From a virus: a DNA stretch of 64,000 bases. Location: the IMG/VR virus record IMGVR_UViG_3300031885_000003, positions 18,854-82,853 of that record; one strand, 5' to 3'. Made by a program: the position numbers and the translations under genes. Positions 1 to 64,000 of the stretch are shown here, piece after piece; positions within the stretch are counted from its first letter, which is position 1, and the number at the start of each line of letters is the position of its first letter. A model generated the notes under the pieces. The model was not told the DNA's origin. It saw nothing but the letters and a program-made list of their open reading frames with translations, and ran no database searches.

Positions 1-1187
1 ATCAGTTCGCCAACCCCCTTGTCGCTGTAGATGAGGGCGTTGTTGCCAAGGGATTTAATGACTCGTTGAGTGCCTTGCCACGGCACCGGCAAGATCCCCA
101 TATCGCGCCGGTGTAGGTGCTCAAGGTAAAACGGCCGCGTCAGTCCGTACTTGCTGACGTCAACATCGTAGACCTGCACGTTGTCGAGGCTGAGAGACGC
201 CCCGGCAGATCCGGTGAATAGCAGGGTCGCGCCGGAGACGGGACAATCGACTTCCTCGAAGTAGTAGCCGTCAGCCGACCGCGGAGTAAGCGCCGTGCCG
301 CCAAGAGAGGCCGTGATCGTGCCCGAGACGTAGTTTTTGACCAGATAACCGACGCAATAGCGTTTCCCGGCAACAGATGATGCAAGCGCCTGAGACGCGG
401 TATCCGCTCCGGAGAAGTCCAGCTCGAGCGCGACAGCATCCCACATGGCCGCGTCTGAGAGCGTCCAGTCGGTAGGCGAGACCCGGAACCGAGTTTGAGT
501 AGCGAGTTGGGTTATGGTCAAGGGCCCGTAAATGGCAAGATATGGAATGAGCAGAAACAAGATGTCCATCCCGCCATAGGCGGACCAGAACACGGCAGTC
601 TTTGGCAGCGTCAGCGTGATTGTGGTATCGAGGGTGTTCATAAGATGGCCGATGGCCTGCCACTGAGCGCGACCGTATGTGTCCGTCTCAAACCCGGAGA
701 CCAGGACTCTGCCATGATGTTCCGCGCCGCACTGGAAGTAGGCGTCCGCGCTACCCCATAGTTTCGTGGAAGTCACGTAAAGCACGTTGGTGGCATTGAC
801 CAGAATGACAGGACTGCCGAGATCGATGACGTGCCACGCGCCCCCGCCCGAAACGATGGTGTAGGTTTCATCCATGCCAAACAGGTTCAGCGTGGTACCG
901 GGGACTGCGCCGGTCCACGCGGTTTCGTTGATGATGTAGACGGCCGTTTCAGTCATCAGCAGAGAAAGTTGTTTGCCCCGGTAGAACTGAGGGAACGGCC
1001 ACGCCAGCGTGATCCCTTCCGCCGTCATCCAGGTCGCCAGCGGGTTCACGATAGTGTCGTATGCGACAAACCCGTACTGATTGGCCTTGCACCCTTGCAG
1101 GACGGTGAACCCCTGGGTATTGCGGGGATTGTCGTCGCTATGGACGAGTCCTTTGGTCAGTCCCTCTTTGTATTCAAGAACGTTCAC
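1..1187 (-). CDS. Tail nozzle/stabilisation-like protein, truncated at its C-terminal end by the window edge, with an internal CBM-like module
   Basis: Absent from the ORF track (no stop in window). GTG at 1187 overlaps the upstream TGA; reads MNVLEYKEGLTKGL...WPFPQFYRG...VAGKRYCVGYLVKNYVSG...LSLDNVQVY; lies downstream of the adaptor. Confidence 0.6.
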   Translation of the reverse strand, partial: MNVLEYKEGLTKGLVHSDDNPRNTQGFTVLQGCKANQYGFVAYDTIVNPLATWMTAEGITLAWPFPQFYRGKQLSLLMTETAVYIINETAWTGAVPGTTLNLFGMDETYTIVSGGGAWHVIDLGSPVILVNATNVLYVTSTKLWGSADAYFQCGAEHHGRVLVSGFETDTYGRAQWQAIGHLMNTLDTTITLTLPKTAVFWSAYGGMDILFLLIPYLAIYGPLTITQLATQTRFRVSPTDWTLSDAAMWDAVALELDFSGADTASQALASSVAGKRYCVGYLVKNYVSGTITASLGGTALTPRSADGYYFEEVDCPVSGATLLFTGSAGASLSLDNVQVYDVDVSKYGLTRPFYLEHLHRRDMGILPVPWQGTQRVIKSLGNNALIYSDKGVGEL

Positions 1188-1615
1188 TTGTCTTTCTTTT
1201 CTTTGGCAGTTTCAACCTGTTCGGGAGATGCGCCGGGGTAGTACATGAACGAGACGTGAAGTACCGGAACGGGTTTGTCCAGTTCGACAAACACCAAGGC
1301 GCCCTTCTTCACCGCAAAGGTAAAATCGATGCTGCCGGATTCGTTGGCGACAACCAGACGGGTGCCTGTCACGGTAGAGCCTTCCGGGACGATAGTGATG
1401 CTGGCAGTCTCGCCTTCAGGAAGCCCTTGCGCGCGCACGGTGATGTCGGCCACAACGCCATCTCGCGGAAATAGAATCGAGTACGGCGATCCGGGGGCCA
1501 GATCTATCGCCCTGAGAAACACGGGGGACGGCGCGGCCAGAAAGATCTCGATCTCTTTTGGCGGGTCAACCACCGTTCGAGGTCGGCGAAATGACATCTT
1601 GCTTGGATTCTTCAT
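1184..1615 (-). CDS. Hypothetical virion-module protein (beta-rich, 143 aa)
   Basis: ORF coupled to both neighbours by 4-nt overlaps. Confidence 0.7.
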   Translation of the reverse strand: MKNPSKMSFRRPRTVVDPPKEIEIFLAAPSPVFLRAIDLAPGSPYSILFPRDGVVADITVRAQGLPEGETASITIVPEGSTVTGTRLVVANESGSIDFTFAVKKGALVFVELDKPVPVLHVSFMYYPGASPEQVETAKEKKDK

Positions 1616-1908
1616 ATAGTGATCTGTCCATGCTCGTCTTTCATTGCGCCGAGCCGTTGTTGGATGAAATCATGCCTGGTTTCACGGAACAACAGTTCCA
1701 TGTCAGCCAACCGCTCTTGGGCCTGTTGGCCCGCGCCAAGCGCAGCCGCCAGCATGTAGAGAGTGGCTTTGATGAGCAGCCACGGTTTCTGCAACGTGAT
1801 ATAGTTAGATGGATTCCCGCTACTCAGATCTGCCGGGTAGAACGTGCCGCTTACGCGGTACGTGTACGTCCCGTCAGCCGGGGGAAGAAATGCGATTGTG
1901 CCGGTCAT
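1612..1908 (-). CDS. C-terminal half of a podovirus head-tail adaptor (split gene)
   Basis: AAGGAG RBS; IAFLPPADGTYTY...YPADL...NYITLQKPWLLIKATL matches the P-x-P/A-D-x-x-Y-T and P-x-LL-x-x-A-L pattern I recall for SU10/N4-type adaptors. Confidence 0.6.
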   Translation of the reverse strand: MTGTIAFLPPADGTYTYRVSGTFYPADLSSGNPSNYITLQKPWLLIKATLYMLAAALGAGQQAQERLADMELLFRETRHDFIQQRLGAMKDEHGQITI

Positions 1909-1918
1909 GTAAATCTCC

Positions 1919-3670
1919 TTACCATGTCCCTATGGCCGCCCGTTTCCACGTGTTTGTCGCCATGCAAACGTAAATGTAGCTGGCATCAATCCGAATTTCC
2001 CCCAAGGTTCCAGTGTCACCAGCATTTGCAGGTGCGGTGTTGAGTGCGGAGAGCCTAAACTGCGCAGCAGCCGAATTGCCGTCTACCAGCAGGTTGTTGT
2101 CACCCGGATCGCTGACGCCGCCGACGTGGAGGCCAAGTCCGGCAACGACGTTGCCTGCAAACACCCCGTCGCCCATCTCAATCAGCGAGATATTGTCCCA
2201 GTCTGTGTACCCCCCCGAATCACCACCATTTACCATCCACACGTCCACAGTTATACATGACGTTGTAGTTACAGCAGTAAAATAGGCCGTGACTGTGCCG
2301 GGACTAATATAGGTTGCGCTGTAATCTTCATCAAGCCACGGCATACTGCCAATGGTTACATTGGTATGATTCATCCCGCCGCCATTACCCACGTATGTAT
2401 AAGTAAACTTATAGCGTTTGCCTACTACAAGAGCTGTAAGTTGGTACATCCGTGCCACCGGAAATGACGATGCGGACTTCGTTATTCTTAGACTTCCTGC
2501 ATTAAGAGAGGCTACGCCGTCTAGTGCCGTCCATCCCGTTAAACTGCTCCCATCACCATTGACGACTTTCTCCGCGCTGTTCGATGCCGCCAGCCCTCCA
2601 GCACAAACGATCCCGCCAGAGGTGATCGGATAGTCTGAAAGATCGAAACCTTGCCAACCGAGAACAACACCGCTATTTGGTTGTTTGTAGTCGCTCCCAC
2701 TGGCATCCTGATGATCCATGAAATCAAAATGGAATTCGCTGTTCATGCTGGTCTCTGTAACGTTTGAAATAAAATTGAAAATCCTTCCAGTTGTGTTCAT
2801 ATTTCCGGCGGAATTTCGTCCAGAAAAGGCATAATGTCCTGTCTGCTCACCATTCACAGCCGGGTCAGTCTGATTCTGTAAAACCATGGTCCCGCCAAAT
2901 CCACCATAATTGATCAAGTCGAGTCTTCCACTGTTTGCGAATATTGCAGACACTTGAGAATTGCTGTCTATCAACGTCAGTGGAGAATCATCGGATATGC
3001 CAGATGTCTTCCCCTTAATAACTGTACTGCAATGAATAGCAGTAGTCCACGGAAACGCAACATAATCAAACACCGTCGTCCCGATGCCGACGTTGCCAGT
3101 GGCATGTTGAAGTAACAGCGTCGGAACCCACGACATTGCGCTGTTGTAGAATCCAAGATCATCTGTTCCAGGTGCTAGATCTCCCCTGAGTCCTACTAAC
3201 CATTTATTCACTCCATCTGTCACGTAAACCGCTTGTGCTACGTTTGGCGACGCATATGATATACGTTTATAGTACACTGTTCCATTAGTACCATCATAAA
3301 ACGTCCCGGTGGTCCCGGCAATCGTGTTCGGGGTCCCTGAGCCAATCGTTCCTGGGATCGCCCATGTCTGCCCAAGTAATTGATACGCATTCGAGGCCGT
3401 TGCCGCCCGCAGGTTCGTCACTGCCGTGGTACTGGCTACAGTCAGCGGGGCCGTGCCCGTAGTCACGGTCGAGACGAGTTGACTTCCGGTGACGGTGCTG
3501 TCGGAAGCGACAGCCCCGTTCGTCGAGATCGCCCCGCCCGCCGTAATGGTCGCCCCGGTTGAACCGTATCCGCCGGAAACGATGAGCGTGTCAAACCACT
3601 CGGTACGCGCCCCGACAAACAGGACCGCAGCGAGAATCAGGCATAACGCCAATAAACTCTTCTTCATCAC
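1919..3670 (-). CDS. Tail fibre/receptor-binding protein with N-terminal signal-peptide-like sequence and CBM-like module
   Basis: G/T/S/A-rich, GNVGIGT fibre motif, C-terminal GTLGEIRIDASYIYVCMATNTWKR motif, N-terminus MKKSLLALCLILAAVLFVGA. Confidence 0.75.
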   Translation of the reverse strand: MMKKSLLALCLILAAVLFVGARTEWFDTLIVSGGYGSTGATITAGGAISTNGAVASDSTVTGSQLVSTVTTGTAPLTVASTTAVTNLRAATASNAYQLLGQTWAIPGTIGSGTPNTIAGTTGTFYDGTNGTVYYKRISYASPNVAQAVYVTDGVNKWLVGLRGDLAPGTDDLGFYNSAMSWVPTLLLQHATGNVGIGTTVFDYVAFPWTTAIHCSTVIKGKTSGISDDSPLTLIDSNSQVSAIFANSGRLDLINYGGFGGTMVLQNQTDPAVNGEQTGHYAFSGRNSAGNMNTTGRIFNFISNVTETSMNSEFHFDFMDHQDASGSDYKQPNSGVVLGWQGFDLSDYPITSGGIVCAGGLAASNSAEKVVNGDGSSLTGWTALDGVASLNAGSLRITKSASSFPVARMYQLTALVVGKRYKFTYTYVGNGGGMNHTNVTIGSMPWLDEDYSATYISPGTVTAYFTAVTTTSCITVDVWMVNGGDSGGYTDWDNISLIEMGDGVFAGNVVAGLGLHVGGVSDPGDNNLLVDGNSAAAQFRLSALNTAPANAGDTGTLGEIRIDASYIYVCMATNTWKRAAIGTW

Positions 3671-3679
3671 ACTTTCTCC

Positions 3680-4510
3680 CTACTTGTTGCACCACACCCT
3701 CTCGTCAGTAATGACGAGATCTATGATACTACCTTCGCCTACGGAATGAAGAATTTTTCCCAAGAGAAGGGTGCCTGGAGGAACGGCAGGCGCAACGGGC
3801 GCAACTGCTTCCGTCCCCGTGACGATCTGTATGGCGCTGGCGCTCGTGATGACCACGCGGTCGATGCGGGGAAGGACTGTCGGTGCGGGCATACCGCCAG
3901 ACGTGTACTTTGCCTGCAAGGCTAATGGGGTTGTGTCGAGGAACGCGATGCCTTCGGCAACCTCGATACACATGGAGGCGGGCGTTGTTTGACTGACAGC
4001 CAGGCCGTCGCCGCCCGCGCCGTACGCGAACGCCGCACTGTTGTCTTCGATCCCCGCCATCCGGGACAGTATGAAATTCATGATCCCCAACTGCGCGGCC
4101 AGGCCGGACGAGGCCGAACCTGTCGGCGTCTCGGAGACTTCGCACCAATGCGCCGGCGTCCCTTGCTCAAGATCCGCGTCTCCCAATGTCAACTCGTAGT
4201 AATCCACCATCCACGCTTCTGACTTCATCAGGGGTTTCACAATCGACTTCGAGGCGTCCCACATCCGCAACATCTCCGGCTGCCGCAGGTAATCCGCCTG
4301 AATCTGGTACGCGCCCGCCGATAGCGTTCCGTCCACGTACCGGGTTTCGCAGAGTTCCGGGAGCCTGTCGCAAAGGTACTGCATCCCTTCGTTGATGTAG
4401 GCGTCGATACCGTTGTCCGTGGTGTAGTCGGGGTTTCCCCCAATCGTACCGACCAGATCGTACCGCCCGCTTCGCTTTACGACGTGCTCCCGAATCTGTG
4501 CAAGTGTCAT
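3680..4510 (-). CDS. N-terminal half of head-tail adaptor fused to a minor-tail/fibre-anchor-like domain
   Basis: First gene after MCP; MTLAQIR...IDAYINEG...GTPAHW adaptor-like pattern, then GLAV...PRIDRVV...GTEAVAPVAP...ITDER domain. Confidence 0.65.
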   Translation of the reverse strand: MTLAQIREHVVKRSGRYDLVGTIGGNPDYTTDNGIDAYINEGMQYLCDRLPELCETRYVDGTLSAGAYQIQADYLRQPEMLRMWDASKSIVKPLMKSEAWMVDYYELTLGDADLEQGTPAHWCEVSETPTGSASSGLAAQLGIMNFILSRMAGIEDNSAAFAYGAGGDGLAVSQTTPASMCIEVAEGIAFLDTTPLALQAKYTSGGMPAPTVLPRIDRVVITSASAIQIVTGTEAVAPVAPAVPPGTLLLGKILHSVGEGSIIDLVITDERVWCNK

Positions 4511-4530
4511 CTTCCGATTCTCTCGGTTAT

Positions 4531-4560
4531 GTGGGAGCGGGGCCGAAACCCCGCCCCCAC
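4531..4560 (-). terminator. GC hairpin with UUCG loop after the capsid gene (terminator/stabiliser)
   Basis: Minus strand GTGGGGGCGGGGT-TTCG-GCCCCGCTCCCAC; no U tract. Confidence 0.5.
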
Positions 4561-4571
4561 GGGTTCATGGG

Positions 4572-5894
4572 TTAACCGTTTAGCCCGACGCCGTACAGGA
4601 GCATGAAGTCCTGCGCACAGCCCCATTCGTAGGAGCCCTGCGTGTAGAACTCCTCATGGATCCCGTCTTCGCCGGATACCTGCTCTTCCTGGTTGGCAGG
4701 CGGCGACTTACGGAAGTGGGTGTCCATGTCGGAGAAGGGACGCCACTTGACGTTGCCGAGGTTGAAGAACAGCCACGCATGACGCCAATCCTCGCTGCGT
4801 TTGTTGAACAGCGGGTGCGGAGTCAGTCCGACTTTGCCGTGAGGCGTCAGCCATGTGCGGATATCGAGACCGTATACATGGCTTTCGGGGGTGATGTCGA
4901 TGTTGCCGTAGGTGGCCCCGAGGTCGGTCACGCCCTGCGCCGCGCCGGACCCGCAGAAACTCAGACGTTCGCCGTTGCTGGTGCCTTGGCGGAACAACTC
5001 CTCGAACTTCCCGTTGAGCCACGTCGGGCCTTTGCTAAGCCATGTGTTGCCCGCATAGTCCACGCGGAAATCCGCAATGCGCGTCGAGTCGAGTTGACCC
5101 GCCGCGATGCACCGTTTCATGAAATCGACCATGCCCATTTGATGATATTCGGGCTGGCCGTTCCTGCCTGTGCCTTCCCATCTCCGCTCCCAAAAGGCGG
5201 AACGTTCGCGGGCCAGCGTGTGAAGTTGCAACTTCTGGCCTTTCACACGGTCATACTCGGGCGTGCCGTAGCGAGTCTTCTCCTTGAGCGCGTTGTTGGT
5301 CAAGTCCAGCGCGGTGCGGATGATCTGTGCGCGGTTGTAGAGATCGTCCGGGTAGTAGGTCACGTCGCGGGGCCGGGTGTCGCCATGCGCGAACGCCGAT
5401 GACACCATGGTGATGTTGTTGCAGTTAGCCAGCGTCTTGCCGCCAACCGCCGTGTCCGCTTCCGTCAACCGCACGGTCAGGTAACTGTTCGCTCCGGCAA
5501 TGTACGGGTGCGCGATGACCTTGCCGTGTATCACGTACAACGGGTAGTTGTCCACGCTCATCTCGACCGTATGCCCTTCGAGGAATTCATCGGCGAGGGC
5601 TGCGGCCAACTGGACGTATACGATGGTTCCATCCACGCCGGCAGCGGCAACGTAGGCGCTGGTCAGCGCCGGGTCGTTGTGACAGTGGGTGATCGCGCCG
5701 CACTGTACCGGCGGCGCCTGCACCATCCACGTGTGCTTGTCGGAATTGACGGATTTGGTGGGAATCTTGGCCGTCATCGCCGTGAACGGGACGCGGCCTT
5801 TGAAATCCCAGTACAAGATGCCTTCCTTGTACGATTGGGGTTTATGACCGGCGGGGATGTCCCCCGTTCCGATCATGCCATAAGCAGTAGTCAT
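4572..5894 (-). CDS. Major capsid protein (SU10/DUF5309-like podovirus type)
   Basis: 440 aa downstream of scaffold; YNRAQIIRTALDLT, ERSAFW and YGLDIRTWLTPHGKV..HPLF motifs; strong codon bias. Confidence 0.85.
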   Translation of the reverse strand: MTTAYGMIGTGDIPAGHKPQSYKEGILYWDFKGRVPFTAMTAKIPTKSVNSDKHTWMVQAPPVQCGAITHCHNDPALTSAYVAAAGVDGTIVYVQLAAALADEFLEGHTVEMSVDNYPLYVIHGKVIAHPYIAGANSYLTVRLTEADTAVGGKTLANCNNITMVSSAFAHGDTRPRDVTYYPDDLYNRAQIIRTALDLTNNALKEKTRYGTPEYDRVKGQKLQLHTLARERSAFWERRWEGTGRNGQPEYHQMGMVDFMKRCIAAGQLDSTRIADFRVDYAGNTWLSKGPTWLNGKFEELFRQGTSNGERLSFCGSGAAQGVTDLGATYGNIDITPESHVYGLDIRTWLTPHGKVGLTPHPLFNKRSEDWRHAWLFFNLGNVKWRPFSDMDTHFRKSPPANQEEQVSGEDGIHEEFYTQGSYEWGCAQDFMLLYGVGLNG

Positions 5895-5967
5895 GGTCAG
5901 TTCTCCTCATGTCTTAGCTGGCGTTCTCCTTCCACAGAGGTCACCGGCTTCGATTCAGTTGTGTCGT

Positions 5968-7095
5968 TTATGCCTTGCTCGCTGCGGCTACGGCATTGGC
6001 GGTCTTCACCATCTCAACGATGAATGTTGACCGGCCCGTGTCGCCTACCGCATGTACTGTGACTACGGTTGCGGTTATTGTCTTAGCTCCGGAATAAGCT
6101 TTCGGTGCGCCACAATAATCGCCATAAGGGGCTCCCGGAAGATTCGGTAGACTCGACAATCGAGCCGCCGCCGCTGGAGCGGTTTTTAGGTCCACGGCGT
6201 CGAAATAGCCATCGGGATCGTCGTTATCGCCAACGTTCAAGGTCGCGCTGGTCGTGTTGTTCCAGACTGCGGAATTGATCCAGTCCATGTTCAAGACGGT
6301 ATACCCGGCAGGAACCGAGACAGTGGCGGTGTAGGTTCCGGCTGTCGCTGTCTCGGTGAACGTCCTGACAAACTTGAGTGCGTTGACCTGAGCCTGAACC
6401 GCCGTCACGTTTCCGGTAACAGCGTTGATCTCGGCAGGGGTCGCCGTCACGGCGGTGCCGTTCAAGGTCAACGTCGTGATGTCAAGAGCCGTTACCACGT
6501 TTCCGGGGGTAGTCGTTGTAACAACTTTCCCGGCCTCGGCTGCACCAAGCGTGGTGACATCACAGTAATTCAACTCCGCGGCGGTAGAGGTTACGTTCGT
6601 GTTGTCGATGGCGAAGTTGGTTTTACAGTCGAGACCGAGAACCTGGTTGGATGCGTCGGCGGTAACGGCTTTGCTGGCCTGAGACGTTCCGAGGGTCGTA
6701 ACATCGTTGTAGTTGAGTTCGATTGCCGTCGAACTAATTGCGGTTCCACCGACTTTCCAGGCCGTCAGGTCAATAGTGTCGATCTTGCCGGTTGCACCAA
6801 GAACAACCGCTTTATTAGAGGCGGATGTCCCCGGAGTCACTGCGTCGAGTACGCCGAGTTCTGCCGCACTCAATCCGGTGCCCGGAAATGCGTTTATCTC
6901 GGCGGCGCTGGCCGTAACGGTAACGCCGTCAATCGCCCAACCGTCGGTAAGGTCAACGGGATTGAAGAACTTGATCGTGTCACCAAGCCATTCGATACCG
7001 ACTGCATACAACTGGCCCTGCAAATTGATGGCATAGGCCGCCGTGCAGGCAATCAGCCCAATCGCCAGTCCGATGTACCACTTTTTGTGTCTCAT
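5968..7095 (-). CDS. Head fibre/decoration-like protein with signal-peptide-like N-terminus
   Basis: GAGGAG RBS; repeats T(A/S)xA(A/I)E(L/I)N and DVTTLG; N-terminus MRHKKWYIGLAIGLIACTAAYA. Confidence 0.65.
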   Translation of the reverse strand: MRHKKWYIGLAIGLIACTAAYAINLQGQLYAVGIEWLGDTIKFFNPVDLTDGWAIDGVTVTASAAEINAFPGTGLSAAELGVLDAVTPGTSASNKAVVLGATGKIDTIDLTAWKVGGTAISSTAIELNYNDVTTLGTSQASKAVTADASNQVLGLDCKTNFAIDNTNVTSTAAELNYCDVTTLGAAEAGKVVTTTTPGNVVTALDITTLTLNGTAVTATPAEINAVTGNVTAVQAQVNALKFVRTFTETATAGTYTATVSVPAGYTVLNMDWINSAVWNNTTSATLNVGDNDDPDGYFDAVDLKTAPAAAARLSSLPNLPGAPYGDYCGAPKAYSGAKTITATVVTVHAVGDTGRSTFIVEMVKTANAVAAASKA

Positions 7096-7125
7096 GGGTA
7101 GATACTCCTCCATTGGTTGACAGGG

Positions 7126-7476
7126 TTATGTGGTCACATCGAACAGTGTGTACCAACGTTCGCCGTCCGTGATGACCATCAACACGTCGGCGGCGGCACT
7201 CAGGCCGTCACTGGTGAACATCGCCCCGCCACCATCGAATTCTTTGCTCACGACTGTGGCCTCGAACGCACCGCCGGCTGCGGCGATGCGTTTGATGATG
7301 TAGAGACCACGTTCGACGGCTTCACCCATCGCGGGAAGGGTGATGTCGTAACTTGCGCCCACGGTGTCCACGTGGACCCGTGTGTCATACGCCGAGAGAG
7401 CGGTGGCAGCGATCACGCTTTTCCATTGCGGGGGTCGCTGGCCGTTCAGGACTGCGCCTTTTACTTGGTTGTCCAT
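7126..7476 (-). CDS. Small virion protein (fibre-tip/decoration-like)
   Basis: VDTVGASYDITLPA...IIKR...DGERWY pattern; located in head module. Confidence 0.55.
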   Translation of the reverse strand: MDNQVKGAVLNGQRPPQWKSVIAATALSAYDTRVHVDTVGASYDITLPAMGEAVERGLYIIKRIAAAGGAFEATVVSKEFDGGGAMFTSDGLSAAADVLMVITDGERWYTLFDVTT

Positions 7477-7539
7477 GTGTCGTTTCTCCTATCGTTTCAG
7501 CCAGCGTTAATTACGGGTTGGAAAAGGCTCTGGCTGTGG

Positions 7540-8451
7540 TTAGCCCTGGTCCGACCCAAGAACCGCGTGCAACGACAACACGTCCTGTTGCTCTCCTGTC
7601 AACTTCTTTGTCGCCACAGGAAGCGGACGTGCCCCCGGAATCGCTACGGGCGACGGCGGGGTTTCGGCGGGTGTGCTACTTCGTTTGATGAGCGGGATTC
7701 GTAATTCTTTGGATGCGATTGGGCCAAGTTCTTGAAGAAGTTTGTCGACAGACCAGTCCGGGTGTGCCGCCCGTTCCCGGGCAGCTATCTGGGTAACGCG
7801 GGGAATCTCCCCAGCGAACTCCGGATGCTGGGTCTCCCAGTCATTGCCTTTTGCGATGTTTTCCCGGCGCGTGATCTCGTTTTGAACCGCATCCGTGATC
7901 ACCTTTGGAATCACAGACTGGATGTTCCGCAACATCTTCTGTTCGACTGCGGCGGCCACGTCCAGATTGTGTTGAGCAAGTTTGGCGCTATATGCCCTCA
8001 TGCCCGCTTCACTGGTCTGCGCCTCAGCGATCTCCTCTTGCGTGAACTCCAGTGTTGGAAACACGATCTCGTCGGGCTTCTCGGGGGTTTTCGGCTGCAA
8101 GGTGGGCACCTGCCCTGCGAGAACCTGTTCGAGGGCTTCCCGATAGACGGCGCTGTCGTGTTCCATCCGCGCCAACTGCGCACGGATCTCTTCGAGCGAG
8201 TCAGGCGTTACCGGCTGATCCACTGGCGGGCTTTCCGTGGTTGTGGGGGCCGGAGTCTCTTTTGCGGGTTCTGGTACGGTTGTCTCGGGCGCGGGCACTA
8301 CTGGCGTTTCCGGCGCTGGAGTCACTACGGGCGCTGGCGTACTCGCTGGCGCGTCCGCTGGCAACTCGATACCCGCTTCCGCCGCCGCGATTTCCGCATC
8401 GTTCATTGTCTCTACGTCAGTAAAACTTGGGATTGTCTCATGTGTCGTCAT
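7540..8451 (-). CDS. Scaffolding protein
   Basis: Acidic P/E/T-rich N-terminus plus coiled coil; between portal and MCP. Confidence 0.7.
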   Translation of the reverse strand: MTTHETIPSFTDVETMNDAEIAAAEAGIELPADAPASTPAPVVTPAPETPVVPAPETTVPEPAKETPAPTTTESPPVDQPVTPDSLEEIRAQLARMEHDSAVYREALEQVLAGQVPTLQPKTPEKPDEIVFPTLEFTQEEIAEAQTSEAGMRAYSAKLAQHNLDVAAAVEQKMLRNIQSVIPKVITDAVQNEITRRENIAKGNDWETQHPEFAGEIPRVTQIAARERAAHPDWSVDKLLQELGPIASKELRIPLIKRSSTPAETPPSPVAIPGARPLPVATKKLTGEQQDVLSLHAVLGSDQG

Positions 8452-8455
8452 TGCT

Positions 8456-8728
8456 CTACGTCTCCTTGGGTTTTGTCTCCGCTTTCCGCTTGTCCATCGA
8501 CTCCTGAACGGCAAATGCCGTCTTCACATACGCCTCAAACTGAAGTCCCTTTTTGAGTGCCCTAACCGTCCCCTGAGTTCTGTAGAGCGGGACACCTTCA
8601 AGCGTCTCAAGATCCGTGTCCTGCAATCGGCGCTTATCGCCCTCAAACTTGGCTTTCATGTCGGCCCAGACACGCCCTTTGAAGAACTCGTCGTACTCAC
8701 GTTTTGTCGCAGTAGGCTCGAAGGCCAT
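8456..8728 (-). CDS. Small post-portal protein
   Basis: 90 aa directly after portal with YRTQG motif; common podovirus synteny. Confidence 0.6.
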   Translation of the reverse strand: MAFEPTATKREYDEFFKGRVWADMKAKFEGDKRRLQDTDLETLEGVPLYRTQGTVRALKKGLQFEAYVKTAFAVQESMDKRKAETKPKET

Positions 8729-8729
8729 G

Positions 8730-10751
8730 TCAGAACACCCCCGTCGTTGCGTCAACCGGCACGAGGTTTCCCGCCTGCGCCTGTTGAGCGACCTGTTCGT
8801 CTGGAAGGATTTGGGTCTGCACCACCGGCATCGGAACGAGCATGTCGTCGATACCCCCTTGTATCCCCGCTTCACGCGCAAACCGACGCCCGAACTTCAT
8901 AGGGTCGATCTGCATGGCCGTCATGGGATTCCCCATCATGATCTGGAACCAGTTGAGCAAGGCGCTGATGTTGGCCCCACCCGGTATAGCCCCACTGCGC
9001 GGCATGATGTCGAGGTTGACGTCAAGCACGCCCCGGTTCAGAAGTACATACGGGTACTCCGGCATGTACATGCCGAACTCGCGCATGAGTTGTTCTTCGT
9101 TTCTGCCAACGACTTTGACGTAGTGTTCCAGCGACATGAAATCTTGGGTGTTCGAGGCCAACATGATCGCCAGATCCGTCATGCCCATCACGTCCATGAC
9201 GCGCACGTCTTTTTGCAGCCGGGATAGCGATGATTGTCTAGCGGTGTCGATCTCTGCTTTAGTTATCGCCTCAGACTTGGAGCGCGTCACGCCCTGGACG
9301 GCATCTGTCGCCCCCGTCACCCGTTGCATGTAGTCGGCAAAGAACCCCGCCGCAAGGATGTTGTTACCGGACGTGTTGTTGAACTTGAGTTGTTCAAGCC
9401 CCTCTTTTATGGCACCCGGCACACCCCAGTACTGCTCATCGAGAAGAATAACCCTGCCAGGTTCCGGGTCTTCAAGCGTTGAAAGCATCCACCGTGACGG
9501 ATCAGCCAAGATCATGTCGTTGCCGGTTTTCTTCTGGTCGCGGACGAACTGGTTGATCAGGAAGTCGAGAATCATCTGCATCCCGTAGATGGTCTCTTGA
9601 TCCGAGGTAGGCGTGATGCTGTACCCGTCATAGGTTGGCGCGGCCACGGAGATCGGGTACATCCCGTGGCGGAAATTCATCGGCTCGGCCTTGATGACCA
9701 ACTTGTCGCCGGCGACTTCAAAACACCACACTTCCGGGTATCTGGACGACCCGAGTTTCAACTCGTAAGGGATCAGGCGCACGAACATCGTGATCACGTC
9801 TACGGGATTGCTCTCGGTTGTTCCGGTAGTATTATCAAACCCACTCTTAGTGTCCCGGCCGGAACTGTATTCGCCCATCAACGCACTGCGCATCGTCCCC
9901 TCTTTTCGGAGGTATTCGCAGTTGAAGTACCCATACCCGCCAGAGCGTTCCATAGACAACAAGGCGTTCCTGTCTGTACTCCGGCCCCAACAAAGGAACT
10001 CCGCATCCTGAATTTCGCTGATGGACACCTTGGGATCGGGCCAGAATCTATAGGGGTCGATATTGAACAGCCGGTTGCCTTCTGTGACGATACGTTCAGA
10101 GACGACACGCCTCGGTGTCCCGTATGGAATTATCCCCAGGTACTTTGGCCGGGGAACGTCGATGATCTCCTGGCCCATTTTCCGCCGCCATTGCGGATGA
10201 ACAACGCCAAACCCATACTTCCGGGCATCGCGGAAAAATGTCATCAGGTTCAGGACAAACCTGTTGAGAACGGCCTGTCGCTGGATCTCGATCTCGCACA
10301 TCATCGCGCCGAACCTGTCTTCGGGTCCGGTGCCTATGTACCCGAAGATGGGGTCTTCCAGCGCCGCCGCGCAGTCATACGTGACCTGAGTTTCCAGACA
10401 CGCCTTGGACATCGGCATTACGATGTGGACGGGTTTCCGGGAATCTTTGTGTTGTTCCGCGTCTTCCTTCTCGTCAGTGGAGATATAAGCCGTCTGCGTC
10501 TCGTCGATTTTCCGCCAGGACGGGTGGCGCACCGACATCTTCGTGCCGGACTCACGCGCGAAATTCACCACCATGTTGGCAATCTTCCCGTGGAGCACGT
10601 CTTCCCCGTCGAGTGTCGGGTCGAAGTCGAGCAACACACCATCGCCGTTGACCGGGTAGATGCCCTGAGTCTTGTAATGGTCGTAGTGCTCCGGGTAGAG
10701 ATCGCTGTTGTCTTGTCCTTGTCCTCCACTCGGGGCAAAATTCAAAGCCAT
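8730..10751 (-). CDS. Portal protein
   Basis: 673 aa after TerL; KYGFGVV, NIDPYRFWPDP and TGATDAVQG...TKAEI motifs. Confidence 0.85.
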   Translation of the reverse strand: MALNFAPSGGQGQDNSDLYPEHYDHYKTQGIYPVNGDGVLLDFDPTLDGEDVLHGKIANMVVNFARESGTKMSVRHPSWRKIDETQTAYISTDEKEDAEQHKDSRKPVHIVMPMSKACLETQVTYDCAAALEDPIFGYIGTGPEDRFGAMMCEIEIQRQAVLNRFVLNLMTFFRDARKYGFGVVHPQWRRKMGQEIIDVPRPKYLGIIPYGTPRRVVSERIVTEGNRLFNIDPYRFWPDPKVSISEIQDAEFLCWGRSTDRNALLSMERSGGYGYFNCEYLRKEGTMRSALMGEYSSGRDTKSGFDNTTGTTESNPVDVITMFVRLIPYELKLGSSRYPEVWCFEVAGDKLVIKAEPMNFRHGMYPISVAAPTYDGYSITPTSDQETIYGMQMILDFLINQFVRDQKKTGNDMILADPSRWMLSTLEDPEPGRVILLDEQYWGVPGAIKEGLEQLKFNNTSGNNILAAGFFADYMQRVTGATDAVQGVTRSKSEAITKAEIDTARQSSLSRLQKDVRVMDVMGMTDLAIMLASNTQDFMSLEHYVKVVGRNEEQLMREFGMYMPEYPYVLLNRGVLDVNLDIMPRSGAIPGGANISALLNWFQIMMGNPMTAMQIDPMKFGRRFAREAGIQGGIDDMLVPMPVVQTQILPDEQVAQQAQAGNLVPVDATTGVF

Positions 10752-10763
10752 GCGCGTCTCTCC

Positions 10764-12383
10764 CTAATTGGCCCACGCGGGTCTGGTCGACTCGCGGCGA
10801 CGGATCGTTACGGGGCTGGGCCTCCGCCTCAGTTCTTCCAGGGACTTCCGGTTGGCTTCTTTCCGTTCGACTTGGTTGGCGTACTGGTGGCTGGAGAAGA
10901 ACCGCTCCCGCTCGGCCATGACTTGCGGGATGTAACCTTCCACGTCGATGAGGTCTTTCGCTCCCGTGACGCTCCCGCCCACTCCCGGCCGGAAATTCAG
11001 GAGTCGCATTTCAAGATGTGTGTGGTTTGCCCTGTTATGGAAAATCATCCCCTTGCGGTAAAGCGGTACGGTCGAACAGATACGGTCGTCTTTGCCACTG
11101 AGCGCCGTGTTGAGTTGGGCTTTGCGCGGGACAAGGCGGATGATGGGTTTCCCCCATCCCTCCATCGCCATCCGGTTTTCGAGCGGGAACGTCAGATGTT
11201 CTTTAAGGCCGTTGTCCTCGACGGCGACCGCGCAAGCATTCAAGGCCCGGCCCATGTCGATGATGGCTTGATGCAACTCGTCTGGATGGAGTTTGTCTTC
11301 GATCCAGTCACGGACGAAGATGGCGCCCGTTTGCCAGTTGATCCCCACACCCATGATGGCGCTGTTACAAGACTTGAGGTTCGTGGTGTTCGCCGGGTCT
11401 ACGAGAATGATGGTGTCAAGGTGCATCGCCCGGAATTCGGTGGTCGTCTCGTCGTATGCGTGGAAGTATTCTTCCTTGAACGGCGCCGACTCGGCATCGC
11501 CGTCTTGGTTCATATACTCCCGGTAGAAGATGTCCATCATGCCCATCTCTTGATGTTGGTGAATGAGATCATCGAGAGTGGGTTGATCCATGTACTCAGG
11601 GCAGAGCGTCTTGAAATCCTTGTCACAGACGGAGAGGTCCACTTTGACCCAACTGTCGGACTTCATCAGAGTGGCAAGCAGGCAGTCGGGATGGTGGCGG
11701 GTGCCCCAATAAACGATCTGATGGTTGTGGTCATACCGCGAGATGGACGGCATGACGTTCTGAAACCAGTCCTCTTTCGCCGCCTGGCGCAACGCGGGAT
11801 TCTTGAGGAACCGGGGGTCGTCGTAGTCATCACCCAATATCAGGTCGGGCCGCGCTTCTTCCACCACGCTTCCAACGATGAGTTGGTTTGCGCCAAGGGG
11901 AAGAACTTTCGTGCCGTGATAGTCTTTGCGGGCGAGTGGATCGTTCTCGGGCATCTTGACCGTCCATGTTTCTTTGCTGAACTGGAGGTCGATACCCGTG
12001 TCGTCTTTCTCTGGGATGATCGTGCCGTAGTTGTCCCGGATGAAGTCGGAACGAAGCATTGCGTTCTTCAGGCCCTCGGTTTTTTCGATGGCCTTTTCGC
12101 CGGAGGCCGTCATGTAGGCGAGATACTTTATTTTTCGATGGACGATCTTCTTGCCCGCGTATGAGAGAACCAAACTCGTCTTACCAAGGCCGCGCGGGCC
12201 GTTGAACACCACCTGTTTGTTGAGGGGAAGACCAAAGGCGTCTTCCGCGTCGATGGCATCGCAGATCCGGCGATGAAATACGTTCATAGGCGTAAAGAAG
12301 ATGTGGCGGAACGCGGCCCGGGAAAACGCCCCGGTGTCTTTGCGCACCTGGGCAAGCGTCTCATTGGAGGCTTGAGTGTTCAT
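10764..12383 (-). CDS. terL: Terminase large subunit
   Basis: Walker A GPRGLGKT, Walker B LILGDD, nuclease VDPA and DLID motifs, FYREYMN. Confidence 0.92.
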   Translation of the reverse strand: MNTQASNETLAQVRKDTGAFSRAAFRHIFFTPMNVFHRRICDAIDAEDAFGLPLNKQVVFNGPRGLGKTSLVLSYAGKKIVHRKIKYLAYMTASGEKAIEKTEGLKNAMLRSDFIRDNYGTIIPEKDDTGIDLQFSKETWTVKMPENDPLARKDYHGTKVLPLGANQLIVGSVVEEARPDLILGDDYDDPRFLKNPALRQAAKEDWFQNVMPSISRYDHNHQIVYWGTRHHPDCLLATLMKSDSWVKVDLSVCDKDFKTLCPEYMDQPTLDDLIHQHQEMGMMDIFYREYMNQDGDAESAPFKEEYFHAYDETTTEFRAMHLDTIILVDPANTTNLKSCNSAIMGVGINWQTGAIFVRDWIEDKLHPDELHQAIIDMGRALNACAVAVEDNGLKEHLTFPLENRMAMEGWGKPIIRLVPRKAQLNTALSGKDDRICSTVPLYRKGMIFHNRANHTHLEMRLLNFRPGVGGSVTGAKDLIDVEGYIPQVMAERERFFSSHQYANQVERKEANRKSLEELRRRPSPVTIRRRESTRPAWAN

Positions 12384-13321
12384 GCCACGTAGGTCGCCTC
12401 CAACTCGACTTCAACAGAATCGTCGGCGGACGGCATAACTTCGCGGATGGAGACGTTATCGATCTTCCCGGTAAATGAATGTGATGGGCTATGGAACTGG
12501 AGCGTTGGGGCTCCAGCAGCGGCAGCAAGGAACGTTTGAGTAGAAGATCCATTCGCAGATAGGGTTTCGCCGGTGAACGTCGTGATTCCGTAAATTTCTG
12601 CCCGAATATCGCCCGCGGAGTAACTTGAGACCGTGTACGTCAGTTGGTACGTCATTCCAGCCACGACGTTGCCAACTGTTTGAGACAAGACTTCCGTGGT
12701 TATTGCGTTCGCGTAAGCCTTCCCGGCCCCATCCCATGACCAGTTTGGTGCACCGAATACCCAATCGTCTCCGTCGTGAAAGTCGCCGTTGTCCAGGCGT
12801 TCCCCATTTAGGAGACCGAGAAGGAGCAGGGTGTTGGCGGTTGCCACACTGTCCACGTACTGAATGGTGAGGCTTCGCACGACGCCAGCAGATGTCGTCC
12901 ATCGGATTGTTACTTTGTCGCCAGCGTTTGCGCCACCAGAGATGCACTTAAGAAACGGTTCTCCGCCATTTGCCACAATCTTCGACTGGGTGGCCGAATG
13001 GTCAGAGATGGTTGCGGTGAGGTATGCAGCCGGTTTTCCCGCAGCGATGAGATACTTGTATCGGAACAGTGCCAGTGATGCCGCAGAACCGATGTCCCCA
13101 AGGATGTTCCCCCACTTCGAGTTCATCACCGTTTGCATGGCGGCGTTGGCGTCGTCGTCGATCGGGAAGATGTCGTACCCGGGAGTAGCCGCGGTCGCCC
13201 GCCGTTCCATTTTGCGAACATCGCTCACAGCCAACTGCATTTGGAGCAAGTGGCTCTGGGTAGATTTCAGGATGTCGCGCCACTCATCCGGCGTGTATGG
13301 GCAGTCGACATAACCGGCCAT
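12380..13321 (-). CDS. Hypothetical protein with C-terminal CBM-like (galactose-binding-fold-like) module
   Basis: NGDF...W...LSQTV..VVAGMTYQLTYTV...FTGKIDNVSIREV. Confidence 0.6.
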   Translation of the reverse strand: MAGYVDCPYTPDEWRDILKSTQSHLLQMQLAVSDVRKMERRATAATPGYDIFPIDDDANAAMQTVMNSKWGNILGDIGSAASLALFRYKYLIAAGKPAAYLTATISDHSATQSKIVANGGEPFLKCISGGANAGDKVTIRWTTSAGVVRSLTIQYVDSVATANTLLLLGLLNGERLDNGDFHDGDDWVFGAPNWSWDGAGKAYANAITTEVLSQTVGNVVAGMTYQLTYTVSSYSAGDIRAEIYGITTFTGETLSANGSSTQTFLAAAAGAPTLQFHSPSHSFTGKIDNVSIREVMPSADDSVEVELEATYVA

Positions 13322-13328
13322 CGTTCAG

Positions 13329-13697
13329 TTATCCTTTAGGGGTCACGAAATACGGACCTACCTGGGGAACGACCGCGGGGGTTATCGCTTCGGGTTCCCT
13401 GTCTGCGGACACCGGTTGGCCGAGGATGGGCGCCAACAGGCGCACCAGTTCGGTTAGAAACTCGATACCTTTCAGGGCATCCGTCGAATCCGCGTTGTCG
13501 GCCATCGAACCGATTTCGAGATCCCACTTGTCGCCTTCGCCTTTGTAAGCGGCTTGAATTGCCGATGCGTCCGTCTTCGCGAAGAATGTGTTTTGCCGAC
13601 CCTGGGTGAGCGCCCCGAGTTCGTCGACGTGCTTCCAGCGGGTAGTCGTGCAGCCAGCCAGGACGGTCAGGATCAGAATGGCGAGGATGAGTTTCAT
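13329..13697 (-). CDS. Lipoprotein (possible o-spanin-like)
   Basis: MKLILAILILTVLAGC lipobox; in lysis-like cluster. Confidence 0.7.
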   Translation of the reverse strand: MKLILAILILTVLAGCTTTRWKHVDELGALTQGRQNTFFAKTDASAIQAAYKGEGDKWDLEIGSMADNADSTDALKGIEFLTELVRLLAPILGQPVSADREPEAITPAVVPQVGPYFVTPKG

Positions 13698-14245
13698 CGG
13701 ACTGAACCGTCAGGTCTCAGGGTCAGGAATGGCCCCGGGGCGGTTATATCGCCTCCGAGAAAATCTGAACCGTCGATTACGGCCGCTGATTGGTTTGTCC
13801 GGAACACTTCGAGCAGCACGCGGGCTTGCTCGAGCAACGCCAGCAATTGGTCCGTCTTGCTTGGGCTGTCCGGTTTTGCGAGGGCATCTTGAATCTGAGG
13901 AATCAACTCGAGTGCCGCGGGCGTGTTCGCTATCACGAGTTGGGTTATAGCGACAATCGCGTCAACGTCCACCCGTGTGGTCAAGCTCTGCGTGCCGGTG
14001 TCGTCAATCGCCCGGATCGTGATGCAGCCGGGCATCAGTAACGCCGGGATCAGCAAGATCGGCAACAGACATTTCGCGGGTGCATCTTTGGCCGTCACAA
14101 GACCAACGCCTGCAAGACCGGTCAGGACGGCGGCGATGACCGCCTGGAGGTCTACGGTTTCGCCGCGAAGCAACTGGACACCGACTCCGCACAGTGTCCC
14201 GACAATCAACAGAATTCCGATGATGGTGGTCTTGGGGTTCTTCAT
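13694..14245 (-). CDS. Holin-like membrane protein with internal lipobox
   Basis: MKNPKTT..G 2-TM holin-like N-terminus ending AKD, then LLPILLIPALLMPGC. Confidence 0.55.
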   Translation of the reverse strand: MKNPKTTIIGILLIVGTLCGVGVQLLRGETVDLQAVIAAVLTGLAGVGLVTAKDAPAKCLLPILLIPALLMPGCITIRAIDDTGTQSLTTRVDVDAIVAITQLVIANTPAALELIPQIQDALAKPDSPSKTDQLLALLEQARVLLEVFRTNQSAAVIDGSDFLGGDITAPGPFLTLRPDGSVR

Positions 14246-14249
14246 GGTT

Positions 14250-14465
14250 TTAGGTCTCCATTTCGCGTGCGCAATGCGCATTGAGTTTGGTTTCTATCCG
14301 CTGCAAGGACTGGGCAATCGAACCCGTCCGTTCTTCAAACATCTCTTTCGAGACGTAGTTGGAACTACTGCCATTTCCTTTGTTTGGTCCGAACTTCACT
14401 ATTGCGGCGATGACCACACCGCAACCCGCAACTGCGGCTGCCGCGATTCCAGGGTCAAGACTCAT
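14250..14465 (-). CDS. Small single-TM coiled-coil protein (lysis-associated)
   Basis: N-terminal hydrophobic helix and LQRIETKL coiled coil. Confidence 0.55.
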   Translation of the reverse strand: MSLDPGIAAAAVAGCGVVIAAIVKFGPNKGNGSSSNYVSKEMFEERTGSIAQSLQRIETKLNAHCAREMET

Positions 14466-14581
14466 GGATCTCTCCGTTTTGAAAAAGAGGGCGGCTGGCA
14501 GGGCAAAGGAGGACGGAAGACCCTGCCAGCACGCTTGGGTCACACAAACACCTGGCGAAGGTGTGGGTGAGAAATGGTAAG

Positions 14582-15085
14582 TTACGCATCAGCGGGTTTC
14601 TCCGCACTGTGCGTGACGTCGATGATCTCCCGGCCTTCCAGCGCCGCCTTGCGGACAATCTCTTCGATCTCCGCTAACTTCGCCGCATCCACGTAGACTT
14701 TCGTGGCCTGAGTCTCTTGCCGGGATGTCTTTGGGTGTCCCCCCCGGTCGAGCACGTCCGCGTAAACCTTGGCGACGATTTTCTCGCTCTTGGATCCCAG
14801 CAGGTCTTCCGCCTTGTCGATGGCACGGTGCGCCAACCCCTCTATCCGCGCCTGACGTATTCGCCGCTGTTCTTCCCGCGCCGTCTCCAGCTTCTCCACA
14901 TGGGCCATTACCCGCGGGTCGCGCTTTAAGTTGGACACGTAAGACTCGCTGATTCCGGCTTCAAGCGCGATCTCTTGGTTCGTGAGTCCGTTGACGATGC
15001 CAAAGGCGACGGCTTTGTGATGGTCGGAAAGCTTCTGCAACTCCCCCGGCACCCTCACCGCTTCAAGAAGATCCGCGTCTTGCAT
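14582..15085 (-). CDS. Terminase small subunit-like HTH protein
   Basis: HTH GLTNQEIALEAGISESYVS, DVLDRGG motif; first gene of packaging operon. Confidence 0.7.
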   Translation of the reverse strand: MQDADLLEAVRVPGELQKLSDHHKAVAFGIVNGLTNQEIALEAGISESYVSNLKRDPRVMAHVEKLETAREEQRRIRQARIEGLAHRAIDKAEDLLGSKSEKIVAKVYADVLDRGGHPKTSRQETQATKVYVDAAKLAEIEEIVRKAALEGREIIDVTHSAEKPADA

Positions 15086-15128
15086 GTGTAAAAATCCCCA
15101 CTTTGGGTCATGTCACCCACTACTGCGT

Positions 15129-15158
15129 ATTATCCCCCAATACTCACAGTTCTGTCAA
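15129..15158 (-). promoter_or_regulatory. Sigma70-type promoter for the phage A packaging operon
   Basis: TTGACA-18nt-GATAAT on the minus strand. Confidence 0.55.
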
Positions 15159-15400
15159 TACAAAATGTGGGGGTGTGCTAAGTGGTTGACGCTACAGGTA
15201 GTTAGATGGGGTTTACAACAAGGATTTCAGGGTTCCACATGGAACCATTATGGAACGAAACTGACGATTTTTGTCCTGCGGGCGGGGAAACAGAAACGCC
15301 CCAAGTCCGTAGACTCAGGGCGTCAATCCTTGGTGCGTTGCGGCGAGTCGAACGTCGCGCAGTCTATAAGTCTGCCTCCCAAAAACGCAAGAGCCGCGCC

Positions 15401-15646
15401 TTATTGGGCTACCTCCGCCTCAAGTGCGCGCTTCTTCGCCGCCACCGGCCACGGGCCACGTACCCAGTTTGTGATCTTCCCCCGACGGCATTTCATCAGA
15501 TGTTTCTTCCACGCCCTAAATTCTTCTAACCCTTGCCGGCGAAACGAGTCCAACCGCTCCATATCCACATGGGTCAGCGGGTAAAATCTAAACTGCTGAC
15601 CAAACACGTCCATCACAAGGTCAAATTCCTTAACGTAACCAACCAT
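15401..15646 (-). CDS. Hypothetical basic protein, probably leaderless
   Basis: TTGCCT-17-TACTAT ends 6 nt before ATG at 15646. Confidence 0.55.
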   Translation of the reverse strand: MVGYVKEFDLVMDVFGQQFRFYPLTHVDMERLDSFRRQGLEEFRAWKKHLMKCRRGKITNWVRGPWPVAAKKRALEAEVAQ

Positions 15647-15740
15647 GACACTATAGTACACCACCGACCGCCCAAAGGCAAGCCAAAAATTTGAGAAAAA
15701 TTCCGGATACAGGGGATGGTACACGGGGATGGGGGCCGGT

Positions 15741-15777
15741 CCCCCCCTCCCCCCACCCCCCACCCCACCCCCACCCC
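15741..15777 (-). other. G-run cluster (potential G-quadruplex / packaging-site signal)
   Basis: Six runs of 4-7 G on the minus strand separated by single nucleotides. Confidence 0.55.
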
Positions 15778-15985
15778 GGCCACAGGCTCAGGCGCAGCGT
15801 CCAGCCTGCCACCCAGCCGACGTCCACCAGCAGGCGCGGCGCCAACGACAGGGCAGAGTGGGCTTAAGCCCATGAGCGCCAACAGGTTAGAGCGTTCGAC
15901 AGGACCGCCCACTTAACACTAGGTTAAGCGCTCGACCTATGCTATCGTGCTGCCACCATTGCACTTGCGTGCATCGAGCACAGGC

Positions 15986-16027
15986 AGTGACTACCCTAAA
16001 CTGACTACCTGATGGGCTGACTACCTG
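15986..16027. repeat. Three TGACTACC direct repeats
   Basis: AGTGACTACCC 15986, CTGACTACCTG 16001 and 16017. Confidence 0.8.
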
Positions 16028-16413
16028 CTCGACTCGGACTCACACAATGGCTCAGGATGGGTGAGCGGCTGCCGGCTGAGGGTGCAGGCCCACCCGAAAC
16101 CATTCCATCTTGGACCACATGCGTATCGACCGGAATCCTGCGAGCAAGCACCAGCCACCTATTTTTACCCTTGTTTTGCCTATTTTGTGGTGTTCCACTC
16201 TGGACCGTTTTCCCTAATAGTCTCTCCTCTTAACGCTTAAGACCTACGCATTCAGGTAATAGCAAAGGAGGTAATAGCAAAAAGAGCATAAATCGTGCCA
16301 TATCGCGGGTGTTGGAAGGTAGATAGGTGGTGGCTGAGTTCAGGCATAACGCAGTAACGGTATAGTATCATGGTATCGTGAGATAAGCCGATAAACACTG
16401 GGGATAATAGTGC

Positions 16414-16443
16414 TTGACAAGGGGCTTAAGGGCATGAGACAAT
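16414..16443 (+). promoter_or_regulatory. Early promoter
   Basis: TTGACA-18nt-GACAAT with TG at the extended -10 position, upstream of the small-gene array. Confidence 0.6.
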
Positions 16444-16494
16444 AGGTGTATCAAGTTGAGGTAAGGCAACGCCCGCGAGGGCAAGGAGGACGGA

Positions 16495-16872
16495 ATGAAA
16501 ATCACGCGAATTACAAACAGTCGGTTTGTGGTGCTGTCCGGCAACAAAACATATCAAGTGAACCACTATAAATCGGTCGGTCAAATGCGGTGGACGTGCA
16601 CCTGTCCCGCGCGGGGCGAGTGCAAACATTTGCGCACGGTGCGCGGTTGCGGGGGTCTTGGGGTAGGCGATAGCATCGAACTCGATGCCGTTCGCGGCAC
16701 GTCGTTTCTCGAACATGCCACGCCCCGCCCGGCGCGTGCAGTAAACGAGGACCCGGATTGCGAGGATCAGAATGAGGACTACGAGGACCAGCACATGATC
16801 GACGATGTTGGGCCGGAAATTGAGGCTGCTCGGCGCGGTCGTGGGGCATATCGCAAATTTTTAGGGTACTGA
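16495..16872 (+). CDS. SWIM zinc-finger early protein with acidic tail
   Basis: WTCTCP...CKH motif; AGGAGG RBS. Confidence 0.75.
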   Translation: MKITRITNSRFVVLSGNKTYQVNHYKSVGQMRWTCTCPARGECKHLRTVRGCGGLGVGDSIELDAVRGTSFLEHATPRPARAVNEDPDCEDQNEDYEDQHMIDDVGPEIEAARRGRGAYRKFLGY

Positions 16873-16902
16873 ACAACCGCCCGAGAGGGCAGGAGGACGG
16901 AA

Positions 16903-17172
16903 ATGATTACAAAACAGCAGGAAAAATTTCAGTGCGCAGTCCGGGAACGGCGCGCGAAACACCATCTGACGATCCACCTACAGCGCGATGCGCAGGCGAC
17001 GACAGCCTGTGGGCTGATCGATGCGAAAAACGTGATCAATGTTGATCTTCTGACCGGGCAGTTTACCCGTCCCGGCGTGCCCCTGAACGCACCGAATGAA
17101 TTCCTGTGTGTGCGCTGCCGAACGGCGCTCGGGGCTCTCTACCGGGCGAACTTAGCACGAATAGGCGAATAG
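16903..17172 (+). CDS. Small early protein (H...TACG...CxxC)
   Basis: AGGAGG RBS after hairpin. Confidence 0.7.
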   Translation: MITKQQEKFQCAVRERRAKHHLTIHLQRDAQATTACGLIDAKNVINVDLLTGQFTRPGVPLNAPNEFLCVRCRTALGALYRANLARIGE

Positions 17173-17261
17173 CCCCATTCCCGTCACGCGCACGCTACCC
17201 CAGGCGGGGCGACCGCGGGCGGGGTAAGAGTAAGAGACTAGGGAAACGAAAGGAGCGAGAA

Positions 17262-17531
17262 ATGCTAGTCGTCCTGATACACCCCGATGACGTTGACAAA
17301 TTGGACGAATTTTGTTTGCCCGATATGTACCGTTGGTGGCAGGGACATGCTATCCAACGCACTATCGGCGACGAGACCTGGTTTGAGGTTGGGAAACCCG
17401 GATGTAGACACCTAGCATTATACGGAGGTGTCAAACGACTGGCAAGTTTTGGTATACATGCACGGGTAGCACGACGCACATTGACGAGGGAACAACGCCA
17501 GCAGCGCATGTGGCGCGCCTATGGCGGCTAA
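17262..17531 (+). CDS. Small early protein
   Basis: AAGGAG RBS, MLVVLIHPDD start. Confidence 0.7.
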   Translation: MLVVLIHPDDVDKLDEFCLPDMYRWWQGHAIQRTIGDETWFEVGKPGCRHLALYGGVKRLASFGIHARVARRTLTREQRQQRMWRAYGG

Positions 17532-17547
17532 CGCCCGGGAGGGCAAG

Positions 17548-17707
17548 GGAGGGAGATTATGTTCGGAATATACAAGGATGGGAAAAAATCAAAACTATGG
17601 TTTTGCACGGCTCCTTTTGGGGCTCGGAAATTCGTTACTCGAAAGAAAGCGGCCGCCTTGGCGCGTCAAGTTGGCGGCAAAGTAGAAAAGATCAAATAAT
17701 CTCATCT
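17548..17707 (+). repeat. Direct repeat copy 1 (copy 2 at 63841-64000, cut by window end)
   Basis: 159/160 identical; G17580 vs A63873. Confidence 0.95.
17559..17699 (+). CDS. 46-aa basic early protein MFGIYKDGKKSKLWFCTAPFGARKF...
   Basis: RBS; duplicated at 63852-63992 (G8R). Confidence 0.75.
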   Translation: MFGIYKDGKKSKLWFCTAPFGARKFVTRKKAAALARQVGGKVEKIK

Positions 17708-17785
17708 CCGCCCCGCGCACGTTGCCCCAGGTGGGGCGACCGCGAGCGGGGTAAGGTAAGGGACCATGGAAACGAAAGGAGCGAT

Positions 17786-18064
17786 ATGGAAACGCGGAAA
17801 TGCCCAAACGTATTATGCCCCGGCACAATGTACCACTCTGACGACATGGAAAACCCGTTTGCCGGGACCGATGATCACACCCCATTTTGGCAGTGCGAGT
17901 TATGCGGGGATTGTCAACCGGAATACACCGCGGCACAGAAACGCCTAATCGAAGAACGGAGGCTAAACTCCCGCTGGGAAAATGCGACTGAGCATGAAAT
18001 GGCGACAACCCCGGAAACCGAGGAATACTCGGACGAACGGTACGACCAGGAGAATCAGGACTAA
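17786..18064 (+). CDS. Zn-ribbon early protein with acidic tail
   Basis: CPNVLC...CELC; AAGGAG RBS. Confidence 0.7.
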   Translation: METRKCPNVLCPGTMYHSDDMENPFAGTDDHTPFWQCELCGDCQPEYTAAQKRLIEERRLNSRWENATEHEMATTPETEEYSDERYDQENQD

Positions 18065-18167
18065 TTCCGCCCCGCACGCTGCCCCAGGCGGGGGATCGAC
18101 GTGGACGCTAACAGCCTATGAGGGCGAGGAGAACGGCATGGAAGAAGGAGCACAGCGATATTACCGG

Positions 18168-18244
18168 TGGGGTGCTCGTTTTTAGGGGGTCAATTGCTAC
18201 TATAGTCTTGCTATCAACGGGGTTAAGGGTGCTCGATTCACAGG
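18168..18244. repeat. 77-bp perfect inverted repeat, copy 1 (copy 2 at 34414-34490)
   Basis: Base-by-base reverse-complement identity. Confidence 0.95.
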
Positions 18245-18344
18245 ATTATGTGGAACGGGAAAACGCATAGGGCGACCGGCGGCGGGATAGGGATAGAGCG
18301 CCACGGGAAACAACGCGCCGGAGAGCGCAAAGGGAGACGTGAAC

Positions 18345-18479
18345 ATGATTAAGCATTGCACACAATGCGGGGAAAAACACGAAGAATTAGAACCCTGTCC
18401 AGAACCAATTCTTAAGAAATGGTTCCCCGGTGTGAAAGGAATCGGGCCGGATGGGAAGCCGTTAAAAGGTATTTGGTAA
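18345..18479 (+). CDS. 44-aa Cys-containing early protein
   Basis: GGGAG RBS after GCGC hairpin; CTQC motif. Confidence 0.55.
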   Translation: MIKHCTQCGEKHEELEPCPEPILKKWFPGVKGIGPDGKPLKGIW

Positions 18480-18720
18480 CAACGCGCCACGGCGCAGAAA
18501 GCCTGAATATGAACCACGCGGCGATAGAAGCGGCTCGGGACCGGGCCCACCACGCGCAATTGCGACACCTGGTCGCCGCCGGCGACATTGCCGATTACCC
18601 GAAATGGTAGAAACGGCTCAAGCGGTTGTTATGCGGGCCAGATGTGGTAGACGACGAAAACGGGAGTCTGCATGCGCGAGTGCGTGCAGCTCTAAAACTG
18701 GTGGATGAAAGGATCGGAGT

Positions 18721-18915
18721 ATGGTGAACACGAAGAAAAAGCAGCTGATGGGCCGGAACTTCTACTTGACGCAGGAGGAGGCGAAGTTCCTCAGCGAGCT
18801 TGGCCGGGAACCCGGCGCGATCAACGGCAACATGTCCGCGGGATTGCGGAAAGCGGTGGAGTACGTCAAAGCCCACATGAAACAGATCCCGCTCGACAAG
18901 GAGGAAGGACCATGA
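18721..18915 (+). CDS. Ribbon-helix-helix (CopG/Arc-like) regulator
   Basis: RNFYLTQEE...LSEL...NMSAGLRKAVE pattern. Confidence 0.65.
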   Translation: MVNTKKKQLMGRNFYLTQEEAKFLSELGREPGAINGNMSAGLRKAVEYVKAHMKQIPLDKEEGP

Positions 18916-19133
18916 GAAACCGAGAAGCAAATTTAGAATGGTTGAACCGGCGCATTGATCATCTCTCTGCGGAGATGTCACGTGCCGTGAAGAATTATGT
19001 CGAAGCGGTCCAATCTCGTGACAAAGAGGGCATCGCAACAAGCGCATGCGAGCATGCCCAGGCGACTGGCCGGTACACCGAGGCCACGCTCATCCGTAGT
19101 TATATCGCCACCGACGCCGTAATTTGTCCGTAG
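18912..19133 (+). CDS. Hypothetical helical protein
   Basis: ATGA coupling to the previous gene. Confidence 0.6.
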   Translation: MRNREANLEWLNRRIDHLSAEMSRAVKNYVEAVQSRDKEGIATSACEHAQATGRYTEATLIRSYIATDAVICP

Positions 19134-19137
19134 CATT

Positions 19138-19175
19138 CGCCCCCGGTTGCAGTCTGGCCGGGGGCGTGCTGTTTT
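19138..19175. terminator. Terminator between the convergent early array and integrase
   Basis: CGCCCCCGG...CCGGGGGCG stem followed by TGCTGTTTT. Confidence 0.65.
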
Positions 19176-20221
19176 CAGGCGTAGGGACGATCTATGTCCG
19201 CGTCCCTGGGCGACAGGTGAGCGTAGATCATCGTGGTCTTGCTATCGGCATGGCCAAGCCATTGAGACACCTTGAACAGGCTGACGCCAGCACTCACCAG
19301 TTGAGACGCGAACGTATGCCGGAGCGTCTTGGGCGTGCACCACGGGACGGCAGCAGCCACGGCGACAGCCTCAAAAGACTTCCTGGGGTCAAAGCGGTAG
19401 CGATCCCGCCCAGGGGCCGCACTTGGGGCGATGATGAAGCCCTGGGCCTGCCTGAACTCGCCCAGGATGGCTTGTAGTTGTTCAGGGAATGGGATTGTGC
19501 GTGGCCGCTTGCCTTTGGGGTCCCACCCGGTAGGCTCATCATCATCTGAGTCGATGCCTACCATGTGGATCAGCTTTTGCTCCCAATCGAACCACTCCCA
19601 CCGGGCCTGTACGATCTCCGCTTTGCGCAACCCGGCATGGATCCCCAAGGCAAAGTACAAAAGCATATCTTGACTATGGGCCTTGGCCGCGTCGAGCACC
19701 GCGGCTACCTGGGCCTTGTCCAACCATTTGACGTGCCGGGCAGGCTCCTCTATGAGCCTTGCGCCGCTGAACGCGTTGGGCCCGGGGATCCAGTGCTGCT
19801 CGACAGCGATACCAAAGAGCGCCTTGAGGCTCTTGATGCAGACGTTGGTGGTCTTGGCCGCTCTGCCGGCCGATTTGAACCTTGCCTTGACCACATCCAG
19901 GTGAGCGATCCCGACGTCGGCCAGCGCGGCGCCGTTACACGCGGCCTTGAGTTTACCCAACGCCCAGAGGTACGAATCCCGCGTGCTCTGGCGATGGTGC
20001 AGGTCAGCCCACGCCCGGTATCGGTCCTCGAGATCCGCCAGGGTGCAGACAGCCGGCGGCGGGGCTTCGACAGGCAGACCCGCGACCAGGAGCGCCTCGA
20101 TCCTTGCCCGCCTTGCCTCCGCTTTAGCGGCATCTTTGGTGTGCAAGCTCGTCCAGACCGTCTTGGCTCCGTCCTGATACCGTAGATACCACGTCTTGCC
20201 CCGCAGATAGAGCGTGCTCAT
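19175..20221 (-). CDS. int: Tyrosine integrase
   Basis: GLRKAEI (R), PKGK, KTLRHTFAS (K for first H of HxxR), LGH, TTMIYAH; N-terminal arm-binding domain. Confidence 0.95.
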   Translation of the reverse strand: MSTLYLRGKTWYLRYQDGAKTVWTSLHTKDAAKAEARRARIEALLVAGLPVEAPPPAVCTLADLEDRYRAWADLHHRQSTRDSYLWALGKLKAACNGAALADVGIAHLDVVKARFKSAGRAAKTTNVCIKSLKALFGIAVEQHWIPGPNAFSGARLIEEPARHVKWLDKAQVAAVLDAAKAHSQDMLLYFALGIHAGLRKAEIVQARWEWFDWEQKLIHMVGIDSDDDEPTGWDPKGKRPRTIPFPEQLQAILGEFRQAQGFIIAPSAAPGRDRYRFDPRKSFEAVAVAAAVPWCTPKTLRHTFASQLVSAGVSLFKVSQWLGHADSKTTMIYAHLSPRDADIDRPYA

Positions 20222-20225
20222 GGCT

Positions 20226-20567
20226 TCACTCCACCCGCGATATCTTATGGCCGGGATCGTGCATACAAAACCTTACGGGCTGCGGTCCCAACACAGGAAA
20301 CTCGAACTGTGGCCGCCACTGGAACTCGTCCCAGACGCGCTTGGGTAGATACGCAAACCCCTGGAGCAGGTCATAGACATGCACCGGCACGCCCATAAAC
20401 GGGGTGTGCAATTCCAACACTTCACACGGCGGCGATTCTTCGGGCGATGAACACTCGGCCCGCAAAGCATCATGCGCCCCTATCCCCATCACCAGCACCA
20501 TCGGCTCCAACTGCCCCTCCATCTCGTTTTCAACCCGCTGCATCATCTCGACAATCTGGTCAATCAT
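20226..20567 (-). CDS. Hypothetical protein between attP and int
   Basis: GGAGGG RBS before MIDQIVEMMQ. Confidence 0.55.
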   Translation of the reverse strand: MIDQIVEMMQRVENEMEGQLEPMVLVMGIGAHDALRAECSSPEESPPCEVLELHTPFMGVPVHVYDLLQGFAYLPKRVWDEFQWRPQFEFPVLGPQPVRFCMHDPGHKISRVE

Positions 20568-20584
20568 GGTGTCCCTCCCTCCGT

Positions 20585-20878
20585 GAGTAGTCACTTTGAG
20601 TAGTCACCTCTCAAAATGCTCTGTTAATGCGACCATGAGGAGTGTATCGTAAATGGTTGGGATTGTCAAGGGTTACGATTGGTGGAGATGAACGGGATCG
20701 AACCGTCGCCCTCATGACTGCCAGTTATATAATACAGAAATGCACAAGTCCAGCAACATCATGTAGTTACATGGTATCACTGGACTTGCGCGGGAACGCT
20801 GCTCTTCGCAGAACACCGCCAAACACCGCCAAAATGGTATCGGGGTAGTCACTTTTGCCGGCTCGGGGTAGTCACTTT
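20585..20878. other. attP: core 20680-20725 = 3' half of tRNA-Ala(GGC) (minus strand), flanked by four GTAGTCAC arm-type repeats
   Basis: Minus strand ACTGGCAGTCATGAGGGCGACGGTTCGATCCCGTTCATCTCCACCA (GGC anticodon loop, T-loop, U70, CCA); arm repeats at 20585, 20598, 20840, 20863. Confidence 0.85.
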
Positions 20879-20880
20879 GT

Positions 20881-21339
20881 TCACAATCCCAGCAGCCCAT
20901 TTAGGATGGCCTTCATCGTTGGCCCGTTCGACTCAAGACACTCATCAGAAGCGGCTTTCTTGTCGTCAAAGTACCAGTCGTAGTTCAAGCCACCTTCCAA
21001 GGACTGAATTACCATACCGTAACCCCCATGGCGAAGGAGTTCTTCACCGAAGTAGTGGTAGTAATAACCGATTGCCAACTCGTATTTCCCATCCACGAGA
21101 TTCTCCACACAAAACGTTTCTCCGGGTTGTAAAGGCTCAGGTAAGATGTTCATACCCTTTGTGGGAACTGGATCAACTGGACCGATGCGGGTAACCGACA
21201 AAGAGTAGATATCATGGTCATAATTGTTGTGCAACGTCAGGCTGTTCGTTCCGTTTGGGTTGGAGTTGGGTGAATCTGGACAGCCCGCCAGGACCGCCAG
21301 AACGAACAGCACTACCGCGTACCGCAATCTCTTGTTCAT
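20881..21339 (-). CDS. Lysogeny-region lipoprotein (possible superinfection exclusion)
   Basis: MNKRLRYAVVLFVLAVLAGCP lipobox; directly downstream of repressor. Confidence 0.7.
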   Translation of the reverse strand: MNKRLRYAVVLFVLAVLAGCPDSPNSNPNGTNSLTLHNNYDHDIYSLSVTRIGPVDPVPTKGMNILPEPLQPGETFCVENLVDGKYELAIGYYYHYFGEELLRHGGYGMVIQSLEGGLNYDWYFDDKKAASDECLESNGPTMKAILNGLLGL

Positions 21340-21350
21340 GGCTTTCTCCT

Positions 21351-21674
21351 TTATTTGAGTTGTTTCCCACAATGGATACAGAACTTCGCCGTTTTTCCCC
21401 GGACACTGAGAACAGTCAACTCGTAGCAAATGGCACACGTCACTTCCCGCAGACCCGATTCTGGCACTTGTGGCTTACCCTCGATCATCGCTTTCAGCTT
21501 CGCAAGGTTTTTTCTCGTCATATCCTTAGTCCCACCACGTTCCCAAGCCCCGTAAGTGTTCATGCTTAACCCAAGGAAATTACTCACATCCATCTGCGAC
21601 AACCCCTGCTCATCACGCCACTGTTTTGCCCGTTCCCTTAATACCCCATCATCTGCCCCGGCCCCTTTACTCAT
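21351..21674 (-). CDS. CI-like XRE repressor with C-terminal CxxC...CxxC zinc ribbon
   Basis: LSQMDVSNFLGLSMNTYGAWERG HTH; divergent from cro. Confidence 0.8.
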   Translation of the reverse strand: MSKGAGADDGVLRERAKQWRDEQGLSQMDVSNFLGLSMNTYGAWERGGTKDMTRKNLAKLKAMIEGKPQVPESGLREVTCAICYELTVLSVRGKTAKFCIHCGKQLK

Positions 21675-21675
21675 T

Positions 21676-21823
21676 TGTCAATCCTCCATATATATCGCGC
21701 AGACTGCTTTTGCGCCATCCGTATAGGATAGTACACCGATAATGCACGTCCTGTCAAGGGGTTGCAGAATTATACACAGACCATATATTTTTCTTGACAA
21801 AACAAGCCACCTGTCTATACACT
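21676..21823. promoter_or_regulatory. Divergent immunity promoters
   Basis: Leftward TTGACA(21757-21752)-18-TACTAT; rightward TTGACA(21794)-18-TACACT. Confidence 0.65.
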
Positions 21824-21848
21824 GGCGGTGCACCAAAAGGAGAGGCCA

Positions 21849-22067
21849 ATGCAGATGGAACGACAGACGACGCCACAACGGGCCGTGTTGGAACGAATGA
21901 TTAACCACAAGGGCTGGACATACACAGAACTTGCGAAACGGGCGGGGTTACATCAGAGCCTCATCGGCAAACTGCTGAGCGGGGAACGGGCGATCACCTT
22001 TCGGACAGCCCGGAAACTGGCCAAAGTATTTAACATGAGTTGGCGTCATTTCTTTTGCGAGGAATAG
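21849..22067 (+). CDS. Cro-like HTH
   Basis: WTYTELAKRAGLHQSLIGKLLSGER. Confidence 0.8.
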   Translation: MQMERQTTPQRAVLERMINHKGWTYTELAKRAGLHQSLIGKLLSGERAITFRTARKLAKVFNMSWRHFFCEE

Positions 22068-22069
22068 CA

Positions 22070-22339
22070 ATGCCTGAAACCTACCTTGGCCCCGCCCAGG
22101 CGGCAAAGTACATGAACATCGGCGTCACCCTGTTTTACCGGTTGCGGAAGGGCGACGCCGCATTCCCCGCGGCTATCCCGCTCGGCCGGTGCCGCCGTTA
22201 TAGCGTCTACGACCTCGACGCCTACATGCAGTCGAAGAAACCAAAACCCGTCACACCCGATCCCGAACTGGAAAAAGAAGCTGCGGACATCATCCGCAGC
22301 CATAGGAAACCACAAGAGGAGAACCACGCTCATGCCTAA
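22070..22339 (+). CDS. Excisionase/AlpA-like winged-helix protein
   Basis: YLGPAQAAKYMNIGVTLFYRL...FPAAIPLGR..RY. Confidence 0.75.
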   Translation: MPETYLGPAQAAKYMNIGVTLFYRLRKGDAAFPAAIPLGRCRRYSVYDLDAYMQSKKPKPVTPDPELEKEAADIIRSHRKPQEENHAHA

Positions 22340-22583
22340 GAAACGCAAACCGCGAGCGCAGGCGCCGACAGCAGCACCAAAGCCAACCGCTGCCGTGCGC
22401 GTCCCGAAAGCCGTCCTCGACGGCCTGATGGCTCTGCAGTCGACCCCAACGAACACCCGCAACATCAACCAGGCGATCCAGATGCTCCGGCGTCTCGGAC
22501 ATCCGCAGGCGCAGCTATGGGTGTCACAGCACCCGAGCGAATACTACGAGGGGGTCGAGGTCGGCTTCGAGGCGGACGAATGA
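22332..22583 (+). CDS. Hypothetical protein (DUF5049-like)
   Basis: AVLDGL...TN...W...HPSEYYEGVEVGF pattern recalled for DUF5049. Confidence 0.5.
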   Translation: MPKKRKPRAQAPTAAPKPTAAVRVPKAVLDGLMALQSTPTNTRNINQAIQMLRRLGHPQAQLWVSQHPSEYYEGVEVGFEADE

Positions 22584-23086
22584 GCCGTAAGACGTGCACA
22601 CAATGCGGGGAGGAGAAACACCACGTCTCGTTTTACGCGGGGAGCAGCGTATGCCGGGCCTGTCAGAGCGAGCCGAGGCCGAAGATCAACGATGGCCGGG
22701 CACCCACTTTGGCAGAAGCGGAAGAGAAGGAGCGGCCGGCGCCGCGTCCCATGCCCGTGCCCGTTTCTGCGCCAGTGAACCCGCCGGAAAAACTGCCAGC
22801 GTTAGAACTGGCATCGTCGCTGGAATACCGGTTTTGCAAAGACGAAGAGCCAGAGCCGGAAACCGAAAAGGGTCCAGAGACCGACATAGACGGGGGACGG
22901 CTGATCGTGAAAGCCGAGACGTCGGTGGAACTGCTTGCGGCCGTCCTGATCGCCGTGTTGGACGTCTGCCCGGACGCCCGGTGCAAGTCTCTATATGGAG
23001 AGTTAGTAATCACGGCGGGGAGACAAAGGGAGAGTAACCAACGAAAGGAGAACACGACTGATGAACTGGAAGATTTTAGGGGTTGA
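22580..23086 (+). CDS. Zn-finger hypothetical protein
   Basis: CTQC...CRAC; ATGA coupling. Confidence 0.6.
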   Translation: MSRKTCTQCGEEKHHVSFYAGSSVCRACQSEPRPKINDGRAPTLAEAEEKERPAPRPMPVPVSAPVNPPEKLPALELASSLEYRFCKDEEPEPETEKGPETDIDGGRLIVKAETSVELLAAVLIAVLDVCPDARCKSLYGELVITAGRQRESNQRKENTTDELEDFRG

Positions 23087-23483
23087 CGACAAGTTGCCCG
23101 AGTTGGATGGGCCGATTCAATTGCAGTTGGAACATGTCAACGGCACGCTCAGGGAAGTCGCTCTGGCCTGCAACTACGACGTGGTTCTGAAAATCATCCC
23201 GGGGCCATACGGCGGCCTCCAATTGCTGGTGCCACCGGATCCGAAACCAATCTACGAGATGCGTGGCGAGCTGTGCGGTTTCCGGGCCAGGCCCATAGAG
23301 TTCGACGACGAAGCCAAGGCCCGCGAAAAGTACCTCTGGCACGTCTCACAAGTCGGCCCCTCGCCACATAAGATCCAACTGGTCAAAGTGACTCGGGTGG
23401 GCGACGAGAAGGAGCGTGAAGAAGTGCTAGCAGAGGATATTGTGAGCGTAGCGGAGGCACACGCCGACCCCGACAACTTCTAA
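23061..23483 (+). CDS. Hypothetical protein
   Basis: AAGGAG RBS; 140 aa. Confidence 0.65.
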   Translation: MNWKILGVDDKLPELDGPIQLQLEHVNGTLREVALACNYDVVLKIIPGPYGGLQLLVPPDPKPIYEMRGELCGFRARPIEFDDEAKAREKYLWHVSQVGPSPHKIQLVKVTRVGDEKEREEVLAEDIVSVAEAHADPDNF

Positions 23484-23495
23484 CTTCTCTGATCT

Positions 23496-23984
23496 CGGTG
23501 CGCCGCCAGGCAGGTTCGCAGCCCGCCCTCACGCCCCCTCTGATCCCCATCAGAGACACACGGCGGCGCACCGCTTGAAAGTTGAAGATTTTAGGTGTGC
23601 TGTGGCCGAGGAATGCGTGACGGGCGCGAGAAATCGCGTTGGTAAGCGACGACGGCTTACGGTCGGCTCGACGATGGGGTAAGGAACAGACCCTTAGAGC
23701 AGCAAGTAGGTCAGCCGGGCGCGGGTGATTTTACCCGTAGTAACAGTACAGGCCGAGATAACGCCAGACAGCCACAGCACACCGATTTTCCAGCGGCGGT
23801 AAATACTCGCGAGCGCCGCTGGTTCTCCAGTGCGCGGCGTTTCAATGGTCTCGCAACCCCCAAGGGCGCCGCGCACTGGTCTCCACAACGGGAAGGGGGT
23901 GGTTTATGAAGTAAAGACTAACTTCTCCCATTTAACGATGCAAGCAGCACGGGGGCGGGTCAGACAGACGCCGGCCCGCCCCCG
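23496..23984 (+). ncRNA. Cluster of six consecutive structured RNA elements
   Basis: Closing stems 23496/23573 (12 bp), 23594/23783 (13 bp, multibranch), 23790/23822, 23827/23879 (13 bp), ~23890/23929, 23950/23984; no credible ORF. Confidence 0.6.
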
Positions 23985-24566
23985 CAAAGAAAGGGGACTA
24001 TGGGATCAAAAGCGATTTTCGCCGGCACAATCAACCCGCCACGCAACGGTGTGTTCAAGACACTATAGGCCGTGCCCGATAGTTGGGAGGCCGAGTGCAT
24101 GACGCTCCAATCGTCGTTGCGCGACGCGCTGGCGGCGGAGAAGGACGCGATCATCGCCAGACTGAGGAACGACCTGGAGAAGGCACGGAGGTTGGAACAA
24201 CGTTTATGAATAAAAAAGATCCTGATGAGACGATGAGGCAAATTCGGTCAGAGCAACGCGAACGCCTCCGGGACCGGTTCGCAATGGCGGCGCTGACAGG
24301 GTTGCCTACAACCGAACAGACGCCAGAGCATCTTGCAAAAACAGCCTACAGAATAGCCGACGCCATGCTGGCCGAGCGGGAGAAGACACCATGTTCCTCT
24401 CCTTCCTAAACCTATTCCGCCGCCCGCGTTGCGCCGACTGCCAGCGCAAAATTAAGCGGGGGCAAGTAAGCATCAGGGTCGCAAATCTTGACGATTTTCT
24501 CGGGTATAGGTGGGTAAAACTCTGTGCGTCCTGCTACTGGGAAGCGACCAAAGGATTCACTGACTG

Positions 24567-24797
24567 ATGAAACGCCAACTGTCGCTTGTGAAGATCAAGA
24601 CGATGGGCGATGCCCTCGCCTACTGCCGGATGCAACGGGGAATCAGTCAGGAGCGACTATTTGAACGTTCAGGCGTACCGCAATCTACGATCAGCAGATT
24701 CGAGCGAGACTTCGACGTGCGGGTGTCAACGGTATTGAAACTTTGCAAAGCCATGGGTGTGCCGTTGAGCGAACTCGCGGCGATGGCAAGGGTGTAG
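24567..24797 (+). CDS. XRE-family HTH protein
   Basis: ISQERLFERSGVPQSTISRFER. Confidence 0.8.
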   Translation: MKRQLSLVKIKTMGDALAYCRMQRGISQERLFERSGVPQSTISRFERDFDVRVSTVLKLCKAMGVPLSELAAMARV

Positions 24798-24799
24798 TG

Positions 24800-25681
24800 A
24801 TGAAAGAAACATTTCAAAATATTAAGTTGAGCAAACTCCGACTCGCCGCCGCAAACCAAGCCGACGTCATCCTTGAAGAATATGCCCTGGGCGGATGGAT
24901 CCTGACGCTGCGGCAACTCTACTACCAGTTCGTCGCGCGCGGCCTACTGGAGAATACCGAGCGCAATTACAAGTGGCTCGGATCCGTCGTCAATGACGGC
25001 AGACTCGCGGGCCTTCTCGACTGGGACCACATAACCGACCGAACTCGCACCTGTCAAGTCGTCAGCACATGGGACTCTCCACAGGACATTATCCAAGCCT
25101 CAATCGACTGCTACCGTATTGACCTCTGGAAAAACCAGCTATATCGGATTGAAGTGTGGGTAGAAAAAGACGCTTTGATTGACGTCGTTGGCCGTGCCGC
25201 AAACTTGGCTCAACTCCCGTACTTTTCCTGTCGCGGATACTGTAGCCAGAGCGCCATGTATGGGGCTGCAAAACGCCTTGAGAAATACATAGAAGCCGAT
25301 CAAATGCCCTACATTCTCTACTTCGGCGACCACGATCCAAGTGGAATCGACATGGCGCGAGACATCCAGGTCCGCCTCAATCTGTTCTTGGACAATCCAC
25401 GGATGCACTTTGACCGTCTCGCGCTGACGATGGAGCAAATCGACCAGTACTCACCGCCGCCAAACCCGGCAAAACTCACCGACTCCCGGTGTCGCGGATA
25501 TATGGATGAATATGGCGAGGAGAGTTGGGAGCTTGATGCGCTTGAGCCTAACGTGATTGTCGAACTCATAACGAACAAGATGGCCGGCCTCAAAGACCAT
25601 ACGGCATGGAAGAAAATGACGGCCGTGCAAAAACGGGATAAAGACACGCTCAAAAACCTGTTGGGGAAAATCAGCGACTAA
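24800..25681 (+). CDS. Spo11/Topo VI-A-like protein (winged helix + TOPRIM)
   Basis: TLRQLYY (cf. Spo11 TxRDxYY catalytic Tyr), VWVEKDAL, GDHDPSG, WELDAL. Confidence 0.75.
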   Translation: MKETFQNIKLSKLRLAAANQADVILEEYALGGWILTLRQLYYQFVARGLLENTERNYKWLGSVVNDGRLAGLLDWDHITDRTRTCQVVSTWDSPQDIIQASIDCYRIDLWKNQLYRIEVWVEKDALIDVVGRAANLAQLPYFSCRGYCSQSAMYGAAKRLEKYIEADQMPYILYFGDHDPSGIDMARDIQVRLNLFLDNPRMHFDRLALTMEQIDQYSPPPNPAKLTDSRCRGYMDEYGEESWELDALEPNVIVELITNKMAGLKDHTAWKKMTAVQKRDKDTLKNLLGKISD

Positions 25682-25985
25682 TGCTCCGTAGCCTATGGGG
25701 TGAGAATTACGAAATGCAAAAAACTGAAGCCCAGGTCGACAAGTGGATGGCCCTCTATGAACCGCGCTATCGGGCGCTCTGCAAACAGGCCAATGCCCTC
25801 GACGACCTCATGTGTGACCGTGCGGTCATACCGCCAGACATCCTGAAAGCGGCTGTCGAGGAACTGGCAGACCTTAAATCCACATGGGAGGGGATTGTCG
25901 GCCCAGTGAACCCGCCCTATGAAATGCTGATCGCCGAGATGCTGTTGGCTGACATCCAAGAAGAGTTTAAGGTCAGGGCGGGGAT

Positions 25986-26942
25986 ATGATTAAATATCGT
26001 TCTACCCCTGTAAAAATCTGGAACGATCTTGCCTTTTGTTCCCTATCTGATGATGCCCAACTTGTCTATTTTTTTGTCCGCACGCATCCCAACATGGCCG
26101 CGTGCGGAGCCATGCGAGCAACATTATCGGGACTCGCACAAGAAAAACACTGGGGTGAAAAGAGATTTACAGCAGCCTTCACGGAGCTTACAAAGGTGGT
26201 TGAGTACCGAGTTGATGAAGTACGCGGTTGTGTGGCCGTGATGGATTTGTTAGAAACGAACAGACCTATAAATGCAAAGTCCATACAGGGTTATATCAAC
26301 TCCTTTGACACGATACCTGATTGTAAGTTGAAACTAGAACTAATGCGACGGCATGCAAAACAATACCCACAGTTAGAAGAAAAGTTAGCTAACTTTTCCC
26401 TAACTTTCTCCGAACTTTTAGAGGGCCAACAAGAACAAGAACAAGAACAAGAACAAGAACCCCCTATTTCCCCCAACGAAAAACTCCAAAAAGTTCTCAC
26501 CGAACACCCAGGCGCAGAAGTCGTTCACGTCAAACTTCGCAGCAAGATTCTCGAAGCACATCCGAATGCCAAACTGCCAGAGCCGACCCGAGAACCCAAA
26601 AAGTATCTCGATGGTTTGATGACGATTGTGAACCTCATTAAGCGGGACCGCTTCACGTCAACAGACCTTGAGGCTCTTTGGTGGGTTTTTGAGTCAGACG
26701 ACGACGAGGCGATCTTCTGGCGACAACAACTATGCGGAGTGCCGGGCCTCAGAAGGGTGTGCAAGAACGGCATGACCAAATTCGCGTCGATTCACGAGCG
26801 ATGGGGTGACGCAGTGGCGGGAAAAGGGATAGACCCTAGCGGCAAACACCAATTTACGTCCCGAGAACTTGCTGGATTCGAGGCCGAGGAACGGTTACAG
26901 GCGGAACGGAAACAGCGGGAGGGTACAAAATGCCAGTCATAG
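25986..26942 (+). CDS. Replication initiator-like protein
   Basis: KYR...KIWND..F..LSDDAQL N-terminus, QEQEQEQE linker; directly upstream of DnaB. Confidence 0.75.
   Translation: MIKYRSTPVKIWNDLAFCSLSDDAQLVYFFVRTHPNMAACGAMRATLSGLAQEKHWGEKRFTAAFTELTKVVEYRVDEVRGCVAVMDLLETNRPINAKSIQGYINSFDTIPDCKLKLELMRRHAKQYPQLEEKLANFSLTFSELLEGQQEQEQEQEQEPPISPNEKLQKVLTEHPGAEVVHVKLRSKILEAHPNAKLPEPTREPKKYLDGLMTIVNLIKRDRFTSTDLEALWWVFESDDDEAIFWRQQLCGVPGLRRVCKNGMTKFASIHERWGDAVAGKGIDPSGKHQFTSRELAGFEAEERLQAERKQREGTKCQS
26371..26460. other. Probable replication origin inside the initiator gene
   Basis: Perfect 20-bp palindrome GAAAAGTTAGCTAACTTTTC (26379-26398), further CTAACTTT repeats, (CAAGAA)n tract. Confidence 0.6.
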
Positions 26943-28366
26943 CAGACGGCATACCCCCCCACAATCTCGAAGCTGAACAGGCCGTCATTGGGGCGATCCT
27001 ACTGGACAACGACGCGGTATCGGACGTGGTAAACATCATCGGTCGGTCGAATGAAATGTTCTATTCCGCCACACACCAAGCCATTTATTCGGCCATGCTT
27101 GCCATCATCGACAAAGGGCGGCCGGTAGACGGCATCACCCTTGCCGAACAACTGCGGGAAGACGGCAAGTACGAGCTGGGCGGCGGCGTCACGTACATCG
27201 GTGAGATTGTCGATGCCGTACCCACTGCGGCCAATGTGGCCTACTATGCGGAAATCGTCCGCCACTGCCATATCCGGCGAGAAGTCCATCGAGTCTGCAC
27301 TCGCCTTGCAGCCGAATCCCTTGAGGCTGATTCCTCATGCGACTCAGATTGGCTCGACAAAGCCCACAGCGGGCTCCTGGCGCTTTTTGAACATCGGGAT
27401 CGGCATTATCCCCTACCCGCGATTGAAATCGTCTCAGGCGCCCTTGCAGAGATTCAGGCGGTGGTTGACGGGAAACCGCGAAACGAAGGATGGACTACAG
27501 GGTATACCAGTTTGGATGCAGTACACGGCGGGTTTGTGCCGAATCTCTACATCTATGCCAGCCGACCGTCGGTAGGCAAGACGACCTTGGCCGCAAACAT
27601 CGCCTGCCACGTTGCGGCAGGGGGCCACCCGACCCTTTTCTTCGCCCTCGAGATGTCGGACGCCCAAATGATGCGGAAGATCCTGATGTTCCGGGCCGGG
27701 GTGAATTGGGGGCAAGTTCGCGCGGGATTTAACGCACGAAGCCAACTGGACAAAGTGCGGTTTATCGCCCCGGGCATCGGCCGCTGGCCTCTGTGGATTG
27801 ATGACACACCAAACCTGACGCCGAACGCCCTCCGGGCGAAAGTGCGAAAACATATCCATCAGCACGGCCCAACACTCGTCATCATCGACTATCTGCAACT
27901 CATGGATATCCCGCAGGCACGAGGCCAGAACCGATATGAAGCTCTAGGCGGTGTTTCGCGCACACTGAAAAACCTGAGCGGCGAACTCGAATGCCCCTTC
28001 ATCGGCATATCACAACTCGGCAGGGACGCGGATGGCGTTGATCCCAAAATATCTCACCTGCGGGAATCGGGCAATTTCGAGCAGGACGCGGATGTGATCA
28101 TCCTTCTGTCCCGCTACCTCAAACCCGAGATAACTGAACTCCACAAAGCAGGTAGATATCTTAACGTCGATTTCGACCGGATCGTGAAGGTTCACATTGC
28201 GAAAAACCGTGAAGGTGAGACGGGAGTAGTGCAGATGATTTTCGATAAGTCGGTACAACAGTTCCGAGAACCCGGACAGCCTGAAATAGAATGCGACGCA
28301 GAAACGGGCGCCTCGATTGCGCCCGATCCACAAGCGAATCCAGAAACAGATGAGATACCATTCTGA
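26930..28366 (+). CDS. dnaB: Replicative DNA helicase
   Basis: PPHNLEAEQAVIGAIL, SRPSVGKTT, IIDYLQL, SQL, LRESGNFEQDAD, KNREG. Confidence 0.95.
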   Translation: MPVIADGIPPHNLEAEQAVIGAILLDNDAVSDVVNIIGRSNEMFYSATHQAIYSAMLAIIDKGRPVDGITLAEQLREDGKYELGGGVTYIGEIVDAVPTAANVAYYAEIVRHCHIRREVHRVCTRLAAESLEADSSCDSDWLDKAHSGLLALFEHRDRHYPLPAIEIVSGALAEIQAVVDGKPRNEGWTTGYTSLDAVHGGFVPNLYIYASRPSVGKTTLAANIACHVAAGGHPTLFFALEMSDAQMMRKILMFRAGVNWGQVRAGFNARSQLDKVRFIAPGIGRWPLWIDDTPNLTPNALRAKVRKHIHQHGPTLVIIDYLQLMDIPQARGQNRYEALGGVSRTLKNLSGELECPFIGISQLGRDADGVDPKISHLRESGNFEQDADVIILLSRYLKPEITELHKAGRYLNVDFDRIVKVHIAKNREGETGVVQMIFDKSVQQFREPGQPEIECDAETGASIAPDPQANPETDEIPF

Positions 28367-28393
28367 ACCGGCGCAAGAGGAGGAGTTGTTCTG

Positions 28394-28849
28394 ATGACGA
28401 GAGGCTATTCGGCGATCGGCCTGTACCAGCCCAAGACGCCCGCAAACATCGGCGGCGTTCTGCGGGCAGCGGACTGTTACGGCGCGGCGCTGGTGGCCGT
28501 GCAGGGGCAGCGGTATAAGCGGATCGGAACGGACACGCTGGCGAGTTACCGCCACATCCCCTTGTTGAACGTGCCGGACCTGCACGAGTGTGTGCCCTAT
28601 GACTGCATCCCCATTGCGATTGAGAGAGCCGATGGTGCAAAACCGATTCAAGATTTCACCCATCCCGAGCGGGCATTCTACGTGTTCGGCCCGGAAGACG
28701 GGAGCGTGCCGAAGGCTGTACAGGAATGGTGCAAGTGCGTGGTCTATATCCCAACGTGGCATTGTATGAACCTAGCGGCAACGGTGAACGTGGTGCTGTT
28801 TGACCGCGCCATGAAGCGCGGGGAATGGTCAAAAGGGGGTGACGCCTGA
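28394..28849 (+). CDS. SpoU/TrmH-family (SPOUT) RNA methyltransferase
   Basis: PANIGGVLRAA, YVFGPEDG, YIP...MNLAA..VVLFD motifs. Confidence 0.88.
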   Translation: MTRGYSAIGLYQPKTPANIGGVLRAADCYGAALVAVQGQRYKRIGTDTLASYRHIPLLNVPDLHECVPYDCIPIAIERADGAKPIQDFTHPERAFYVFGPEDGSVPKAVQEWCKCVVYIPTWHCMNLAATVNVVLFDRAMKRGEWSKGGDA

Positions 28850-29235
28850 TGTCCGCGATCCCCGAACTCAACGCGGTGCAGATCGCGGGTACGCTCGCCA
28901 GGGCGCCCAAAGCGAAGAAATCGAAGCAGGGGTTTGACGTTGCCGAACTAACGTTGGTCAACAAACGCACCAGGACGCGCGGCGACACCGAGACGGTCAC
29001 GCTCACCTACGTCATCGTGGAGTTCTGGGACAGGCCAGCGACGAAGTTGATCAAGCTGGACCTGAAGGCGGGGACGGGGATCATGATCGAGGGACTGTTG
29101 TGGTTGAGGGTTTGGACCAACAAAGTAACTGGAAAAGGCGAAAATCGCCTGATCGTCATGGGAAACACGTTTAGAGTGCTCGACACGCCAGACGCGGTGT
29201 ACGAGCCAGAGGAGCCTGACCAATGCCAACCGTAA
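28849..29235 (+). CDS. ssb: Single-stranded DNA-binding protein (divergent)
   Basis: LNAVQIAGTLARAP...W...G..IEG.L OB-fold pattern. Confidence 0.7.
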   Translation: MSAIPELNAVQIAGTLARAPKAKKSKQGFDVAELTLVNKRTRTRGDTETVTLTYVIVEFWDRPATKLIKLDLKAGTGIMIEGLLWLRVWTNKVTGKGENRLIVMGNTFRVLDTPDAVYEPEEPDQCQP

Positions 29236-29720
29236 TCGTATCGCTACCCCCAGGCGCACCGATAACCTTCTTCGTGCCGGGAAGGCCAGCAACAGCCGGG
29301 AGCAAACATGGATTCGCCCTCAAGAAGGGCGGCCAGTACACCGGCAAAGTCGTTATGGTAAACGACAACAAGCGGTACACGGACTGGCGGGCACTTGTGA
29401 AACACATCGCTTCACAGGCATATCAAGGTCCGCTACTCGATGGGCCGCTGTTTCTCAAGGCCCAATTTACGTTGCAGCGCCCAAAGTCTCATTACTACCA
29501 GACCAAAGCGCGGCTCGGTCAACTCAAAGACGACGCGCCACATTGGGTCACATCGAAGCCGGACTGCTCGAAGATCATCAGGGCGCTGGAAGACTCTCTG
29601 ACTGGCGTGATCTGGACAGATGACTCCCGCGTAGTCCGTCTGGTAACGGAGAAGGTCTACGGAGAGAAGCCGAGAACGGACGTGCAGATTTACGAACTGC
29701 GCAGGCGGGGACTGGCATGA
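29223..29720 (+). CDS. rusA: RusA Holliday junction resolvase
   Basis: KPDCSKIIRALEDSLTGVIWTDDSRV. Confidence 0.88.
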   Translation: MPTVIVSLPPGAPITFFVPGRPATAGSKHGFALKKGGQYTGKVVMVNDNKRYTDWRALVKHIASQAYQGPLLDGPLFLKAQFTLQRPKSHYYQTKARLGQLKDDAPHWVTSKPDCSKIIRALEDSLTGVIWTDDSRVVRLVTEKVYGEKPRTDVQIYELRRRGLA

Positions 29721-29983
29721 GCGACAGCGGTGCGCGCGCGAGGGCATGGGCAACGAGGCGGCGGCTATACGGCGCGGCTGGCCATCGTGGATCGTATTCG
29801 GGTCATGGCGCACTCCGTTGTCGTGATTGTGAACGCATGATCGGTGTAATTGTGCGGCTGTACGCGGAAGGCGTATTGAGCGAAGGACAGGCGGCGAAAG
29901 CAACCGGGCGTGATCGCGTCTGGCTGCGAATAGCGAGGGACGAAATAATAAATGACCACGGCGTGTGCCGCGAGGAGGGATAA
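29717..29983 (+). CDS. Hypothetical HTH-like protein (paralogue of 35219-35491)
   Basis: RAWATRRRLYG...LYAEG.LSEGQAAKATG. Confidence 0.65.
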   Translation: MSDSGARARAWATRRRLYGAAGHRGSYSGHGALRCRDCERMIGVIVRLYAEGVLSEGQAAKATGRDRVWLRIARDEIINDHGVCREEG

Positions 29984-32900
29984 TGGGAAAGAAAGTCGAG
30001 ATTGACTCGGAAGTGTTGGCCGAGATTCTGCGCACACATTCGCCAGCCTGTTGTCTAGTGGCCGCTGGTATTATCGCCGCTGCCGGCTGCGACGAGAAGG
30101 GTAGGCCGGTGCCCCTGACAGTAGGCGAAATTCAAGTAGTGATTGACCATACAAAATCGACAACTTGGCCGATACGCAAGGTGTGTGACGGGGAATCGCT
30201 GGGTGATCGTGAATGGGTGCTGGCCACCCCCGCCGAACTCGCCCGTCTGCGCAAAGAACTTGGCGTGTCGAAGCCGGAAAAGACCTGTATGACCTGCGGC
30301 GATGCTGATGATTGTCACGTCAGCAAAACTGTAACGTGTAGGCGTTGTGGCTATCTACACTGACTGATCCAAGCGTGATATTTCTATGCGCCGTTATTGT
30401 TGTGCTAGTGATATGCTGGGTTGTTACATTCAGGAGGTTGCCATGAGCATGACTGACGCCGAACTCCAAGAACGCGTTGAAGCGCTGGCCGAGAAGATAC
30501 GCCATGACATAGTTGTTGTTGCTGCAAATACAATGGCAAGCACACTACTATGCGAACACGATCTTGTTCTCTATCACGCCGCCATGTTCGCCGCCCGCGC
30601 GCAGGGGGCGAAGGCAGAGCGGGAACGGTGTGCAGAAGATATAGTCATCGCCCGTTGTAGCATTTGCCCCCACCAAGACGATCCCGAGCGCGAGACATGT
30701 GACAGATGCGAAACATATGCAGCCTTAAAAGCCATCCGCAACCCGGCCGCCGAAACAGGGAAGGAGCACTAATGGGCTTTACGCTTCATCTTGGAAAACA
30801 CTACGCTGCATGTGGCTATCATATTGCTGATTGGCATCCGTTTGTTACCACAGATCCACAAGAAGTCACCTGTGATGAGTGTCGTGAATTGATGTCAGAC
30901 GCAACCCTTATACTTCGAGGAGTAGCGGCACTATTAGCACAAGAGGTAGCGCCCGAAATGGGGAAGGAGCAAGCCGATGCCAACCCCCGGAATAAACCGA
31001 TGACCCCTGAGCGCCTGAAGGAAATCAAGGCAGCCGTAGGCGAAACAAAAACCTATCACCGGCCAGATTGTGAGTGTACGTTTTGCACGCATGTTTTGCC
31101 GCTGTGCGATGAAGTCGAGCGGCTACAGGCGCGAGTGGTAGAGTTGGAAGCAGAATTGCACCCAACGTTCAGGGTCCTCAAGGACATTGGCCTGAGCGTT
31201 GTAGACCCTCATATTATGTCATTCCCACTCTTACAGGCACCAAATGAAGAAGAGATTTTCGATGACACAGATGACTCTGCTTTTGAAGGTTAAGGAGACC
31301 CCCGATGCCAACGTATGACGTGACGCCGATGACGCCGGCGGAAGTAGAGGATGTACGTCGCTGCGTCGGTGAAGCAACTCATGGTGGTGCCCGATTATTA
31401 AAACGTTTTCTCGCCAGTCTCGACGCCGCGAACACGGTGCTGCGGGAGTTGGGGCAGCAAGCGCAGTCTTCGCTAGACATCTACGACAAGGAAATTATGG
31501 TTACGGTGTTAAAGGCCGTCATCGCGGCGGCGGAAAAGGTGAAGGCGTGATGTGCCAATGCCAAGCCCGGCAACGCCTAAAGAGCCTATCCAAACATGCC
31601 CGGAAAGTTTACCGGGTCCGCAAAAGACGATTCATCGGTTGGCGAACAACCGCGCAACTATACGCAGATGCGCTAGGTGAACTAGTAGAGGCCGTCCATG
31701 CGGCGGCGAGAGGAGAAACATGATGGGGCCGAACGTCCTAACGTTTCTGAACCAGTTCAAGAAATACAGCCAGAGGCAACTAGATAACATGCCCTACGAG
31801 GTTTTGCGCAGCTTAGTAATTGGTTGCATCAAAGCAGTCGCAGCCGATGCCGCCAGGGCGGACGGCGAGAAAGGAGATGGAAGTGATAACACCTGAGCAG
31901 GAATTGAAAGATACCATTGCGAGTTTGAGTGCTGACAACGACTGCCTCAAGGAAGACACCACGGCACTGGGACTAGAAGCGGACCAGCTGAAGGAGGCGC
32001 TGGCGACGGCGAAGGAAGAACAGGAAGGGGCACAAGAAGAATCAGACGGCAACACAGATCGCCGTCCAACAATTGAGGAGCTTGAAGCGATCCTTGGTAG
32101 AGATGACGAGACGGCTGTTGACATTTTGCCGAACGGCGAAGTTGTCGTAGAACGGCGACCGCGATCTGACGATAACCCGAAACCACTTACTTTCCGCGAT
32201 AATCTTGGGGGTGAATATACACCGGATGTAACGATGAGAGGAGAGACATGATGCTTGGATTTGCGATCTCATTGTCGATAATAGATGTAATCCTGACCTT
32301 GATAATTATTTCTAATGAACTGTACCGCATAGCCAACGCGCTTGAGTGGAGAAAGGACAAGTGATGGGACCGAATGTGTTGACGTTCCTAAACCAGTTTC
32401 AGAAATATAGTCAGTACCAACTGGACCACATGCCATATGAGATTCTACGCAGTCTAGTAACTGATTACCTGAAGACAGTCGCAGCCGATGCCGCTAGGTT
32501 AGGCAGCAAGAAAGGAGAGAGAACGTGAGTAAATTTAGGATTGAATACCGCACCGTCAATTGTCACAAGGGGCCGCAGGACACGGGCGGCCTGGTGACGC
32601 ATGAGCAATATGAAGTCTGTACGGAAGACGATTGTATTGCGATTTTCTTCAACGCAAAACTTGCGCAAGAGTATGTTGCCCTTCGCGCCGACAACGACCG
32701 CCTCCTCGCGCCCGCCGAGGTGTTCCCGCTATGGACATACATCAAAGAGGAAGTCGAGGTTAGGAAATGGAGTATCAACATGTTGTGCCGTGCATCGGGG
32801 TTGACCATTTTTATAATTGAGGCAATATCTCGGCGGGAACCCATCACCCCCGAGATCGCCGCCGCCCTTGGCCGCGCGTTCGGCACTTGCGCGGAAAGGT

Positions 32901-33392
32901 GGCTGAATTTTGACCGCCGGTGGCAGAAACGGAAACAGGCGCTCGCGCAGGCGGAAGGAGAGGCACCGTGAAGATCAAGCGGTACTGCACATGTGGCGGA
33001 TACCAGACCGGAACAATCGTGCGGATGCCCCGGTTACAGGCCCAAGCGGATGCAATCTGGGCGGAACATACCGGACCCGGCCATGCCCCGTGTGACGCCA
33101 AGACCGCGACAAATGCGAGGCGTAACCAGGAGCGCCGCGCCGAGAGGGCGGAAGGAGAGGCGACGTGAATCAGGAACGTATAGATAATCTGTTAAGCGGT
33201 ATCCGAAACGTCGCGTTAGCTCTTAGGAAGACAATCGAGAATCCCGAACCAGGCGACTCCGTTAGAAAGTTGAGCGAGGAAGAATGGATCGAACTTTATA
33301 GACTCGTTGGGCTTCTTCAAAAAAACGTGCAACAGATTCAGCAGGAACAGGGGTTGCCATTATTGATGGTCGAAACGGAGAAAGGGACGTGA
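29983..33392 (+). other. Run of small, translationally coupled accessory genes (includes paralogues 31720-31896 and 32364-32528, and a HigA-like HTH at 32525-32971)
   Basis: ATGA/GTGA overlaps and AAGGAG RBSs; ITPEIAAALGRAFGTCAERWLN resembles the HigA/VapI HTH. Confidence 0.65.
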
Positions 33393-33721
33393 TGAGCATG
33401 AATGAACTTGCACACCAGATTCATGAATACGCCAAGGATAAAGGCTGGTACGACACGCACCCGAGCGTCGGTGAAATGTTGGCAAATGTCCACGCCGAAG
33501 TTAGCGAGGCGCTGGAAGAGTGGCGCAACGACCACATGGGCAAGTATTTTGGAGAAGGCCACGATTGTAAGCCGTGCGGTTTTCCCTCAGAGATGGCCGA
33601 CATCATTATCCGCGTGCTGGACATCTGCGCGTCGTTCGACATCGACATCGACGCGGAAGTGTCGGCTAAGATGCAATACAACCAGACGCGCCCTTACCGC
33701 CACGGGGGCAAACTAGCATGA
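33389..33721 (+). CDS. MazG-like nucleotide pyrophosphohydrolase
   Basis: HAEVSEALEE...SEMADIIIRVLD...KMQYN..RPYRHGGK. Confidence 0.85.
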   Translation: MMSMNELAHQIHEYAKDKGWYDTHPSVGEMLANVHAEVSEALEEWRNDHMGKYFGEGHDCKPCGFPSEMADIIIRVLDICASFDIDIDAEVSAKMQYNQTRPYRHGGKLA

Positions 33722-34182
33722 AACCCATCGGCGTAGTCCAATCCGCCCCGGCTGTGCGCGGCCTACTCGACGGCGGGACCGTGCTGTGGGTGCCAGCTAC
33801 AAAAGATCCATCATGTACGCGGATCTTTTGGGTTGAGAATGAAACGACATTCCCCAATGGCAAATACACGGGGTGGGTCAAGGATTGCGGTGCGCCTTTC
33901 TTGATTCCCATTAAACCGCCCGTTCAGTCCGGCGATGTGGTATGGATCAAAGAGACGTGGTGCGAAATACCGTGGGAAGACGGTATGGGCAAACGATCTA
34001 CACGGGTTCTGTATCGGGCGATAGAACCGGAACTATTTGACCGCACTGTCGGCGATAAATGGCGTTCCCCCGTCACCATGCCCCACTGGGCCTCGCGTTT
34101 CGAGCGCATCGTCACGGCTATCGGCATGGAGCGGCGGGACGGCATGTGGCAGTGGCGGATCGAGACGGAGATAACACCATGA
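33718..34182 (+). CDS. PUA/ASCH-like phage protein
   Basis: GDVVWIKETW...WRSPVTMPHWASR. Confidence 0.6.
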   Translation: MKPIGVVQSAPAVRGLLDGGTVLWVPATKDPSCTRIFWVENETTFPNGKYTGWVKDCGAPFLIPIKPPVQSGDVVWIKETWCEIPWEDGMGKRSTRVLYRAIEPELFDRTVGDKWRSPVTMPHWASRFERIVTAIGMERRDGMWQWRIETEITP

Positions 34183-34523
34183 TGCCACCAAGGCATGTAT
34201 GCAAAATGAAGCCGCTCAATGCCTATATCCGTGGATATCGGAATGGCGTTCAGTGGGCGGAAAAAGAGATTGCGGATTACAAATCAGCACTAGATAAGAT
34301 GTTTACAATCGCCCTTGACGCTATCGGAAACAAGAGCGAAACGATTGCCGTTCGGGATGTGCTAGTTAAGGATAATTGGGAATTGCGCAAGCGGGTGGCG
34401 GAATTGGAATCAGCCTGTGAATCGAGCACCCTTAACCCCGTTGATAGCAAGACTATAGTAGCAATTGACCCCCTAAAAACGAGCACCCCATTGGGGATCG
34501 CTGAAAAAAGCGGGCAGGCATGA
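34179..34523 (+). CDS. Coiled-coil hypothetical protein whose tail is encoded by the 77-bp repeat
   Basis: ATGA-coupled; LRKRVAELE then ACESSTLNPVDSKTIVAIDPLKTSTP. Confidence 0.6.
   Translation: MMPPRHVCKMKPLNAYIRGYRNGVQWAEKEIADYKSALDKMFTIALDAIGNKSETIAVRDVLVKDNWELRKRVAELESACESSTLNPVDSKTIVAIDPLKTSTPLGIAEKSGQA
34414..34490. repeat. 77-bp perfect inverted repeat, copy 2
   Basis: Reverse complement of 18168-18244. Confidence 0.95.
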
Positions 34524-35218
34524 TTGATGGGCGCACTATTGTCTATACATACCGCGGCCAGGTTCAGCGCCGCGATAAGGGCGGGAAACTTTATTGGTGT
34601 TGTGGCTATAACGACTATTCCTATGGTCTCATGATGACGAAAAAGGAATGCCGCACCGAAGCCGCCGCCGAAGGTGTTAGAGCCGTATTCGTGGGCCGTG
34701 GTAAAGCGAAAGGTAGGCAGGCATGAAAGCAGAATACTGGGCGGTTTTCAAATGGGGGCGGCTGATGGACTGTGGCAGTGGAGGATAGAGACGTGAGCAC
34801 AACGCGCGGACCAATAGACTTGGTTTGTGATGAATGCCAGAATTGGAAGGGTGGCAACCCCGGCGAGACGGCACGATTTATTCGGAAACTCTATAGAGCC
34901 GATGGATGGGAACGCTATAGGATTGATGGGGAACTGAAAGATTTATGTCCCGCGTGTCTCGGGAAGGACGAAGGATATTGGTGGTAGAGAAAGGTGGGCA
35001 GGTATGAGCGCAACACAACGGCGGGCGAAACGCGAGGCGCGGGAAGCATATGAGCGGGCGCACCAAGAGCGGGTCGAGTGTGAGAGCGCGATCTTGGCGT
35101 CCTACCGCGGTAGCCTGGTTCCACGCCACCCACAACGGGTCATAAAAGCATTCTACCGCGCGCTGCTTGCCGCCGAACGTGACGCCAAGGCCGCACTGGA
35201 TGCGGCGAAGGAGGGAAT

Positions 35219-35491
35219 ATGAGCACGTCAACCCCTGCTCGCATACGGGCATGGGCTACGCGGCGGCGTCTTTATGGTGCAAGCGGCCACCGCGGCTCAT
35301 ATGTCAGACACAAAGCAATACTCTGTGTTCGTTGTGAACGCATGACGCGGCTCATCGTGAAATTATATGCGGAGGGAACATTAAGCGAAGGGCAAGCGGC
35401 GAAAGCCACTGGACGTGGCCGCGTCTGGTTGCGAATAGCCGCCGAAACTGAGGCTGAGGCCGCACTGGATACGGTGAAGGAGAAACTATGA
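35219..35491 (+). CDS. Paralogue of 29717-29983
   Basis: Near-identical motifs. Confidence 0.65.
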   Translation: MSTSTPARIRAWATRRRLYGASGHRGSYVRHKAILCVRCERMTRLIVKLYAEGTLSEGQAAKATGRGRVWLRIAAETEAEAALDTVKEKL

Positions 35492-36129
35492 GCACAAGGG
35501 ATAAACAGCAATTGATCCGTGCGGCGAATAAACTCAAATGGGTACGGGCGCTGATTGATCGCGTGAGCACGTTCGGCATATTTGAAGAAGCCACTGAAGG
35601 ATTTGTCTGTACTGAAATCGGGTTAGGCGTAGTGCACGCTATGGGTAGTGAAAAACGGTGGAGTATCACGCACCTAAATAGCGGCTGCAAAGTGGGACGA
35701 TTTCTAAATACGAAACGGGATGCGTTTGTTGCGGCATTGCAGTTGTCGCGATTACTTGATTTTAAACAAGGCGAGATCGATGTGCTCGCAGAAGCAAAAC
35801 GGCGCAGTATCATGACTGCACAGATAATGGCAATTACGGAAGATCCATATCGAAAAAAGGAGAAACCATGCTAATACAAAATCATGTAACCGATATGCGT
35901 AAAGACGCAACGGCGAAGGAGAAAGTATGAAAGACTGGCCCGGTAAATGCCCCTACTGTGGTGGAACCACAGGGTTATACATGAAAACCAAGGCCGATGT
36001 GACTCAGTGGGTGCTATGGAATGGCGAAATTGAGGACACGGAAATAGGAATTGTGACACTCCGCAAACGCGCGGAATGTATAGACTGCGGGCGCATCGTT
36101 ACGATACCAGGCACGGCAAAGGAGTAGGC

Positions 36130-36822
36130 ATGACCGACAAGCCAATGAAACCGCTACTGATGTGCGGCCCCATGGTGCGGGCGTACATGGCGGGGCTCAA
36201 GTGGTGTACCCGCCGCGTAGTCGTGCCACAGCCGGAACAAGATGGAGATAGATTTTGGTGGCACGGCGATTGGGATACCCGTGGCGGGCCACACGCTGGC
36301 GTCTGTACACACGGCAAACCCGGTAACGGTGAACCAACGTGGACCCTAAAGGAAATTGCCGAACACGCCCGCTATCAGCCCGGCGATCTGTGCTACATCC
36401 GGGAACGTCAGCGGGTGATCGAGGTTAGGAGGCATCACCTTATCCGCGTCCGCTACGAAGCCGATGGGGCCGAAAGTGATTGGATTGAATACCCGGAGCG
36501 TTGCAAATGGAAACCTATCGTCGGCAAATGCCTACCTTATGGTGGTATCCGCGAAACTGCGCGGTTGTTTCCGCCGATCACGGACACGCGGGCCGAGCGA
36601 CTGTGGGATATTACGGAAGAAGATGCGATAGCCGAGGGCGTAGCAGAAGGGGAATGGTACGATTATGTGGAACATCAACAAATAGGTGGTGTAGCACTTC
36701 CATACGGGATTTTCGAGACGACATTTATGTGCCTATGGGATAGTCTCAACGCCGCACGCGGCTACCCCTTTTACAGCAACCCGTGCGTGTTCCGGTATGG
36801 GCTGGGGAAGGAAGAGGCATGA
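36130..36822 (+). CDS. PUA/ASCH-like phage protein
   Basis: MKPLLMCGPMVRA...K..TRR, GDLCYIRE, ERLWDITEEDAIAEG, LWDSLN, NP.V. Confidence 0.75.
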   Translation: MTDKPMKPLLMCGPMVRAYMAGLKWCTRRVVVPQPEQDGDRFWWHGDWDTRGGPHAGVCTHGKPGNGEPTWTLKEIAEHARYQPGDLCYIRERQRVIEVRRHHLIRVRYEADGAESDWIEYPERCKWKPIVGKCLPYGGIRETARLFPPITDTRAERLWDITEEDAIAEGVAEGEWYDYVEHQQIGGVALPYGIFETTFMCLWDSLNAARGYPFYSNPCVFRYGLGKEEA

Positions 36823-37245
36823 GCGATGTATGGCTTAGATATTTTTGTTGGCGCTGTAGGCTCTGGAATGCACTTGAAAAGTGCCGTTCATGTAAGGGTA
36901 CATGTTCACAACCAGGATCGAGAGCTAGTGCTGAAATTGCGATTGAAGCGCGAAAGCGTGGGGAACTATGGAAGGAGCAGGCATGAGCGGGAAAACGACA
37001 ACAATTAAGCCAGTCGTAAACCTTACGGCGACAGAGGAACTTCGCCTGATGTGCGGGCTAGATATTCCGCGGTGGGGCGGGTTCAACATCAAGGGTAAGT
37101 TGGTTTATGTTGGGCGAACTCGGAGCCAGGTTATTGCACAATTTGAGAAACACTACTGGGCTGGCTACTGGCGAGACTGCTATCGGCGCGGGTGCCGAAT
37201 CATACGCATCGGATTGATAGAACACGAGCATAAAGGGGATAGTAA

Positions 37246-38259
37246 ATGAGCGAGAAAACGAAAATTTCGTGGGCAGATGCAACGTGGAACCCGCTATCAA
37301 TGTTGTGTACGCCATGCAGTCCGGGTTGTGACCATTGCTGGCATCTGCGCATGGCAAAACGGCAAGCCGCCAATTCCGCATTGCCCGTTGAAGTTCGCAT
37401 TGCATGTGCGGGCGAAACTGGACCCGTACTCACGAGTCGGGTGAGTCAGCCGTTGCAGTGGAAGACGCCGAAAACCATAGCGGTGCAACTCATGGGCGAC
37501 TTGTTTCATGAGTCGGTAGAACCATGGATGCAATACGAGGTCTATAGGCGGATGGCTCTTGCGCCTCAGCACACGTACATGATGTGTACGAAACGGGCTG
37601 AGATTATGGCGGCGCGTGTGCCAGACATTATGTTTCATTTACGGCGCAATGAAAGCGCGTTTAATCCCGGCATCTTGGCGAAGGGGTATTTGGAAAACAT
37701 CGCCCACGGCGTCACCGTCTGCAACCAAGCGGAAACCGCTAAACTGGCCATACTCTGCCGGATGGCTGGCAAACTGTGGGTGAGCTACGAACCCGCGTTG
37801 TCCGCAGTGGATTTTACGCCGTGGCCTTATCGGCGGGTGGAATGTCATTGCCCTGAGCCAAAGATTCTGTACCATGATCCACAGGAATTGGTGTCTGAAT
37901 GCCGAAGCAAAGAAACTACAAATCGCCTCTCCCTCGTTGTCGCCGGCGGCGAGACTGGCCCCGGCGCACGGCCCGCACACCCCCAGTGGTTTCGCAAAGT
38001 GCGCGATGACTGCAAAGCCGCGGGGACGCCGCTCCATCTGAAAAGCCTCGGGGAATGGAGCACACAGAAGCCCCGAGTTTACGCAGGCGAATGGGGAACG
38101 CTCGATGAGAATGGCGAGTATTGGAGTCGGACAACGCCGTGGAACGGACGCACAGGCGTAGATAGCGAGACCGGAGAAGTTTTGGTCTATCGCATCGGCA
38201 AAGCCCTTGCGGGCCGCGTGCTGGATGGGCAGGAGCACGACGGGGGGATTGCGTGGTGA
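37246..38259 (+). CDS. DUF5131 / phage Gp37-Gp68 family protein (radical-SAM-like)
   Basis: TKISWADATWNP...CTPCSPGCDHC, MGDLFH, SYEPAL, GGETGPGARP.HP.W. Confidence 0.88.
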   Translation: MSEKTKISWADATWNPLSMLCTPCSPGCDHCWHLRMAKRQAANSALPVEVRIACAGETGPVLTSRVSQPLQWKTPKTIAVQLMGDLFHESVEPWMQYEVYRRMALAPQHTYMMCTKRAEIMAARVPDIMFHLRRNESAFNPGILAKGYLENIAHGVTVCNQAETAKLAILCRMAGKLWVSYEPALSAVDFTPWPYRRVECHCPEPKILYHDPQELVSECRSKETTNRLSLVVAGGETGPGARPAHPQWFRKVRDDCKAAGTPLHLKSLGEWSTQKPRVYAGEWGTLDENGEYWSRTTPWNGRTGVDSETGEVLVYRIGKALAGRVLDGQEHDGGIAW

Positions 38260-38475
38260 AAGAAAGAAACGAAAAGTAGCAAAAGAAAAGAAAGAAAAAT
38301 CAGGAGGTATACGGAAATGGATAAGATAACTGACAAGATTGCGGAAATGTGGGAGTATGGCGCATGGATGCAGTTGACCCTACTATATTTGGGGCTAATC
38401 GCCTTTTTGTCTGTCGTGACTTATTTGTATATGAGGTTCGGCGGACCGGAAGGGCTATGAATATCAAAATAATCT

Positions 38476-38495
38476 CTTGACGTTTTGGGGAACAC
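38476..38495 (+). promoter_or_regulatory. Late-region motif CTTGAC-N6-GGGAACAC, copy 1
   Basis: Same motif and spacing at 43332 and 47061. Confidence 0.7.
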
Positions 38496-38719
38496 GCGCG
38501 TATGACTAAGAAGTCTCAGAACCCAAAAGGGCTAAACGCTAACCGTATGTACCGAGCACGATACCGGCAAAAGGCCAGCGGGATTGAGCTTGTTGAGGTA
38601 GGCCGAAATGAGTTGCAGCAGTTCCGCAAACATGGGCGGATACCGCTCGACGTATACCGGGAAATAATGCAAGATGAGGCCGATTGGGCGGAAGAACAAA
38701 TGGAGGGGGCGAGGTAGGC

Positions 38720-39310
38720 ATGGCGGGTAATGCCCAAAAAAAGAAGCCCTATAATATCAAGGCTTTAGCCGACATTTCTCCTGATCCGAAAAATGCGAAT
38801 CGTGGTACCGAACGTGGCCTCGGGATGCTTGATCAATCACTCCGCACATACGGCGCAGGCCGCTCAATCCTATGCGACCGCAAGGGCGTGGTGATCGCCG
38901 GCAACAAGACACTCGAACGTGCTGCCGACATCGGCATGGACGTGGAGGTAATCCAGAGCGACGGCACCCGGCTCGTGGTGGTACAGCGGACCGACTTGGA
39001 CTTGGCGGAAGGCGGGGCCGCGCGTGAACTGGCCTATGCCGACAACCGGGCGGGGCAGGTCGGGCTTGACTGGGACCCGGCAGTATTGGCGGCGGACCTC
39101 GCGGCGGGGGTTGACCTGGACAAGTTCTGGCTACCGGGGGAGATGGAATTGATCGGGCCAGAAAAAGAGTCGGAACCGCTAGATGCCTCACCACAACTTG
39201 GCGCACTGGAATACCGGATCGTCGTGACGTGCCGGGACGAAGAACACCACGCCGAAGTCTTGTCGATGCTTCAAAAAGAAGGGCTTGAATGCAAAGTTTT
39301 GATATCGTAG
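38720..39310 (+). CDS. ParB/Srx-N-like protein
   Basis: PDPKNAN...SL..YG.GRSI..D...IAGN...ADNR. Confidence 0.75.
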   Translation: MAGNAQKKKPYNIKALADISPDPKNANRGTERGLGMLDQSLRTYGAGRSILCDRKGVVIAGNKTLERAADIGMDVEVIQSDGTRLVVVQRTDLDLAEGGAARELAYADNRAGQVGLDWDPAVLAADLAAGVDLDKFWLPGEMELIGPEKESEPLDASPQLGALEYRIVVTCRDEEHHAEVLSMLQKEGLECKVLIS

Positions 39311-40416
39311 TTGAAAGCGATGTATCCGCCTCTGCGCGGTGTAGGCAACTGGAAGGCATGTTCGATGTGCCGCCGTCGAAACGATCGCGCCTACAGTTCA
39401 CTGGCGAACTCGATCTCGACTCGCAACCCTGGAGCGTGGGCCTGATTGTCGGCCCGTCCGGGGCGGGCAAGTCCACAATCGCTAAGTACCTCTTTCCCGC
39501 TGAATATGGGCGTACTTACGAATGGGGCAAACAGAGCGTTATAGACGACTTCTCAGAGACGCTTTCGGTTGCGGACATATCGAGCGTATGTCAGGCGGTC
39601 GGGTTCAACACTATACCGGCGTGGCTACGCCCATTCGCCGTGCTTTCCACTGGCGAGCGATTCCGAGTGGAACTTGCCCGCAACCTTATCGAAGGCGGCG
39701 ATCTCATTGTAATGGACGAATTCACGTCCGTTGTGGATCGGCAAGTCGCGCAGATCGGCGCGAACGCAGTCCAGAAATACGTGAGACGAAACGGAAAACG
39801 ATTTGTGGCCGTCTCGTGTCATAGCGACATAATCGACTGGCTTCAACCTGATTGGATCTACGAACCGGCGTTGTCCAGGTTCGTAAGGGGGTTAGTTCGG
39901 CGACGCCCAAGCATGGAGGTCGAAATCACAAGAGTCAATTATGAAGCGTGGAAACTATTCGCTCCATTTCACTATCTGACGGCAGAACTAAACCGGGTGG
40001 CGAAATGTTTCGGGCTTTGGATTGGTGGGCGCTTAACGTCCTTTGCCGGATTGCTCTGCCGCCCAACCAAGAAAGCGGATCTATGGGGTGTGAGTAGGCT
40101 TGTAACGCTACCAGACTGGCAGGGGCTGGGATTGGCAATGATACTGGCGTGCAAGATGGGCGGGGCGCACAAAGCCATTGGCAAGCGGCTCCATACCTAT
40201 CCCGCGCATCCGAGCCTTATGAGGTCGTTTGATAAATCGCCGGAATGGGCGCTCATAAAGAAGCCAGGAGAATTCAAGGGCAAGGAAAACCAAAAGGGGT
40301 TTAAAGCCATGAAGGGAAACCGCATAGATCCGAATAACGAGGGCCGTCCCTATGCCGTGTTTGAATATTGCGGTCTAGCAATGGACCGCGCAGAAGCGGA
40401 GGCCCTACTTGCGTAA
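39289..40416 (+). CDS. ABC-type ATPase fused to GNAT acetyltransferase
   Basis: GPSGAGKST, LSTGE, VMDEF, SCH; C-terminal SRLVTLPDWQGLGLA acetyl-CoA motif. Confidence 0.85.
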   Translation: MQSFDIVVESDVSASARCRQLEGMFDVPPSKRSRLQFTGELDLDSQPWSVGLIVGPSGAGKSTIAKYLFPAEYGRTYEWGKQSVIDDFSETLSVADISSVCQAVGFNTIPAWLRPFAVLSTGERFRVELARNLIEGGDLIVMDEFTSVVDRQVAQIGANAVQKYVRRNGKRFVAVSCHSDIIDWLQPDWIYEPALSRFVRGLVRRRPSMEVEITRVNYEAWKLFAPFHYLTAELNRVAKCFGLWIGGRLTSFAGLLCRPTKKADLWGVSRLVTLPDWQGLGLAMILACKMGGAHKAIGKRLHTYPAHPSLMRSFDKSPEWALIKKPGEFKGKENQKGFKAMKGNRIDPNNEGRPYAVFEYCGLAMDRAEAEALLA

Positions 40417-40764
40417 CGTCACAATGCGCGGCTCCTGGCCTTTGGGCTGGACTTCGACACGGAAGAACCCGAGATGCCCTTTCGCCGGAATCGGATTGAT
40501 CCGCCGGACGTTGGCGATAACCCAAGCGTACATGTTCGGGATGTGCGCGATACAAGCGGCGTCTTCGTCTGCGCGTACAAACGGGCGGCACTCGATAATG
40601 TCAAACACGGCAATCGCAAAACCCGCGGGGTATATTGCGGGCGACGCCGAGGAACACAAGAGCACCTGCGCTCGGGGAGGCGTGCTCCACTGGCGGATCT
40701 CCAACGTTTTCCGCCCCTGGGCGATCATGTTCGCCCAAGGCTGTTTGACGCTAAGCGCAATCAT
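40405..40764 (-). CDS. ASCH domain protein
   Basis: ALSVKQPWANMIAQGRKTLEIRQWST...KGHLGFF. Confidence 0.85.
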   Translation of the reverse strand: MIALSVKQPWANMIAQGRKTLEIRQWSTPPRAQVLLCSSASPAIYPAGFAIAVFDIIECRPFVRADEDAACIAHIPNMYAWVIANVRRINPIPAKGHLGFFRVEVQPKGQEPRIVTLRK

Positions 40765-40765
40765 T

Positions 40766-41233
40766 TCACGCGGCATGGAGCGGCCCGAAAAGGCGGTGCA
40801 ACTCTGCGCACGCTGCGTTGTAGTCGTTTTGATCCCACGCATTACGTCCACCTTTGCGCATCCTGCGATTGCCTACGTCCGCTGCGGCTGCGCGGCCTAT
40901 TGCGTCTTGCATCTGAGGCGAGCGGGCCTTGCAGTGAGGCCGCGCCTGTGCTTTCATTCTCGCCCGTTCCATCTTCGCTTGTTCGATCCTACACGCTTTT
41001 TGTTTCCCCATCAACTCTATCATCGCATCGGCGATTGGCTTGCGGGCCTCGATTACGGCAAGAAGTTCCGTTACTCTCGCGTGGCGGCTTCCATTCTCGG
41101 GGTCTTGCACGTCCGGCGAGAGCATAAGGAGTTCAAGGCGATCCCGCCACAAATCGTAGTCCACAATGTCCGGCCCGTTGATCGGCAAGTTGCGGAAACG
41201 GCTACACGGGGACGCTCGAAATGCTTTCCTCAT
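40766..41233 (-). CDS. Hypothetical protein (antisense cassette)
   Basis: Coupled to neighbours in a minus-strand three-gene cassette. Confidence 0.55.
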   Translation of the reverse strand: MRKAFRASPCSRFRNLPINGPDIVDYDLWRDRLELLMLSPDVQDPENGSRHARVTELLAVIEARKPIADAMIELMGKQKACRIEQAKMERARMKAQARPHCKARSPQMQDAIGRAAAADVGNRRMRKGGRNAWDQNDYNAACAELHRLFGPLHAA

Positions 41234-41460
41234 TTTGCACCTGCAATCACGTCCGCAAGGGCAGTCTCGGCTTCTTCACGAGTTTCAAATGTCTTTGAAC
41301 GGATCCCCTTCGTAAAGCCCGAAACATATTCTTTCGTCAAGGACATTGGCACAAGCCCGCGAAAACCCCATCGCCCTGTCGGGTATTCTACGAGTGTGCA
41401 TTTCGTGGGGGTCTTTTCGTGCATCTTATTGAACATCATTAAATCGTTCCAATCGCTCAT
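41230..41460 (-). CDS. Small hypothetical protein
   Basis: GGAGG RBS; promoter TTGCGG-17-TACAAT upstream; KTFETREEA motif. Confidence 0.65.
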   Translation of the reverse strand: MSDWNDLMMFNKMHEKTPTKCTLVEYPTGRWGFRGLVPMSLTKEYVSGFTKGIRSKTFETREEAETALADVIAGAK

Positions 41461-41606
41461 CTCGCCCTCCCTCTCTCTTTATCGTTTCACTTCAACTCTC
41501 ATTCCCTACCCCTTAATTGTATCTGACAATCCCGCAAACCGCAACCAAAATATGTGCATAAATGCCAGTGGCTCCAGCACTTACAGCGGTTTTATTGGTT
41601 TAAATT

Positions 41607-42095
41607 ATGCCTAAGAACGGCAAACCCCGCCCCCGCCAGTTATACGACCCCGCACGCACGCCGGGCATCATCCGGGCACTCGCCCAGGCTGGCCACACGA
41701 ACGCTGAAATGGCGGCGCTGCTCGACGTGTCCAGCAAATGCCTGTGGCAGTGGCGCGACAAATATCCAGAGGTTCGAGCCGCGCTCGATGACGGCAAGAC
41801 GGTTGCCGATCAGATGGTCATAGACGCGCTCTACAAACGGGCGCTCGGGTATGAGTACGAGGAAACCGAAGTCAAAGGCGTAGTAGACGAACACGGGCAG
41901 CCTATCGGTATGAAGGAAGTTAAGAAGGTCAAGAAACAGATGGCCCCGGATGTGGGCGCGTGTTGTTTCTGGCTCAAAAACCGTAGACCCGATGAATGGC
42001 GCGATGTGTATAAGGGCGAGGTATCCGCCAATATTATCCTGTCCGTAATTCCGCCCCCCAAACCCAATGCCGCCTCAGAGCCGACTACAAATTGA
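41607..42095 (+). CDS. terS: Terminase small subunit
   Basis: HTH, ALYKRALGYEYEE, APDVGACCFWLKNRRPDEWRD. Confidence 0.9.
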   Translation: MPKNGKPRPRQLYDPARTPGIIRALAQAGHTNAEMAALLDVSSKCLWQWRDKYPEVRAALDDGKTVADQMVIDALYKRALGYEYEETEVKGVVDEHGQPIGMKEVKKVKKQMAPDVGACCFWLKNRRPDEWRDVYKGEVSANIILSVIPPPKPNAASEPTTN

Positions 42096-43326
42096 CCTGA
42101 GCCGCCTGGCTGAGGCATGTGTCCCTAGATTCTACCCGTTATATTTCAATCGATCCCGATTCTTGGTTATGGTAGGCGGGGCCGGATCGGGCAAGTCTCA
42201 TTTTGCGGCAGAAAAGGTACTTGGACGGCTCGTATCAGAGCAGGGCCCACATCGTTTCGTGGTTGGACGCAAAGTACAACGAACGCTGCGGGCTTCATGT
42301 TTCCGCCTCTTGAATGACTACATAAACCGCTGGGGTTGGACAAAACATTTCAACGTCAACAAGTCTGACCTCGATATTACATTCATGCCCACAGGCGCAC
42401 AGATCATGTTTGTCGGTATGGATGACCCAGAGAAACTAAAATCCATCGAACAACCCACGGGCTTCTGGCTGGAAGAGGCTACTGAATTCAGCGAGGAAGA
42501 TATAGGTCAAGTCAACCTGCGGTTACGCACTGATATCGTGCCATACATGCAGATCATGTTGACGTTCAACCCAATATCAATCAATCACCACCTAAAGACT
42601 CGTTTCTTTGATTGTGAACCAACCGAACGCATAACTACGATGCGATCAACGTTCTTGGACAACCCGTTTTTGGTTGCATCCTACCGCGCTGAACTAGAAG
42701 ACCTCCGGCTGCGCAACCCGTCGTGGTGGACCATTTACGGCCGTGGCGAATGGGGCGTCATGGAAGGGTTGATTTACGACCCGCCCATCATAGGGCTATG
42801 GCCGGAATCATTCGATGAAACGTTCTACGGGCTCGATTTTGGCTACAATAACCCGACGGCGTTAATCCAGGTTGACATAAAAGACAAGGTTCCGTACCTA
42901 ACAGAACTAGTGTACGAAACGGAACTCACCAACGCTGGGTTGATAAAACAACTGACTGGTAGTGAAGCGGAAGGGCTTATTAAGCCGCTTATCACAAACC
43001 GGAACTTACCCATTTATGCCGATGCCGCCGAACCAGGACGCATCGTCGAAATACGTAATGCCGGGTTCAACTGTAAACCCGCCGACAAGGGGCCAGGTTC
43101 GGTCCATGCCGGGATATCATTCTGCAAAGGAGTAAAGCTTTATACCAAATCTAGTAACGCCAATCTAAACGCGGAGTTTTCCTCTTATGTCTGGCTAAAG
43201 GATAAAAACGGCAAGACGCTGGATGAACCAATAGCGGTCAAAAATCATGCCATGGATGCTATGCGTTACGGCCTATGGACACACTTGGGCAAACGCCGTC
43301 CGTTACAGCCAATCCGCGTCCGATAA
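42067..43326 (+). CDS. terL: Terminase large subunit (PBSX family)
   Basis: GGAGSGKS, WLEEATE, LTFNP, GLDFGY, HAMDAMRY. Confidence 0.95.
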   Translation: MPPQSRLQIDLSRLAEACVPRFYPLYFNRSRFLVMVGGAGSGKSHFAAEKVLGRLVSEQGPHRFVVGRKVQRTLRASCFRLLNDYINRWGWTKHFNVNKSDLDITFMPTGAQIMFVGMDDPEKLKSIEQPTGFWLEEATEFSEEDIGQVNLRLRTDIVPYMQIMLTFNPISINHHLKTRFFDCEPTERITTMRSTFLDNPFLVASYRAELEDLRLRNPSWWTIYGRGEWGVMEGLIYDPPIIGLWPESFDETFYGLDFGYNNPTALIQVDIKDKVPYLTELVYETELTNAGLIKQLTGSEAEGLIKPLITNRNLPIYADAAEPGRIVEIRNAGFNCKPADKGPGSVHAGISFCKGVKLYTKSSNANLNAEFSSYVWLKDKNGKTLDEPIAVKNHAMDAMRYGLWTHLGKRRPLQPIRVR

Positions 43327-43331
43327 AATCC

Positions 43332-43351
43332 CTTGACAAAAAGGGGAACAC
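43332..43351 (+). promoter_or_regulatory. Late-region motif copy 2 (before portal)
   Basis: CTTGACAAAAAGGGGAACAC. Confidence 0.7.
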
Positions 43352-43369
43352 GGCCCGCCTAATCTCTCT

Positions 43370-44872
43370 ATGAGTGCTGAGACCGATCTGAAGCGAGCCA
43401 TTCTGGACCTTTCTACAAAAGCCGTCGCGTACCGCCGCCTATGGAATTATTACGAGGGCAAACACCCGCTCGTGTTTAGTAGCGAGAAGCTCGCTGAGGT
43501 ATTTGATCGCGCCGTCCCGTTTGTCCAGAACTGGTGTGAAGTTATCATAAATGCCGCGCTAGACCGGCTCATAATTGATGGGTGGAGCATCCAGGATGGC
43601 CTGGCAAAAGACGCGCTCGACGAGCTATGGCGTAAGACGCAGTTGCGCCGCCGGGCGGGCGATGTTCATAAGGCCGCACTAGTAACGGGCGAAGCGTTTG
43701 TTGTTGTTCAAAAAGATGCAGACAAAGCTGTCCGCGCATTCTACAATGACCCATGTAACATGGCCATGTACTATGACGATGAAAAGCCGCAGGTTAAAAA
43801 ATTTGCAGTAAAGGCATGGCTAGATACCCAAGTCAAAAAGTGGCGGTTGAACCTGTATTATCTCAATCGCATCGAGCACTATATCAACAATGGCGCTGAC
43901 TTCGGATCGACCTTTACCCCGTATTCGGCTGAGAACGTGAAACCCGTTGAGCCGCATGACTTTGGGTTTATCCCTATCATCCATTTCCGCCGCGATCTAC
44001 GCACTACCATTGGCGAACTAACGCCCAGCGTGCTCAGCATCCAAGATGCGATTAATAAGTTGTTCTCCGACATGATGGTCACAAGCGAGTATAGTGCATT
44101 TCAACAGCGGTGGGTGATCGGACGGTTTGAAGGCACAGGCAAAATCCCCGTTGCGCCATTTACGACTGTGGAAATCCCGCCGGGCGCGCCCGGTGAACAG
44201 CCAGTATCTGTTGGCCAGTTTGAGGCCAGCGATCCACAATGTTACTTGCTACCCTTGGAGCAGCTTGTCCATTCAATCGCCATTATCAGCCGGACGCCAA
44301 AATCGTACTTCCTCAAGACCGGCGGAGACCCGAGTGGTGAAGCCCTACAGGCCATGGAAGCCCCGCTCGTTTCTAAGGTTGAATCTATGCAAGACAATTT
44401 TGGCGATTCCTGGGGCGAAGTCGGAGATATGATGCTCGCGTTTGCTGGGGTGAATATTAGCGAAGATGAGGATCTCTGGCCGCTCTGGAAACCGGCTGCA
44501 ACGCCTATTCCAAAAGCACAGGCAGAAATCCGGGAGATCAATACACGCGCGGGCCTGCCTATCGAATGGCAGATGAAGCGCGAAGGGTTGACGGAGGAAG
44601 AACTCCAGGAGTTGCACGAGGCGAAGGCCGATGAAGCTACGCGCGGCAATATCCCACGGCTGGCAGGATTGCCAGGCAATGTACCCGAGGGCATACGCGC
44701 CGCGGCTATAGGCGAAGCCAAGGGGGCACTTGCGGGCGGCCTTCAGCCAGAAGTTGTCAAAGCTATAACGGGCGCAAGTCAAACCGCTGTTGACCGTATG
44801 GTGCGGGATGGCACGCTGGAGAAGTTCATGGCGAAATGGGCAGGCAAACCGATTGTAGCAGGGGTAACATGA
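43370..44872 (+). CDS. Portal protein (SPP1 gp6-like)
   Basis: YYEGKH, NWCEVII..A.DRL, IQDAINK, SGEAL. Confidence 0.9.
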   Translation: MSAETDLKRAILDLSTKAVAYRRLWNYYEGKHPLVFSSEKLAEVFDRAVPFVQNWCEVIINAALDRLIIDGWSIQDGLAKDALDELWRKTQLRRRAGDVHKAALVTGEAFVVVQKDADKAVRAFYNDPCNMAMYYDDEKPQVKKFAVKAWLDTQVKKWRLNLYYLNRIEHYINNGADFGSTFTPYSAENVKPVEPHDFGFIPIIHFRRDLRTTIGELTPSVLSIQDAINKLFSDMMVTSEYSAFQQRWVIGRFEGTGKIPVAPFTTVEIPPGAPGEQPVSVGQFEASDPQCYLLPLEQLVHSIAIISRTPKSYFLKTGGDPSGEALQAMEAPLVSKVESMQDNFGDSWGEVGDMMLAFAGVNISEDEDLWPLWKPAATPIPKAQAEIREINTRAGLPIEWQMKREGLTEEELQELHEAKADEATRGNIPRLAGLPGNVPEGIRAAAIGEAKGALAGGLQPEVVKAITGASQTAVDRMVRDGTLEKFMAKWAGKPIVAGVT

Positions 44873-45093
44873 TAGAACGTCGCGAAAGTGAACGCCAAAA
44901 ACTAATCGCTATTGCTACCACTACGCGGGTCAACCTCTGCGATAGAAAAGATTGCGCAAACAACTTCGACATGAAATGTAATGCCAGACTGGTGGAAATC
45001 GATAGGGAAGGATGTCGCATGTATGCCGGAGAAGAACACACCCGTATACACAAAAAGTTTGTTGAGTAGGATACGGGCATAAGGAGACGGGCG

Positions 45094-45540
45094 ATGTCAA
45101 CACCTGAATTTCATCGGCACGATACGTGCATACACTACTTGGCGGAAACAGGGGAATGTGCCTGTCGCCTTCCATTTTCGATAATCACCGAAGAACAGAT
45201 GAATACTATTATTGAGCCTCGGCCCGTTAATGGCAGTAATAGTGTGTACTGCCCGGCGTGGAACAGCGGCGAGTGGATACCGTGCGCCGAACGGTTGCCC
45301 AAGAAAAAAGACTTTTACTTTGTTGTTTTTTTGTGGAATGGCAAACGCTCAGTTCAGAAGGGCGAATACGACCCACAATCATCAAAAGAATTTCCTGACT
45401 GCCTTGACCTCAACCACCTGTGGAATATACACGGTGAAGGCGGGCGATATGAGCCGGTGCCAGATAATGCTATCTCTCACTGGCGACTGTTACCGCAACT
45501 ACCGCGTGAGGTGCATACGGAAACAGGAACGGGATTATAA
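45094..45540 (+). CDS. DUF551-like protein
   Basis: WIPCAERLP...ISHWRLLP. Confidence 0.65.
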   Translation: MSTPEFHRHDTCIHYLAETGECACRLPFSIITEEQMNTIIEPRPVNGSNSVYCPAWNSGEWIPCAERLPKKKDFYFVVFLWNGKRSVQKGEYDPQSSKEFPDCLDLNHLWNIHGEGGRYEPVPDNAISHWRLLPQLPREVHTETGTGL

Positions 45541-46305
45541 ATGCCTGACCTCTCTCAAGCCTTCCTCGACGACCTGTTCGCCACCTTCGCCACATACTTG
45601 TCCATGGATGCGATCAGGGATCTCATGGAACAATCATTCATCGAGGCGATCCGCGCATCCGTATCCGGCGTAACACGCGAGGAAATTCTCGCTATGGCTG
45701 CCGAGAAAGCCGCCGAACTCGTTACGAACGTCACTGACCAGATGAAACAGCAACTAGCAGAAAAAATCGCCATTGGCCTTGAACAACAACTCGGCGTGGA
45801 CGGGACCGCCCGGCTTATACGTGACGGACTCGGACTCGATGCGCCGCGGGCAGAGAAGTTGCAAAAGTATCGGGATGAACTCATAGCGGACGGGTTGAGC
45901 CAAGCGCAGATTGACGCCAAAGTCGAAGCGTACCGTGACGACCTTATCCGCGACCGCGCTGACACTATCGCTCAAAACGAAATGGGCAAGGCTATCGAAG
46001 GCGGCATGTTTGAGAATGCTAAGACAGGCGGGGCTACGCACAAAGTTTGGATTCCGGTTTTCGCCGGCAACGTCTGCCCGGACTGTCTAGCCAACGCCGA
46101 CGAGGGGCCGATCCCGATTGACCAACAGTTCAGTTCAGGGGATGATTTCGGACAAAGCCATCCGAACTGTCATTGCACGGTGAGCTATGTAACTGATACA
46201 GGCCAAGGTGAAGTGGACCGGGCGGCGGAGCGGGCGCAGATACGTGTAGAAAAAGTCAGGGCGGAAATCGATGCGGCGCAGGCCGCGGAAACGGAGGTTG
46301 AATAA
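45541..46305 (+). CDS. Minor head protein (Mu gpF-like)
   Basis: RADTIAQNE, K.W...CPDC, HPNCHC. Confidence 0.85.
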   Translation: MPDLSQAFLDDLFATFATYLSMDAIRDLMEQSFIEAIRASVSGVTREEILAMAAEKAAELVTNVTDQMKQQLAEKIAIGLEQQLGVDGTARLIRDGLGLDAPRAEKLQKYRDELIADGLSQAQIDAKVEAYRDDLIRDRADTIAQNEMGKAIEGGMFENAKTGGATHKVWIPVFAGNVCPDCLANADEGPIPIDQQFSSGDDFGQSHPNCHCTVSYVTDTGQGEVDRAAERAQIRVEKVRAEIDAAQAAETEVE

Positions 46306-46586
46306 TGCCCTATCCCAACGAGCACGCTTGCCGGTTGCGCGAACCCGGCGAGTTCGATCCTAGTTCGATGCGCCGAATGGAGCGCGATCACAACGGTAAA
46401 AAATATTCTGTGATCATCGGTAAACTGAAATCCGGGGAATCAGCGGATCAAGCATTCCGATACGACCGGGAGCGATGGGATGCAGATACTGCACGAGCGC
46501 ATTGCCGGGTTCATGGAGGCGAGTTCCACGCAGCCATAGGAAATGAAAAAGTGAATGCCGCTATTCGGAAAGCGGCGGGCAAATAA
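46305..46586 (+). CDS. Small head-module protein
   Basis: PYPNEHACRLREP...QAFRY...W...AR.HC. Confidence 0.65.
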   Translation: MPYPNEHACRLREPGEFDPSSMRRMERDHNGKKYSVIIGKLKSGESADQAFRYDRERWDADTARAHCRVHGGEFHAAIGNEKVNAAIRKAAGK

Positions 46587-47060
46587 CTATGGCAATGAAA
46601 GCCATAGAAATAGAGGCTAAATAAATGGACCCGATGCAAGCGCTGAATTTCGTTGTCACTCAACTCAAAAACGCGACATTGTTTGCACGCCCCGACGGGA
46701 CGGTGGGCGGTATGACGTTTGGAGATCATGCCAATGTGGCGCAAGCCGAATTGGTATTAGCGGAGTTCATAAAGGCACACACGCCGAAACAGGAGGATGT
46801 ACCTAATGGCATGGCCCAAGGGCAAACCACGAAAACAGCAGGCAACAAAACGGGCAAGCGCAGACACGGGCGGTAAGGCGGTGCGGAACCTACCCGGCTT
46901 CTATCCCACTGATACGGACATTAAAGCCGTGATTAGTTCAGTAAAGTGCGAAATGAACAAGGTTGAAAATGAAGCATTTGAGGCGGCTGCCGGAAGCCCG
47001 CCATCTACCGTGTCGGCAATAGATGCCGTGGAACTGCCCTACGATGTCCCTAACAAACTT

Positions 47061-47080
47061 CTTGACAATTTAGGGAACAC
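47061..47080 (+). promoter_or_regulatory. Late-region motif copy 3 (upstream of scaffold/capsid)
   Basis: CTTGACAATTTAGGGAACAC. Confidence 0.65.
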
Positions 47081-47282
47081 CGCTTCAAGGTATCCCATAG
47101 ATGAGCCGATACCGCCCCGGATCAAGCAAGATCTGATCAATTTGCGGCGGCAGTTAAGGCCCTTGCTCGAATACATCGAAATGGTGTTACGTCGGGCAGG
47201 TCTAAAATTTTAAGAGCGGGTAAGCCAGAACTCAGTTAGCAAAATTGGCAAGATGCCCCACGGCATTTTGTTCTGAGTTACC

Positions 47283-47332
47283 GCCCCCCATTTGTCGGTT
47301 AACACCCGGCGACTGGGGGGCTTTTTGTTTTT
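47283..47332 (+). terminator. Intrinsic terminator-like hairpin just before the scaffold gene
   Basis: GCCCCCCA...TGGGGGGC followed by TTTTTGTTTTT. Confidence 0.65.
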
Positions 47333-47365
47333 GTCACAACACAACTGAAAAGGAAATGAATACCA

Positions 47366-47875
47366 ATGCCAACGCCAAACGATGCACCGGGCGATGGAGC
47401 GATAGGCGGAGCCGACGGGCAACCCGCTGCGCAACCCGTCGTTTCAGCTACCCCAGGCAAGCCGGATAAGCCGGAAGTATTTACAAAAGAACAAATCGAG
47501 TCTGCGACGAGCGCTGCCGTCAATGCCGCCCTAAAAAAGCACCGTGAAGAACAGGCGGCGCTAATTGCTGACAAAACCAAAGATGCTGAAGCAAAATTGG
47601 CTGAAGTTGGCAAGCGCGCCGAAGAAGCCGAGCGGTACGGTGTTTTTGTGGACGCCGCGATCCCCGCAGGCGTCACGGATCTCAAAGCCGCTTATGTGGT
47701 AGCTAAAGAACTCGGCTACTTCAAGGCAGGCAAGCTCGACATCACTGAATTCAAGAAAGAACATCCCGCCTTTTTTGCCATCAAATCCGCCAACGTGAAC
47801 GGCGGTGCAGGCACGGGCGGGGCTACCCCCAGCGGCGGCATGAACGCCTTTATCAGGTCAGCTCGCCGCGGATAG
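47366..47875 (+). CDS. Scaffold protein
   Basis: FTKEQI, coiled coil, C-terminal MNAFIR. Confidence 0.8.
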   Translation: MPTPNDAPGDGAIGGADGQPAAQPVVSATPGKPDKPEVFTKEQIESATSAAVNAALKKHREEQAALIADKTKDAEAKLAEVGKRAEEAERYGVFVDAAIPAGVTDLKAAYVVAKELGYFKAGKLDITEFKKEHPAFFAIKSANVNGGAGTGGATPSGGMNAFIRSARRG

Positions 47876-47887
47876 GAGAACCACCGA

Positions 47888-48865
47888 ATGCCTTACAACG
47901 ATGTAATTGATCGAACCGGCGCAGAGGCATTGATCTCGCAAGAGGTCGCCACTGAGATCGTAACCGCCGTCGCGGAAACAAACCCGATCATGGGCATGGC
48001 CCGCAAACTCCCGAACATGACCAAGAACCAGCGGCGTATGGCCGTTATGTCCGCGCTGGCTACGGCCTATTTCGTGACGGGCGACATCTCCAAAAAATCG
48101 ACCACCGATGTATCCTGGGAAAACAAATACATTGACGCCGAAGAGTTGGCCGTGATTGTGCCGATTTCCGAAGCCGTGCTCGCTGACTCCGACTATGACA
48201 TTTGGGGTGAAGTAAAACCCGCCCTGATCCAGGCGTTCAACAAGGCGATCATCGCGGCGCTGCTCGACGGCACCAACATTCCGACAAGCTGGACTACGAA
48301 CCTCGGCGCGGCTGGTCTTATTGCTCGGTGTACTGCGGCCTCGCATACCATTAGTCTCGCGGCCTATACAGACCTATACGAAGCGCTGTTGGGCGAAACC
48401 GACGCGGGCACTGATGGCCTATTGATGCGTATTGAAGCCGACGGGTTTATGTCTACCGGCCACGTTGCCCACCCGTCCATGCGCGGGAAACTCCGCAACT
48501 GCCGGGATAGCGAAGGCCATCCGATTTTCAAGCTCGCCGGAACCGCTGGCTCGAAGTTCGTTTATGAACTCGACGGTGCGCCGATTGCCTTCCCGGTAGA
48601 CGGGTCTATTAATGCTTCGACCGCGCTCCTGATTACGGGTGACTGGTCGAAACTCGTCTATGCGATCCGGCAGGACGTGACATACAAGTTGCTCGATCAG
48701 GCCGTGATCCAGGACGCTGCCGGCGCCATCGTCTACAACCTCGCGCAACAGGACATGGTAGCACTCCGTGCCGTCATGCGCCTTGGTTTTGCGCTCCCCA
48801 ACCCCATCAACCAAATGACCGCGTCGGCGACGACACGGTGTCAGTTCGCGGTACTTACTGCCTAG
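47888..48865 (+). CDS. Major capsid protein (HK97 fold)
   Basis: AEELAVIVPISE..L.D, GDWS...IRQD, NLAQQDMVALR..MRLG. Confidence 0.93.
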   Translation: MPYNDVIDRTGAEALISQEVATEIVTAVAETNPIMGMARKLPNMTKNQRRMAVMSALATAYFVTGDISKKSTTDVSWENKYIDAEELAVIVPISEAVLADSDYDIWGEVKPALIQAFNKAIIAALLDGTNIPTSWTTNLGAAGLIARCTAASHTISLAAYTDLYEALLGETDAGTDGLLMRIEADGFMSTGHVAHPSMRGKLRNCRDSEGHPIFKLAGTAGSKFVYELDGAPIAFPVDGSINASTALLITGDWSKLVYAIRQDVTYKLLDQAVIQDAAGAIVYNLAQQDMVALRAVMRLGFALPNPINQMTASATTRCQFAVLTA

Positions 48866-48940
48866 TTTTTAGTGCTGCTTAAGCGGGCTGGGCATAGTGA
48901 CCCGGCCCGCGATAGTAGCGAAATGAGAAAGGATCACATC

Positions 48941-49891
48941 ATGGGACTGTTCCCAAAACACGTATTGGAATACGTCGCGCTCGCGGGTATTCCACGGGGG
49001 CCGCAGAGCAAGATCTTTGTGGTTGACCCCGCACATGGCGCAACGGGCAACACTGGCGAAAGCTGGGGAAGCCCGCTGATGACCGTTAGCGCCGCGCTGG
49101 CCAAATGCACCACGGGACATCATGACGTGGTACTCGTAGTGGCGAGCGGAACGGCTGTCACTGAAACCGCTGCGGTTGATTGGAACCTAAACCTGACCCA
49201 TTTAATTGGCATAGGCACGGACACGCCACACGGAAAACGAACGCGCATCATTTCCGGTACAGACGATCTATCGCCATTCATTACCGTATCCGGGTATGGC
49301 TGTACGTTTAAAAATCTGCGCATCGTCCATGAGCAAGCTGATGATACAGGCAGTTTGATTTGTGTCAAGGTGACGGGCATCCGAAACCGTTTTGAGAGCG
49401 TCGAGTTTTGCGGTAATGCTACGGAATCCAGCGCTCTCGACACCGGATGCAGTCTGTACCTTCAAGGCGCAAGCGAGTGTCTATTCAAGGATTGCGTAAT
49501 CGGTCTTGACACTATCGCGGAAGCGACCGGCTGCATGGGACTCGTGATCCACGGATCGGGCGGCATGAACCGGACGCGCTTCGAGAACTGCATCTTTAAT
49601 GCCTATGCAAACAGTACTAGCGTTGGTTTTGTGGAATCGCTTGGAGCAACAGGCATTGACCGGATGCTCGTGTTCAAAGACTGCGAGTTCTGGAACATGG
49701 GACCGCAGACTATTGCAACAGCTTTCGTGTTCGGCGCAGTTGACTACAACTACAAACGTATTGCGCTAATTAACTGCTTTAAGCTTGGCGCAACGGATTG
49801 GGACCACGCCAATACGGGCATGGTCTATGTATACATTCCGTCTTCGGGTACGACCAATGCGGCCGGAACGGCAGTAGTAACTAGTTCGTAA
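48941..49891 (+). CDS. Beta-helix-like protein after the capsid gene (head fibre/decoration)
   Basis: VDP.HG...NTG.SW..P..T...A N-terminus and repeated F(K/E)(N/D)C.F/I coils. Confidence 0.65.
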   Translation: MGLFPKHVLEYVALAGIPRGPQSKIFVVDPAHGATGNTGESWGSPLMTVSAALAKCTTGHHDVVLVVASGTAVTETAAVDWNLNLTHLIGIGTDTPHGKRTRIISGTDDLSPFITVSGYGCTFKNLRIVHEQADDTGSLICVKVTGIRNRFESVEFCGNATESSALDTGCSLYLQGASECLFKDCVIGLDTIAEATGCMGLVIHGSGGMNRTRFENCIFNAYANSTSVGFVESLGATGIDRMLVFKDCEFWNMGPQTIATAFVFGAVDYNYKRIALINCFKLGATDWDHANTGMVYVYIPSSGTTNAAGTAVVTSS

Positions 49892-49956
49892 ACAAAAACC
49901 AGCGGTGGGGCCGGGTGCGGCTCGGCTCCCCCGCATTCTGAAAGGAGGCCATACAC

Positions 49957-50382
49957 ATGGCTCAGGTTGGAACTATTAGAACAGAAGGCAGCGGCTTCTT
50001 CGCCATTGACTTTGACGGCGTGGAATCTACCGTCGCCGGCACGCTGATGAATGTACTCAACCCGGAAGGCGTGGATCTGTTTATCACGCGATCCTGGTTG
50101 CTCTTTCGGACAGCATCAACCGCTGCGGCAAATTTGACAATCGGCGTTGCGGCAACGGGAGCAACGGAAGGCACGGACATTATCAATGCGCTCGCTGCGG
50201 CGAGTACGACCGGCAAATGCTACAACGGGAACGCCCACGTTGTCGCTACTAAAACCGAGTTGGCGACTACGCCAGCCTTGTGGCCGCACGACGGCTACAT
50301 TACGGCGAAAGGTTCGGCAACGACCGTTGGCATGAAAGCCACACTATTTGTCGAGTATATCCGCACAGCAGCGACTGCATAA
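49957..50382 (+). CDS. Capsid decoration-like protein
   Basis: A/T/G-rich beta protein ending LFVEYIR. Confidence 0.55.
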   Translation: MAQVGTIRTEGSGFFAIDFDGVESTVAGTLMNVLNPEGVDLFITRSWLLFRTASTAAANLTIGVAATGATEGTDIINALAAASTTGKCYNGNAHVVATKTELATTPALWPHDGYITAKGSATTVGMKATLFVEYIRTAATA

Positions 50383-50844
50383 ATGGCAGCTTCCGCGGTA
50401 GAGATCGCCCGGTTGCGGCGGATGGTCAACGAGCCGAGTACGGTGACGTACACGGACGCGCTGATTTCTGCCGCAATCGAGCGTTTCCCGCTAACGGATG
50501 CACAAGGCGTTGACCCGCTCGAATGGGATTATTCAACTACACCCCCGACAAGTTCCACTAATGACAATTGGATTGCCACCTATGATCTGAACCAGGCCGC
50601 CGGTGAGATATGGGAAGAGAAAGCCGCGGCGCTCGCGCCCAACTATACATTTAGCGCGGACGGCGCAACGTACAACCGCCAACAGGTCTTTGAACAATAC
50701 ATGCAAATGGCATCTATCTACCGCAGCCGTGGCGCGATCCGGGCTATCGGTATGGTGCGGAGAGAGTACGCGAAGACTGAAGAAGGTCTGCGGGTTGAAG
50801 TGTCAAGCGGCGCACCGATTGAAGACCAGGATGACCATAACTAA
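50383..50844 (+). CDS. Head-tail adaptor
   Basis: Synteny; YDLNQAAGEIWEEKAA. Confidence 0.7.
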   Translation: MAASAVEIARLRRMVNEPSTVTYTDALISAAIERFPLTDAQGVDPLEWDYSTTPPTSSTNDNWIATYDLNQAAGEIWEEKAAALAPNYTFSADGATYNRQQVFEQYMQMASIYRSRGAIRAIGMVRREYAKTEEGLRVEVSSGAPIEDQDDHN

Positions 50845-51230
50845 TGAACGCCATGGGAACCGCAGAGATCACCGCGCTTCGTACAACGGCTGCGGAAACT
50901 ATGCTGGACACCTGCCAACTTGGAACGGTAATGGTTTCTACATCCGGCGCATATGCCACAGAGACGGTCTCTTGGGCGACAGCTATCGCTTGTGGGTTCA
51001 GGGCAGCGGGCGCACGCGAAGCGCTTGGCAGCCAAGCCCCGCTGAATGACGCCGTGGTGCGCGTCCCGATCACAACGATCGTCACGTCCGTGAGCCGTAT
51101 CAAACTGATTACGAAACTTGGCTACACGCTACCTGCGCCAGAGGTCTACTCCGTTCAGGGCGGCCCCCTATATGGCCCTACCTGCATCACGCTCCGGCTC
51201 CAGGCGCTACCGAGTGGGGGGGTGGGCTGA
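50844..51230 (+). CDS. Head closure protein
   Basis: Synteny; MLDTC motif. Confidence 0.6.
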   Translation: MNAMGTAEITALRTTAAETMLDTCQLGTVMVSTSGAYATETVSWATAIACGFRAAGAREALGSQAPLNDAVVRVPITTIVTSVSRIKLITKLGYTLPAPEVYSVQGGPLYGPTCITLRLQALPSGGVG

Positions 51231-51619
51231 TGGGCTTCAAGTTTGATCCTGAGCAGGTCCGGCGGGCTATGGACACGTTCAAAAAGAAGCTCGGCGGCCA
51301 TATCAAAGAGACGTGCGAAGTCGCAGTTGAATACTCGAAAGAACAAAGCCCTTGGAAAACCGGCACAAACCGGAAAAGTATTTCAGCTGATTTCGCCGAC
51401 GCTGAAGGCAAAGTTGGGACGTTTGCCGAAACAGGTAGTGCAGGCGGCAATGAGGGGATGCCCGCAAAGGGCCATATGGGGTTCCGCATTTATACGCAAT
51501 CCGGTTATGGCGGATTTCTCGAAGTCGGCACAGTAAAAATGTCCGCACGTCCGTACATCTCACCCGGCTTTGAACGCGCCGTCAACGGGCTTGTTGACAA
51601 GTTGGAGGGGTCCGCATGA
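51230..51619 (+). CDS. HK97 gp10-like tail component
   Basis: P.KTG..R.SI, Y..FLEVGTVKMSARPY..P. Confidence 0.85.
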   Translation: MGFKFDPEQVRRAMDTFKKKLGGHIKETCEVAVEYSKEQSPWKTGTNRKSISADFADAEGKVGTFAETGSAGGNEGMPAKGHMGFRIYTQSGYGGFLEVGTVKMSARPYISPGFERAVNGLVDKLEGSA

Positions 51620-52038
51620 TAGACCTCGATACCGTATTTACCGGCTTCCTCAAAACAGCGGGGACGGCGCTCTACACACTCTGCGGCACGCGCGTCTATG
51701 CGCCGGAAGCTCCAGGGGGTTACTTAGCCGCCCACCACGCAGGCGCATTGGCGGTGCTTGAGGTATTCCGGCGTGGGGGTAAACCTAACTCCGCCGTTCA
51801 AGAGCACGCGGTCAGTTACCAAATCAAATGTTTCGGCGGCACGACCAGCCATGTCCAAGCGACCTTAGTCGAGCGGGCGCTATACGACTTACTGTTTAAG
51901 CTCGACACCAAAGTCTTATCTGGCGGGACGATTATGTCCGCCACTCAGGAAAGTATCGGCCAACCACTGAAAGACCCGGACACGGGCTGGCCGTACGTGT
52001 TGATTTTTTGGCGGGTAACAATGCGCCCAGCGGCGTAA
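51616..52038 (+). CDS. Tail terminator protein
   Basis: GTRVY...AP; position before major tail protein. Confidence 0.7.
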   Translation: MIDLDTVFTGFLKTAGTALYTLCGTRVYAPEAPGGYLAAHHAGALAVLEVFRRGGKPNSAVQEHAVSYQIKCFGGTTSHVQATLVERALYDLLFKLDTKVLSGGTIMSATQESIGQPLKDPDTGWPYVLIFWRVTMRPAA

Positions 52039-52056
52039 ATGTAAAGGAGAAACACC

Positions 52057-52980
52057 ATGTCGGACACAGTGGCAAACCGCGTAAGTGGCGGTGCAAAAAT
52101 CTATATTGCGGTAGAAACTACGTCGTTGCCCGCGTTGACCGGAAGCACAATCACGCTGACAAACAATGACGTCCAGACCATTACCAAAACCGGGACTGTA
52201 TCAGGCGGCACGGCAACTATTGAAGTTATCTATGCGGATGCATCAAGCGAGACCACCGCAGCGATTGCGTTCGATGCAGACGCTGCGGCAATCAAAGCCG
52301 CGCTAGCCGCGCTTGACAATCTTGATGCCGCAGATCTTACCGTCACTGGCGGGCCGTTTTCGACAAACCCCGTAATAATCACGTTTGGCGGAACGTATGC
52401 CAACACGCCGATGACATTGATTGAAATCGATGATGCGCTTATTACGGGCGGCGGTACGCTGGCCCCATCGCACACCACGACTGGCCGGACTTGGACAGAA
52501 CTGCCAGACATCGTTGGCGATTACAAGGTCAAGCGGATACACACCACGAAACCGCACGAGGATGCATTTGCCCCACACCCCACTGGTTCAACCACACTCA
52601 AGGTCGGTATCGACCAAATGACCTATACCATCGAAGAGTCTGACCTCGATGCGCACAACATCGGCATCACGGCTGCGCGTGAATTGCTAGATGTGATTCC
52701 GGCGGGCGCGGGCCAGTCCGGACAGGAATCGCTCTTGCAGCCATTGCCCGCGGACATCGATGCATCGATCTACACGATCCTTGCGGTTACACAAAACAAT
52801 GCGGGCGGCTGGAAAAAGCTTGAACATTTCTTCAAGTGCAAGCGCAAACACGATTACGAACAGAGCTACAAGAGCGGCGAACCCAATACGATTGACATTA
52901 CGTGGGAAGTATTCGCCGATAGTACTAACGACTACCGGTGCTCCAAAAAATACGAGTACAAAACCGCAGCCACAAGCTGA
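52057..52980 (+). CDS. Major tail tube protein with inserted Ig-like domain
   Basis: Synteny; insert VQTIT...GGT.T...TTAAIAFDA.AA.IKAALAAL...VTGGP. Confidence 0.75.
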   Translation: MSDTVANRVSGGAKIYIAVETTSLPALTGSTITLTNNDVQTITKTGTVSGGTATIEVIYADASSETTAAIAFDADAAAIKAALAALDNLDAADLTVTGGPFSTNPVIITFGGTYANTPMTLIEIDDALITGGGTLAPSHTTTGRTWTELPDIVGDYKVKRIHTTKPHEDAFAPHPTGSTTLKVGIDQMTYTIEESDLDAHNIGITAARELLDVIPAGAGQSGQESLLQPLPADIDASIYTILAVTQNNAGGWKKLEHFFKCKRKHDYEQSYKSGEPNTIDITWEVFADSTNDYRCSKKYEYKTAATS

Positions 52981-53325
52981 CCAATCTGAGCGAGGGCGGG
53001 GCGGCGGGTTCGCTCGCCGCCCCCTACTAAAATGGAGGCGATATATGGCCGCCATACTCGGGCGATTTACATTCGGCCTTGCTTCATGCGTAGTTTGTCA
53101 TCATGAATGGGACGCTGTAATTCCGGCAGACTCTATAAATGGTGGCTTGGAATGCCCGGAATGTCACAAGATGACGGGTGAAATAAGCGATGTAGTAACG
53201 ATGACGATCACGGGTGAAAAACGCGGCAACACAATACTTATGCGAGCCGCCGTAGAAAATCCGCCCGTAGAAAATCCAGAGGCGGCTCCATTGTGGTGGC
53301 CGCTCGATATAGAAGGACGGGCTAA

Positions 53326-53733
53326 ATGAACGATACTAATGTATTGATTGAGGACGGGGCGGTACAGCTAAAGATCGGTGCCGGCACAATCGCGGTCAAG
53401 GCGCTAAATATCGAGTCGAGCGTGCAATGGACTAAACGTGTGCGCAGCGCGTGGTATGCGCAGGCGTGCAAGAACCTTACGCTCGGGAAAGTACTCGCCG
53501 ACACGAAGACGCCGGATGAAGATCGGCTAACGGCGCTCGACAACGCTATGGCGTCGGGCGCGGCCTGCGATCTACTCATGGTGCGTGATCTACTCGGAGA
53601 GCACAGTCCTACCATATTGACTGCGGAAGCGCTAGCACAGGCGACGGCACAACAGATTGTTGCGGCATTTGAGATGATCTTCCAACTTGAAAACCCTATG
53701 AAGCGCCTGCGCAATCTCATGCTCGAAGCATAA
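53326..53733 (+). CDS. Tail assembly chaperone (gpG)
   Basis: Between tail tube and tape measure; slippery site near the end. Confidence 0.7.
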   Translation: MNDTNVLIEDGAVQLKIGAGTIAVKALNIESSVQWTKRVRSAWYAQACKNLTLGKVLADTKTPDEDRLTALDNAMASGAACDLLMVRDLLGEHSPTILTAEALAQATAQQIVAAFEMIFQLENPMKRLRNLMLEA

Positions 53734-53975
53734 AACGGCACGGGTTAAGCGCGGCGTTTGAAATTCTGGCAGCGGAATATGGATGGGATCATGTAACGAT
53801 CCGAACGCGGTTTACACAACAACAGGTACAGATGTATATCGATCGGCTCAATGAACGGTACAAACAGCAAGCATCCGCATATTACGGCAAGAGTCGCGGT
53901 GGCTGGGAATCGTCATCTACCGATTGGGACCGCGCAACATTGGCCGGCGAGGTTGAGGTGATCCGTGGCGAGTAA
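53691..53975 (+). CDS. -1 frameshift extension (gpGT) of the tail assembly chaperone
   Basis: Heptamer A AAC CCT at 53691-53697; the -1 frame opens right after TGA 53688 and runs to TAA 53975 (AFEILAAEYGWD...). Confidence 0.7.
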   Translation, partial: KPYEAPAQSHARSIKRHGLSAAFEILAAEYGWDHVTIRTRFTQQQVQMYIDRLNERYKQQASAYYGKSRGGWESSSTDWDRATLAGEVEVIRGE

Positions 53976-54348
53976 GCCAAAACAGATCTACATAGGCACA
54001 TGGCCGCTGGGCTGGCGGAACGTTGACCTATATGGGCGCACAGAATTAGGCGGAACAACAGTCCATGTTTCGGGCAAGGGGAACGGAAGGGTCGTGGTTT
54101 CCCTTGACTACGAAGAGTGGCGCGAAGTCCTGAATGTACTACTGCATGAAACAGATGAATTCCTTATGCACGATAGGGGACACACTTATAGGGCAACAGA
54201 GGCCCTTTCGGGCGATATAAACAACTGCCTTTTCGTTTTCAGGCACCACGACTTCAGCGAGACAAAAGCCCATCAAGCGGATTTCATTGCCGAATGTTAT
54301 GAGCCGTTGCGCAAAGCCTGGCGTAACTATCGTCAGCGGGGGACTTAA
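53965..54348 (+). CDS. Metallopeptidase-like small protein (HExxE variant)
   Basis: VLLHETDEFLMH. Confidence 0.5.
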   Translation: MASKPKQIYIGTWPLGWRNVDLYGRTELGGTTVHVSGKGNGRVVVSLDYEEWREVLNVLLHETDEFLMHDRGHTYRATEALSGDINNCLFVFRHHDFSETKAHQADFIAECYEPLRKAWRNYRQRGT

Positions 54349-54350
54349 AA

Positions 54351-56894
54351 ATGGCTATCTCACTTGGCGACGCCATTCTCTATTTCAAAGGTGATATGGC
54401 CGGGCTCGACAAGAGTACGGCCAGCATCGGGCAGACGATAACTAAAGTCGGCCTTGGCGTTACGGCATTCGGCGCAACCGTCACAGGCGCGCTCGGGACG
54501 TGCGTCAAGGGCTTTTCCGACTATGCCGAAACCATAGATACCGCAGCTAAAAAAACCGGCATGGGGACGGATGCGGTACAAGAATGGAAGTTTGCGGCGG
54601 AGCAGTCCAGCGCCACAATCGATGACGTAACCAATGCCGTCAAATTTATGGCGAACAACCTGGACACGGCGGGGACGGCAAGCGCTAAGAGTCAGGCCGA
54701 TCTCGAAAACCTCAACACTGAATATGTCCGCGCAGTTGAAAAGCTGGATATGATGACGGCCAGCGGTAAGGCGTCATCGGAGCAGATATTCGACCAGCAA
54801 AACAAAATCTCAGATCTGGCAAACGAGATCCAGCAGGGCGCGGCGGGGTCAAGCGGGGCATTCCAAAGGCTCGGGCTGAACGTCGAATCGCTCAAAGCCA
54901 TGAAACCCGAGGAAGCCTTTGAGACGATCATGGCGGCCCTGGCCGGCGTCCCCGACGCCATGGAGCAGACGGCTATCGCTCAAGATATTTTCGGGCGCGG
55001 GGCGCTGGCGCTGAAGCCGCTTATGGCAGAAGGCGCGGCGGGGATCGCCGGCCTCCGGCAAGAGGCCCGTGACCTGGGGTTAGTTATGGACCAGGAAGCT
55101 ATTGTCGCGGGCGAAAAGTTCGGCGATGAAATGACGAAACTCAAAAATAGTATGATGCCAGTAGTAGCCGAGCTCGCAGAAGCCTTGATTCCTATGATCA
55201 CCGACTTGGCTAAATGGTTGCGCGATGGGATTATGTGGGTGGTTCAGTTTGCGAAAGAACACACGACGTTGTTCGATATCATCGTAAAAGGAACTGCCAT
55301 TGTGGGCGGACTGGCCGTGGTGCTTGGACCGCTACTCCTGATAGTCCAGCCTCTAATCGCTCTATTCGGCGGTTTGAGTACGGTTATAGGCGGTATCGGC
55401 GCGGCGGCGGGGGTGGCCACAACTGCGGTCGGTGGCCTTGGCTTGGCCGGTGCAGCGCTCGCGGCGGCTCCCTGGATAATCGGTATCGCGGCAATCGCGG
55501 CTGCGCTGACGGGCGTCGTATACATTGCGGGCAAAGTCGCGGAATCATTTAACCAGCTTTCCGAATCATCCGCCCGGCTCGACGGACAAGAACAGCAGTA
55601 TGTCGAATCCCTCCGGGCCAAAGGCGTAGTGCTCGATGAAAACGCAATGAAGGAAATGGACTACAGCCAGCGGCTTGCATATATGGCTGAACAGGAACAG
55701 GCAAGCCTCGATGAAACCTTGCGCACGCAGATTTACGTCAACACCGGCAAGGCGGCCAGCGACCAGCAATATGCGCAGGCGCGGAACCTATCGCTGAATG
55801 AATGGTTATCGGCGGAGGAAGCGGCTGCGGTTGCGTCGATGGGACTATCTGAAGACAAACTCATGGCGCTCTTGCAGGCGGATGAAGCGCAAACCGCGTC
55901 GATCCTCGGTGAATTGGGAATACGGGCGGCGGCGGAACAAAGCGCGGGCGTCGAAAAACAATCGCTCTTTGAGTGGCTTGCGACTGCGGAAATGGAAGCC
56001 GATACATCTGTAACGGACATGATGGTCGTCGGCGCACAAACTATGTTGGCCGCGTTTCAGGAAGCAGCAATAGGAAGGCAGGCTGCTTACACGGATTCGG
56101 CTAATGCGATTGTAACCGCAGAAGGAACCGCTACCTCGATGATCGGCGGGTTCTGGCAAAACCTGTGGGACACGGTCAAAGGTTGGTTCGGCGGCGGGTC
56201 GATGGAGGAGCCTGCGGCGTTTGCCCGCGGCGGTACTGTGGGGGGCAAAGGCGAGAAGGTCGTCATCGAGGCGGGCGAAGAAGGTCCGGAAGAAGCGGAG
56301 ACGCCCGAAGGCGATATGGCGATTCTAGGCATGGGCGGCCCCGGCCTGTTCGCGGTCCCGCCCGGCACCGAGATCAAGACAGCCGAAGAAACCGAAGCCG
56401 AATATGTGGGCGCGTTCGCATCCGGCGGGTTGGTGCTGAGCCGCAAGCAGAAAAAGCAACTTAAAAAATCACGTAAAGAATTTCAAACCATGTTGAATAA
56501 AGCCATGGTGGGAGGCCTACTAAGCGTTGATGAAACCGCGCAAGCCAAGATGGACGTGTTCTGGGGCACGTTCCCGATGACCGGACTATTTCAGCGCGAT
56601 GATAAAGTCACGGGTGAAAAAGGTGAAGGCATGTATCGGGGCGGCGATCTCGAATGGGAGATCATTAAATCGCAAAAAGGCGGGATTTTAAAGAGCGATG
56701 CCGGTGAGCTAAATCTTAAAAACGTCCCTAGATTTGCGGGCGGAGGAACGGTAACGGCGGCGGCAGGCACGATACAGAATAACACGTTTAAAATTGAGAT
56801 CCGCGATGTAACGATCCGCGAAGAGGCGGATATTGACCGCATCAGCCAGAAAATAGCGCAGACGATTACGCTCGCATTTGCGGGGACGGCATAA
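54351..56894 (+). CDS. Tape measure protein
   Basis: 847 aa, Ala-rich helical, central hydrophobic segments, FAxGG...GEEGPE C-terminal motifs. Confidence 0.9.
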   Translation: MAISLGDAILYFKGDMAGLDKSTASIGQTITKVGLGVTAFGATVTGALGTCVKGFSDYAETIDTAAKKTGMGTDAVQEWKFAAEQSSATIDDVTNAVKFMANNLDTAGTASAKSQADLENLNTEYVRAVEKLDMMTASGKASSEQIFDQQNKISDLANEIQQGAAGSSGAFQRLGLNVESLKAMKPEEAFETIMAALAGVPDAMEQTAIAQDIFGRGALALKPLMAEGAAGIAGLRQEARDLGLVMDQEAIVAGEKFGDEMTKLKNSMMPVVAELAEALIPMITDLAKWLRDGIMWVVQFAKEHTTLFDIIVKGTAIVGGLAVVLGPLLLIVQPLIALFGGLSTVIGGIGAAAGVATTAVGGLGLAGAALAAAPWIIGIAAIAAALTGVVYIAGKVAESFNQLSESSARLDGQEQQYVESLRAKGVVLDENAMKEMDYSQRLAYMAEQEQASLDETLRTQIYVNTGKAASDQQYAQARNLSLNEWLSAEEAAAVASMGLSEDKLMALLQADEAQTASILGELGIRAAAEQSAGVEKQSLFEWLATAEMEADTSVTDMMVVGAQTMLAAFQEAAIGRQAAYTDSANAIVTAEGTATSMIGGFWQNLWDTVKGWFGGGSMEEPAAFARGGTVGGKGEKVVIEAGEEGPEEAETPEGDMAILGMGGPGLFAVPPGTEIKTAEETEAEYVGAFASGGLVLSRKQKKQLKKSRKEFQTMLNKAMVGGLLSVDETAQAKMDVFWGTFPMTGLFQRDDKVTGEKGEGMYRGGDLEWEIIKSQKGGILKSDAGELNLKNVPRFAGGGTVTAAAGTIQNNTFKIEIRDVTIREEADIDRISQKIAQTITLAFAGTA

Positions 56895-57688
56895 TGAGTT
56901 TCACATTCAACAATGTGGATTTTGGGACGCTCGGCGTCACGGTACTCGACAATTTCGAGCTACCCGGTGCAACGTCAAAACCTGTCCGGCCCATCGGCTT
57001 ACCAGCAGCAGATAAGGTCTGGTACGAACAGGGTGAATGTGAGCCGGTCGAGATTACATTCCCGGTGCGGATCGCGGCGGCCACGGCAGGTGCGTTACAG
57101 ACGGCGCTCGACTTGATCAACACGGCCTTGACCACAACCGTTGACGTGACGCTCTCCTACTGGTACACGGATCGCCACTGGAACGCCCGGTGGGACGGCA
57201 AAGCGCTCCGTATGCCCGTCCTAAACACGTGTACGCTGGAAACTACGATCCGGTTTTTGGCCCAACCCAATATGTTAGCCACTTCGCCGAGCACGGGCAA
57301 TGTGGCAATCACGATTAACCCGCAGACAATATGGGTGCCTGGCCCTATTGAGGCCAGCGGCGTCATTGCCGGGAACACCATAGTTGCACCCATTTTGATA
57401 TTGCGTAATACAGCGGCGGAAATCGCTGCGGACGGGCTGGAGATTTGGAACTATGTCACGGGCGCTTACCTCGATTACGTTGATAGCGTCCCGGATGAAA
57501 CCTATGTCAAATTCGACTGCGATACCCGGCGGTCCTACGCGAGTGTAGACGGGACGACGTACACTGAAGTTATCGGCAAAGTCACAACTAACTGGTTGAC
57601 GTTTACGGGCGGCGCGGCAGCGCGACTGGTTGTCATCGGGTGCGCAGGCGGCACATTAAGCTGGTCTTACCGGGGGAGATTCCTCTGA
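56894..57688 (+). CDS. Distal tail protein (Dit)
   Basis: MSFTFNNVD...LG; position after TMP; ends YRGRFL. Confidence 0.75.
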   Translation: MSFTFNNVDFGTLGVTVLDNFELPGATSKPVRPIGLPAADKVWYEQGECEPVEITFPVRIAAATAGALQTALDLINTALTTTVDVTLSYWYTDRHWNARWDGKALRMPVLNTCTLETTIRFLAQPNMLATSPSTGNVAITINPQTIWVPGPIEASGVIAGNTIVAPILILRNTAAEIAADGLEIWNYVTGAYLDYVDSVPDETYVKFDCDTRRSYASVDGTTYTEVIGKVTTNWLTFTGGAAARLVVIGCAGGTLSWSYRGRFL

Positions 57689-59100
57689 TGGCTACTACCT
57701 GGAAAGGCATTATTGACTGGCCGGGTGGCGCATCAACGCTAAATGCGGCGATCAACAATACCGTTGAAACTATCGTACTAGCGAGCGATCCCGGCGCGAA
57801 TATGAGCACCACGAATTTCTACGTCCGCATCGGGTTCGAGCAGATCCTTGTGGCAAGCCGGACCACAGTAACGCTCACATGCACGGGTGGGCGAGGGGCG
57901 AATGGGACCAGTGCGGCGGCACACTTGGCGGGTGATACGGTATGCCAGGACTTTTTTGCGGCGCACGTGACGGCCATGCGGACGGCGATCAATAACCTTG
58001 AGGATGGGACTACTCCAGCGGCAAAGGCGACCGCACTCGCAACAACCCGCGCGATCAACGGCGTGAATTTCGACGGCAGTGCGGCGATCACGGTGCCCGT
58101 CAACAACGTCAACGATGTAGCAACGAATGCCTCGTTTTTCCTGCTGTTCACAGCCACTAAAGACGGGAATTATGCGGCGAAAGTTGCAGATAGCAAACTG
58201 TTTTTCAACCCGTCTACCGGCCTACTCACAGCCACGGGTTTCTCTGGTCCGCTAAACGGGACCGTGGGGGCCGTGACGCCGAACACCGTCGCCGGGACCA
58301 CTGGTACATTTTCTGGCGGCGTTAGTTTGGCCGGAACGCTGGCGGCAGCGAACAGCGCAGAGAAAGTAATTAACGGCGACGGTAGCAGCACGACGGGGTG
58401 GACGGCTATTGACGGCGTAGCCAGCCTCGATTCGGGCCATCTAAGGATAACGAAATCCGCATCGGCATCTACGGTGGCGCGGCTTCATCAAGTTGTAAGT
58501 CTTGTAGTAGGGAAACGGTATAAAGTTATTTATACATACGTGGGCAACGGAGGCGGGATTAACCATGCCTCTTTCCACATTGGCAGTCTGCCGTGGAATA
58601 GTGAAGATTATCTTGCAGACTACATTAGTCCCGGCACAGTCACGGCCTATTTTACTGCTATAAGCGCAACGGCATACATAGATATGGACGTGTGGATGGC
58701 AAATGTCGGCGATTCGGGAGGGTACACTGACTGGGACAATATCTCGCTGGTTGAAATGGGCGACGGGGTGTTTTCGGGCAACGTCGTTGCCGGACTCGGC
58801 CTGCACGTCGGCGGCGACAGCAATCCCGGCAATGACAATTTAATTGTGGACGGGGATGTGCTCATCAGCGGTAACGATCTGGACGGTGCAACCGGCACCT
58901 TTAATTTCCTTGCCACGCCAACCACGATTATTGAAGGAGCTTTGTGTGTGGCATGGACTGTAGGTGCCGCTACGGGGGTCGCCACAATCAATAATGCGGC
59001 CGTGAAAATGCCGAACCTGGCAACCTCCAACACGGGTGCGGGCGGCGGCATGTGGGTAGACTCGGGGGCTGATTATGCCGTCAAAATGGGACACGCATAA
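57688..59100 (+). CDS. Tail fibre/RBP with CBM-like module
   Basis: ATALATTRAINGVNFDGSAAIT fibre motif; CBM-like module homologous to the phage A fibre. Confidence 0.8.
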   Translation: MATTWKGIIDWPGGASTLNAAINNTVETIVLASDPGANMSTTNFYVRIGFEQILVASRTTVTLTCTGGRGANGTSAAAHLAGDTVCQDFFAAHVTAMRTAINNLEDGTTPAAKATALATTRAINGVNFDGSAAITVPVNNVNDVATNASFFLLFTATKDGNYAAKVADSKLFFNPSTGLLTATGFSGPLNGTVGAVTPNTVAGTTGTFSGGVSLAGTLAAANSAEKVINGDGSSTTGWTAIDGVASLDSGHLRITKSASASTVARLHQVVSLVVGKRYKVIYTYVGNGGGINHASFHIGSLPWNSEDYLADYISPGTVTAYFTAISATAYIDMDVWMANVGDSGGYTDWDNISLVEMGDGVFSGNVVAGLGLHVGGDSNPGNDNLIVDGDVLISGNDLDGATGTFNFLATPTTIIEGALCVAWTVGAATGVATINNAAVKMPNLATSNTGAGGGMWVDSGADYAVKMGHA

Positions 59101-59112
59101 AAGGACACAATC

Positions 59113-59340
59113 ATGATCGACATGACGGAATTCAAGAAGCTGGAAACCCATGAAGAGCGGCTCGCCTATACCGCTGCACAGGTCGCGGGCTGGCGTGGTA
59201 TCCAACGCGATCTCTACCGGATCGACCAGGCCGAGACGCCCGAAGAAAAGGTGGCGATTGAAGCGAAGATCGCTACTGCGGATGTTCCGAAACCACTCGT
59301 CGAGCCGGAACCGGAAAAGAAAGATCCTAAACCCAAATGA
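59113..59340 (+). CDS. Small fibre-associated protein
   Basis: RBS; directly after the fibre gene. Confidence 0.55.
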   Translation: MIDMTEFKKLETHEERLAYTAAQVAGWRGIQRDLYRIDQAETPEEKVAIEAKIATADVPKPLVEPEPEKKDPKPK

Positions 59341-60977
59341 GGCTCGGCAACAAAACGCTTGGCCACTACCGGCTCGGACAGCCGGACGTCCAGACCGTCA
59401 CTAACTGGCAGGATTATCTGGACGGCTTGGCTACGTACATGGGCGCGGGCCTTACACGGGCCGAGGCAGATGCTATTCTCGGCTCCCCCCGGTATCCGTA
59501 CCAGGGCGGTACGGATGGCGCAACAGCGGTGTTATATCCGTCCCTATCCGATCAGCAATCCGCTGAGACGGTATTGCGTGGCGGGACGGCGGGCTATTAC
59601 CAGATCCGGCTTGATGACTATGGGGTGCTACCCTACTGGCGTTCAGCGACTTGGACACAACGGATCAATGAGCCGGACGTATTGACGTTTGACTATCCTG
59701 CCGCTGCGGATCTGGCGGAATATCTAGTGCGCCCAAACATGCTCAGCCTTTACGATCAGTTTGGCGATCTCCAACAGGTATTTGCATTGACGCCCGTGGT
59801 TCCCGATGTTCAGCGGGACGGCAACGGGATCACGGTGCAAGTCACAGCCAAGGCGCTATTAGCCCAATTGCAAGACGAATATGTTACGACCTTTTGGTCG
59901 CAGAATAGCATCGGCATGATCGTGGCTAATCTGCTTACTCAATTCCAGGAATCAGATCGCGCGTTCAGTATCGGTGAGATCTATGAGGGAATCGCCTACG
60001 CCGGGTTGCAGGTTAGTTTTCAGGGGAAGCCGTTATTGGAATGTCTACAAGAACTTTGGCGGCTATCCGGGCAAAAGGGCCAGTTCACCGTTACGCCATC
60101 GCGGCAATTTGTGTGGAAAGAGCGGCTCGGTTCGGCCAAGGCAATAGACATCAAACTCGGATACAACCTGCGCAGCTTGAAACGGCAGTGCAACCAAGAC
60201 GAAATGGCTACACGCCTATACGTGTACGGGGAAGGGCTGGGCTATGGCCAGCGGCCTGTCGCCATGCGGGAAGCCAATGTTGCTACCTATGGGCTTATCA
60301 TTAAACGGATCACCGTCGAGGGGGCCGATAGCGGGACGGTGGGGGCGTATGCAGATGAACTGATCCTGGTTACGAGCGTACCCCCGTTGGAGTATTCCGT
60401 TTCAGCGGCAGACCTCTATTCGCTCGGGTTAGGCCAGCCGATTACGTTGGGTTGCTTGGCTAACATTGAAGATGCGGATCTCGGCATTATAACCCAGCAG
60501 ACCGTGATCGGTATTACGCGGCGGCTCGACAACCCGCTTGATGCGACGTTTGAGTTTGCGCGGCGGCACAAAGATATGCGCAGCGTTATTGAAACGCTCG
60601 GTCGCCGGATCGGTGCGCAGGAAACGCGGGACCACACGCGAAACGTCAACGCCGCATTGGTATCCGGCTCTATTACGGGCGTACCACGGATTGATCCCGC
60701 AGTGGAGCGGGAAGGCGATCTGCTGGTAAATGCGGAAAGCCGCATAGAACATTACGATGGCGCAAATTGGCAGGTTGGCGCACTGCTCAGCGACGTAACG
60801 GATGCGATCACCACGGCAGAAGACTACACCGACGATGAGATTGGCGAGATCGTAATTCCCGTTGCAGGTACTGGCGTGCTTGCAGTGGGTGCAGCCAACT
60901 CAAGCGGTTCAAGCGCGAATTTTGCGCGGGTGGATCACGTCCACGCGGGCCTGTGGGTGGAGTATACCGGCGCATGA
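59337..60977 (+). CDS. Baseplate hub / Tal-like tail protein
   Basis: LGYNLRSLKR...ATRLYVYGEG, YSVSAADL...LG. Confidence 0.75.
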   Translation: MRLGNKTLGHYRLGQPDVQTVTNWQDYLDGLATYMGAGLTRAEADAILGSPRYPYQGGTDGATAVLYPSLSDQQSAETVLRGGTAGYYQIRLDDYGVLPYWRSATWTQRINEPDVLTFDYPAAADLAEYLVRPNMLSLYDQFGDLQQVFALTPVVPDVQRDGNGITVQVTAKALLAQLQDEYVTTFWSQNSIGMIVANLLTQFQESDRAFSIGEIYEGIAYAGLQVSFQGKPLLECLQELWRLSGQKGQFTVTPSRQFVWKERLGSAKAIDIKLGYNLRSLKRQCNQDEMATRLYVYGEGLGYGQRPVAMREANVATYGLIIKRITVEGADSGTVGAYADELILVTSVPPLEYSVSAADLYSLGLGQPITLGCLANIEDADLGIITQQTVIGITRRLDNPLDATFEFARRHKDMRSVIETLGRRIGAQETRDHTRNVNAALVSGSITGVPRIDPAVEREGDLLVNAESRIEHYDGANWQVGALLSDVTDAITTAEDYTDDEIGEIVIPVAGTGVLAVGAANSSGSSANFARVDHVHAGLWVEYTGA

Positions 60978-62239
60978 CAAACCCATACAAAAGCAACCCT
61001 GCATACGGCAAAGACCTGTGCGAGCTCATGCGGCGGATCAACGTCTTGGCGACCGTTAATGTCGGGGATTATTGGGGGACATACGGGTATAGCTTGAAAT
61101 GGGATCAAGCCGATCCCGGTGGGATTGCCATTGATTCATCGGGATACGTTTATGTATTAGATGGGAGCGGATACACCGTCAGAAAATTTACCGCAACGGG
61201 AACATTCATAACTTCATGGGATACGCTCTATCAACCAACGTCTATTGCCATTGATTCATCAGATTATATTTACGTCGGGGCAGGGAACTATATAAGAAAA
61301 TACAATATTGCTGGAGCACTTCAAACATCTTGGGGTGGCTCAGGCACAGGTAACGGTAAGTTCAACGGCGTTTACGGAATTGTGGTCGGCGGCGGTTACG
61401 TATACGCCTCGGATCAAATAAATAAACGAGTCCAGATTTTTAATACGTCGGGGGTTTATCAGAATCAATTTAGTATCGTGCACAGCGGTGACGGGGTCTA
61501 TGATTATCCCTACGGAATAGCATTAGAGGGCGACTTTCTATTCGTCATTGTTGAGGGCAAAGTCCGCAAGTTTACGACTACCGGGGGATACCTAACAACG
61601 TGGGCCGCAGGGACTGGCGATTGGCATATTTGTAGTTTAGACGGGCTGATCTTTTGCTCTTTCCGGGCCGATGATGTGATAAATAAGTATGATTTAAACG
61701 GTGTGCCGCTTGAAACTATCGGGTCTTCGGGGAGTGGTAACGGACAACTGGATGGCCCATATGGGATCATTGCTATAGCCGATGGTAGCATTTACGTTAC
61801 TGAACAAGACAATGATAGGGTGCAAAAGTTTATCCCCGCCGTGGGATCGACCATTGAGCCATTGATGGCCCCTATCGAGTTCTATGCCTATTCCCCCGCC
61901 ACCAAGGCCAGCATCGGCGACTATCCCGATGACGATGCGCTAATCGCGGTCCAGTTCGTCACGCGCAACCTCACCCAGATGCGCACGGCTATCGCCGCCA
62001 TCCTCGCTCAGGGCTACTACTTAAACCCGGCGACCGGGGAACCATACGTATATTCAGGCATGGTCGAGGACAATCTCTATTATTGCGCTATGGGGGACCG
62101 AACCAAATACGGGGCCACGGGCGGGCCGCGCTTCAGCTGGACACGCACCGAAGCGCAGATGAAAAATACCCCATTGTATGATATTGACATTGGCGAGATT
62201 TACGAGTGCGTAGTCACTCTGGAGAATGCGGATACATGA
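60974..62239 (+). CDS. NHL-repeat beta-propeller tail protein
   Basis: PGGIAIDSSGYVYV, GSGTGNGKFNG, GSGNGQLDGPYGI...YVTEQDNDRVQKF repeats. Confidence 0.85.
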   Translation: MTNPYKSNPAYGKDLCELMRRINVLATVNVGDYWGTYGYSLKWDQADPGGIAIDSSGYVYVLDGSGYTVRKFTATGTFITSWDTLYQPTSIAIDSSDYIYVGAGNYIRKYNIAGALQTSWGGSGTGNGKFNGVYGIVVGGGYVYASDQINKRVQIFNTSGVYQNQFSIVHSGDGVYDYPYGIALEGDFLFVIVEGKVRKFTTTGGYLTTWAAGTGDWHICSLDGLIFCSFRADDVINKYDLNGVPLETIGSSGSGNGQLDGPYGIIAIADGSIYVTEQDNDRVQKFIPAVGSTIEPLMAPIEFYAYSPATKASIGDYPDDDALIAVQFVTRNLTQMRTAIAAILAQGYYLNPATGEPYVYSGMVEDNLYYCAMGDRTKYGATGGPRFSWTRTEAQMKNTPLYDIDIGEIYECVVTLENADT

Positions 62240-62520
62240 CTAATCATTTTTTGGATGTGCTTTTTGGTGCGGCGATTTCAGTTGCATTGGGGATAGGTGG
62301 TTGGCTCTTCAAATGGACCCGGGGTGCGGACACGACGCTGCAAGATCATACAACGAGGCTCTGTTCGATGGAAGATCGACATAACGATTGTGCGGCGAAA
62401 CGCGAGCGAACTGAGGCTGAAATTTGGGATCGGTTCAATAGCAGGATGGACGCGATGACTGCGCAACTTACTGAAATTGCACACAGTATCGGGCGGCTGG
62501 AGGGAAGCGCACAGCGATGA
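62236..62520 (+). CDS. Single-TM coiled-coil lysis-associated protein
   Basis: N-terminal TM helix, ends IGRLEG. Confidence 0.6.
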   Translation: MTNHFLDVLFGAAISVALGIGGWLFKWTRGADTTLQDHTTRLCSMEDRHNDCAAKRERTEAEIWDRFNSRMDAMTAQLTEIAHSIGRLEGSAQR

Positions 62521-63023
62521 GAACGCCCGCCTACTATCGCACATTGTGGGATAGCATCGAGATTTTACCGGACTGGCAGGAGCGCGTAGTCGCCGCCGCC
62601 GCGTTGGTGCGGAAAGGAGCCGTTCGATACTCGGGATTCCCAGCGCCATGGGAGTTCGTCGGCGTGATTCATTTCATGGAATGCGCCTGCAATTTTAATA
62701 GGCAGATCCTGAACGGCGAGCCGTGGAATCTGGAAACCACCTTACACCCCGAGGGTAAAGGCCCGTGGCGCGACTGGCAGCATAGCACGGACGAAGCATT
62801 ACGGCACCGGGCATTGCGCACGTTGGGCGATATCGAGGCGTGGAACGGCATGGGCTATTGCAACCGCGGTATGAACTCACCCTATCTATGGCGTGGATCA
62901 AACCATGGCGAGGGCGTCGGGAAATACATTGCGGATGGGCGTTACGATCCGCACGCAGAATCAAAACAAGTCGGTGCGGCGGTGATCCTGTTCGCGCTCA
63001 ATTGGTGGAAACCCGTGGCATGA
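62517..63023 (+). CDS. Endolysin, lysozyme-like (COG5526-type)
   Basis: PWEFVGVIHFME, EAWNGMGY, NSPYLW, GKYIADGRYDP...KQVG. Confidence 0.8.
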   Translation: MRTPAYYRTLWDSIEILPDWQERVVAAAALVRKGAVRYSGFPAPWEFVGVIHFMECACNFNRQILNGEPWNLETTLHPEGKGPWRDWQHSTDEALRHRALRTLGDIEAWNGMGYCNRGMNSPYLWRGSNHGEGVGKYIADGRYDPHAESKQVGAAVILFALNWWKPVA

Positions 63024-63424
63024 CGCGCTGGCAGATTGTAAAACTTGTGTGGAAAACCTGGCGCAACAAGCGCCGGCTGGAAAAGGAGATTAGGAAAATG
63101 AAACCGTTTTGGCAATCCAAGACTACTCAGAATCAGGCCGGGGTCGCCGTGTTTATCTTGATGATCGTCGGCGTGATTCGCACCATGAAACCCGATCTTG
63201 TGCCCTGGGGACAATCAGATGATGAAAGCTTACTCAACAATATCGTTACGTTAAGCGCAGCCGCGGGCGGGATTTTTGTCTTTCTATCTCGAATCGTTGC
63301 GCGATTGCGCGGGCATACGAGCGGTCTATCCGAAGTTGAACTGGAAGCCGCTAAGGCAGCGGCACAGACAGCTTTTTTGATAGAGATGCACGAAACGGCA
63401 GTAGCAAATCGAAAGGCACCATGA
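63020..63424 (+). CDS. Holin-like protein (possible second start at 63098)
   Basis: KPFWQSKT followed by two TM helices. Confidence 0.6.
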   Translation: MTRWQIVKLVWKTWRNKRRLEKEIRKMKPFWQSKTTQNQAGVAVFILMIVGVIRTMKPDLVPWGQSDDESLLNNIVTLSAAAGGIFVFLSRIVARLRGHTSGLSEVELEAAKAAAQTAFLIEMHETAVANRKAP

Positions 63425-63601
63425 CGTTCGGCCAATCTAAACAACCCGTCGCGCCAGACCCCGCCGCGTTAGGGCGACAGGAGGCCCAGCGCGGGGCCGC
63501 GTTTGACGCGCAGCACGCGCGGGAGCGGGCTAAGGGTATAAACATCAAGTTCCCGCTGCTCGCCCTGTTGAGGCGGCTGCGGCATAAATAGTTTTCCCCA
63601 C

Positions 63602-63677
63602 GTCGCCGGGCCTATCCCTCCCCCGGCGACTTCCTCCCCAGCCCGCTCCGGATAGCCCACCGGGGCGGGCACCTTTT
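63602..63677 (+). terminator. Tandem hairpins/terminator ending the late operon
   Basis: GTCGCCGGG/CCCGGCGAC and GCCCGCTCCGG/CCGGGGCGGGC + CCTTTT. Confidence 0.65.
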
Positions 63678-63767
63678 ACACAAAATCATTCTACGATATC
63701 CCTAATTATTTTGAGGGATAGTACGTAACTCCTTGCAATTAAACGATATACAACGTTAAAAAACTTC

Positions 63768-63796
63768 TTGACATGCGAGGAATTATAGGTTATAAT
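63768..63796 (+). promoter_or_regulatory. Consensus sigma70 early promoter of phage B
   Basis: TTGACA-17nt-TATAAT. Confidence 0.9.
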
Positions 63797-63840
63797 ATAT
63801 GTAGTTGAAGAGAAACAAACGAGGGCGCCCGCGAGGGCAA

Positions 63841-64000
63841 GGAGGGAGATTATGTTCGGAATATACAAGGATAGGAAAAAATCAAAACTATGGTTTTGCA
63901 CGGCTCCTTTTGGGGCTCGGAAATTCGTTACTCGAAAGAAAGCGGCCGCCTTGGCGCGTCAAGTTGGCGGCAAAGTAGAAAAGATCAAATAATCTCATCT
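63841..64000 (+). repeat. Direct repeat copy 2
   Basis: Matches 17548-17707. Confidence 0.95.
63852..63992 (+). CDS. Second copy of the 46-aa early protein
   Basis: Identical to 17559-17699 except G8R. Confidence 0.75.
   Translation: MFGIYKDRKKSKLWFCTAPFGARKFVTRKKAAALARQVGGKVEKIK

Follow-up and report, generated by a model that had tools for sequence, protein, structure and literature searches.

A predicted SU10-type adaptor fold divided over two genes that enclose a fibre gene

The window, by which we mean the whole stretch of 64,000 nucleotides analysed here (IMG/VR record IMGVR_UViG_3300031885_000003, positions 18,854 to 82,853), comes from an uncultured sediment phage. The locus lies on its minus strand, and the four elements that the original prediction had described are found where it placed them, including the start of ORF1 and the ribosome-binding site belonging to ORF3 itself. 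In gene order, the features are:

4572..5894, minus strand: major capsid protein (Pfam SU10_MCP)
3680-4510, minus strand: ORF1, 276 aa, protein beginning MTLAQIR...
4115..4510, minus strand: ORF1 residues 1-132, predicted adaptor N-terminal half (custom HMM, Pfam, BLASTP)
3680..4114, minus strand: ORF1 residues 133-276 and stop codon, linker and then a predicted beta-sandwich domain (homology, structure matches)
3437..3670, minus strand: fibre start and conserved N-terminal module of ~77 aa (identity to L002 and P0056)
1919..3436, minus strand: distal part of the fibre, about residues 78-582 (PHROG 17312, Atlas, GC3)
1915..1920, minus strand: AAGGAG ribosome-binding site for ORF3 (direct sequence reading)
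1612..1908, minus strand: ORF3, 98 aa, predicted adaptor C-terminal half (custom HMM, Pfam, phmmer)
1184..1615, minus strand: 143-aa ORF with no function assigned (no Pfam or PHROG match)

The module runs from terminase through portal (a weak SU10_portal match), SU10_MCP, ORF1, fibre, ORF3 and the 143-aa ORF to large tail ORFs, and nozzle-like genes come after the 143-aa ORF. The capsid gene directly upstream of ORF1 matches Pfam SU10_MCP above its cut-off (E 8.8e-10, 39 bits) and sets the context, marking the region as an SU10-type structural module; the adaptor halves sit in it between the capsid and the tail/nozzle genes. The fibre frame spans 1919-3670, with a likely start at the ATG at 3667 (GGAGA lies 7 nt upstream) that gives a protein of 582 aa; the GTG at 3670 is an alternative start. 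The AAGGAG of ORF3 overlaps the TAA stop of the fibre, 6 nt before the ORF3 ATG at 1908, and the ORF3 stop overlaps the start of the 143-aa ORF in an ATGA (1612-1615), through which the latter is probably translationally coupled to ORF3. Neither internal terminators nor an excess of promoters was convincing at the locus.

It had been proposed that ORF1 and ORF3 are parts of one adaptor. To compare them with a family profile, we built an HMM from nine unsplit SU10-type adaptors of 226-249 aa, uninterrupted homologues of the kind that the proposal had suggested looking for; the three members scanned against Pfam (P0024, P0027 and P0028) all pass the PF24175 cut-off. ORF1 residues 1-132 correspond to HMM positions 1-126 (108 bits, E 1.8e-29, Z=1e6) and ORF3 residues 4-94 to positions 149-239 (94 bits, E 4e-25), and the two matches are colinear on the profile without overlap. 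The Pfam SU10_adaptor profile (PF24175, 194 positions, curated cut-off 27 bits) gives the same arrangement, each half alone being below the cut-off: ORF1 residues 1-103 match profile positions 1-88 with 23.6 bits, and ORF3 residues 5-77 match positions 106-177 with 20.3 bits. Likewise, residues 18-148 of the unsplit adaptor P0027 (244 aa) align to ORF1 3-135 (BLASTP, 38% identity, E 1e-26) and its residues 148-240 to ORF3 4-96. When 1.8 billion proteins were searched by phmmer, ORF3 matched the C-termini of 226-249-aa adaptors and also those of adaptor-family proteins of 319-531 aa, most of which bear inserts. A mixed alignment (A2) was discarded, as in it the C-halves of the unsplit adaptors were wrongly placed on the appended domain of ORF1.

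These matches suggest that an SU10-type adaptor fold is divided over two genes 2.2 kb apart, ORF1 1-132 and ORF3 4-94, which correspond to complementary, contiguous halves of one family as had been proposed. ORF1 alone spans just the first half of the fold, and no single polypeptide here appears to carry all of it. A six-frame HMM scan of the entire record (82.8-kb genome, 94% complete) returned no other adaptor pieces. A PF24175 family search of the phage's own genome returned nothing, and both halves were missed at first look. Among GenBank phages, the region, ORF1 and ORF3 were without DNA or protein matches, and a PDB sequence search with ORF1 or ORF3 gave no match even at E 10.

Where the fold is broken can be placed by homology to the model of P0027 rather than from a model of ORF1. 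The P0027 model (pLDDT 82) matches the solved adaptors of cyanophage A4, VP1 and SU10 with Z 13-14 (9K09, 8ZKK, 7Z47), and its match to SU10 7z47_A covers residues 12-244. The break corresponds to P0027 residues 137-148, which include the only internal stretch of the model with pLDDT <50 (140-143). Helices of the model precede it at 18-29 and 50-64 and follow it at 186-201 and 204-233. In the published A1002 adaptor, the bundle is formed by residues 2-48 and 158-208 and the beta-dock by 49-157 (PMC13730344), and the topology of the P0027 model fits this. The break thereby maps inside the beta-dock (fibre-dock) domain, in a variable loop before the last two strands, in keeping with the claim that the dock had been broken. 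The motif order given in that claim, GxP..W and then PP.DG.YT, is present in the unsplit relatives, which have a loop of varying length, about 15-45 aa, between the two motifs. By this mapping, the beta-dock domain would come mostly from ORF1 1-132, with its last two strands contributed by ORF3; of the bundle, ORF1 would provide the first two helices and ORF3 the two long ones, together with the portal-embracing C-terminal tail. The model of ORF1 itself is poor in its N-half (pLDDT about 30-50), so the fold assignment of this protein rests on sequence homology; a Foldseek search with that model, whose N-half is unreliable, gave no match at E<=0.001.

Four single-chain adaptors (P0029, P0030, P0031 and P0033) have inserts of about 130-280 aa, in frame, at the same loop, the insert of P0030 including an NHL repeat. 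This points to the dock loop as an insertion hot spot in single-chain relatives. The original prediction held that an insertion had interrupted the dock. The position of the break in the dock loop agrees with this; but given that the loop is a hot spot for in-frame insertion, an adaptor that already bore an insert may have undergone fission, in place of one clean insertion event.

Is the second half still a working gene? Seven further free-standing homologues of ORF3 are each exactly 98 aa, share 63-91% identity with it and all begin MTG(T/S)IAFLP. Five homologues of ORF1 (271-283 aa) share 59-72% identity over 96-100% of its length and stop at the same position; a sixth is an N-terminally truncated partial with 58% identity. 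An ORF1 homologue is followed by a fibre in L002, in L003 and in an NCBI MAG, and L002 also has the order MCP, ORF1, fibre. The complete order ORF1, fibre, ORF3 was observed in the genome of the window only, L002 and L003 being short contigs. These two were all that a JGI metagenome scan recovered; IMG/VR scans with the MCP, A1, P0027, P0022 and A5 found no relative, and GTDB genome contigs queried with A5 or A1 gave nothing. Judged by the 98-aa C-halves, the division of the fold appears to hold in eight genomes, and the split seems to be fixed in a small clade. ORF1 is under purifying selection, with dN/dS about 0.1-0.2; the value is 0.16-0.18 for residues 1-132 against L002 and L003 and about 0.1-0.2 for residues 133-276.

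One alternative is that ORF3 is a decaying, non-functional remnant and that ORF1 alone, or an unrecognised protein, does the adaptor's job. ORF3 is indeed short, each half falls below the Pfam cut-off alone, and the sequencing runs listed include no RNA run that might speak for its expression. Against this, the eight versions of ORF3 have kept an identical length with 63-100% identity and 40 invariant columns, and they still show the invariant PP...G motif of the family as well as its C-terminal G. ORF3 also has a strong ribosome-binding site and coupling to the next gene, ORF1 is without the two C-terminal bundle helices and portal-embracing tail found across the fold, and the genome holds no other adaptor gene. 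We therefore regard decay as very unlikely.

The record is a metagenome-derived viral contig, and GC3 deviates in the distal fibre, as might be expected had a cassette been mis-assembled into an intact adaptor gene. However, the region 1400-4700 is covered by a Logan contig of run X2 that shows a single difference, the stretch is present in runs X1 and X3 as well, and none of the three runs yielded a contig that skips the cassette or joins across it. The junctions are thus reproduced by independent Logan assemblies; many further samples contain homologous ORF1 fusions and free-standing genes of 98 aa, and the ORF1-fibre junction is the same in L002, L003 and the MAG contig. The split layout is not an assembly artefact, and that reading is effectively refuted.

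Another possibility is that a single chain is restored from the two halves, whether through read-through of a stop codon, through an intron or a split intein, or through a DNA rearrangement in which the cassette is cut out. The TAG of ORF1 is in frame with the fibre, across gaps of 9 nt to the GTG at 3670 and 12 nt to the ATG at 3667; L003 has the same in-frame relation, and read-through could yield an adaptor-fibre fusion. Yet the gap in L002 is 11 nt and out of frame, and we rejected such a fusion because the frame relation is not conserved there. The 10-nt gap from fibre to ORF3 is likewise out of frame. Rfam matched no family, introns included, over 1400-4700, and the intervening DNA is itself conserved coding sequence under selection. 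The tail of ORF1 is homologous to fibre domains and not to inteins, ORF3 opens directly with adaptor sequence, and no convincing flanking repeat, direct or inverted, or target-site duplication was found around the cassette. Together with the lack of contigs that join across it, this leaves rejoining even less probable than decay.

In the remainder of ORF1, a predicted helix (~137-151) in the linker leads to a predicted beta-sandwich domain at ~166-276, which over ~95-100 aa has 38-41% identity to residues ~40-143 of P0007-P0021 (E 2e-8 to 2e-4 in the database search, 1e-10 and 1e-13 in pairwise BLASTP). These are fibre-like proteins of ~282-409 aa with varied C-termini, for example Gly_rich_2, Gp10_C and tail PHROGs. 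The model of the domain (core pLDDT 66-89) matches SPP1 gp22, Mtd 61-172, phage 1358 RBP 34-174 and the A-1(L) fibre in VIA-align with Z 5.5-6.2, and the TssK N-domain with Z 4.0-4.5; rmsd is 2.6-4.0 over 83-96 residues. These matches are modest and coherent in theme, but Z 4.0-6.2 is a range where chance matches occur. Atlas structures in clusters carrying Collar, BppU or Phage_tail_C reach TM 0.74-0.80. As had been suggested for this ~140-aa extension, it is homologous to the N-terminal "shoulder" or anchor domain of fibre-like proteins. Its position here is at the C-terminus of ORF1, after the adaptor N-half, with the fibre as a separate gene. That it serves as a fibre dock is a guess by analogy with the placement of such domains in other fibres.

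The fibre itself consists of two parts that seem to differ in history. Its N-terminal module (~77 aa) has a hydrophobic segment and then a Gly/Ser/Thr-rich stretch. Compared with L002, the fibre start has about 100% amino-acid identity and 86% nucleotide identity, the differences being synonymous, and it is 91% identical to P0056, which adjoins the ORF1 homologue P0006 in the NCBI MAG; the protein sequence of the N-terminus has been kept although its DNA has diverged by 14%. Beyond residue ~78, the fibre and that of L002 are unrelated in sequence. The C-terminal 43 aa show a match to the tail-protein family PHROG 17312 (E 3e-8), and residues 362-535 resemble CBM_4_9-type domains (Atlas), consistent with a swappable, receptor-binding distal portion. 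GC3 is 0.73 in the N-terminal module, like the rest of the genome, and 0.46-0.53 in the distal fibre, compared with ~0.72 in the flanking genes. According to the original prediction, the insertion had brought in both the anchor domain and a new fibre. In refinement of this, the anchor domain and fibre N-terminus appear to be old residents with the genome's own GC3, and the compositionally foreign distal fibre alone looks recently acquired.

Apart from these amendments, the interpretation first put forward is largely supported. We consider it likely that the adaptor gene underwent fission at the beta-dock loop and that its halves co-assemble, with the shoulder domain docking the nested fibre; co-assembly, stoichiometry and docking are what we infer from the layout. 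Specifically, the adaptor gene of an SU10-type short-tailed phage would have been split at the variable beta-dock loop, and ORF1 would run in frame from the beta-dock into a fibre-type shoulder domain. ORF1 and ORF3 would most likely co-fold as an obligate heterodimer, because neither half could form the four-helix bundle alone, and twelve such pairs would build the adaptor ring. The shoulder domain would project from the site of the former fibre-dock loop, and the fibre whose gene lies between the halves would attach to it. The invariant N-terminal ~75 residues of that fibre may act as a plug, the distal part being exchanged between relatives.

Alternatively, the halves may work apart, ORF3 as a small protein that on its own belongs to the neck or binds the portal, and ORF1 as a fibre anchor elsewhere on the tail. 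A C-half with a portal-embracing tail could in principle bind the portal alone, and DEV, GP4 and A1002 are examples of phages whose adaptors carry accessory collar proteins (PMC13730344). Counter to this, the bundle and the beta-dock each need segments of both halves, and lone halves would expose hydrophobic cores. Moreover, each half keeps the positions conserved across the unsplit family, and the genome has no other adaptor to fill the ring. Separate roles are in our view improbable, if less so than decay of ORF3.

Comparison with known systems places the predicted split in context. SU10 gp11-type adaptors (PF24175; PDB 7Z47, 8ZKK, 9K09; T7 gp11) belong to the same sequence family, occupy the same place after an SU10-type capsid gene and have, by homology, the same helix bundle, beta-dock and C-terminal embracing tail; their dock holds fibres (PMC9509320). 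The members compared are single polypeptides of ~190-250 aa, whereas here there are proteins of 276 aa and 98 aa, with a chain break and an appended fibre-type domain at the dock loop and a fibre gene inside the former gene. The insert-bearing single-chain adaptors have an extra domain at the very same loop, and Atlas clusters labelled "Carbohydrate binding/SU10 adaptor domain-containing protein" group with them; such CBM-carrying adaptors are common in viral metagenomes (Atlas). Their inserts, however, lie in frame in one chain with no nested gene, and BLASTP found no similarity between these inserts and the appended domain of ORF1. Shoulder domains of receptor-binding proteins (lactococcal p2 and 1358 RBPs, SPP1 gp22, Bordetella phage Mtd, T6SS TssK) are beta-sandwiches of ~100 aa, a fold predicted for the ORF1 domain from matches at Z 4-6, and in sequence the ORF1 domain is homologous to N-terminal domains found in fibre-like proteins whose C-termini are swapped. 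Those domains stand at the N-terminus of the fibre or RBP; in ORF1 the domain comes last, behind half an adaptor, and the reading frame then stops.

The nearest precedent is the split nozzle of the Pseudomonas podophage A1002, which cryo-EM resolved into nozzle-rope gp39 and nozzle-base gp42 (PMC13730344). As is predicted for the phage studied here, a canonical single tail-ring component is replaced by two proteins that jointly perform its function, with unusual fibre attachment. In A1002 the nozzle is split and the adaptor, gp47, is a single chain; here it is the adaptor that is predicted to be split. We found no published split adaptor in the literature.

Adaptors are regarded as conserved, single-chain, structurally rigid connectors. 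A fibre gene between the two predicted halves of an adaptor gene is an unusual wiring of a host-recognition fibre into the virion. We lean, by a small measure, towards a broader reading, in which an essential dodecameric ring protein is made from two separately translated fragments since a receptor-binding module lodged in its fibre-dock loop. Through insertions at the hot-spot loop, adaptors in general would come to carry domains that bind sugars or anchor fibres; in this clade, the outcome would be fission and a nested fibre gene, so that dock and fibre are locked together genetically and the distal fibre can be swapped.

Adaptors split in this way would escape annotation pipelines, because here both halves fall below the Pfam cut-off and the genome-wide family search came back empty. 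If a clade has indeed kept a split adaptor, the fold tolerates a chain break in the dock loop, which would be a permissive site for studies of fibre attachment. Phages could then gain host-recognition modules when these insert into an essential structural gene, and not only by adjacent swapping. Beside the split nozzle of A1002, the locus would offer a testable case of natural protein-fragment complementation in virion assembly.

Two genes in the minus-strand structural operon of this phage encode complementary parts of one adaptor fold. A six-frame scan of the entire genome record with a custom HMM found no adaptor pieces besides these two, so there is no alternative adaptor. The parent IMG/VR record (82,853 bp) is rated 94% complete, and the window's DNA is present in three sediment-metagenome runs. 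No relatives were detectable among GenBank phages. The phage is a deeply divergent one with an SU10-type head and neck module, arranged as follows.

Minus-strand structural operon, in operon order
539-aa ORF (-), at the terminase position
Portal (-), weak SU10_portal and PHROG portal matches
324-aa ORF (-), scaffold-like
116-aa ORF (-)
5968-7113 (-), fibre-like ORF, 381 aa
Major capsid protein (-), Pfam SU10_MCP, E 8.8e-10, above cut-off
3680-4510 (-), ORF1, N-terminal adaptor half with an appended domain
1919-3670 (-), fibre gene
1612-1908 (-), ORF3, C-terminal adaptor half
1184-1615 (-), 143-aa ORF
Two large tail ORFs
Further tail genes, upstream of the window

The 143-aa ORF (1184-1615, -) is translationally coupled to ORF3 via an ATGA overlap. 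It has no family match in Pfam or PHROGs and may encode another component of the module's neck or tail. Next come the two large tail ORFs, which are adjacent (window 3-1187, continuing to genome 18151, and L001 16202-18337, -). One encodes 630 aa, and its portion within the window has no match in Pfam or PHROGs; the other, of up to 711 aa, lacks a Pfam match and gives a single weak PHROG match of unknown function.

The original prediction of an adaptor gene in two parts with a fibre between them is borne out by profile matches. Against the Pfam SU10_adaptor profile (194 positions), ORF1 residues 1-103 match positions 1-88 (23.6 bits) and ORF3 residues 5-77 match positions 106-177 (20.3 bits), each alone falling just below the curated cut-off of 27 bits. 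With the custom HMM, built from nine unsplit members, ORF1 1-132 corresponds to positions 1-126 (E 1.8e-29 at a nominal database of 1e6) and ORF3 4-94 to positions 149-239 (E 4e-25). The matches are colinear, do not overlap and jointly span the family. Uninterrupted homologues, whose existence was also to be checked, were found. In an ORF3 search of 1.8 billion representative proteins, unfiltered for length, the protein matches one 98-aa near-twin and the C-terminal ~90 residues of proteins of 226-249 and 319-531 aa. Most of those scanned pass Pfam's SU10_adaptor threshold, and their N-termini align to the first ~130 residues of ORF1. A single-chain relative of 244 aa (P0027) aligns with both halves, residues 18-148 with ORF1 3-135 (38% identity, E 1e-26) and 148-240 with ORF3 4-96.

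The split is not an assembly artefact. One run yields a Logan contig that spans 1400-4700 with just one difference; in a second run two overlapping contigs cover this stretch, and a third study contains identical fragments. None of the contigs skips the fibre cassette. Five other proteins of 271-283 aa share the full ORF1 architecture and stop position (59-72% identity), and a sixth, N-terminally truncated partial homologue (P0006, 218 aa) is 58% identical. In two metagenome contigs of relatives (L002 and L003) and an NCBI MAG contig (consecutive locus tags), the ORF1 homologue is followed by the same kind of fibre. The dN/dS of ORF1 is 0.1-0.2 in both the adaptor half and the appended domain. 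ORF3 might be thought a dead remnant, but its conservation and expression signals contradict this: seven free-standing homologues are each exactly 98 aa, start MTG(T/S)IAFLP and are 63-91% identical, with 40 invariant alignment columns that include the family's PP...G motif. In addition, an AAGGAG lies 6 nt ahead of the ORF3 ATG, and the ORF3 stop codon overlaps the start of the following gene.

Rejoining of the halves by recoding or splicing is likewise contradicted, as frame relations are not conserved among relatives, intron and intein features are lacking and joined DNA forms are absent. The ORF1 TAG (3680-3682) and the fibre ORF start (3667-3670) share a frame in both the window and L003, whereas in L002 they do not. 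The shared frame is probably coincidence, though occasional read-through would give an adaptor-fibre fusion.

The position of the break can be placed on the P0027 model (pLDDT 82), which superposes full-length on solved podophage adaptors (cyanophage A4, Z 14.1; VP1, 13.4; SU10 7Z47_A, 13.4, residues 12-244), with lower Z for those of N4 and T7. Two helices (18-29 and 50-64) precede a beta domain with strands between 70 and 167, followed by long helices (186-201 and 204-233) and a short tail. This topology agrees with that of the A1002 adaptor, in which residues 2-48 and 158-208 form a helix bundle and 49-157 a beta-dock, followed by a C-terminal domain (PMC13730344), and with SU10 gp11, which has a helix bundle, a long-tail-fibre dock with dock loops and an embracing loop (PMC9509320). 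The split corresponds to P0027 residues ~137-148, the loop preceding the last two dock strands, within which residues 140-143 form the one internal segment of the model that falls below pLDDT 50. ORF1 thus contributes one bundle half and the bulk of the dock, and ORF3 the last two dock strands, the other bundle half and the portal-embracing tail. We infer that the loop at the split corresponds to the SU10 fibre-dock loop.

The ORF1 extension had been said to resemble fibre-anchor proteins, and residues ~170-272 indeed share 38-41% identity with residues ~40-143 in some fifteen fibre-like proteins that are 282-409 aa long. Their distal parts vary (Gly_rich_2, Gp10_C-like, various tail PHROGs); a shared N-terminal region with differing downstream parts is the signature of a conserved attachment domain whose distal parts are swapped. 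The ORF1 model is trustworthy in the appended domain only (pLDDT 66-89 over 200-260). Searched against all PDB representatives, this domain gave a top list coherent in theme, with modest scores.

Structural matches to the ORF1 appended domain
SPP1 gp22, Z 6.2
Mtd residues 61-172, Z 6.1
Lactococcal phage 1358 RBP 34-174, Z 6.0
Cyanophage A-1(L) tail fibre, Z 5.5
Phage p2 baseplate entry 2WZP, one chain, Z 4.6
TssK N-domain, Z 4.0-4.5

An Atlas model of the domain reaches TM 0.74-0.80 to clusters bearing Collar, BppU_IgG or Phage_tail_C domains. We provisionally interpret it as a putative RBP shoulder-type anchor domain.

The fibre likely starts at the ATG at 3667, with GGAGA 7 nt upstream; the resulting 582-aa form also occurs in Atlas and as P0055. 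Its first ~75 residues comprise a hydrophobic, signal-peptide-like segment (MKKSLLALCLILAAVLFVG...) and then a Gly/Ser/Thr-rich stretch. In L002 these residues are essentially unchanged at only 86% DNA identity, so the differences are synonymous; beyond residue ~78 the two fibres are unrelated. Kept as protein across relatives despite synonymous DNA changes, the hydrophobic segment is functional; it may be a secretion signal, or else a hydrophobic plug used in docking. A hydrophobic, signal-peptide-like start (...WYIGLAIGLIACTAAYA) is also present in the 381-aa fibre-like protein encoded upstream of the capsid gene (5968-7113, -). In GC3 the fibre's N-terminal module (0.73) is close to ORF1 (0.70-0.75) and to the genes nearby (~0.72), against 0.46-0.53 for the remaining fibre (1922-3430). 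Together with the conservation in L002, this indicates long residence and tight constraint for the anchor domain and fibre plug. The distal receptor-binding part, which contains the CBM, looks recently exchanged. Run X1 also contains a second contig of 5.2 kb (depth 12) whose match is confined to 2106-2302 and includes 24 differences, suggesting that the C-terminal part of the fibre is shared with another phage in that sample.

Literature searches found no published split adaptor; the nearest precedent, published in November 2026 (PMC13730344), comes from phage A1002, whose nozzle consists of two proteins. The genomic evidence for the split is solid, and assembly from two chains is a model that we infer. 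Because bundle and dock each draw on segments of the two halves, ORF1 and ORF3 would have to associate as one subunit, with twelve pairs per ring; that they have diverged into functionally independent proteins seems quite improbable. In this model ORF3 would grip the portal, and ORF1 would display the shoulder domain peripherally. The invariant fibre N-terminus may dock on that domain, a reading supported by the domain's usual virion-proximal place in fibres, by the adjacency of the genes and by the strong constraint common to both. Given that the broad adaptor family is single-chain and the split clade tiny, fission is the derived state. It may have arisen when an 'anchor + fibre' segment was inserted in a single event, or when an insert-bearing adaptor broke at a later stage.

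The split loop is an insertion hot spot in the adaptor family, with in-frame inserts in single-chain relatives and a ~30-aa longer loop in five of nine unsplit members.

In-frame inserts at the split loop (HMM positions)
P0031, 134 aa, 135-137
P0033, ~150 aa, 120-139
P0029, ~260 aa, 118-143
P0030, ~280 aa with NHL repeat, 137-146

By BLASTP, these inserts bear no resemblance to the ORF1 extension. Atlas clusters annotated as SU10-adaptor plus CBM_4_9 have 93 and 123 members, so domain-bearing adaptors are common in viral metagenomes. Two further relatives carry extra domains at other positions: in P0025 (401 aa) a CBM_4_9 domain interrupts the chain after ~25 residues, and P0039 (361 aa) is extended by 120 aa at its N-terminus. 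Adaptors of this family seem often to serve as platforms that display sugar-binding domains.

Follow-up and report, generated by a model that had tools for sequence, protein, structure and literature searches.

A hypervariable array of small orphan genes behind reusable hairpin leaders in mosaic uncultured sediment phages

Introduction

Phage accessory regions are a birthplace of new host-takeover and anti-defence genes, and the capture of orphan genes in expressible form is understood in few systems. In T4-type phages, promoter-early stem-loops (PeSLs) combine a terminator-like stem-loop with an early promoter, each unit constituting a transcription unit (Arbiol et al. 2010, PMC2839356; Comeau et al. 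2014, PMC4122927). These short composite regulatory motifs are repeated among small, mostly orphan ORFs in hyperplastic regions, and when close relatives are compared, it is at these motifs that inserted, deleted or replaced segments join. The motifs have been interpreted as places where sequences without other relationship undergo homologous exchange.

Cluster K mycobacteriophages carry SAS and extended SAS (ESAS) elements, in which a repeat with a Shine-Dalgarno (SD) core lies a few bases before the starts of non-structural genes (Pope et al. 2011, PMC3203893). About half of the SAS have inverted repeats just upstream, and a role in translation initiation was proposed; for the inverted repeats of ESAS, the authors saw no support for RNA pairing and preferred DNA-binding proteins (PMC3203893). 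Lastly, 5' stem-loops plus ribosome binding stabilise mRNAs, with aprE, ompA, SP82 and hbs as examples of stabilisers that join a 5' stem-loop to a ribosome-binding site (reviewed in PMC3997798, its references 95, 109, 179 and 180).

Here we describe a locus, at positions 16414-19133 of a 64,000-nucleotide stretch of viral DNA (hereafter the window; IMG/VR record IMGVR_UViG_3300031885_000003, positions 18,854 to 82,853), that resembles both T4 PeSLs and SAS/ESAS and is a member of neither. It is best explained as a hypervariable accessory-gene array, a fast-changing row of tiny orphan genes, in a group of mosaic uncultured sediment phages. Three types of reusable leader, each an RNA hairpin with a ribosome site (L1, L2 and L3), have tiny orphan genes plugged in behind them, which is a new form of the known gene shuffling by mobile regulatory cassettes. 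The reading that we favour, and consider moderately probable, is that these leaders are reusable translation and stability elements that double as recombination joints.

Results

Organisation of the array

The array comprises nine ORFs of 33 to 125 aa with SD sites (Table 1), in agreement with the roughly nine genes counted in a preliminary description of the window; the 33-aa g8 is doubtful because its SD is poor. The sigma-70 promoter placed ahead of the array in that description was also confirmed, and there is one promoter per array: only P1 and P2 score 10-12/12, and the three remaining plus-strand matches in the array (9/12 each) lie within ORFs, none of them at a leader. The promoter of the related contig L044 (TTGACA-18-TACAAT) is homologous to P1, and the AGTTGAGG box that follows P1 is also found 3' of the promoters in L044 and L042, the P2 version being AGTTGAAG. 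The designation of the array as early was overstated. In phage B, one of the two phages represented in the contig (A and B), and in the complete relative G001, the array occupies a moron-like position between the lysis genes and the integrase. The phage B integrase has its own attP core, corresponding to the 3' half of tRNA-Ala (20679-20723).

Table 1. Features of the two arrays, in window coordinates.
Feature	Position	Strand	Remarks
Promoter P1	16414..16443	+	First array; TTGACA-18-GACAAT, TG before -10, 10/12 consensus matches
AGTTGAGG box	16454..16461	+	Between P1 and first leader; read from sequence
L1 hairpin, GCCC-GCGA-GGGC	16471..16482	+	g1 leader; abuts AAGGAGG
g1	16495..16872	+	125 aa; probably a small zinc finger of the SWIM type, with acidic tail (lead only)
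L1 hairpin, loop GAGA	16879..16890	+	g2 leader
g2	16903..17172	+	89 aa, orphan; ORF list, profile searches
L2 leader of g3	17181..17258	+	Imperfect long hairpin, linker, 17-mer with SD
g3	17262..17531	+	89 aa, orphan; follows g5 rather than g2 in L043
L1 hairpin, loop GGGA	17533..17544	+	g4 leader
g4	17559..17699	+	46 aa, basic orphan; second copy is g4'
L2 leader of g5	17708..17784	+	Repeat comparison and folding
g5	17786..18064	+	92 aa, Cys-rich (zinc-ribbon-like); behind L2
L2 hairpin remnant	18065..18107	+	Truncated; 3' of g5
Decayed L1, GCCTATGAGGGC	18113..18124	+	Stem broken; before dead cassette gE; compared with intact leader of L042 gE
gE pseudogene	18137..18270	+	Truncated, split by insert; intact gE is 60 aa (L042 10628-10807)
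Insert in gE	18168..18244	-	About 77-78 nt; exact reverse complement of 34414-34490
L3 hairpin, GCGC-CGGAGA-GCGC	18315..18328	+	g7 leader; folding
g7	18345..18479	+	44 aa, Cys-rich; L042 copy 98% identical (nt)
L3 hairpin, GCGC-CACG-GCGC	18484..18495	+	5' of g8; identical leader before four other genes in relatives
g8	18509..18610	+	33 aa, doubtful; degenerate SD
g10	18721..18915	+	64 aa; family kept near array end
g11	18912..19133	+	73 aa; start overlaps g10 stop
Intrinsic terminator	19138..19176	+	Array end; strong, at 19138-19166; folding z -4.5
Tyrosine integrase, phage B	19175..20221	-	Convergent with array; context only, outside cassette mechanism
Promoter P2	63768..63796	+	TTGACA-17-TATAAT, 12/12 consensus; behind phage B lysis genes
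L1 hairpin	63827..63838	+	g4' leader
g4'	63852..63992	+	Second g4 copy, 1 mismatch; 8 nt from contig end

Searches with Pfam, PHROG and NCBIfam assigned no function to the cassette proteins, for which the preliminary description had proposed roles in host takeover or anti-defence. The match of g1 to the Pfam SWIM family (E=0.038) fell below the cut-off, with Atlas also pointing to SWIM clusters; a g1 homologue with 80% nucleotide identity lies behind another L1 in L042. The same general-purpose profile libraries returned no anti-CRISPR or aca match for any array protein. The g4 protein cluster has only two member sequences on two contigs, the longest of which is the present 82,853-nt record; the two copies in the window are identical at 140 of 141 nucleotides, as first reported, and the single difference is Gly8Arg. 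The insert that splits gE is missing from L042 and from X4, where a contig skips from 18167 to 18246. Relatives of g10 numbered only seven in 5.8 billion proteins, and its family is the only one retained towards the end in each of the three arrays with visible ends (35-37% identity), being the last gene in L042 and L043 and followed by g11 here. A ribbon-helix-helix assignment for g10 was not confirmed (no PDB sequence match; two helices at pLDDT 69 with AF2; no Foldseek match below E=5).

The window had no DNA match among 50,697 GenBank phages, the terminases of its phages are only 30-46% identical to those of known phages, and IMG/VR searches with the integrase, g1, an endolysin-region protein and the small terminase of phage A returned no close relatives.

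Three leader types

The L1 leader consists of a 4-bp all-G/C stem closed by a GNRA-type tetraloop (GCCC-GNGA-GGGC) and ends 0-2 nt 5' of a strong SD. Its 12-nt hairpin GCCCGNGAGGGC is present at the four places where the preliminary description had located it, all on the plus strand, against 0.11 copies expected in shuffled sequences, none of which reached four. The remaining 18.8 kb of the contig contained no further copy, and there was no antisense leader copy anywhere on it. Exact L1 copies lie invariably in arrays and on the coding strand, both in G000 (4/4) and in the complete 72.7-kb relative G001 (5/5). The leaders at 16470 and 63826 have 20 identical bases in common, one more than originally counted. 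Across 14 copies, the stem sequence and loop positions 1, 3 and 4 (G-N-G/A-A) are invariant, and an ACGGAA spacer before the ATG is also shared among L1 copies. The stem has been lost in the one leader that precedes a dead cassette, that of gE.

The L2 leader begins after the upstream stop codon with an imperfect hairpin of about 45 nt, followed by a linker and a fixed 17-mer containing the SD. The two copies of this 17-mer (17242 and 17768, none expected) had been noted together with the hairpin, and they sit in a 78-nt repeat (17181-17258 versus 17708-17784) that is 87% identical. The L3 leader is built like L1, but its stem is GCGC or CGCC, its loop CACG and its SD GGAAAGG, and both GCGC hairpins previously placed near 18315 and 18484 fold as claimed. 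In IMG/VR, the L3 pattern matched G001 only and the L2 pattern had no match. The L1 motif, in turn, was found singly in IMG/VR phages that are otherwise unrelated to those studied here and share almost no proteins with them. A scan of genome contigs with the L1a pattern yielded four matches, which we attribute to chance because all fall within the coding sequence of high-GC genomes.

Selection on the hairpin

To assess pairing in the stem, sites matching a stem-degenerate pattern were compared in an IMG/VR control scan. The stem was fully complementary in 10 of 11 sites in leader context, versus 6 of 29 elsewhere (Fisher p=8.5e-5), and two stems occur, GCCC/GGGC and the compensatory GCGC/GCGC. 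The association of complementarity with leader context and the compensatory stem variant therefore indicate that the hairpin is under selection, and absence of covariation, which had been named as grounds for rejecting the cassette interpretation, is not what the comparison returned. Within the present phage group the L1 stem is invariant, and covariation comes only from the other phages and from the comparison of L1 with L3. On this comparative evidence, the small hairpin is kept by selection wherever the motif acts as a leader. L1 is a candidate for a new RNA motif, now has its first support from covariation and is present in otherwise unrelated phage contigs. Rfam returned no match at the gathering threshold in the whole window, and only two chance-level matches (E near 1-2) between 16000 and 19400.

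The leaders might instead be functionless, the leftovers of repeated duplication of one intergenic region, with the variation among arrays arising by illegitimate recombination and the subsequent survival of intact ORFs. Several observations are in line with such an origin, which we nonetheless hold to be improbable. The ACGGAA shared by L1 copies needs no conservation and points to common descent. Individual leaders do not stand out from shuffled sequences in folding energy (z -0.05 to -2.5). Within the L2 hairpin, RNAalifold on six copies, too alike to inform on covariation, detected no compensatory change and several broken pairs, the single compensatory pair lying in the downstream linker, outside the main hairpin. 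Against these stand the dependence of complementarity on leader context in independent phage lineages, the existence of the compensatory stem variant, the decay of the stem only before a pseudogene and the restriction of the motif to small-gene regions and the coding strand. Predicted SD accessibility is also higher at hairpin leaders, with 0.76 in 13 leaders and 0.56 in 101 further genes of these phages (p=0.003), and both SD and start codon are unpaired in the minimum-energy folds of the leaders. The combination of a GC stem, SD and start is not enriched across the window as such (8 versus 3.2 in shuffles), and only its clustering in arrays is striking. Hairpin-SD leaders occur only in the arrays and the early small-gene region and are essentially absent from the structural modules.

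Exchange of genes and leaders between arrays

To analyse the modularity of the system, we compared five arrays, two in the window and those of L042/G001, L043 and L044, drawing on three related contigs from metagenomes and on four read sets from sediment. As the cassette interpretation had proposed, a given leader is combined with different genes, and a given gene with different leaders. L1 precedes at least 11 unrelated small genes, L3 six and L2 two; g5 is preceded by L2 in three arrays (the one described here, L043 and L044) and by L1 in L042. The upstream neighbour of g4 may be g3, the promoter or h2, and that of g3 is g2 or g5. Array content varies both between and within samples, with variants co-occurring in one sample: a minor form in X1 has 18065 joined to 17189 by the 8 nt that L043 also has, and a 55-kb contig of X4 has an L1 leader directly 5' of g5. 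The expectation that breakpoints in relatives coincide with the motifs was borne out, in that they fall at leader/ORF borders across the five arrays, gene-specific homology ending 0-2 nt from the ATG or stop codon in most comparisons.

These observations suggest a model in which one strong sigma-70-type promoter would generate a polycistronic RNA. The small orphan ORFs in it serve as modules that can be exchanged, every one of them joined to a leader from a small reusable set. The hairpin would lock up G-rich sequence beside the SD, leaving the latter single-stranded whatever cassette lies upstream and thereby operating as an insulator. After processing, hairpin and bound ribosome could shield the 5' end of each cistron, with the long L2 and other post-stop hairpins providing intercistronic 3' barriers or RNase III-type processing sites. 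The preliminary description listed boxB-like protein binding, RNase III processing and standby sites as candidate roles of the leaders. ORFs would be swapped at the leaders as homologous joints, because identical leaders of 25-80 nt flank different ORFs in co-occurring phages. Mediation by the leaders is not proven by the breakpoints, since intergenic breakpoints are expected anyway if only intact ORFs survive. The joint of the g5 L1/L2 swap lies between leader and ATG, where the two leaders lack homology, and in phage B we found no single-strand-annealing recombinase, only an SSB, a RusA-type resolvase and an endonuclease VII-like protein. The leaders may be recombination substrates, or merely markers of the places where intact ORFs can be joined.

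The presence of a promoter, promoterless small cassettes, imperfect post-ORF hairpins and an adjoining tyrosine recombinase also evokes an integron, in which the recombinase would capture cassettes at attC-like hairpins folded from single-stranded DNA. This reading is already disfavoured, and we regard it as very improbable. The integrase scores far below the cut-offs of TIGR02249 (50.1 versus 265 bits) and NF011946 (33 versus 435), and the integrases beside homologous arrays align over only 42 residues. It is distal and convergent, behind the terminator and with an attP core of its own, rather than divergent at the promoter-proximal end. Furthermore, a regex search of both strands of 16400-19200 revealed no RYYYAAC...GTTRRRY core pairs, and L1 also occurs directly after the promoter, without a preceding cassette.

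Hairpins as operators

A different role for the hairpins would be that of operators for a dedicated trans-acting regulator, with the array switched as one post-transcriptional regulon. Candidates for such a regulator include the g10 family, as an Aca2-like RNA/DNA-binding autoregulator, a Mu Com-like zinc-finger activator, a boxB/N-type antiterminator and a small RNA. The invariance of the stem and of three loop positions in 14 copies goes beyond the needs of a bare stability element, and several cassette proteins are Cys-rich. The boxB stems of lambda (GCCC./.GGGC) and P22 (GCGC./.GCGC), with their GNRA-fold loop, resemble L1 and L3. A strong promoter followed by variable orphans and one conserved small protein near the end, as observed here, resembles the layout of anti-CRISPR/aca operons.

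Profile searches, together with structure searches for g10, detected no HTH, RHH, Com or N-like family, however, although N-like proteins are beyond the reach of the libraries used, and a private regulator is unlikely because the L1 motif is found in phages that share almost no proteins with these. The boxB of lambda and P22 nut sites combines a pentaloop with a 5-bp stem, lies behind boxA without being fused to an SD and is limited to one copy per early operon, whereas L1 has a tetraloop on a 4-bp stem and is present in 3-7 copies per operon, each abutting an SD. The lack of antisense leader copies on the contig also weighs against operators. Overall, we consider regulation of this kind unlikely, and slightly more so in its broadest version. 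In that version, the GC-clamped GNRA hairpin of L1 and the SD joined to it would form an undescribed RNA operator that is widespread among phages. A trans-acting factor, such as the array-end protein family or a host factor, would read this operator and switch the plug-in accessory genes, possibly anti-defence ones, together in translation, and the operator would also define the borders of gene capture.

Comparison with described systems

In the favoured reading of the leaders as translation and stability elements, the array resembles PeSLs. As in PeSLs, variable orphan ORFs are flanked by motifs at which the joints fall, and each unit has a stem-loop (L1, L2 or L3). These stem-loops are not terminators, with no T-run following them, and the array has one promoter instead of one sigma-70 promoter per unit. 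Since what is repeated is a leader for translation, made of hairpin and SD, the cassette module would act at the RNA level. Unlike in the promoter-carrying PeSLs, what is exchanged here is the ORF by itself, and its expression signal comes as a separate RNA leader that can be reused. The two systems also belong to unrelated hosts and phages, the present phages being temperate siphovirus-like and podovirus-like sediment phages.

With SAS, the leaders have in common an SD-containing repeat that lies in one orientation 3-7 nt before the start codons of non-structural genes of various families. The 13-bp SAS consensus GGGATAGGAGCCC has no plus-strand match at two or fewer mismatches, and neither of its two minus-strand matches is at a gene start. 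SAS genes are conserved in place, whereas the cassette genes are shuffled, and RNA pairing is supported for the present hairpins, in contrast to ESAS. T7 early RNase III sites and aprE-type stabilisers share with the array a strong host-type promoter, small early genes and intercistronic hairpins, and aprE-type stabilisers also a 5' hairpin beside a strong SD. That hairpin protects the mRNA in their case. Both kinds of element are individual sequences and not a repeated family of interchangeable leaders.

The design translates into a simple rule for virome searches, namely a GC-clamped tetraloop hairpin abutting an SD, in one orientation, in small-gene regions. The leaders would also constitute a natural set of insulated ribosome-binding-site parts.

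One contig, two phages

The preliminary description had the cassettes shared by two unrelated phages. A cassette is indeed shared, but "unrelated" is overstated because phages A and B, which have different terminases and portals, contain four common segments of 80-93% identity and are mosaic relatives. The second cassette copy lies within the last 176 nt of the contig, whose end coincides with that of the window. We judge the chances to be even that the sharing reflects an assembly path through the shared g4 and not a molecule. In that case g4 would close phage B into a circle of 46,293 bp (17548..63840), phage A would have a genome of its own with g4 also in its array, and the assembler would have walked from A through g4 and around B.

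Depth in X1 argues against such a path. The Logan contig over g4-g5 has a depth of 36, corresponding to one 25x path plus a 10x minor variant, whereas two separate genomes would give 25+24+10; the g1-g3 part (25x) matches B (23-24x) and not the structural part of A (50x). These depths, given as one figure per contig, did not decide between cointegrate and chimera, and a Campbell-type cointegrate via the shared cassette would yield the same contig. On the other side, the contig terminates in a 127-nt exact repeat of 17581-17707, phage B is in attP form, and in G001, a complete circular relative, the lysis genes are followed by promoter, array and integrase. A cassette common to co-occurring phages breaks or fuses metagenome assemblies, and L043 likewise breaks within g4. 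X3 contains phage A and the g2 region, while phage B is nearly absent from it.

Organization of the cassette array

The window is the terminal 64 kb of one virus record of 82,853 nt. On this record, the cassette array is flanked by two gene sets for packaging and structure, designated phage A and phage B (table below). Most of the small ORFs of the array (g1-g11) are preceded by reusable leaders consisting of a hairpin and an SD: L1, with a GCCC/GGGC stem; L2, a long imperfect hairpin with a 17-mer; and L3, of the GCGC type. The motif GCCCGNGAGGGC occurs in four copies, all on the plus strand (0.11 expected), and a search of the rest of the contig returned no further copy. The 17-mer occurs twice (0 expected), within a 78-nt repeat. 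Predicted folds form the hairpins as first described and leave the SD and start codon unpaired, and the two promoters and the terminator are of the best quality that consensus scans of this type can give. The g4 gene recurs together with its leader at the contig end (g4'), with a single base of difference between the genes. The leaders, repeats, folds and promoter listed in the preliminary description were hence all borne out by counts, folding and consensus scans, as was the near-identical cassette gene at two places, and the observation as a whole is confirmed.

Searches against Pfam, PHROG and NCBIfam assigned no function to any array protein; a small SWIM-type zinc finger is the probable identity of g1, which is offered as a lead only. 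The protein cluster of g4 holds two member sequences from two contigs, the longest of which is the present record.

Coordinates of phage and array features, and gene order in related arrays
Feature	Position	Strand	Remarks
Phage A early genes	contig 1-7900	plus	
Phage A portal	8730-10751	minus	
Phage A large terminase	10764-12383	minus	
Phage A small terminase	14582-15085	minus	
Cassette array	16414-19133		between phage A and phage B
Promoter P1	16414		10/12 consensus, TG-extended
Terminator	19138		array end
Phage B integrase	19175-20221	minus	
Phage B DnaD/DnaB-type replication genes	after integrase	plus	
Phage B terminase, then portal	terminase 42067-43326	plus	
Phage B tape measure	54351-56894	plus	
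Phage B lysis genes	end ~63424	plus	
Promoter P2	63768		12/12 consensus
g4' unit	63826-64000		contig end
L042 array, first part			L1-gA, L1-gB, L1-g1, L1-gC, hairpin+L1-g5
L042 array, second part			degenerate L1-gD, hairpin+L1-gE, L2+L3-g7, L3-gF, gG
L043 array			contig begins inside g4; g4, L2-g5, L2-g3', L3-x1, L3-x2, gG homologue
L044 array			P1-like promoter, L1-h1, L1(triloop)-h2, L1-g4, L2-g5, L3-x3

Leaders and ORFs as separate modules

A metagenome scan with g5 identified three related contigs carrying arrays (L042, L043 and L044). The first of these belongs to a 72,989-nt record (G001) with a 254-nt overlap between its ends, indicating a complete circle of approximately 72.7 kb. In G001, B-like lysis genes are followed by a terminator, a TTGACT-17-TATAAT promoter, the array, a second terminator and a different minus-strand integrase.

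Across the five arrays, the number of different genes found behind a leader is 11 for L1, six for L3 and two for L2. Conversely, g5 follows L2 in three cases and L1 in a single case, and the upstream neighbor varies for both g4 (g3, a promoter or h2) and g3 (g2 or g5). When compared without gaps outward from the ORF ends, most pairs lose gene-specific homology within 0-2 nt of the ATG or stop codon, and any homology continuing beyond that limit is leader sequence. Leader and ORF are hence shown to be separate modules, and the arrays to differ by whole ORFs. The presence of the same leaders with other genes, and of the same genes with other leaders, supports the cassette system put forward in the preliminary description.

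Logan contigs from four sediment runs (X1-X4) were compared over positions 11000-27000. The source run, X1, contains in addition to the main form a minor form at approximately 10x, in which the end of g5 is joined to L2-g3 through the same 8 nt as in L043, indicating that two array variants coexist in one sample. In a 55-kb contig from X4, an L1 leader lies immediately 5' of g5, as in L042. Logan joints with short flanks are a known weak case, but those reported here match full contigs from an independent collection.

The ORF-free stretch at 18100-18300 is the remnant of a further cassette, gE, whose L042 counterpart is an intact gene of 60 aa. Here gE is truncated and interrupted by a 78-nt insert, and its leader, GCCTATGAGGGC, is the sole L1 leader with a broken stem. 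Positions 18168-18244 and 34414-34490 are perfect inverted copies of each other over 77 nt. The copy in the array is a clean 78-nt insertion in gE that is missing from L042 and the X4 contig, and the other copy constitutes the 3' end of an ORF (34059-34523). The unit bears CGAGCACCC repeats close to both ends and a promoter-like TTAACC-16-TATAGT, which faces downstream at 34.4 kb; in the array copy it is oriented antisense to g4 and g5. The unit could be a small insert, either mobile or templated, or could give rise to antisense RNA.

Selection on the small hairpin

The L1 stem is invariant within the phage group, and its covariation is drawn solely from other phages and from the L1-L3 comparison; the L2 copies show none. 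L1 and L3 have an AAC-rich 5' flank and the overall design in common, but differ in their stems. The stems GCCC/GGGC, GCGC/GCGC and CGCC/GGCG are complementary in every case. The exact L1 and SD pattern was found in nine distinct IMG/VR contexts, at least six of them between a stop and a start codon in phages with almost no proteins in common with those analyzed here, including one contig of only 46% G+C.

A control scan with two stem pairs left free (CGSSCGNGAGSSCARGGAGG) returned 40 distinct contexts. Full complementarity was observed in 10 of the 11 instances in leader context (six GCCC and two GCGC lineages), versus 6/29 elsewhere, in line with the 25% chance level (Fisher p=8.5e-5; 8/9 and p=1e-4 with lineages collapsed). 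The two stems, GCCC/GGGC and GCGC/GCGC, differ by a compensatory double change, with loop and SD unchanged. The preliminary description had named stems without covariation, along with breakpoints away from the motifs, as evidence against its proposal; the compensatory variant in IMG/VR shows that the first does not apply. These results show selection on the small hairpin at sites where it serves as leader.

Within the same two phage genomes, the predicted probability of an unpaired SD is 0.76 for 13 hairpin leaders, compared to 0.56 in the remaining 101 genes that have an SD (p=0.003). The hairpin-SD design, with other stems, also precedes small early-region genes of phage B and G001, and is nearly missing from structural modules. 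In both, such genes also stand behind a reusable leader of a fourth type (window 33138; G001 70999 and 71197), made up of CGCC-GAGAG-GGCG and then GAAGGAGAGGCG, with GTG as the start codon. The D2 and D3 repeats (31708/32349 and 35169/35438) are junction repeats of a like kind, and the G001 early region contains two tandem-repeat tracts (58784-59064 and 61675-61967) with periods of approximately 15 and 18 nt.

Relationship between phages A and B

Phages A and B had been described as unrelated. Their terminases and portals do differ, but unrelatedness does not hold: they have in common contig segments 1-417 (93%) and 608-1061 (84%) and a tail-fibre piece (80%), and G001 carries an A-like fibre together with a terminase and lysis genes that are B-like. 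Judged by these sequences, A and B are members of one mosaic gene pool.

The A-B junction could itself be an assembly path through the common gene g4, as argued for by the 127-nt exact repeat of g4 at the contig end, the attP form of phage B and the natural closure seen in G001 (lysis-promoter-array-integrase). However, X1 depths, available as one figure per contig (25x for g1-g3, 36x for g4-g5, 23x for the integrase and 50x for A structural genes), fit a continuous g3-to-integrase path plus a 10x variant better than two separate genomes. Furthermore, an X2 contig bridges 15571-16142, and X3 contains phage A and the g2 region but hardly any B; the 5' part of the array therefore belongs with A. 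Independent contigs place g4 in three contexts, and its sharing is hence real, on one molecule or not.

Logan contigs break, and X1 depth drops from 50x to 25x, at a C-rich low-complexity tract (15736-15798) that the X2 contig bridges. A 1737-aa ORF (L029, 7916-13129 in contig coordinates, minus strand) lies distally, at the end of the structural module of phage A. The scanned proteins of phage B include SSB, a RusA-type resolvase and an endonuclease VII-like protein but no identifiable annealing recombinase.

Comparison with known systems and proposed mechanism

An integron was considered and rejected: the integron-integrase model scored far under cut-off, no attC core pairs were found, homologous arrays adjoin integrases alignable over only 42 residues, and the neighboring integrase has its own attP, a tRNA-Ala 3' half (20679-20723) detected at 46-188x in all four runs. 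The array leaders match no Rfam family. The array works like PeSLs (PMC2839356, PMC4122927), from which it is distinguished by having one promoter per array, and like SAS/ESAS (PMC3203893), from which it is set apart by the absence of the SAS consensus. Compared to both, the action here would lie at the level of the translational leader.

The proposal that the leaders act as RNA signals is supported in general, and the RNA mechanism outlined here is a proposed one. The hairpin may tie up the G-rich segment beside the SD, which would stay open regardless of the upstream cassette, and together with a bound ribosome might shield the 5' end of each cistron. A 5' stem-loop with a strong ribosome-binding site is known to protect mRNA (PMC3997798, refs 95, 109, 179, 180). 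None of the long hairpins that follow stop codons (L2, as well as unrelated hairpins of L042 and L044) has a T-run. RNase III sites lie between T7 early genes, and these hairpins could likewise be RNase III-type sites, or could form 3' barriers. Homology for exchange would be available in the leaders of 25-80 nt that are identical among co-occurring phages.

The attP core and sites near P1

The attP core of phage B is a 45-nt minus-strand segment with a G3:U70 acceptor and phage DNA on either side, at which loose ends run on into the tRNA 5' half. The motif TGACTACC is present as three direct repeats upstream of P1 (15988-16025) and as two inverted copies beside this core (20844-20874), with approximately 1.3 expected per strand over the whole contig; one copy also begins L044. 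These copies may be arm-type or operator sites. In addition, two direct repeats of GGTAATAGCAA approximately 150 nt 5' of P1 (16255-16280), kept in L044 (255-291), are a possible regulator site.

Follow-up and report, generated by a model that had tools for sequence, protein, structure and literature searches.

An 82,853-bp virus record is very probably an assembly concatenation of two temperate phages joined through a common lysogeny and replication module

Here we describe an 82,853-bp IMG/VR virus record (IMGVR_UViG_3300031885_000003) that is most likely an assembly concatenation of two separate related temperate phages and not one molecule. The analysis covered a window of 64,000 nucleotides, positions 18854-82853 of the record, so that window position 64000 is also the record's end. 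Two complete sets of small terminase (TerS), large terminase (TerL), portal and major capsid or head protein (MCP) genes, reported in a preliminary description of this DNA, were recovered by PHROG, Pfam and PDB matches, those of the podovirus-like phage A on the minus strand and those of the siphovirus phage B on the plus strand, with a lysogeny and replication module, S, between them (Table 1).

Both ends of the record carry the signs of such a join. The same description had noted a direct repeat of at least 160 bp with differing upstream contexts and one SNP, and it is present: copies at 17548-17707 and 63841-64000 are 99% identical over 160 nt with a start-to-start spacing of 46,293 bp, and when one 1-nt indel is allowed the repeat reaches 17532-17707 (176 nt) against 63826-64000 (175 nt) at 98.3% identity (E ~1e-83), which is not a match by chance. 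On alignment, the DNA 5′ of the two copies is different, the imperfect left part (17532-17580) differs from the second copy at one loop base, the 1-nt indel and the SNP at its last base, and the 127 nt at the 3′ end of both copies are identical, with the G/A difference (17580/63873) directly before them. The small gene is present in both copies, with Arg at residue 8 in the second (63852-63992) and Gly in the first. The record's first 127 nt, outside the window, equal window positions 31806-31932, and the mismatch begins at base 128. Self-BLAST found no match between the two record ends, which match two separate internal sites, and at both ends the overlap is exactly 127 bases long with a difference just outside it. 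Nor does the 77-nt inverted repeat at 18168-18244 explain the join: its RNA fold is unremarkable (z-score -0.24), and it lies in ORFs that are not related to one another.

JGI metagenomes are assembled by metaSPAdes with the options ‘-k 33,55,77,99,127 --meta’, which makes the final k 127 (PMC7171226). The exact 127-nt overlaps at both record ends, taken with this final k, point to a walk over three edges of an assembly graph. The graph would be theta-shaped, two vertices (V1 and V2) being linked by three edges (A, S and B), and the path would begin on V2, run through A, V1, S, V2 and B, and halt on meeting V1 for the second time; that halt would produce the apparent ‘direct repeat 46,293 bp apart’. 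Beneath it would lie two circular or circularly permuted genomes, S+A of 50,658 bp and S+B of 46,293 bp, from phages in the same sediment sample whose identical or near-identical S modules were collapsed to one copy. We infer that each of these circles would be a viable phage. Between the two origins first offered for the repeat, an assembler join across 127 identical bases is favoured by the second exact overlap and by its agreement with the last k of the JGI recipe. It had also been proposed to read beyond position 64000, for a continuation of phage A or a repeat of phage B; neither follows, since the record ends there and cuts the repeat.

Table 1. Positions, in window coordinates, of the proposed graph elements and of the main phage genes
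Feature	Positions	Strand	Remarks
Edge A (proposed), window part	1..17580	-	Whole edge is record 128-36433, 36,306 nt; PHROG, Pfam, PDB matches, ORF map
Phage A tail fibre or tail protein	1919..3670	-	phrog_17312; 182-aa domain in common with phage B protein 57640-59100
Phage A MCP (major capsid protein)	4572..5894	-	Pfam SU10_MCP, 39 bits against cut-off of 24.1; PDB 9in6, VP1 major capsid, E 1e-16
Phage A portal	8730..10751	-	phrog_156; Pfam SU10_portal below cut-off; PDB 8zkk, ‘portal gp5’ of VP1, E 2e-47
Phage A TerL	10764..12383	-	phrog_38, E 2e-51
Phage A TerS	14582..15085	-	phrog_2538, E 6e-11
Repeat copy 1, imperfect left part	17532..17580	+	Hairpin, ribosome-binding-site leader and first codons of small gene; alignment
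V1, proposed 127-nt graph vertex	17581..17707	+	Inside 46-aa gene 17559-17699; equals record's last 127 nt exactly
Edge S (proposed), interior	17708..31805	+	14,098 nt; lysogeny and replication module, single copy in record; PHROG matches
Tyrosine integrase	19175..20221	-	phrog_1, E 8e-55
attP core	20679..20725	-	Equals 3′ 47 nt of host tRNA-Ala(GGC) gene; adjoins integrase
Replication initiator or helicase loader	25986..26942	+	phrog_1701/3171
DnaB-like helicase	26930..28366	+	phrog_19, E 5e-94
V2, proposed 127-nt graph vertex	31806..31932	+	Equals record's first 127 nt exactly; spans start of 143-aa gene
Edge B (proposed)	31933..63873	+	31,941 nt; further early genes, then siphovirus module complete for packaging, head and tail
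Phage B TerS	41607..42095	+	phrog_309, E 6e-39
Phage B TerL	42067..43326	+	phrog_3717, E 5e-61
Phage B portal	43370..44872	+	phrog_104, E 4e-70
Phage B MCP (major head protein)	47888..48865	+	phrog_10, E 8e-46
Phage B major tail protein	52057..52980	+	PHROG scan
Phage B tail length tape measure	54351..56894	+	Long-tail marker; phrog_8462 and 12 further families, mostly tape-measure
Phage B tail protein	57640..59100	+	Fibre domain in common with phage A
Repeat copy 2	63826..64000	+	V1 again at 63874-64000; record stops here

On edge A, a podovirus-like structural operon occupies the minus strand and is accompanied by accessory early genes; small genes on the plus strand (15084-17531) form an array that runs into the repeat. 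Judged by its structural genes, phage A appears to be podovirus-like and may be of the SU10 or VP1 kind; many of its proteins, including one of 1,737 aa, had no match at all, and no tape-measure, tube or sheath matches were found among them. Phage B has both a tape measure and a major tail protein, with no sheath match among the ORFs scanned, which is the siphovirus pattern. Small ORFs just upstream of the two repeat copies (15084-17531 and 62206-63424) gave no Pfam or PHROG match, and lysis genes were recognized in neither phage. In protein-seeded locus searches, the TerS of phage A and the NHL-repeat protein of phage B had no relatives in IMG/VR, the TerL of phage A had none in GTDB genomes, and the portal of phage B had only relatives of at most 41% identity, which are uninformative on the junctions.

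Module S, about 14.3 kb with its vertices, contains the integrase, the attP, regulators and the replication genes. An integrase, an attP, a helicase loader, a DnaB-like helicase, SSB and RusA were found in S only, and no integrase or replication gene was found among the A-specific or B-specific ORFs scanned, which leaves both structural modules dependent on a module of the S kind. A tyrosine integrase lying beside an attP core made of a tRNA 3′ end is the arrangement of a tRNA-integrating temperate phage. That the attP is intact, as first described, is borne out: phage DNA flanks 20679-20725 on both sides, host contigs overlay only these positions and have loose ends on both sides in three runs, and the core joined to the host loose end is called tRNA-Ala(GGC) by ARAGORN. 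The reconstructed 76-nt tRNA-Ala(GGC) had no exact match in GTDB representative genomes and so pointed to no host. Neither S nor A had a megablast match among INPHARED phages.

The two edges are themselves related where they meet the vertices. After V2, A and B are 92.6% identical over 417 nt and then match in patches of 84-89% (self-BLAST), and the two versions of the 143-aa gene that starts at V2 are 92.6% identical downstream of it; before V1, homology extends over 48 nt. A and B are natural alternative continuations of the same operons at both vertices. The tail proteins of the two phages have in common a 182-aa domain with 74% amino-acid identity (E 4e-90), and the same region is 80% identical in nucleotides, in inverted orientation. 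A near-identical cassette in the two phages and a host common to both were conclusions of the preliminary description, and they stand; the extent of the sharing was underestimated, as it goes beyond the gene of roughly 160 bp. S is plausibly common to both genomes up to its whole 14.3 kb, and the fibre domain has to be added to it. Outside this record, one related metagenome contig was found, the independent 1,813-bp Ga0315294_10232054 (a JGI-style Ga name), in which sequence of the A-side array (16017-16197, 94.5%) is linked to a stretch with the repeat gene and the beginning of S (17525-18064, 92%), and in run X2, from a different study, a Logan contig joins 15571-16142 to 17533 onward. No independent contig was seen with the end of B, V1 and S in sequence. 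Nothing in IMG/VR matched exactly any of the following: the 46-mers lying 5′ of V1 on the A side and on the B side, the cores of V1 and V2, and a 27-mer taken from a loose end at 23153.

Sequencing depths, which are per-contig means of Logan contigs and not of mapped reads, were taken from run X1, the presumed source sample, in which 99% of the sampled words occur. The 13.4-kb contig of the A structural genes stands at 50.1, the A left branch at 44.5 and the A right arm (15711-17577) at 25.4, the last breaking off at 17577, just before the SNP. The B-specific contig (32062-34443) stands at 9.64, so that in this presumed source the A-specific contigs are 2.6 to 5 times deeper, and by these contig means the joined parts are of unequal abundance. 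Pieces of S range from 23.2 to 32.6: its left part (18215-23639) lies at 23.2-23.9, and the depth rises to 27.8 and then to about 32 further right. Positions 30808-34799 are uncovered in run X2, and the cover of X3 is patchy; at depths of 2 to 6 this was not counted as absence. Against a simple assembly of two genomes stands that S is not the sum of A and B, since S (23-33) falls below the A structural contig (50); as S in its left part (about 23) also comes near the A right arm, at least one more variant genome must exist, and B may lack the left 6 kb of S.

Those same depths bear on the other ways in which the record could have arisen. A physical A-S-B molecule would be either a pair of tandem prophages at one tRNA-Ala attB, laid out as host-attL-...A-V1-Sleft-att-Sright-V2-B-V1-...-attR-host, or the Campbell-type cointegrate suggested in the preliminary description, formed by homologous recombination within S. 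The A-S-B order is compatible with it, the two phages would have their attP and integrase in common, and host tRNA-Ala contigs occur in the same runs; tandem double lysogeny is mechanistically easy and established for phages with a common att site. However, physical linkage needs A equal to B and S at double depth, and in X1 the depth of A is 2.6-fold that of B or more, and S does not reach double A (A 25-50, B 9.6, S 23-33); neither an attL nor an attR junction turned up, a cointegrate would form a circle of about 97 kb, probably beyond what either capsid type can package, and the 127-nt end overlaps are fully explained without any such molecule. At 14 kb, S is longer than any short-insert read pair can span. 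We therefore regard physical linkage as very unlikely, and give equally little credence to the A-S-B order being real in part of the population, as a tandem double lysogen or a recombination cointegrate; if it were, A-S-B molecules would be an intermediate of module exchange between the podovirus and siphovirus morphotypes.

Somewhat less improbable, although still unlikely, is a chimera made through short shared stretches only, in which S, or at least its left 6 kb with the integrase, attP and immunity genes, would be of A type only. B would then share no more than the V1 gene region, the replication genes in the right part of S, and V2, with its own different left arm elsewhere, and the 46,293-bp circle would be no true genome. 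In its favour, left S has a depth that fits the A right arm and not A plus B (35), the depth rises rightward, minor-variant contigs at 23609-23971 have depths of 9.6-11.3, near that of B, and a contig whose left side is unrelated joins at 23153 in X1 as well as in X3. On the other side, a difference of 23 against 32 between Logan contigs could be noise or further variants, the bin that covers V1 with the initial 450 nt of S stands at 39.3, and no alternative left arm was recovered by the exact-pattern searches of IMG/VR. Such a chimera is in any case a sub-case of the explanation we prefer, being likewise a concatenation of separate genomes. That the whole record is one genome, and the repeat a direct terminal repeat from circular overrun, can be given almost no probability. 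Circular JGI contigs do carry 127 exact bases repeated at their ends, so the size is the usual one, but the first repeat copy is internal (record 36385-36560), 36.4 kb from the record start, and the record ends do not match each other, on which grounds circular overrun was rejected; the record moreover holds two full packaging and head gene sets and is classed as linear by IMG/VR. Nor is the same sequence found at both record ends, as it would be for a complete circular genome of phage B alone.

Concatenation of two genomes by the assembler resembles known de Bruijn-graph artefacts (metaSPAdes, k = 127) in its exact 127-nt overlaps with a difference just outside at both ends, in a shared module that appears once only and in joined parts of unequal depth. 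It is unlike them in that the usual sign is an end-to-end overlap, a circle, whereas here the ends hit different internal sites, a theta graph. Tandem polylysogeny and Campbell cointegrates are alike in having one attP and integrase type for both phages and a compatible A-S-B order, and unlike in that the 1:1 stoichiometry was not observed and no host junctions were seen. Lambdoid temperate phages of differing tails, such as the podovirus P22 and the siphoviruses lambda and ES18, share early, lysogeny and replication modules. The present phages are comparable, with podovirus-type and siphovirus-type structural modules each attached to the same kind of integrase, attP and replication module, exchange boundaries at gene starts or leaders, and exchanged tail-fibre domains; they differ in having no sequence relationship to the lambdoid phages (INPHARED megablast without a match) and in that the structural operon of S+A runs opposite in direction to the early genes.

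The main value of this finding lies in quality control. IMG/VR lists the record as one virus of 82.9 kb, 94% complete, when most likely it represents two genomes of about 50.7 and 46.3 kb, and if it is concatenated, any statistics on gene content, taxonomy or host that draw on it would be wrong. JGI-derived viral contigs can be screened for the same fault by looking for records whose two ends match two separate internal sites, each over exactly k bases. What is left as real biology is the mosaic sharing of modules, a single attP in tRNA-Ala(GGC) and the shared tail-fibre domain: clean but conventional phage mosaicism between podovirus-type and siphovirus-type temperate phages in one sediment.

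The record is 82,853 bases long and classed as linear. Since the window, its final 64,000 bases, ends at the record's last base, the contig itself stops at position 64000, with no further sequence for the downstream check proposed in the preliminary description. The direct repeat of at least 160 bp reported there, spaced 46,293 bp apart, is real. The repeat search of the window places it at 17548-17707 and 63841-64000 (160 nt, 99% identity, spacing 46,293), gapped BLAST lengthens it to 17532-17707 and 63826-64000 (176 and 175 nt, 98.3%), and alignment agrees. The aligned copies have three differences, all within the left 49 nt: a single base in the loop of a small hairpin, a 1-nt indel, and G/A at 17580/63873, after which they are exactly identical for 127 nt. 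A 46-aa gene (17559-17699; 63852-63992) and its leader lie entirely within the repeat, and residue 8 of its product is Gly or Arg depending on the copy.

The whole record was also compared with itself for terminal overlaps. Window 31806-31932 (V2) is exactly the contig's first 127 nt, base 128 being the first mismatch, and the match runs on to 32222 (first 417 nt, 92.6%); window 17581-17707 (V1) is exactly the contig's last 127 nt, with a mismatch directly upstream. Two independent exact 127-nt end-to-internal overlaps are what a de Bruijn graph with k = 127 characteristically leaves, and metaSPAdes with '-k 33,55,77,99,127 --meta' is the JGI metagenome assembly recipe (PMC7171226). In the proposed graph, vertices V1 and V2 would be connected by three edges: A, carrying a podovirus-type (SU10-like) structural module; B, carrying a siphovirus module; and S, a single-copy module with the integrase, attP and replication genes. 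The contig would be the walk V2-A-V1-S-V2-B-V1, and the circles using each structural module once would be S+A (50,658 bp) and S+B (46,293 bp), the latter size being exactly the repeat spacing.

Graph edges, genes and X1 depths (window coordinates unless marked as contig; depth is one mean per Logan contig)
Feature	Coordinates	Part	Details
Edge A	contig 128-36433	A	36,306 nt
Edge S interior	17708-31805	S	14,098 nt
Edge B	31933-63873	B	31,941 nt
Packaging/head set, minus strand		A	TerS, TerL, portal, SU10-type capsid protein
Packaging/head set, plus strand		B	TerS, TerL, portal, head morphogenesis protein, major head protein, major tail protein, tape measure
Integrase	19175-20221	S	phrog_1, E 8e-55
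Helicase loader or initiator	25986-26942	S	
DnaB-like helicase	26930-28366	S	E 5e-94
SSB-like protein, RusA-like resolvase, regulators		S	
Structural genes, 13.4-kb contig		A	depth 50.1
A-left branch, alternative letters	31933-32000	A	depth 44.5
A right arm	15711-17577	A	depth 25.4
S contigs		S	depths 23.2, 23.9, 27.8, 32.1, 32.6
B-specific contig	32062-34443	B	depth 9.64

Both packaging and head gene sets noticed earlier are present, one in A and one in B. The integrase, helicase loader or initiator, DnaB-like helicase, SSB-like and RusA-like proteins and regulators were found in S only, and no integrase or replication gene was found among the scanned ORFs of the A-specific or B-specific part, so each structural module needs an S-type module. 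The A structural operon spans ~27 kb of the minus strand without interruption, its ends being TerS (window 15085) and contig 7169; a plus-strand array of small genes (15084-17531) separates it from V1. At the distal end of the operon, a 1,737-aa ORF (contig 7916-13129, minus) matched no sequence in PHROG, Pfam or PDB; its product could be an internal/ejection protein or a very long tail component, and the podovirus label of A holds only if it is no tape measure. A-specific accessory early genes (plus strand) encode an exonuclease, a phrog_874 protein and a phrog_3657 protein, while those of B encode a MazG-like pyrophosphatase, two phrog_874 paralogues and a ParB or methylase-like protein, and the siphovirus module comes after them. 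Homology between A and B extends past V2 at 92.6% and then in patches of 84-89% within the phrog_874 gene, and for 48 nt ahead of V1. Either edge is a natural continuation of the same operons, as an alternative to the other. Direct repeats where genes adjoin in B's early region (31708-31882/32349-32523, 74%; 35169-35226/35438-35495, 83%) are consistent with duplicated small-gene cassettes.

Three sediment-metagenome runs contain sequence of window 12581-22580, with 0.99 (X1), 0.58 (X2) and 0.34 (X3) of the sampled words; X1 may be the source run. There the A right-arm contig ends at 17577, just ahead of the SNP, as a branch predicts. If the two phages existed solely as a physical cointegrate or a tandem array, A = B = S/2 would have to hold, and the depth step that the preliminary description had named, along with absent spanning reads, as refuting a physical cointegrate is present: by Logan contig means, A:B in X1 is 2.6 to 5.2. 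We regard such a molecule as very improbable. The exact overlaps at both contig ends, the gene content and the unequal depths support instead the other option of that description, an assembler join, here one path through two phage genomes sharing S, which we consider the probable origin of this record.

The X1 depths are also off a simple A + B = S balance. The left part of S (23-24) is below the right part (32); at 23609-23971, in an ORF-poor part of S, minor-variant contigs with indels and replaced stretches (depth 9.6-11.3 versus ~28 for the main form) may represent a B-type version of the module; and contigs with foreign left-hand sequence join at 23153, 27173 and 30577. These features would fit a less probable reading, on which the B-type phage has in common no more than the V1 region and the right (replication) part of S, with a different integrase/immunity arm elsewhere. 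This is still an assembly concatenation, and with it included an assembler join becomes highly probable. Depth over the A structural genes is twice that over the A right arm (50 versus 25), and the contigs break at 15736-15798; this suggests a further variant with the same virion module and a different early arm. The unbalanced depths, minor variants and foreign-left joins together make the sample a swarm of mosaic relatives, with at least three genome types.

Independent contigs bear on the joins themselves. The V1 core is present in one JGI metagenome contig, Ga0315294_10232054 (1,813 bp), which aligns to window 16017-16197 (94.5%), 16355-16499 (78%) and 17525-18064 (92%); its positions 183-1119 are mostly unrelated sequence replacing 16197-17525, with both flanks kept at 92-95%. 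In X2, a run of a separate study, 15571-16142 is connected with 17533 onward in a 1,979-nt Logan contig. Related strains thus carry the A-side array, the V1 gene and the start of S in this linked order, so the assembler did not make up that connection; for the corresponding connection of the B end via V1 to S, the searches gave no independent contig. The array looks like a hot spot for the exchange of cassettes, and a GCCC-GNGA-GGGC hairpin plus a ribosome-binding-site leader forms its left repeat edge. A further direct repeat (17181-17258/17708-17784, ~78 nt, 87%), of which one copy lies upstream of ORF 17106-17531 (141 aa) and the second directly after the V1 gene, is a leader-like or terminator-like repeated element of the array. 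A perfect 77-nt inverted repeat (18168-18244/34414-34490; 82 nt at 98%) has one copy at the start of S and the other, 16.2 kb away, among the early genes specific to B, within unrelated ORFs, and has no special fold (z-score -0.24). It could mediate inversion or mark a further exchange point; 77 is also among the metaSPAdes k values, and each copy coincides with a break in the Logan contigs (k = 31).

The common host proposed earlier gains from two features. The attP core in S (20679-20725) is identical to the last 47 nt, at the 3' end, of a tRNA-Ala(GGC) gene. No other stretch is overlaid by host-like contigs in each of the three runs; their loose ends flank it left and right, with a depth spike of 39-61, and every run has host contigs with an unoccupied site. 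ARAGORN identifies the core joined to a loose end as tRNA-Ala(GGC); the reconstructed gene had no exact match among GTDB representative genomes. The tail proteins of A (1919-3670, minus) and B (57640-59100, plus) have in common a 182-aa fibre domain (74% of amino acids identical, E 4e-90; the nucleotide sequences, inverted relative to each other, are 80% identical). This domain probably binds a receptor, and its presence in both suggests that the two phages use the same one on the host. Together with the single attP, the domain argues for one host.

No close relatives were found in INPHARED, IMG/VR or GTDB representatives. Like known assembly artefacts, the record would combine a repeat-collapsed shared module with a path that overlaps itself by k, and the main value of the analysis is that it flags the record as probably concatenated and offers an easy way to screen for others like it. 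In biological terms the case is classical phage mosaicism: differing virion modules accompany a common lysogeny/replication module, and the exchange points between the two phages lie at gene starts or leader sequences.

Follow-up and report, generated by a model that had tools for sequence, protein, structure and literature searches.

The early operon of an 82.8-kb phage from a sediment metagenome (IMG/VR virus record G000, 94% complete) contains a tract without a protein-coding gene that is tiled with closed hairpins. This raises the question of whether the tract specifies an RNA, controls the gene behind it, acts as DNA or has no function of its own. The window analysed is a 64-kb stretch covering bases 18854-82853 of the record, and its numbering is used throughout. 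Two back-to-back, sigma-70-like promoter sites at 21728-21823 (TTGACA-18-TACACT on the plus strand, TTGACA-18-TACTAT on the minus strand) are likely to be the divergent early promoters of the phage. A rightward operon of small genes begins at this PR-like pair and the tract sits about 1.7 kb behind it within that operon, so the early location given in the original prediction holds. Downstream of the replication genes and SpoU (Table 1) lie genes for SSB and RusA. The portal protein of the phage is at most 34% identical to actinophage portals.

The limits of the gap depend on where the next gene starts. The ORFs inside it are short, and indels in a near-identical 1258-nt metagenome contig (L076) disrupt the sole long one, 23830-24102. 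L076 matches the window exactly over 23370-23840 and again from about 23936, and it contains an intact 103-aa ORF starting at the ATG equivalent to window position 24000 and preceded by AAAGGGGA; since this frame marks the true start of the downstream gene, the gap is taken as 23484-23999. It has no conserved ORF, as had been claimed for some 490 nt of it. The window copy of the downstream coiled-coil gene is 34 aa shorter than that of L076 through an in-frame deletion, and an in-frame TAG at 24066-24068 splits its frame; a GGGAGG site with an ATG at 24099 could permit a restart.

Table 1. Coordinates of the gap, its structured elements (E1-E6) and the surrounding genes, in window numbering; z values are against shuffled sequences.
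Feature	Position	Strand	Description
ORF, 189 aa	22517-23086		two genes upstream of gap; weak EndoVII/HNH PHROG matches, E 1e-5
ORF, 140 aa	stop at 23483		last gene ahead of gap; from ORF list
Non-coding gap	23484-23999	+	516 nt; between stop of 140-aa ORF (23483) and ATG 24000
E1	23496-23573	+	78-nt three-way junction; perfect 12-bp stem CGGTGCGCCGCC/GGCGGCGCACCG; inner CTCTGAT-CCCC-ATCAGAG hairpin
E2 5' flank	23580-23593	+	AU-rich, AGTTGAAGATTTTA; common to window and G001
E2	23594-23783	+	190-nt multibranch; P1 of 13 bp GGTGTGCTGTGGC/GCCACAGCACACC, 23594-23606 with 23771-23783
E2 GAAA-capped hairpin	about 23624-23641	+	
E2 AUUU-capped hairpin	23721-23738	+	
E2 3' flank	23784-23798	+	GATTTTCCAGCGGCG, conserved in G001; last 9 nt are the E3 5' arm
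E3	23790-23822	+	9-bp hairpin CCAGCGGCG/CGCCGCTGG, 15-nt loop; z -3.4
E4	23827-23879	+	hairpin of 13-16 bp; z -5.1
E5	23890-23929	+	weak hairpin, z -1.6; Shine-Dalgarno-like run 23893-23902 pairs with CTTCTCCC (23922-23929)
E6	23950-23984	+	GC-rich hairpin CGGGGGCGGG/CCCGCCCCCG; abuts ribosome-binding site; z -3.7
Coiled-coil protein gene	24000-24209	+	small protein; first gene after gap; from L076 comparison
Topo VI-A-like gene	24743-25681		downstream of gap
DnaD-like initiator	25986-26942		downstream of gap
DnaB	26930-28366		downstream of gap
SpoU	28394-28849		downstream of gap

Every stem of the original prediction was recovered where it had been placed. Compared with shuffled sequences, E1 folds at -42.4 kcal/mol (z -5.85 on the plus strand, -4.59 on the minus strand), E2 at -79.7 kcal/mol (z -4.1) and the entire gap with z -5.1 on the plus and -4.3 on the minus strand. 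A native control, in which the whole genome was folded in 200-nt windows stepped by 50 nt and energy was regressed on GC, gives a different picture: the total folding energy of the gap windows is ordinary (z -0.1 to -2.2). The expected excess of folding energy is present against shuffles, therefore, but not against native genomic sequence. The exceptional feature is the run of long perfect closed helices and not the bulk MFE. The 82.8-kb genome has 24 perfect inverted repeats with an arm of at least 10 and a loop of at most 200, and the 490-nt stretch holds four of these where about 0.14 would be expected, together with three of the four in the genome whose arms reach at least 12.

None of these structures belongs to a described family in the collection searched. 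With Rfam 15 (4227 models, which include tRNA, tmRNA, RNase P, 6S, SRP, Y RNA, GOLLD, ROOL, group I and II introns, small ribozymes and riboswitches) no match passed the gathering thresholds in the 64-kb window, and E-value mode on the gap returned noise only (20 bits against a 52-bit threshold), in keeping with the prediction of a densely structured non-coding tract outside any Rfam family. ARAGORN found no tRNA or tmRNA gene in the window or in the whole 82.8-kb genome, as the predicted lack of a cloverleaf implied, and at relaxed thresholds made spurious calls only, with 'introns' of 200-550 nt. E1 was considered as a decayed tRNA and rejected, its local alignment to the tRNA-Leu of the related phage described below being no better than those of shuffles. 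The suggestion of tRNA mimicry is not supported by any of these three results. Likeness by eye to RNase P, SRP or Y RNA was likewise set aside, there being no covariance-model score and no TROVE gene. A scan for intrinsic terminators (GC-rich hairpin, 3-8-nt loop, U tract) found none on the plus strand between 20200 and 25000, and the sequences trailing the gap hairpins, CUUGAAAG, GAUUUUCC, UUCUCCAG, UCUCCACA and CAAAGAAA, contain no U tract, so that the reported lack of a strong one is correct for this strand. The 'TCTCCA' tail to which attention had been drawn is lost in L076. Apparent 'CCA tails' behind E3 and E4 were also discarded: that behind E3 consists of the three bases with which the E4 stem begins, and neither is kept in L076.

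Relatives of the tract are rare. The gap and E2 have no blastn match in 50,697 phage records and 72,556 plasmids, E2 meets chance matches of 20-34 nt only in about 800 Desulfobacterota and Chloroflexota genomes, and the flanking 140-aa protein has no relatives in IMG/VR. The Topo VI-A-like gene has relatives at 47 viral and 27 genomic loci, at no more than 54% protein identity; none of the 74 loci shows similarity to the gap by blastn or nhmmer, and a covariance model run on the 47 viral records found no match to the gap. An exact 20-mer from E2, used in an exact-word search of IMG/VR, led to a sole match, L077, in a complete 73-kb phage (G001). G001 shares 23580-23798 with the gap at 89% identity, as well as the 20-nt 3' arm of E6 with its ribosome-binding site, and the rest is unalignable. 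The E2 homologue lies at L077:328-522 (G001:52026-52220), and the covariance model of E2 has one match in each of the two phages and none in the 47 other viral records. Of the elements of the gap, E2 alone has a counterpart in a second phage. With Rfam the corresponding tract of L077, too, gave only noise. The identity of 89% is by itself no proof of selection on E2, because the two phages have about 30 short segments in common at 72-98% identity with unrelated DNA between them, including window positions 16471-18501, 32840-33395, 35000-35226 and 38726-40748. One segment of G000 has a match at either end of G001 (85-311 and 72820-72989), and the G001 contig is therefore terminally redundant or circularly permuted.

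The setting of E2 in the second phage is informative. It lies 75 nt downstream of, and on the same strand as, a tRNA-Leu(UAA) gene (ARAGORN; Rfam 60 bits), with a tRNA-Asn gene 1.3 kb upstream of E2. A 45-nt minihelix of acceptor and T-arm (L077:717-761, G001 about 52,415-52,459) follows E2 at a distance of about 200 nt; it comprises an acceptor-like stem, a small hairpin and a perfect T-arm, GGGGTTCGATTCCCC, ARAGORN makes no call for it and its mascRNA-like Rfam match is weak (E 1.6). Given these tRNA and minihelix neighbours, E2 resides in a stable-RNA neighbourhood in G001. It precedes exonuclease, HNH and RecE-like genes there, and for the protein downstream of it one relative was found, at 97%. 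DnaB and SpoU are absent from G001, as is any homologue of the G000 initiator. E2 is therefore independent of both the replication module and the methylase, and the proposed link between these RNAs and SpoU finds no support, this E2-bearing relative being without the gene.

Comparison of the two copies bears on the strand from which E2 would be read. All 49 predicted pairs of E2 are kept, with five one-sided changes and no two-sided change between the two distinct full sequences, a record that is compatible with RNA and is not statistical covariation. In G001, P1 carries three substitutions, each a C-to-U change at a 3'-arm position that faces G; these turn G-C into G.U on the plus strand and into A.C on the minus strand. 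Because these changes give G.U pairs, the G001 copy folds on the plus strand only (-73.5 kcal/mol, z -2.25, P1 intact; on the minus strand -56.4 kcal/mol, z +0.09, P1 lost), whereas in the window copy, with its perfect stems, the strands are indistinguishable by folding. The GAAA-capped and AUUU-capped hairpins are invariant between the phages, and the GAAA tetraloop is present on the plus strand only. The interior of E2 is under less constraint: the GTAAGC/GCTTAC hairpin that had been described is present in the window copy but is not kept in G001. As the indels between the copies are of 1-2 nt, the sequence is not coding. Scans found no promoter or terminator bracketing E2. Candidates for extra conserved helices or pseudoknots were rejected, since they clash with the GAAA hairpin or never vary.

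Three sequencing runs contain the gap, all as DNA contigs from sediment metagenomes, with no RNA run among them. In one of them, X1, a Logan contig joins unrelated upstream DNA exactly at 23580. A variant known from the Logan contigs of this run has T23738C, which converts the basal G.U of the 23721-23738 hairpin to G-C, and has 63 nt of the E2 centre replaced by 67 others. Further contigs in X1 share parts of E2 only, and a 35-nt unitig over the GAAA hairpin (23610-23644) has a depth of about 50 compared with 24-28 in its flanks; together these suggest that more E2 variants exist in these sediments.

The remaining hairpins behave differently from E2. E1 is identical in L076, has no homologue in G001 and is restricted to the window strain. 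Homology with G001 ends inside the loop of E3, so that the 5' arm alone is common, and its pairing partner in G001 is another sequence. In L076 the stem of E4 persists at 11-12 bp around a loop that is wholly exchanged for unrelated sequence folding into a longer apical hairpin, and the E5 stem shows a G.U to A-U change there. The loop of E5 holds a two-codon mini-ORF, ATG AAG TAA (23906-23914), which in L076 reads ATG ACC TGA, the order of start, codon and stop being kept despite four substitutions; a mini-ORF of this kind after a strong Shine-Dalgarno-like run resembles the bar minigenes of lambda. The 3' arm of E6 with its ribosome-binding site, CCCGCCCCCGCAAAGAAAGG, is found again in both G001 and the X1 variant, with a different gene behind it each time. 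The idea of six RNAs forming a unit is not sustained, given that E1 and E3-E5 have no homologue beyond the same strain and that E4 and E5 fall in a hypervariable patch. This patch (23841-23935 between the window and L076) begins inside the E4 loop and ends after E5. Homology breakpoints, whether with G001, L076 or the X1 variant, all lie inside hairpin loops or at hairpin feet. The 189-aa EndoVII/HNH-like ORF upstream, if a free-standing homing-type nuclease beside the RNA tract, could drive local mosaicism, as SegB does in the tRNA region of T4 (PMC2330249).

Taken together, E2 is probably an undescribed phage RNA gene. Its structure, its place in the enrichment of inverted repeats, the island of conservation, the strand asymmetry, the adjacency to a tRNA gene in G001 and the independence from the replication module and SpoU are direct observations. 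The more specific reading tentatively preferred here, given a little less than an even chance, is that E2 and its AU-rich flanks form a module for a new plus-strand structured RNA of the early operon. Such a module would comprise 23594-23783 and about 15 nt of conserved flank on each side, read from the plus strand. From these features it may be inferred that E2, having no promoter of its own, would be transcribed within the rightward early operon and that its RNA would be cut at the AU-rich single-stranded flanks, much as tRNA precursors are in RNase E-type cleavage. The 13-bp terminal helix would protect the product, which would accumulate as a stable RNA and might act in trans, its target being a factor of the host or the phage. 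Its genomic niche would be that of the stable RNAs and large ornate RNAs in the tRNA islands of other phages. E1, E3, E4 and E6 would be strain-specific punctuation, serving as exonuclease barriers or processing sites and stabilising the transcript, with E6 as a 5' hairpin beside the ribosome-binding site of the next gene. The small-RNA interpretation first offered for the whole tract is supported in part: E2 behaves as a gene-sized module with a conserved island, plus-strand pairing and a neighbouring tRNA, and the other elements are strain-specific. It is unlikely, but conceivable, that E2 founds a class of phage 'tRNA-island' RNA of about 200 nt that is excised and is catalytic or a decoy or sponge, with neighbouring hairpins shuffled at their loops; a decoy or sponge of this class could have as its target a host RNA-targeting defence or an RNA-processing enzyme.

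The main rival, though rather unlikely, is that the tract is a cis-acting leader of a portable kind. The next gene would then have E2-E6 as its 5' untranslated region, and E2 would act on the transcribing polymerase or on translation, for example as a put/EAR-like antiterminator that allows read-through of the strong hairpins E3, E4 and E6, or as a sensor by which the hairpins downstream are switched. E2 followed by the same E6 3' arm and ribosome-binding site stands ahead of three different genes (in the window, G001 and X1), E2 has no promoter of its own, in both phages a hairpin with the conserved arm CCAGC begins directly 3' of P1, another conserved sequence, ACAGUACA, offers an alternative partner to the 5' strand of P1, and the DNA-metabolism genes come after the tract in the early operon. 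However, the helices that switch in riboswitches are far less stable than a perfect 13-bp P1, the sequence from E2 to E6 is unrelated between the two phages, and in G001 E2 is surrounded by tRNA and tRNA-like genes. The put RNAs of HK022 and the EAR RNAs are cis-acting structured RNAs of processive antitermination, put being about 70 nt with two stem-loops and near its promoter. E2 would be like them in being a structured RNA of an early operon, ahead of strong hairpins and without its own promoter; it is unlike put in being a closed multibranch of 190 nt about 1.7 kb from the promoter, in having only hairpins without U tracts downstream, and it has no Rfam match.

Two further explanations do without an RNA product. 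An E2 that is a MITE, or a functionless remnant that has hitch-hiked through phage mosaicism, is improbable, although its length of about 190 bp, its 13-bp terminal inverted repeats and the GATTTT beside both ends (23584-23589 and 23784-23789) are MITE-like, E2 occurs in different neighbourhoods in related phages that have exchanged many short segments, and a weakly HNH/EndoVII-like gene is just upstream. Against this, each genome has a single copy of E2, with none in the other 47 viral records or in the collections of phages and plasmids, conservation runs some 15 nt past both repeats into flanks that are not mutual inverted repeats, the left GATTTT is offset by one base, and the repeat has decayed solely through G.U-compatible changes that keep RNA pairing on one strand. 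More improbable still is an element acting at the level of DNA, whose hairpins would extrude in single-stranded or supercoiled DNA for replication, as an origin or priming site, or for recombination. The perfect Watson-Crick stems of the window fold equally on both strands, the tract lies 0.7-3 kb upstream of the Topo VI-A-like gene, the DnaD-like initiator and DnaB, and the mosaic joints are inside hairpin loops, all of which would suit such a role. Nevertheless, neither the gap nor E2 has the marks of an origin with its own initiator: the gap contains no iterons or direct repeats and no AT-rich unwinding region, and initiator and helicase are not co-inherited with E2, which is conserved in G001 ahead of recombination genes in the absence of both. 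The three G:T mismatches in the G001 P1 moreover create a strand asymmetry that weakens the case for a function in DNA.

For the preferred reading of E2 as a plus-strand structured RNA, several known systems offer comparison. GOLLD and ROOL, the large ornate RNAs found in phages and prophages, are 'often near tRNA islands' (PMC12286853). They resemble E2 as phage-encoded non-coding multi-helix RNAs, the E2 homologue lying between a tRNA and a tRNA-like minihelix; they differ in length (about 580-800 nt as opposed to about 190 nt), in their pseudoknots and multimers, of which E2 gives no sign, and in their tRNA-island setting, the window phage being without any tRNA, and E2 has no Rfam match to either. 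The stable RNAs C and D of T4 (species 1 and 2) are small, lie beside the genes of the tRNA cluster, are co-transcribed and are cut from a precursor. E2 may be compared with them in its place beside a tRNA gene, although size and fold are not known to match, and its own processing would be by analogy. Y RNAs (YrlA/Yrn1), which are bound by Rsr/Ro60, occur in tRNA-related contexts in some phages and share with E2 a long terminal helix of the 5' and 3' ends that closes a multibranch module. E2 departs from them in lacking a T-arm and an Rfam Y RNA match, and in place of a bulged Ro-binding terminal helix it has a P1 whose 13 bp are perfectly paired, with no bulge. The Ro60/Rsr TROVE gene (PF05731) is absent from both G000 and G001, in a search that, among 14 control genomes, detected the gene in two, Deinococcus radiodurans and Bacteroides thetaiotaomicron.

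E2 is accordingly put forward as a candidate RNA, represented by two distinct sequences and known from DNA alone. The position of the mosaic joints and of the hypervariable patch inside loops hints at a role for long hairpins as boundaries between modules of these genomes. Structured RNAs beside phage tRNA genes, such as GOLLD, ROOL and the T4 stable RNAs, keep recurring and still lack an explanation; a new and much smaller family from uncultured sediment phages would add to them a tractable case of about 200 nt for probing, structure work and pull-downs.
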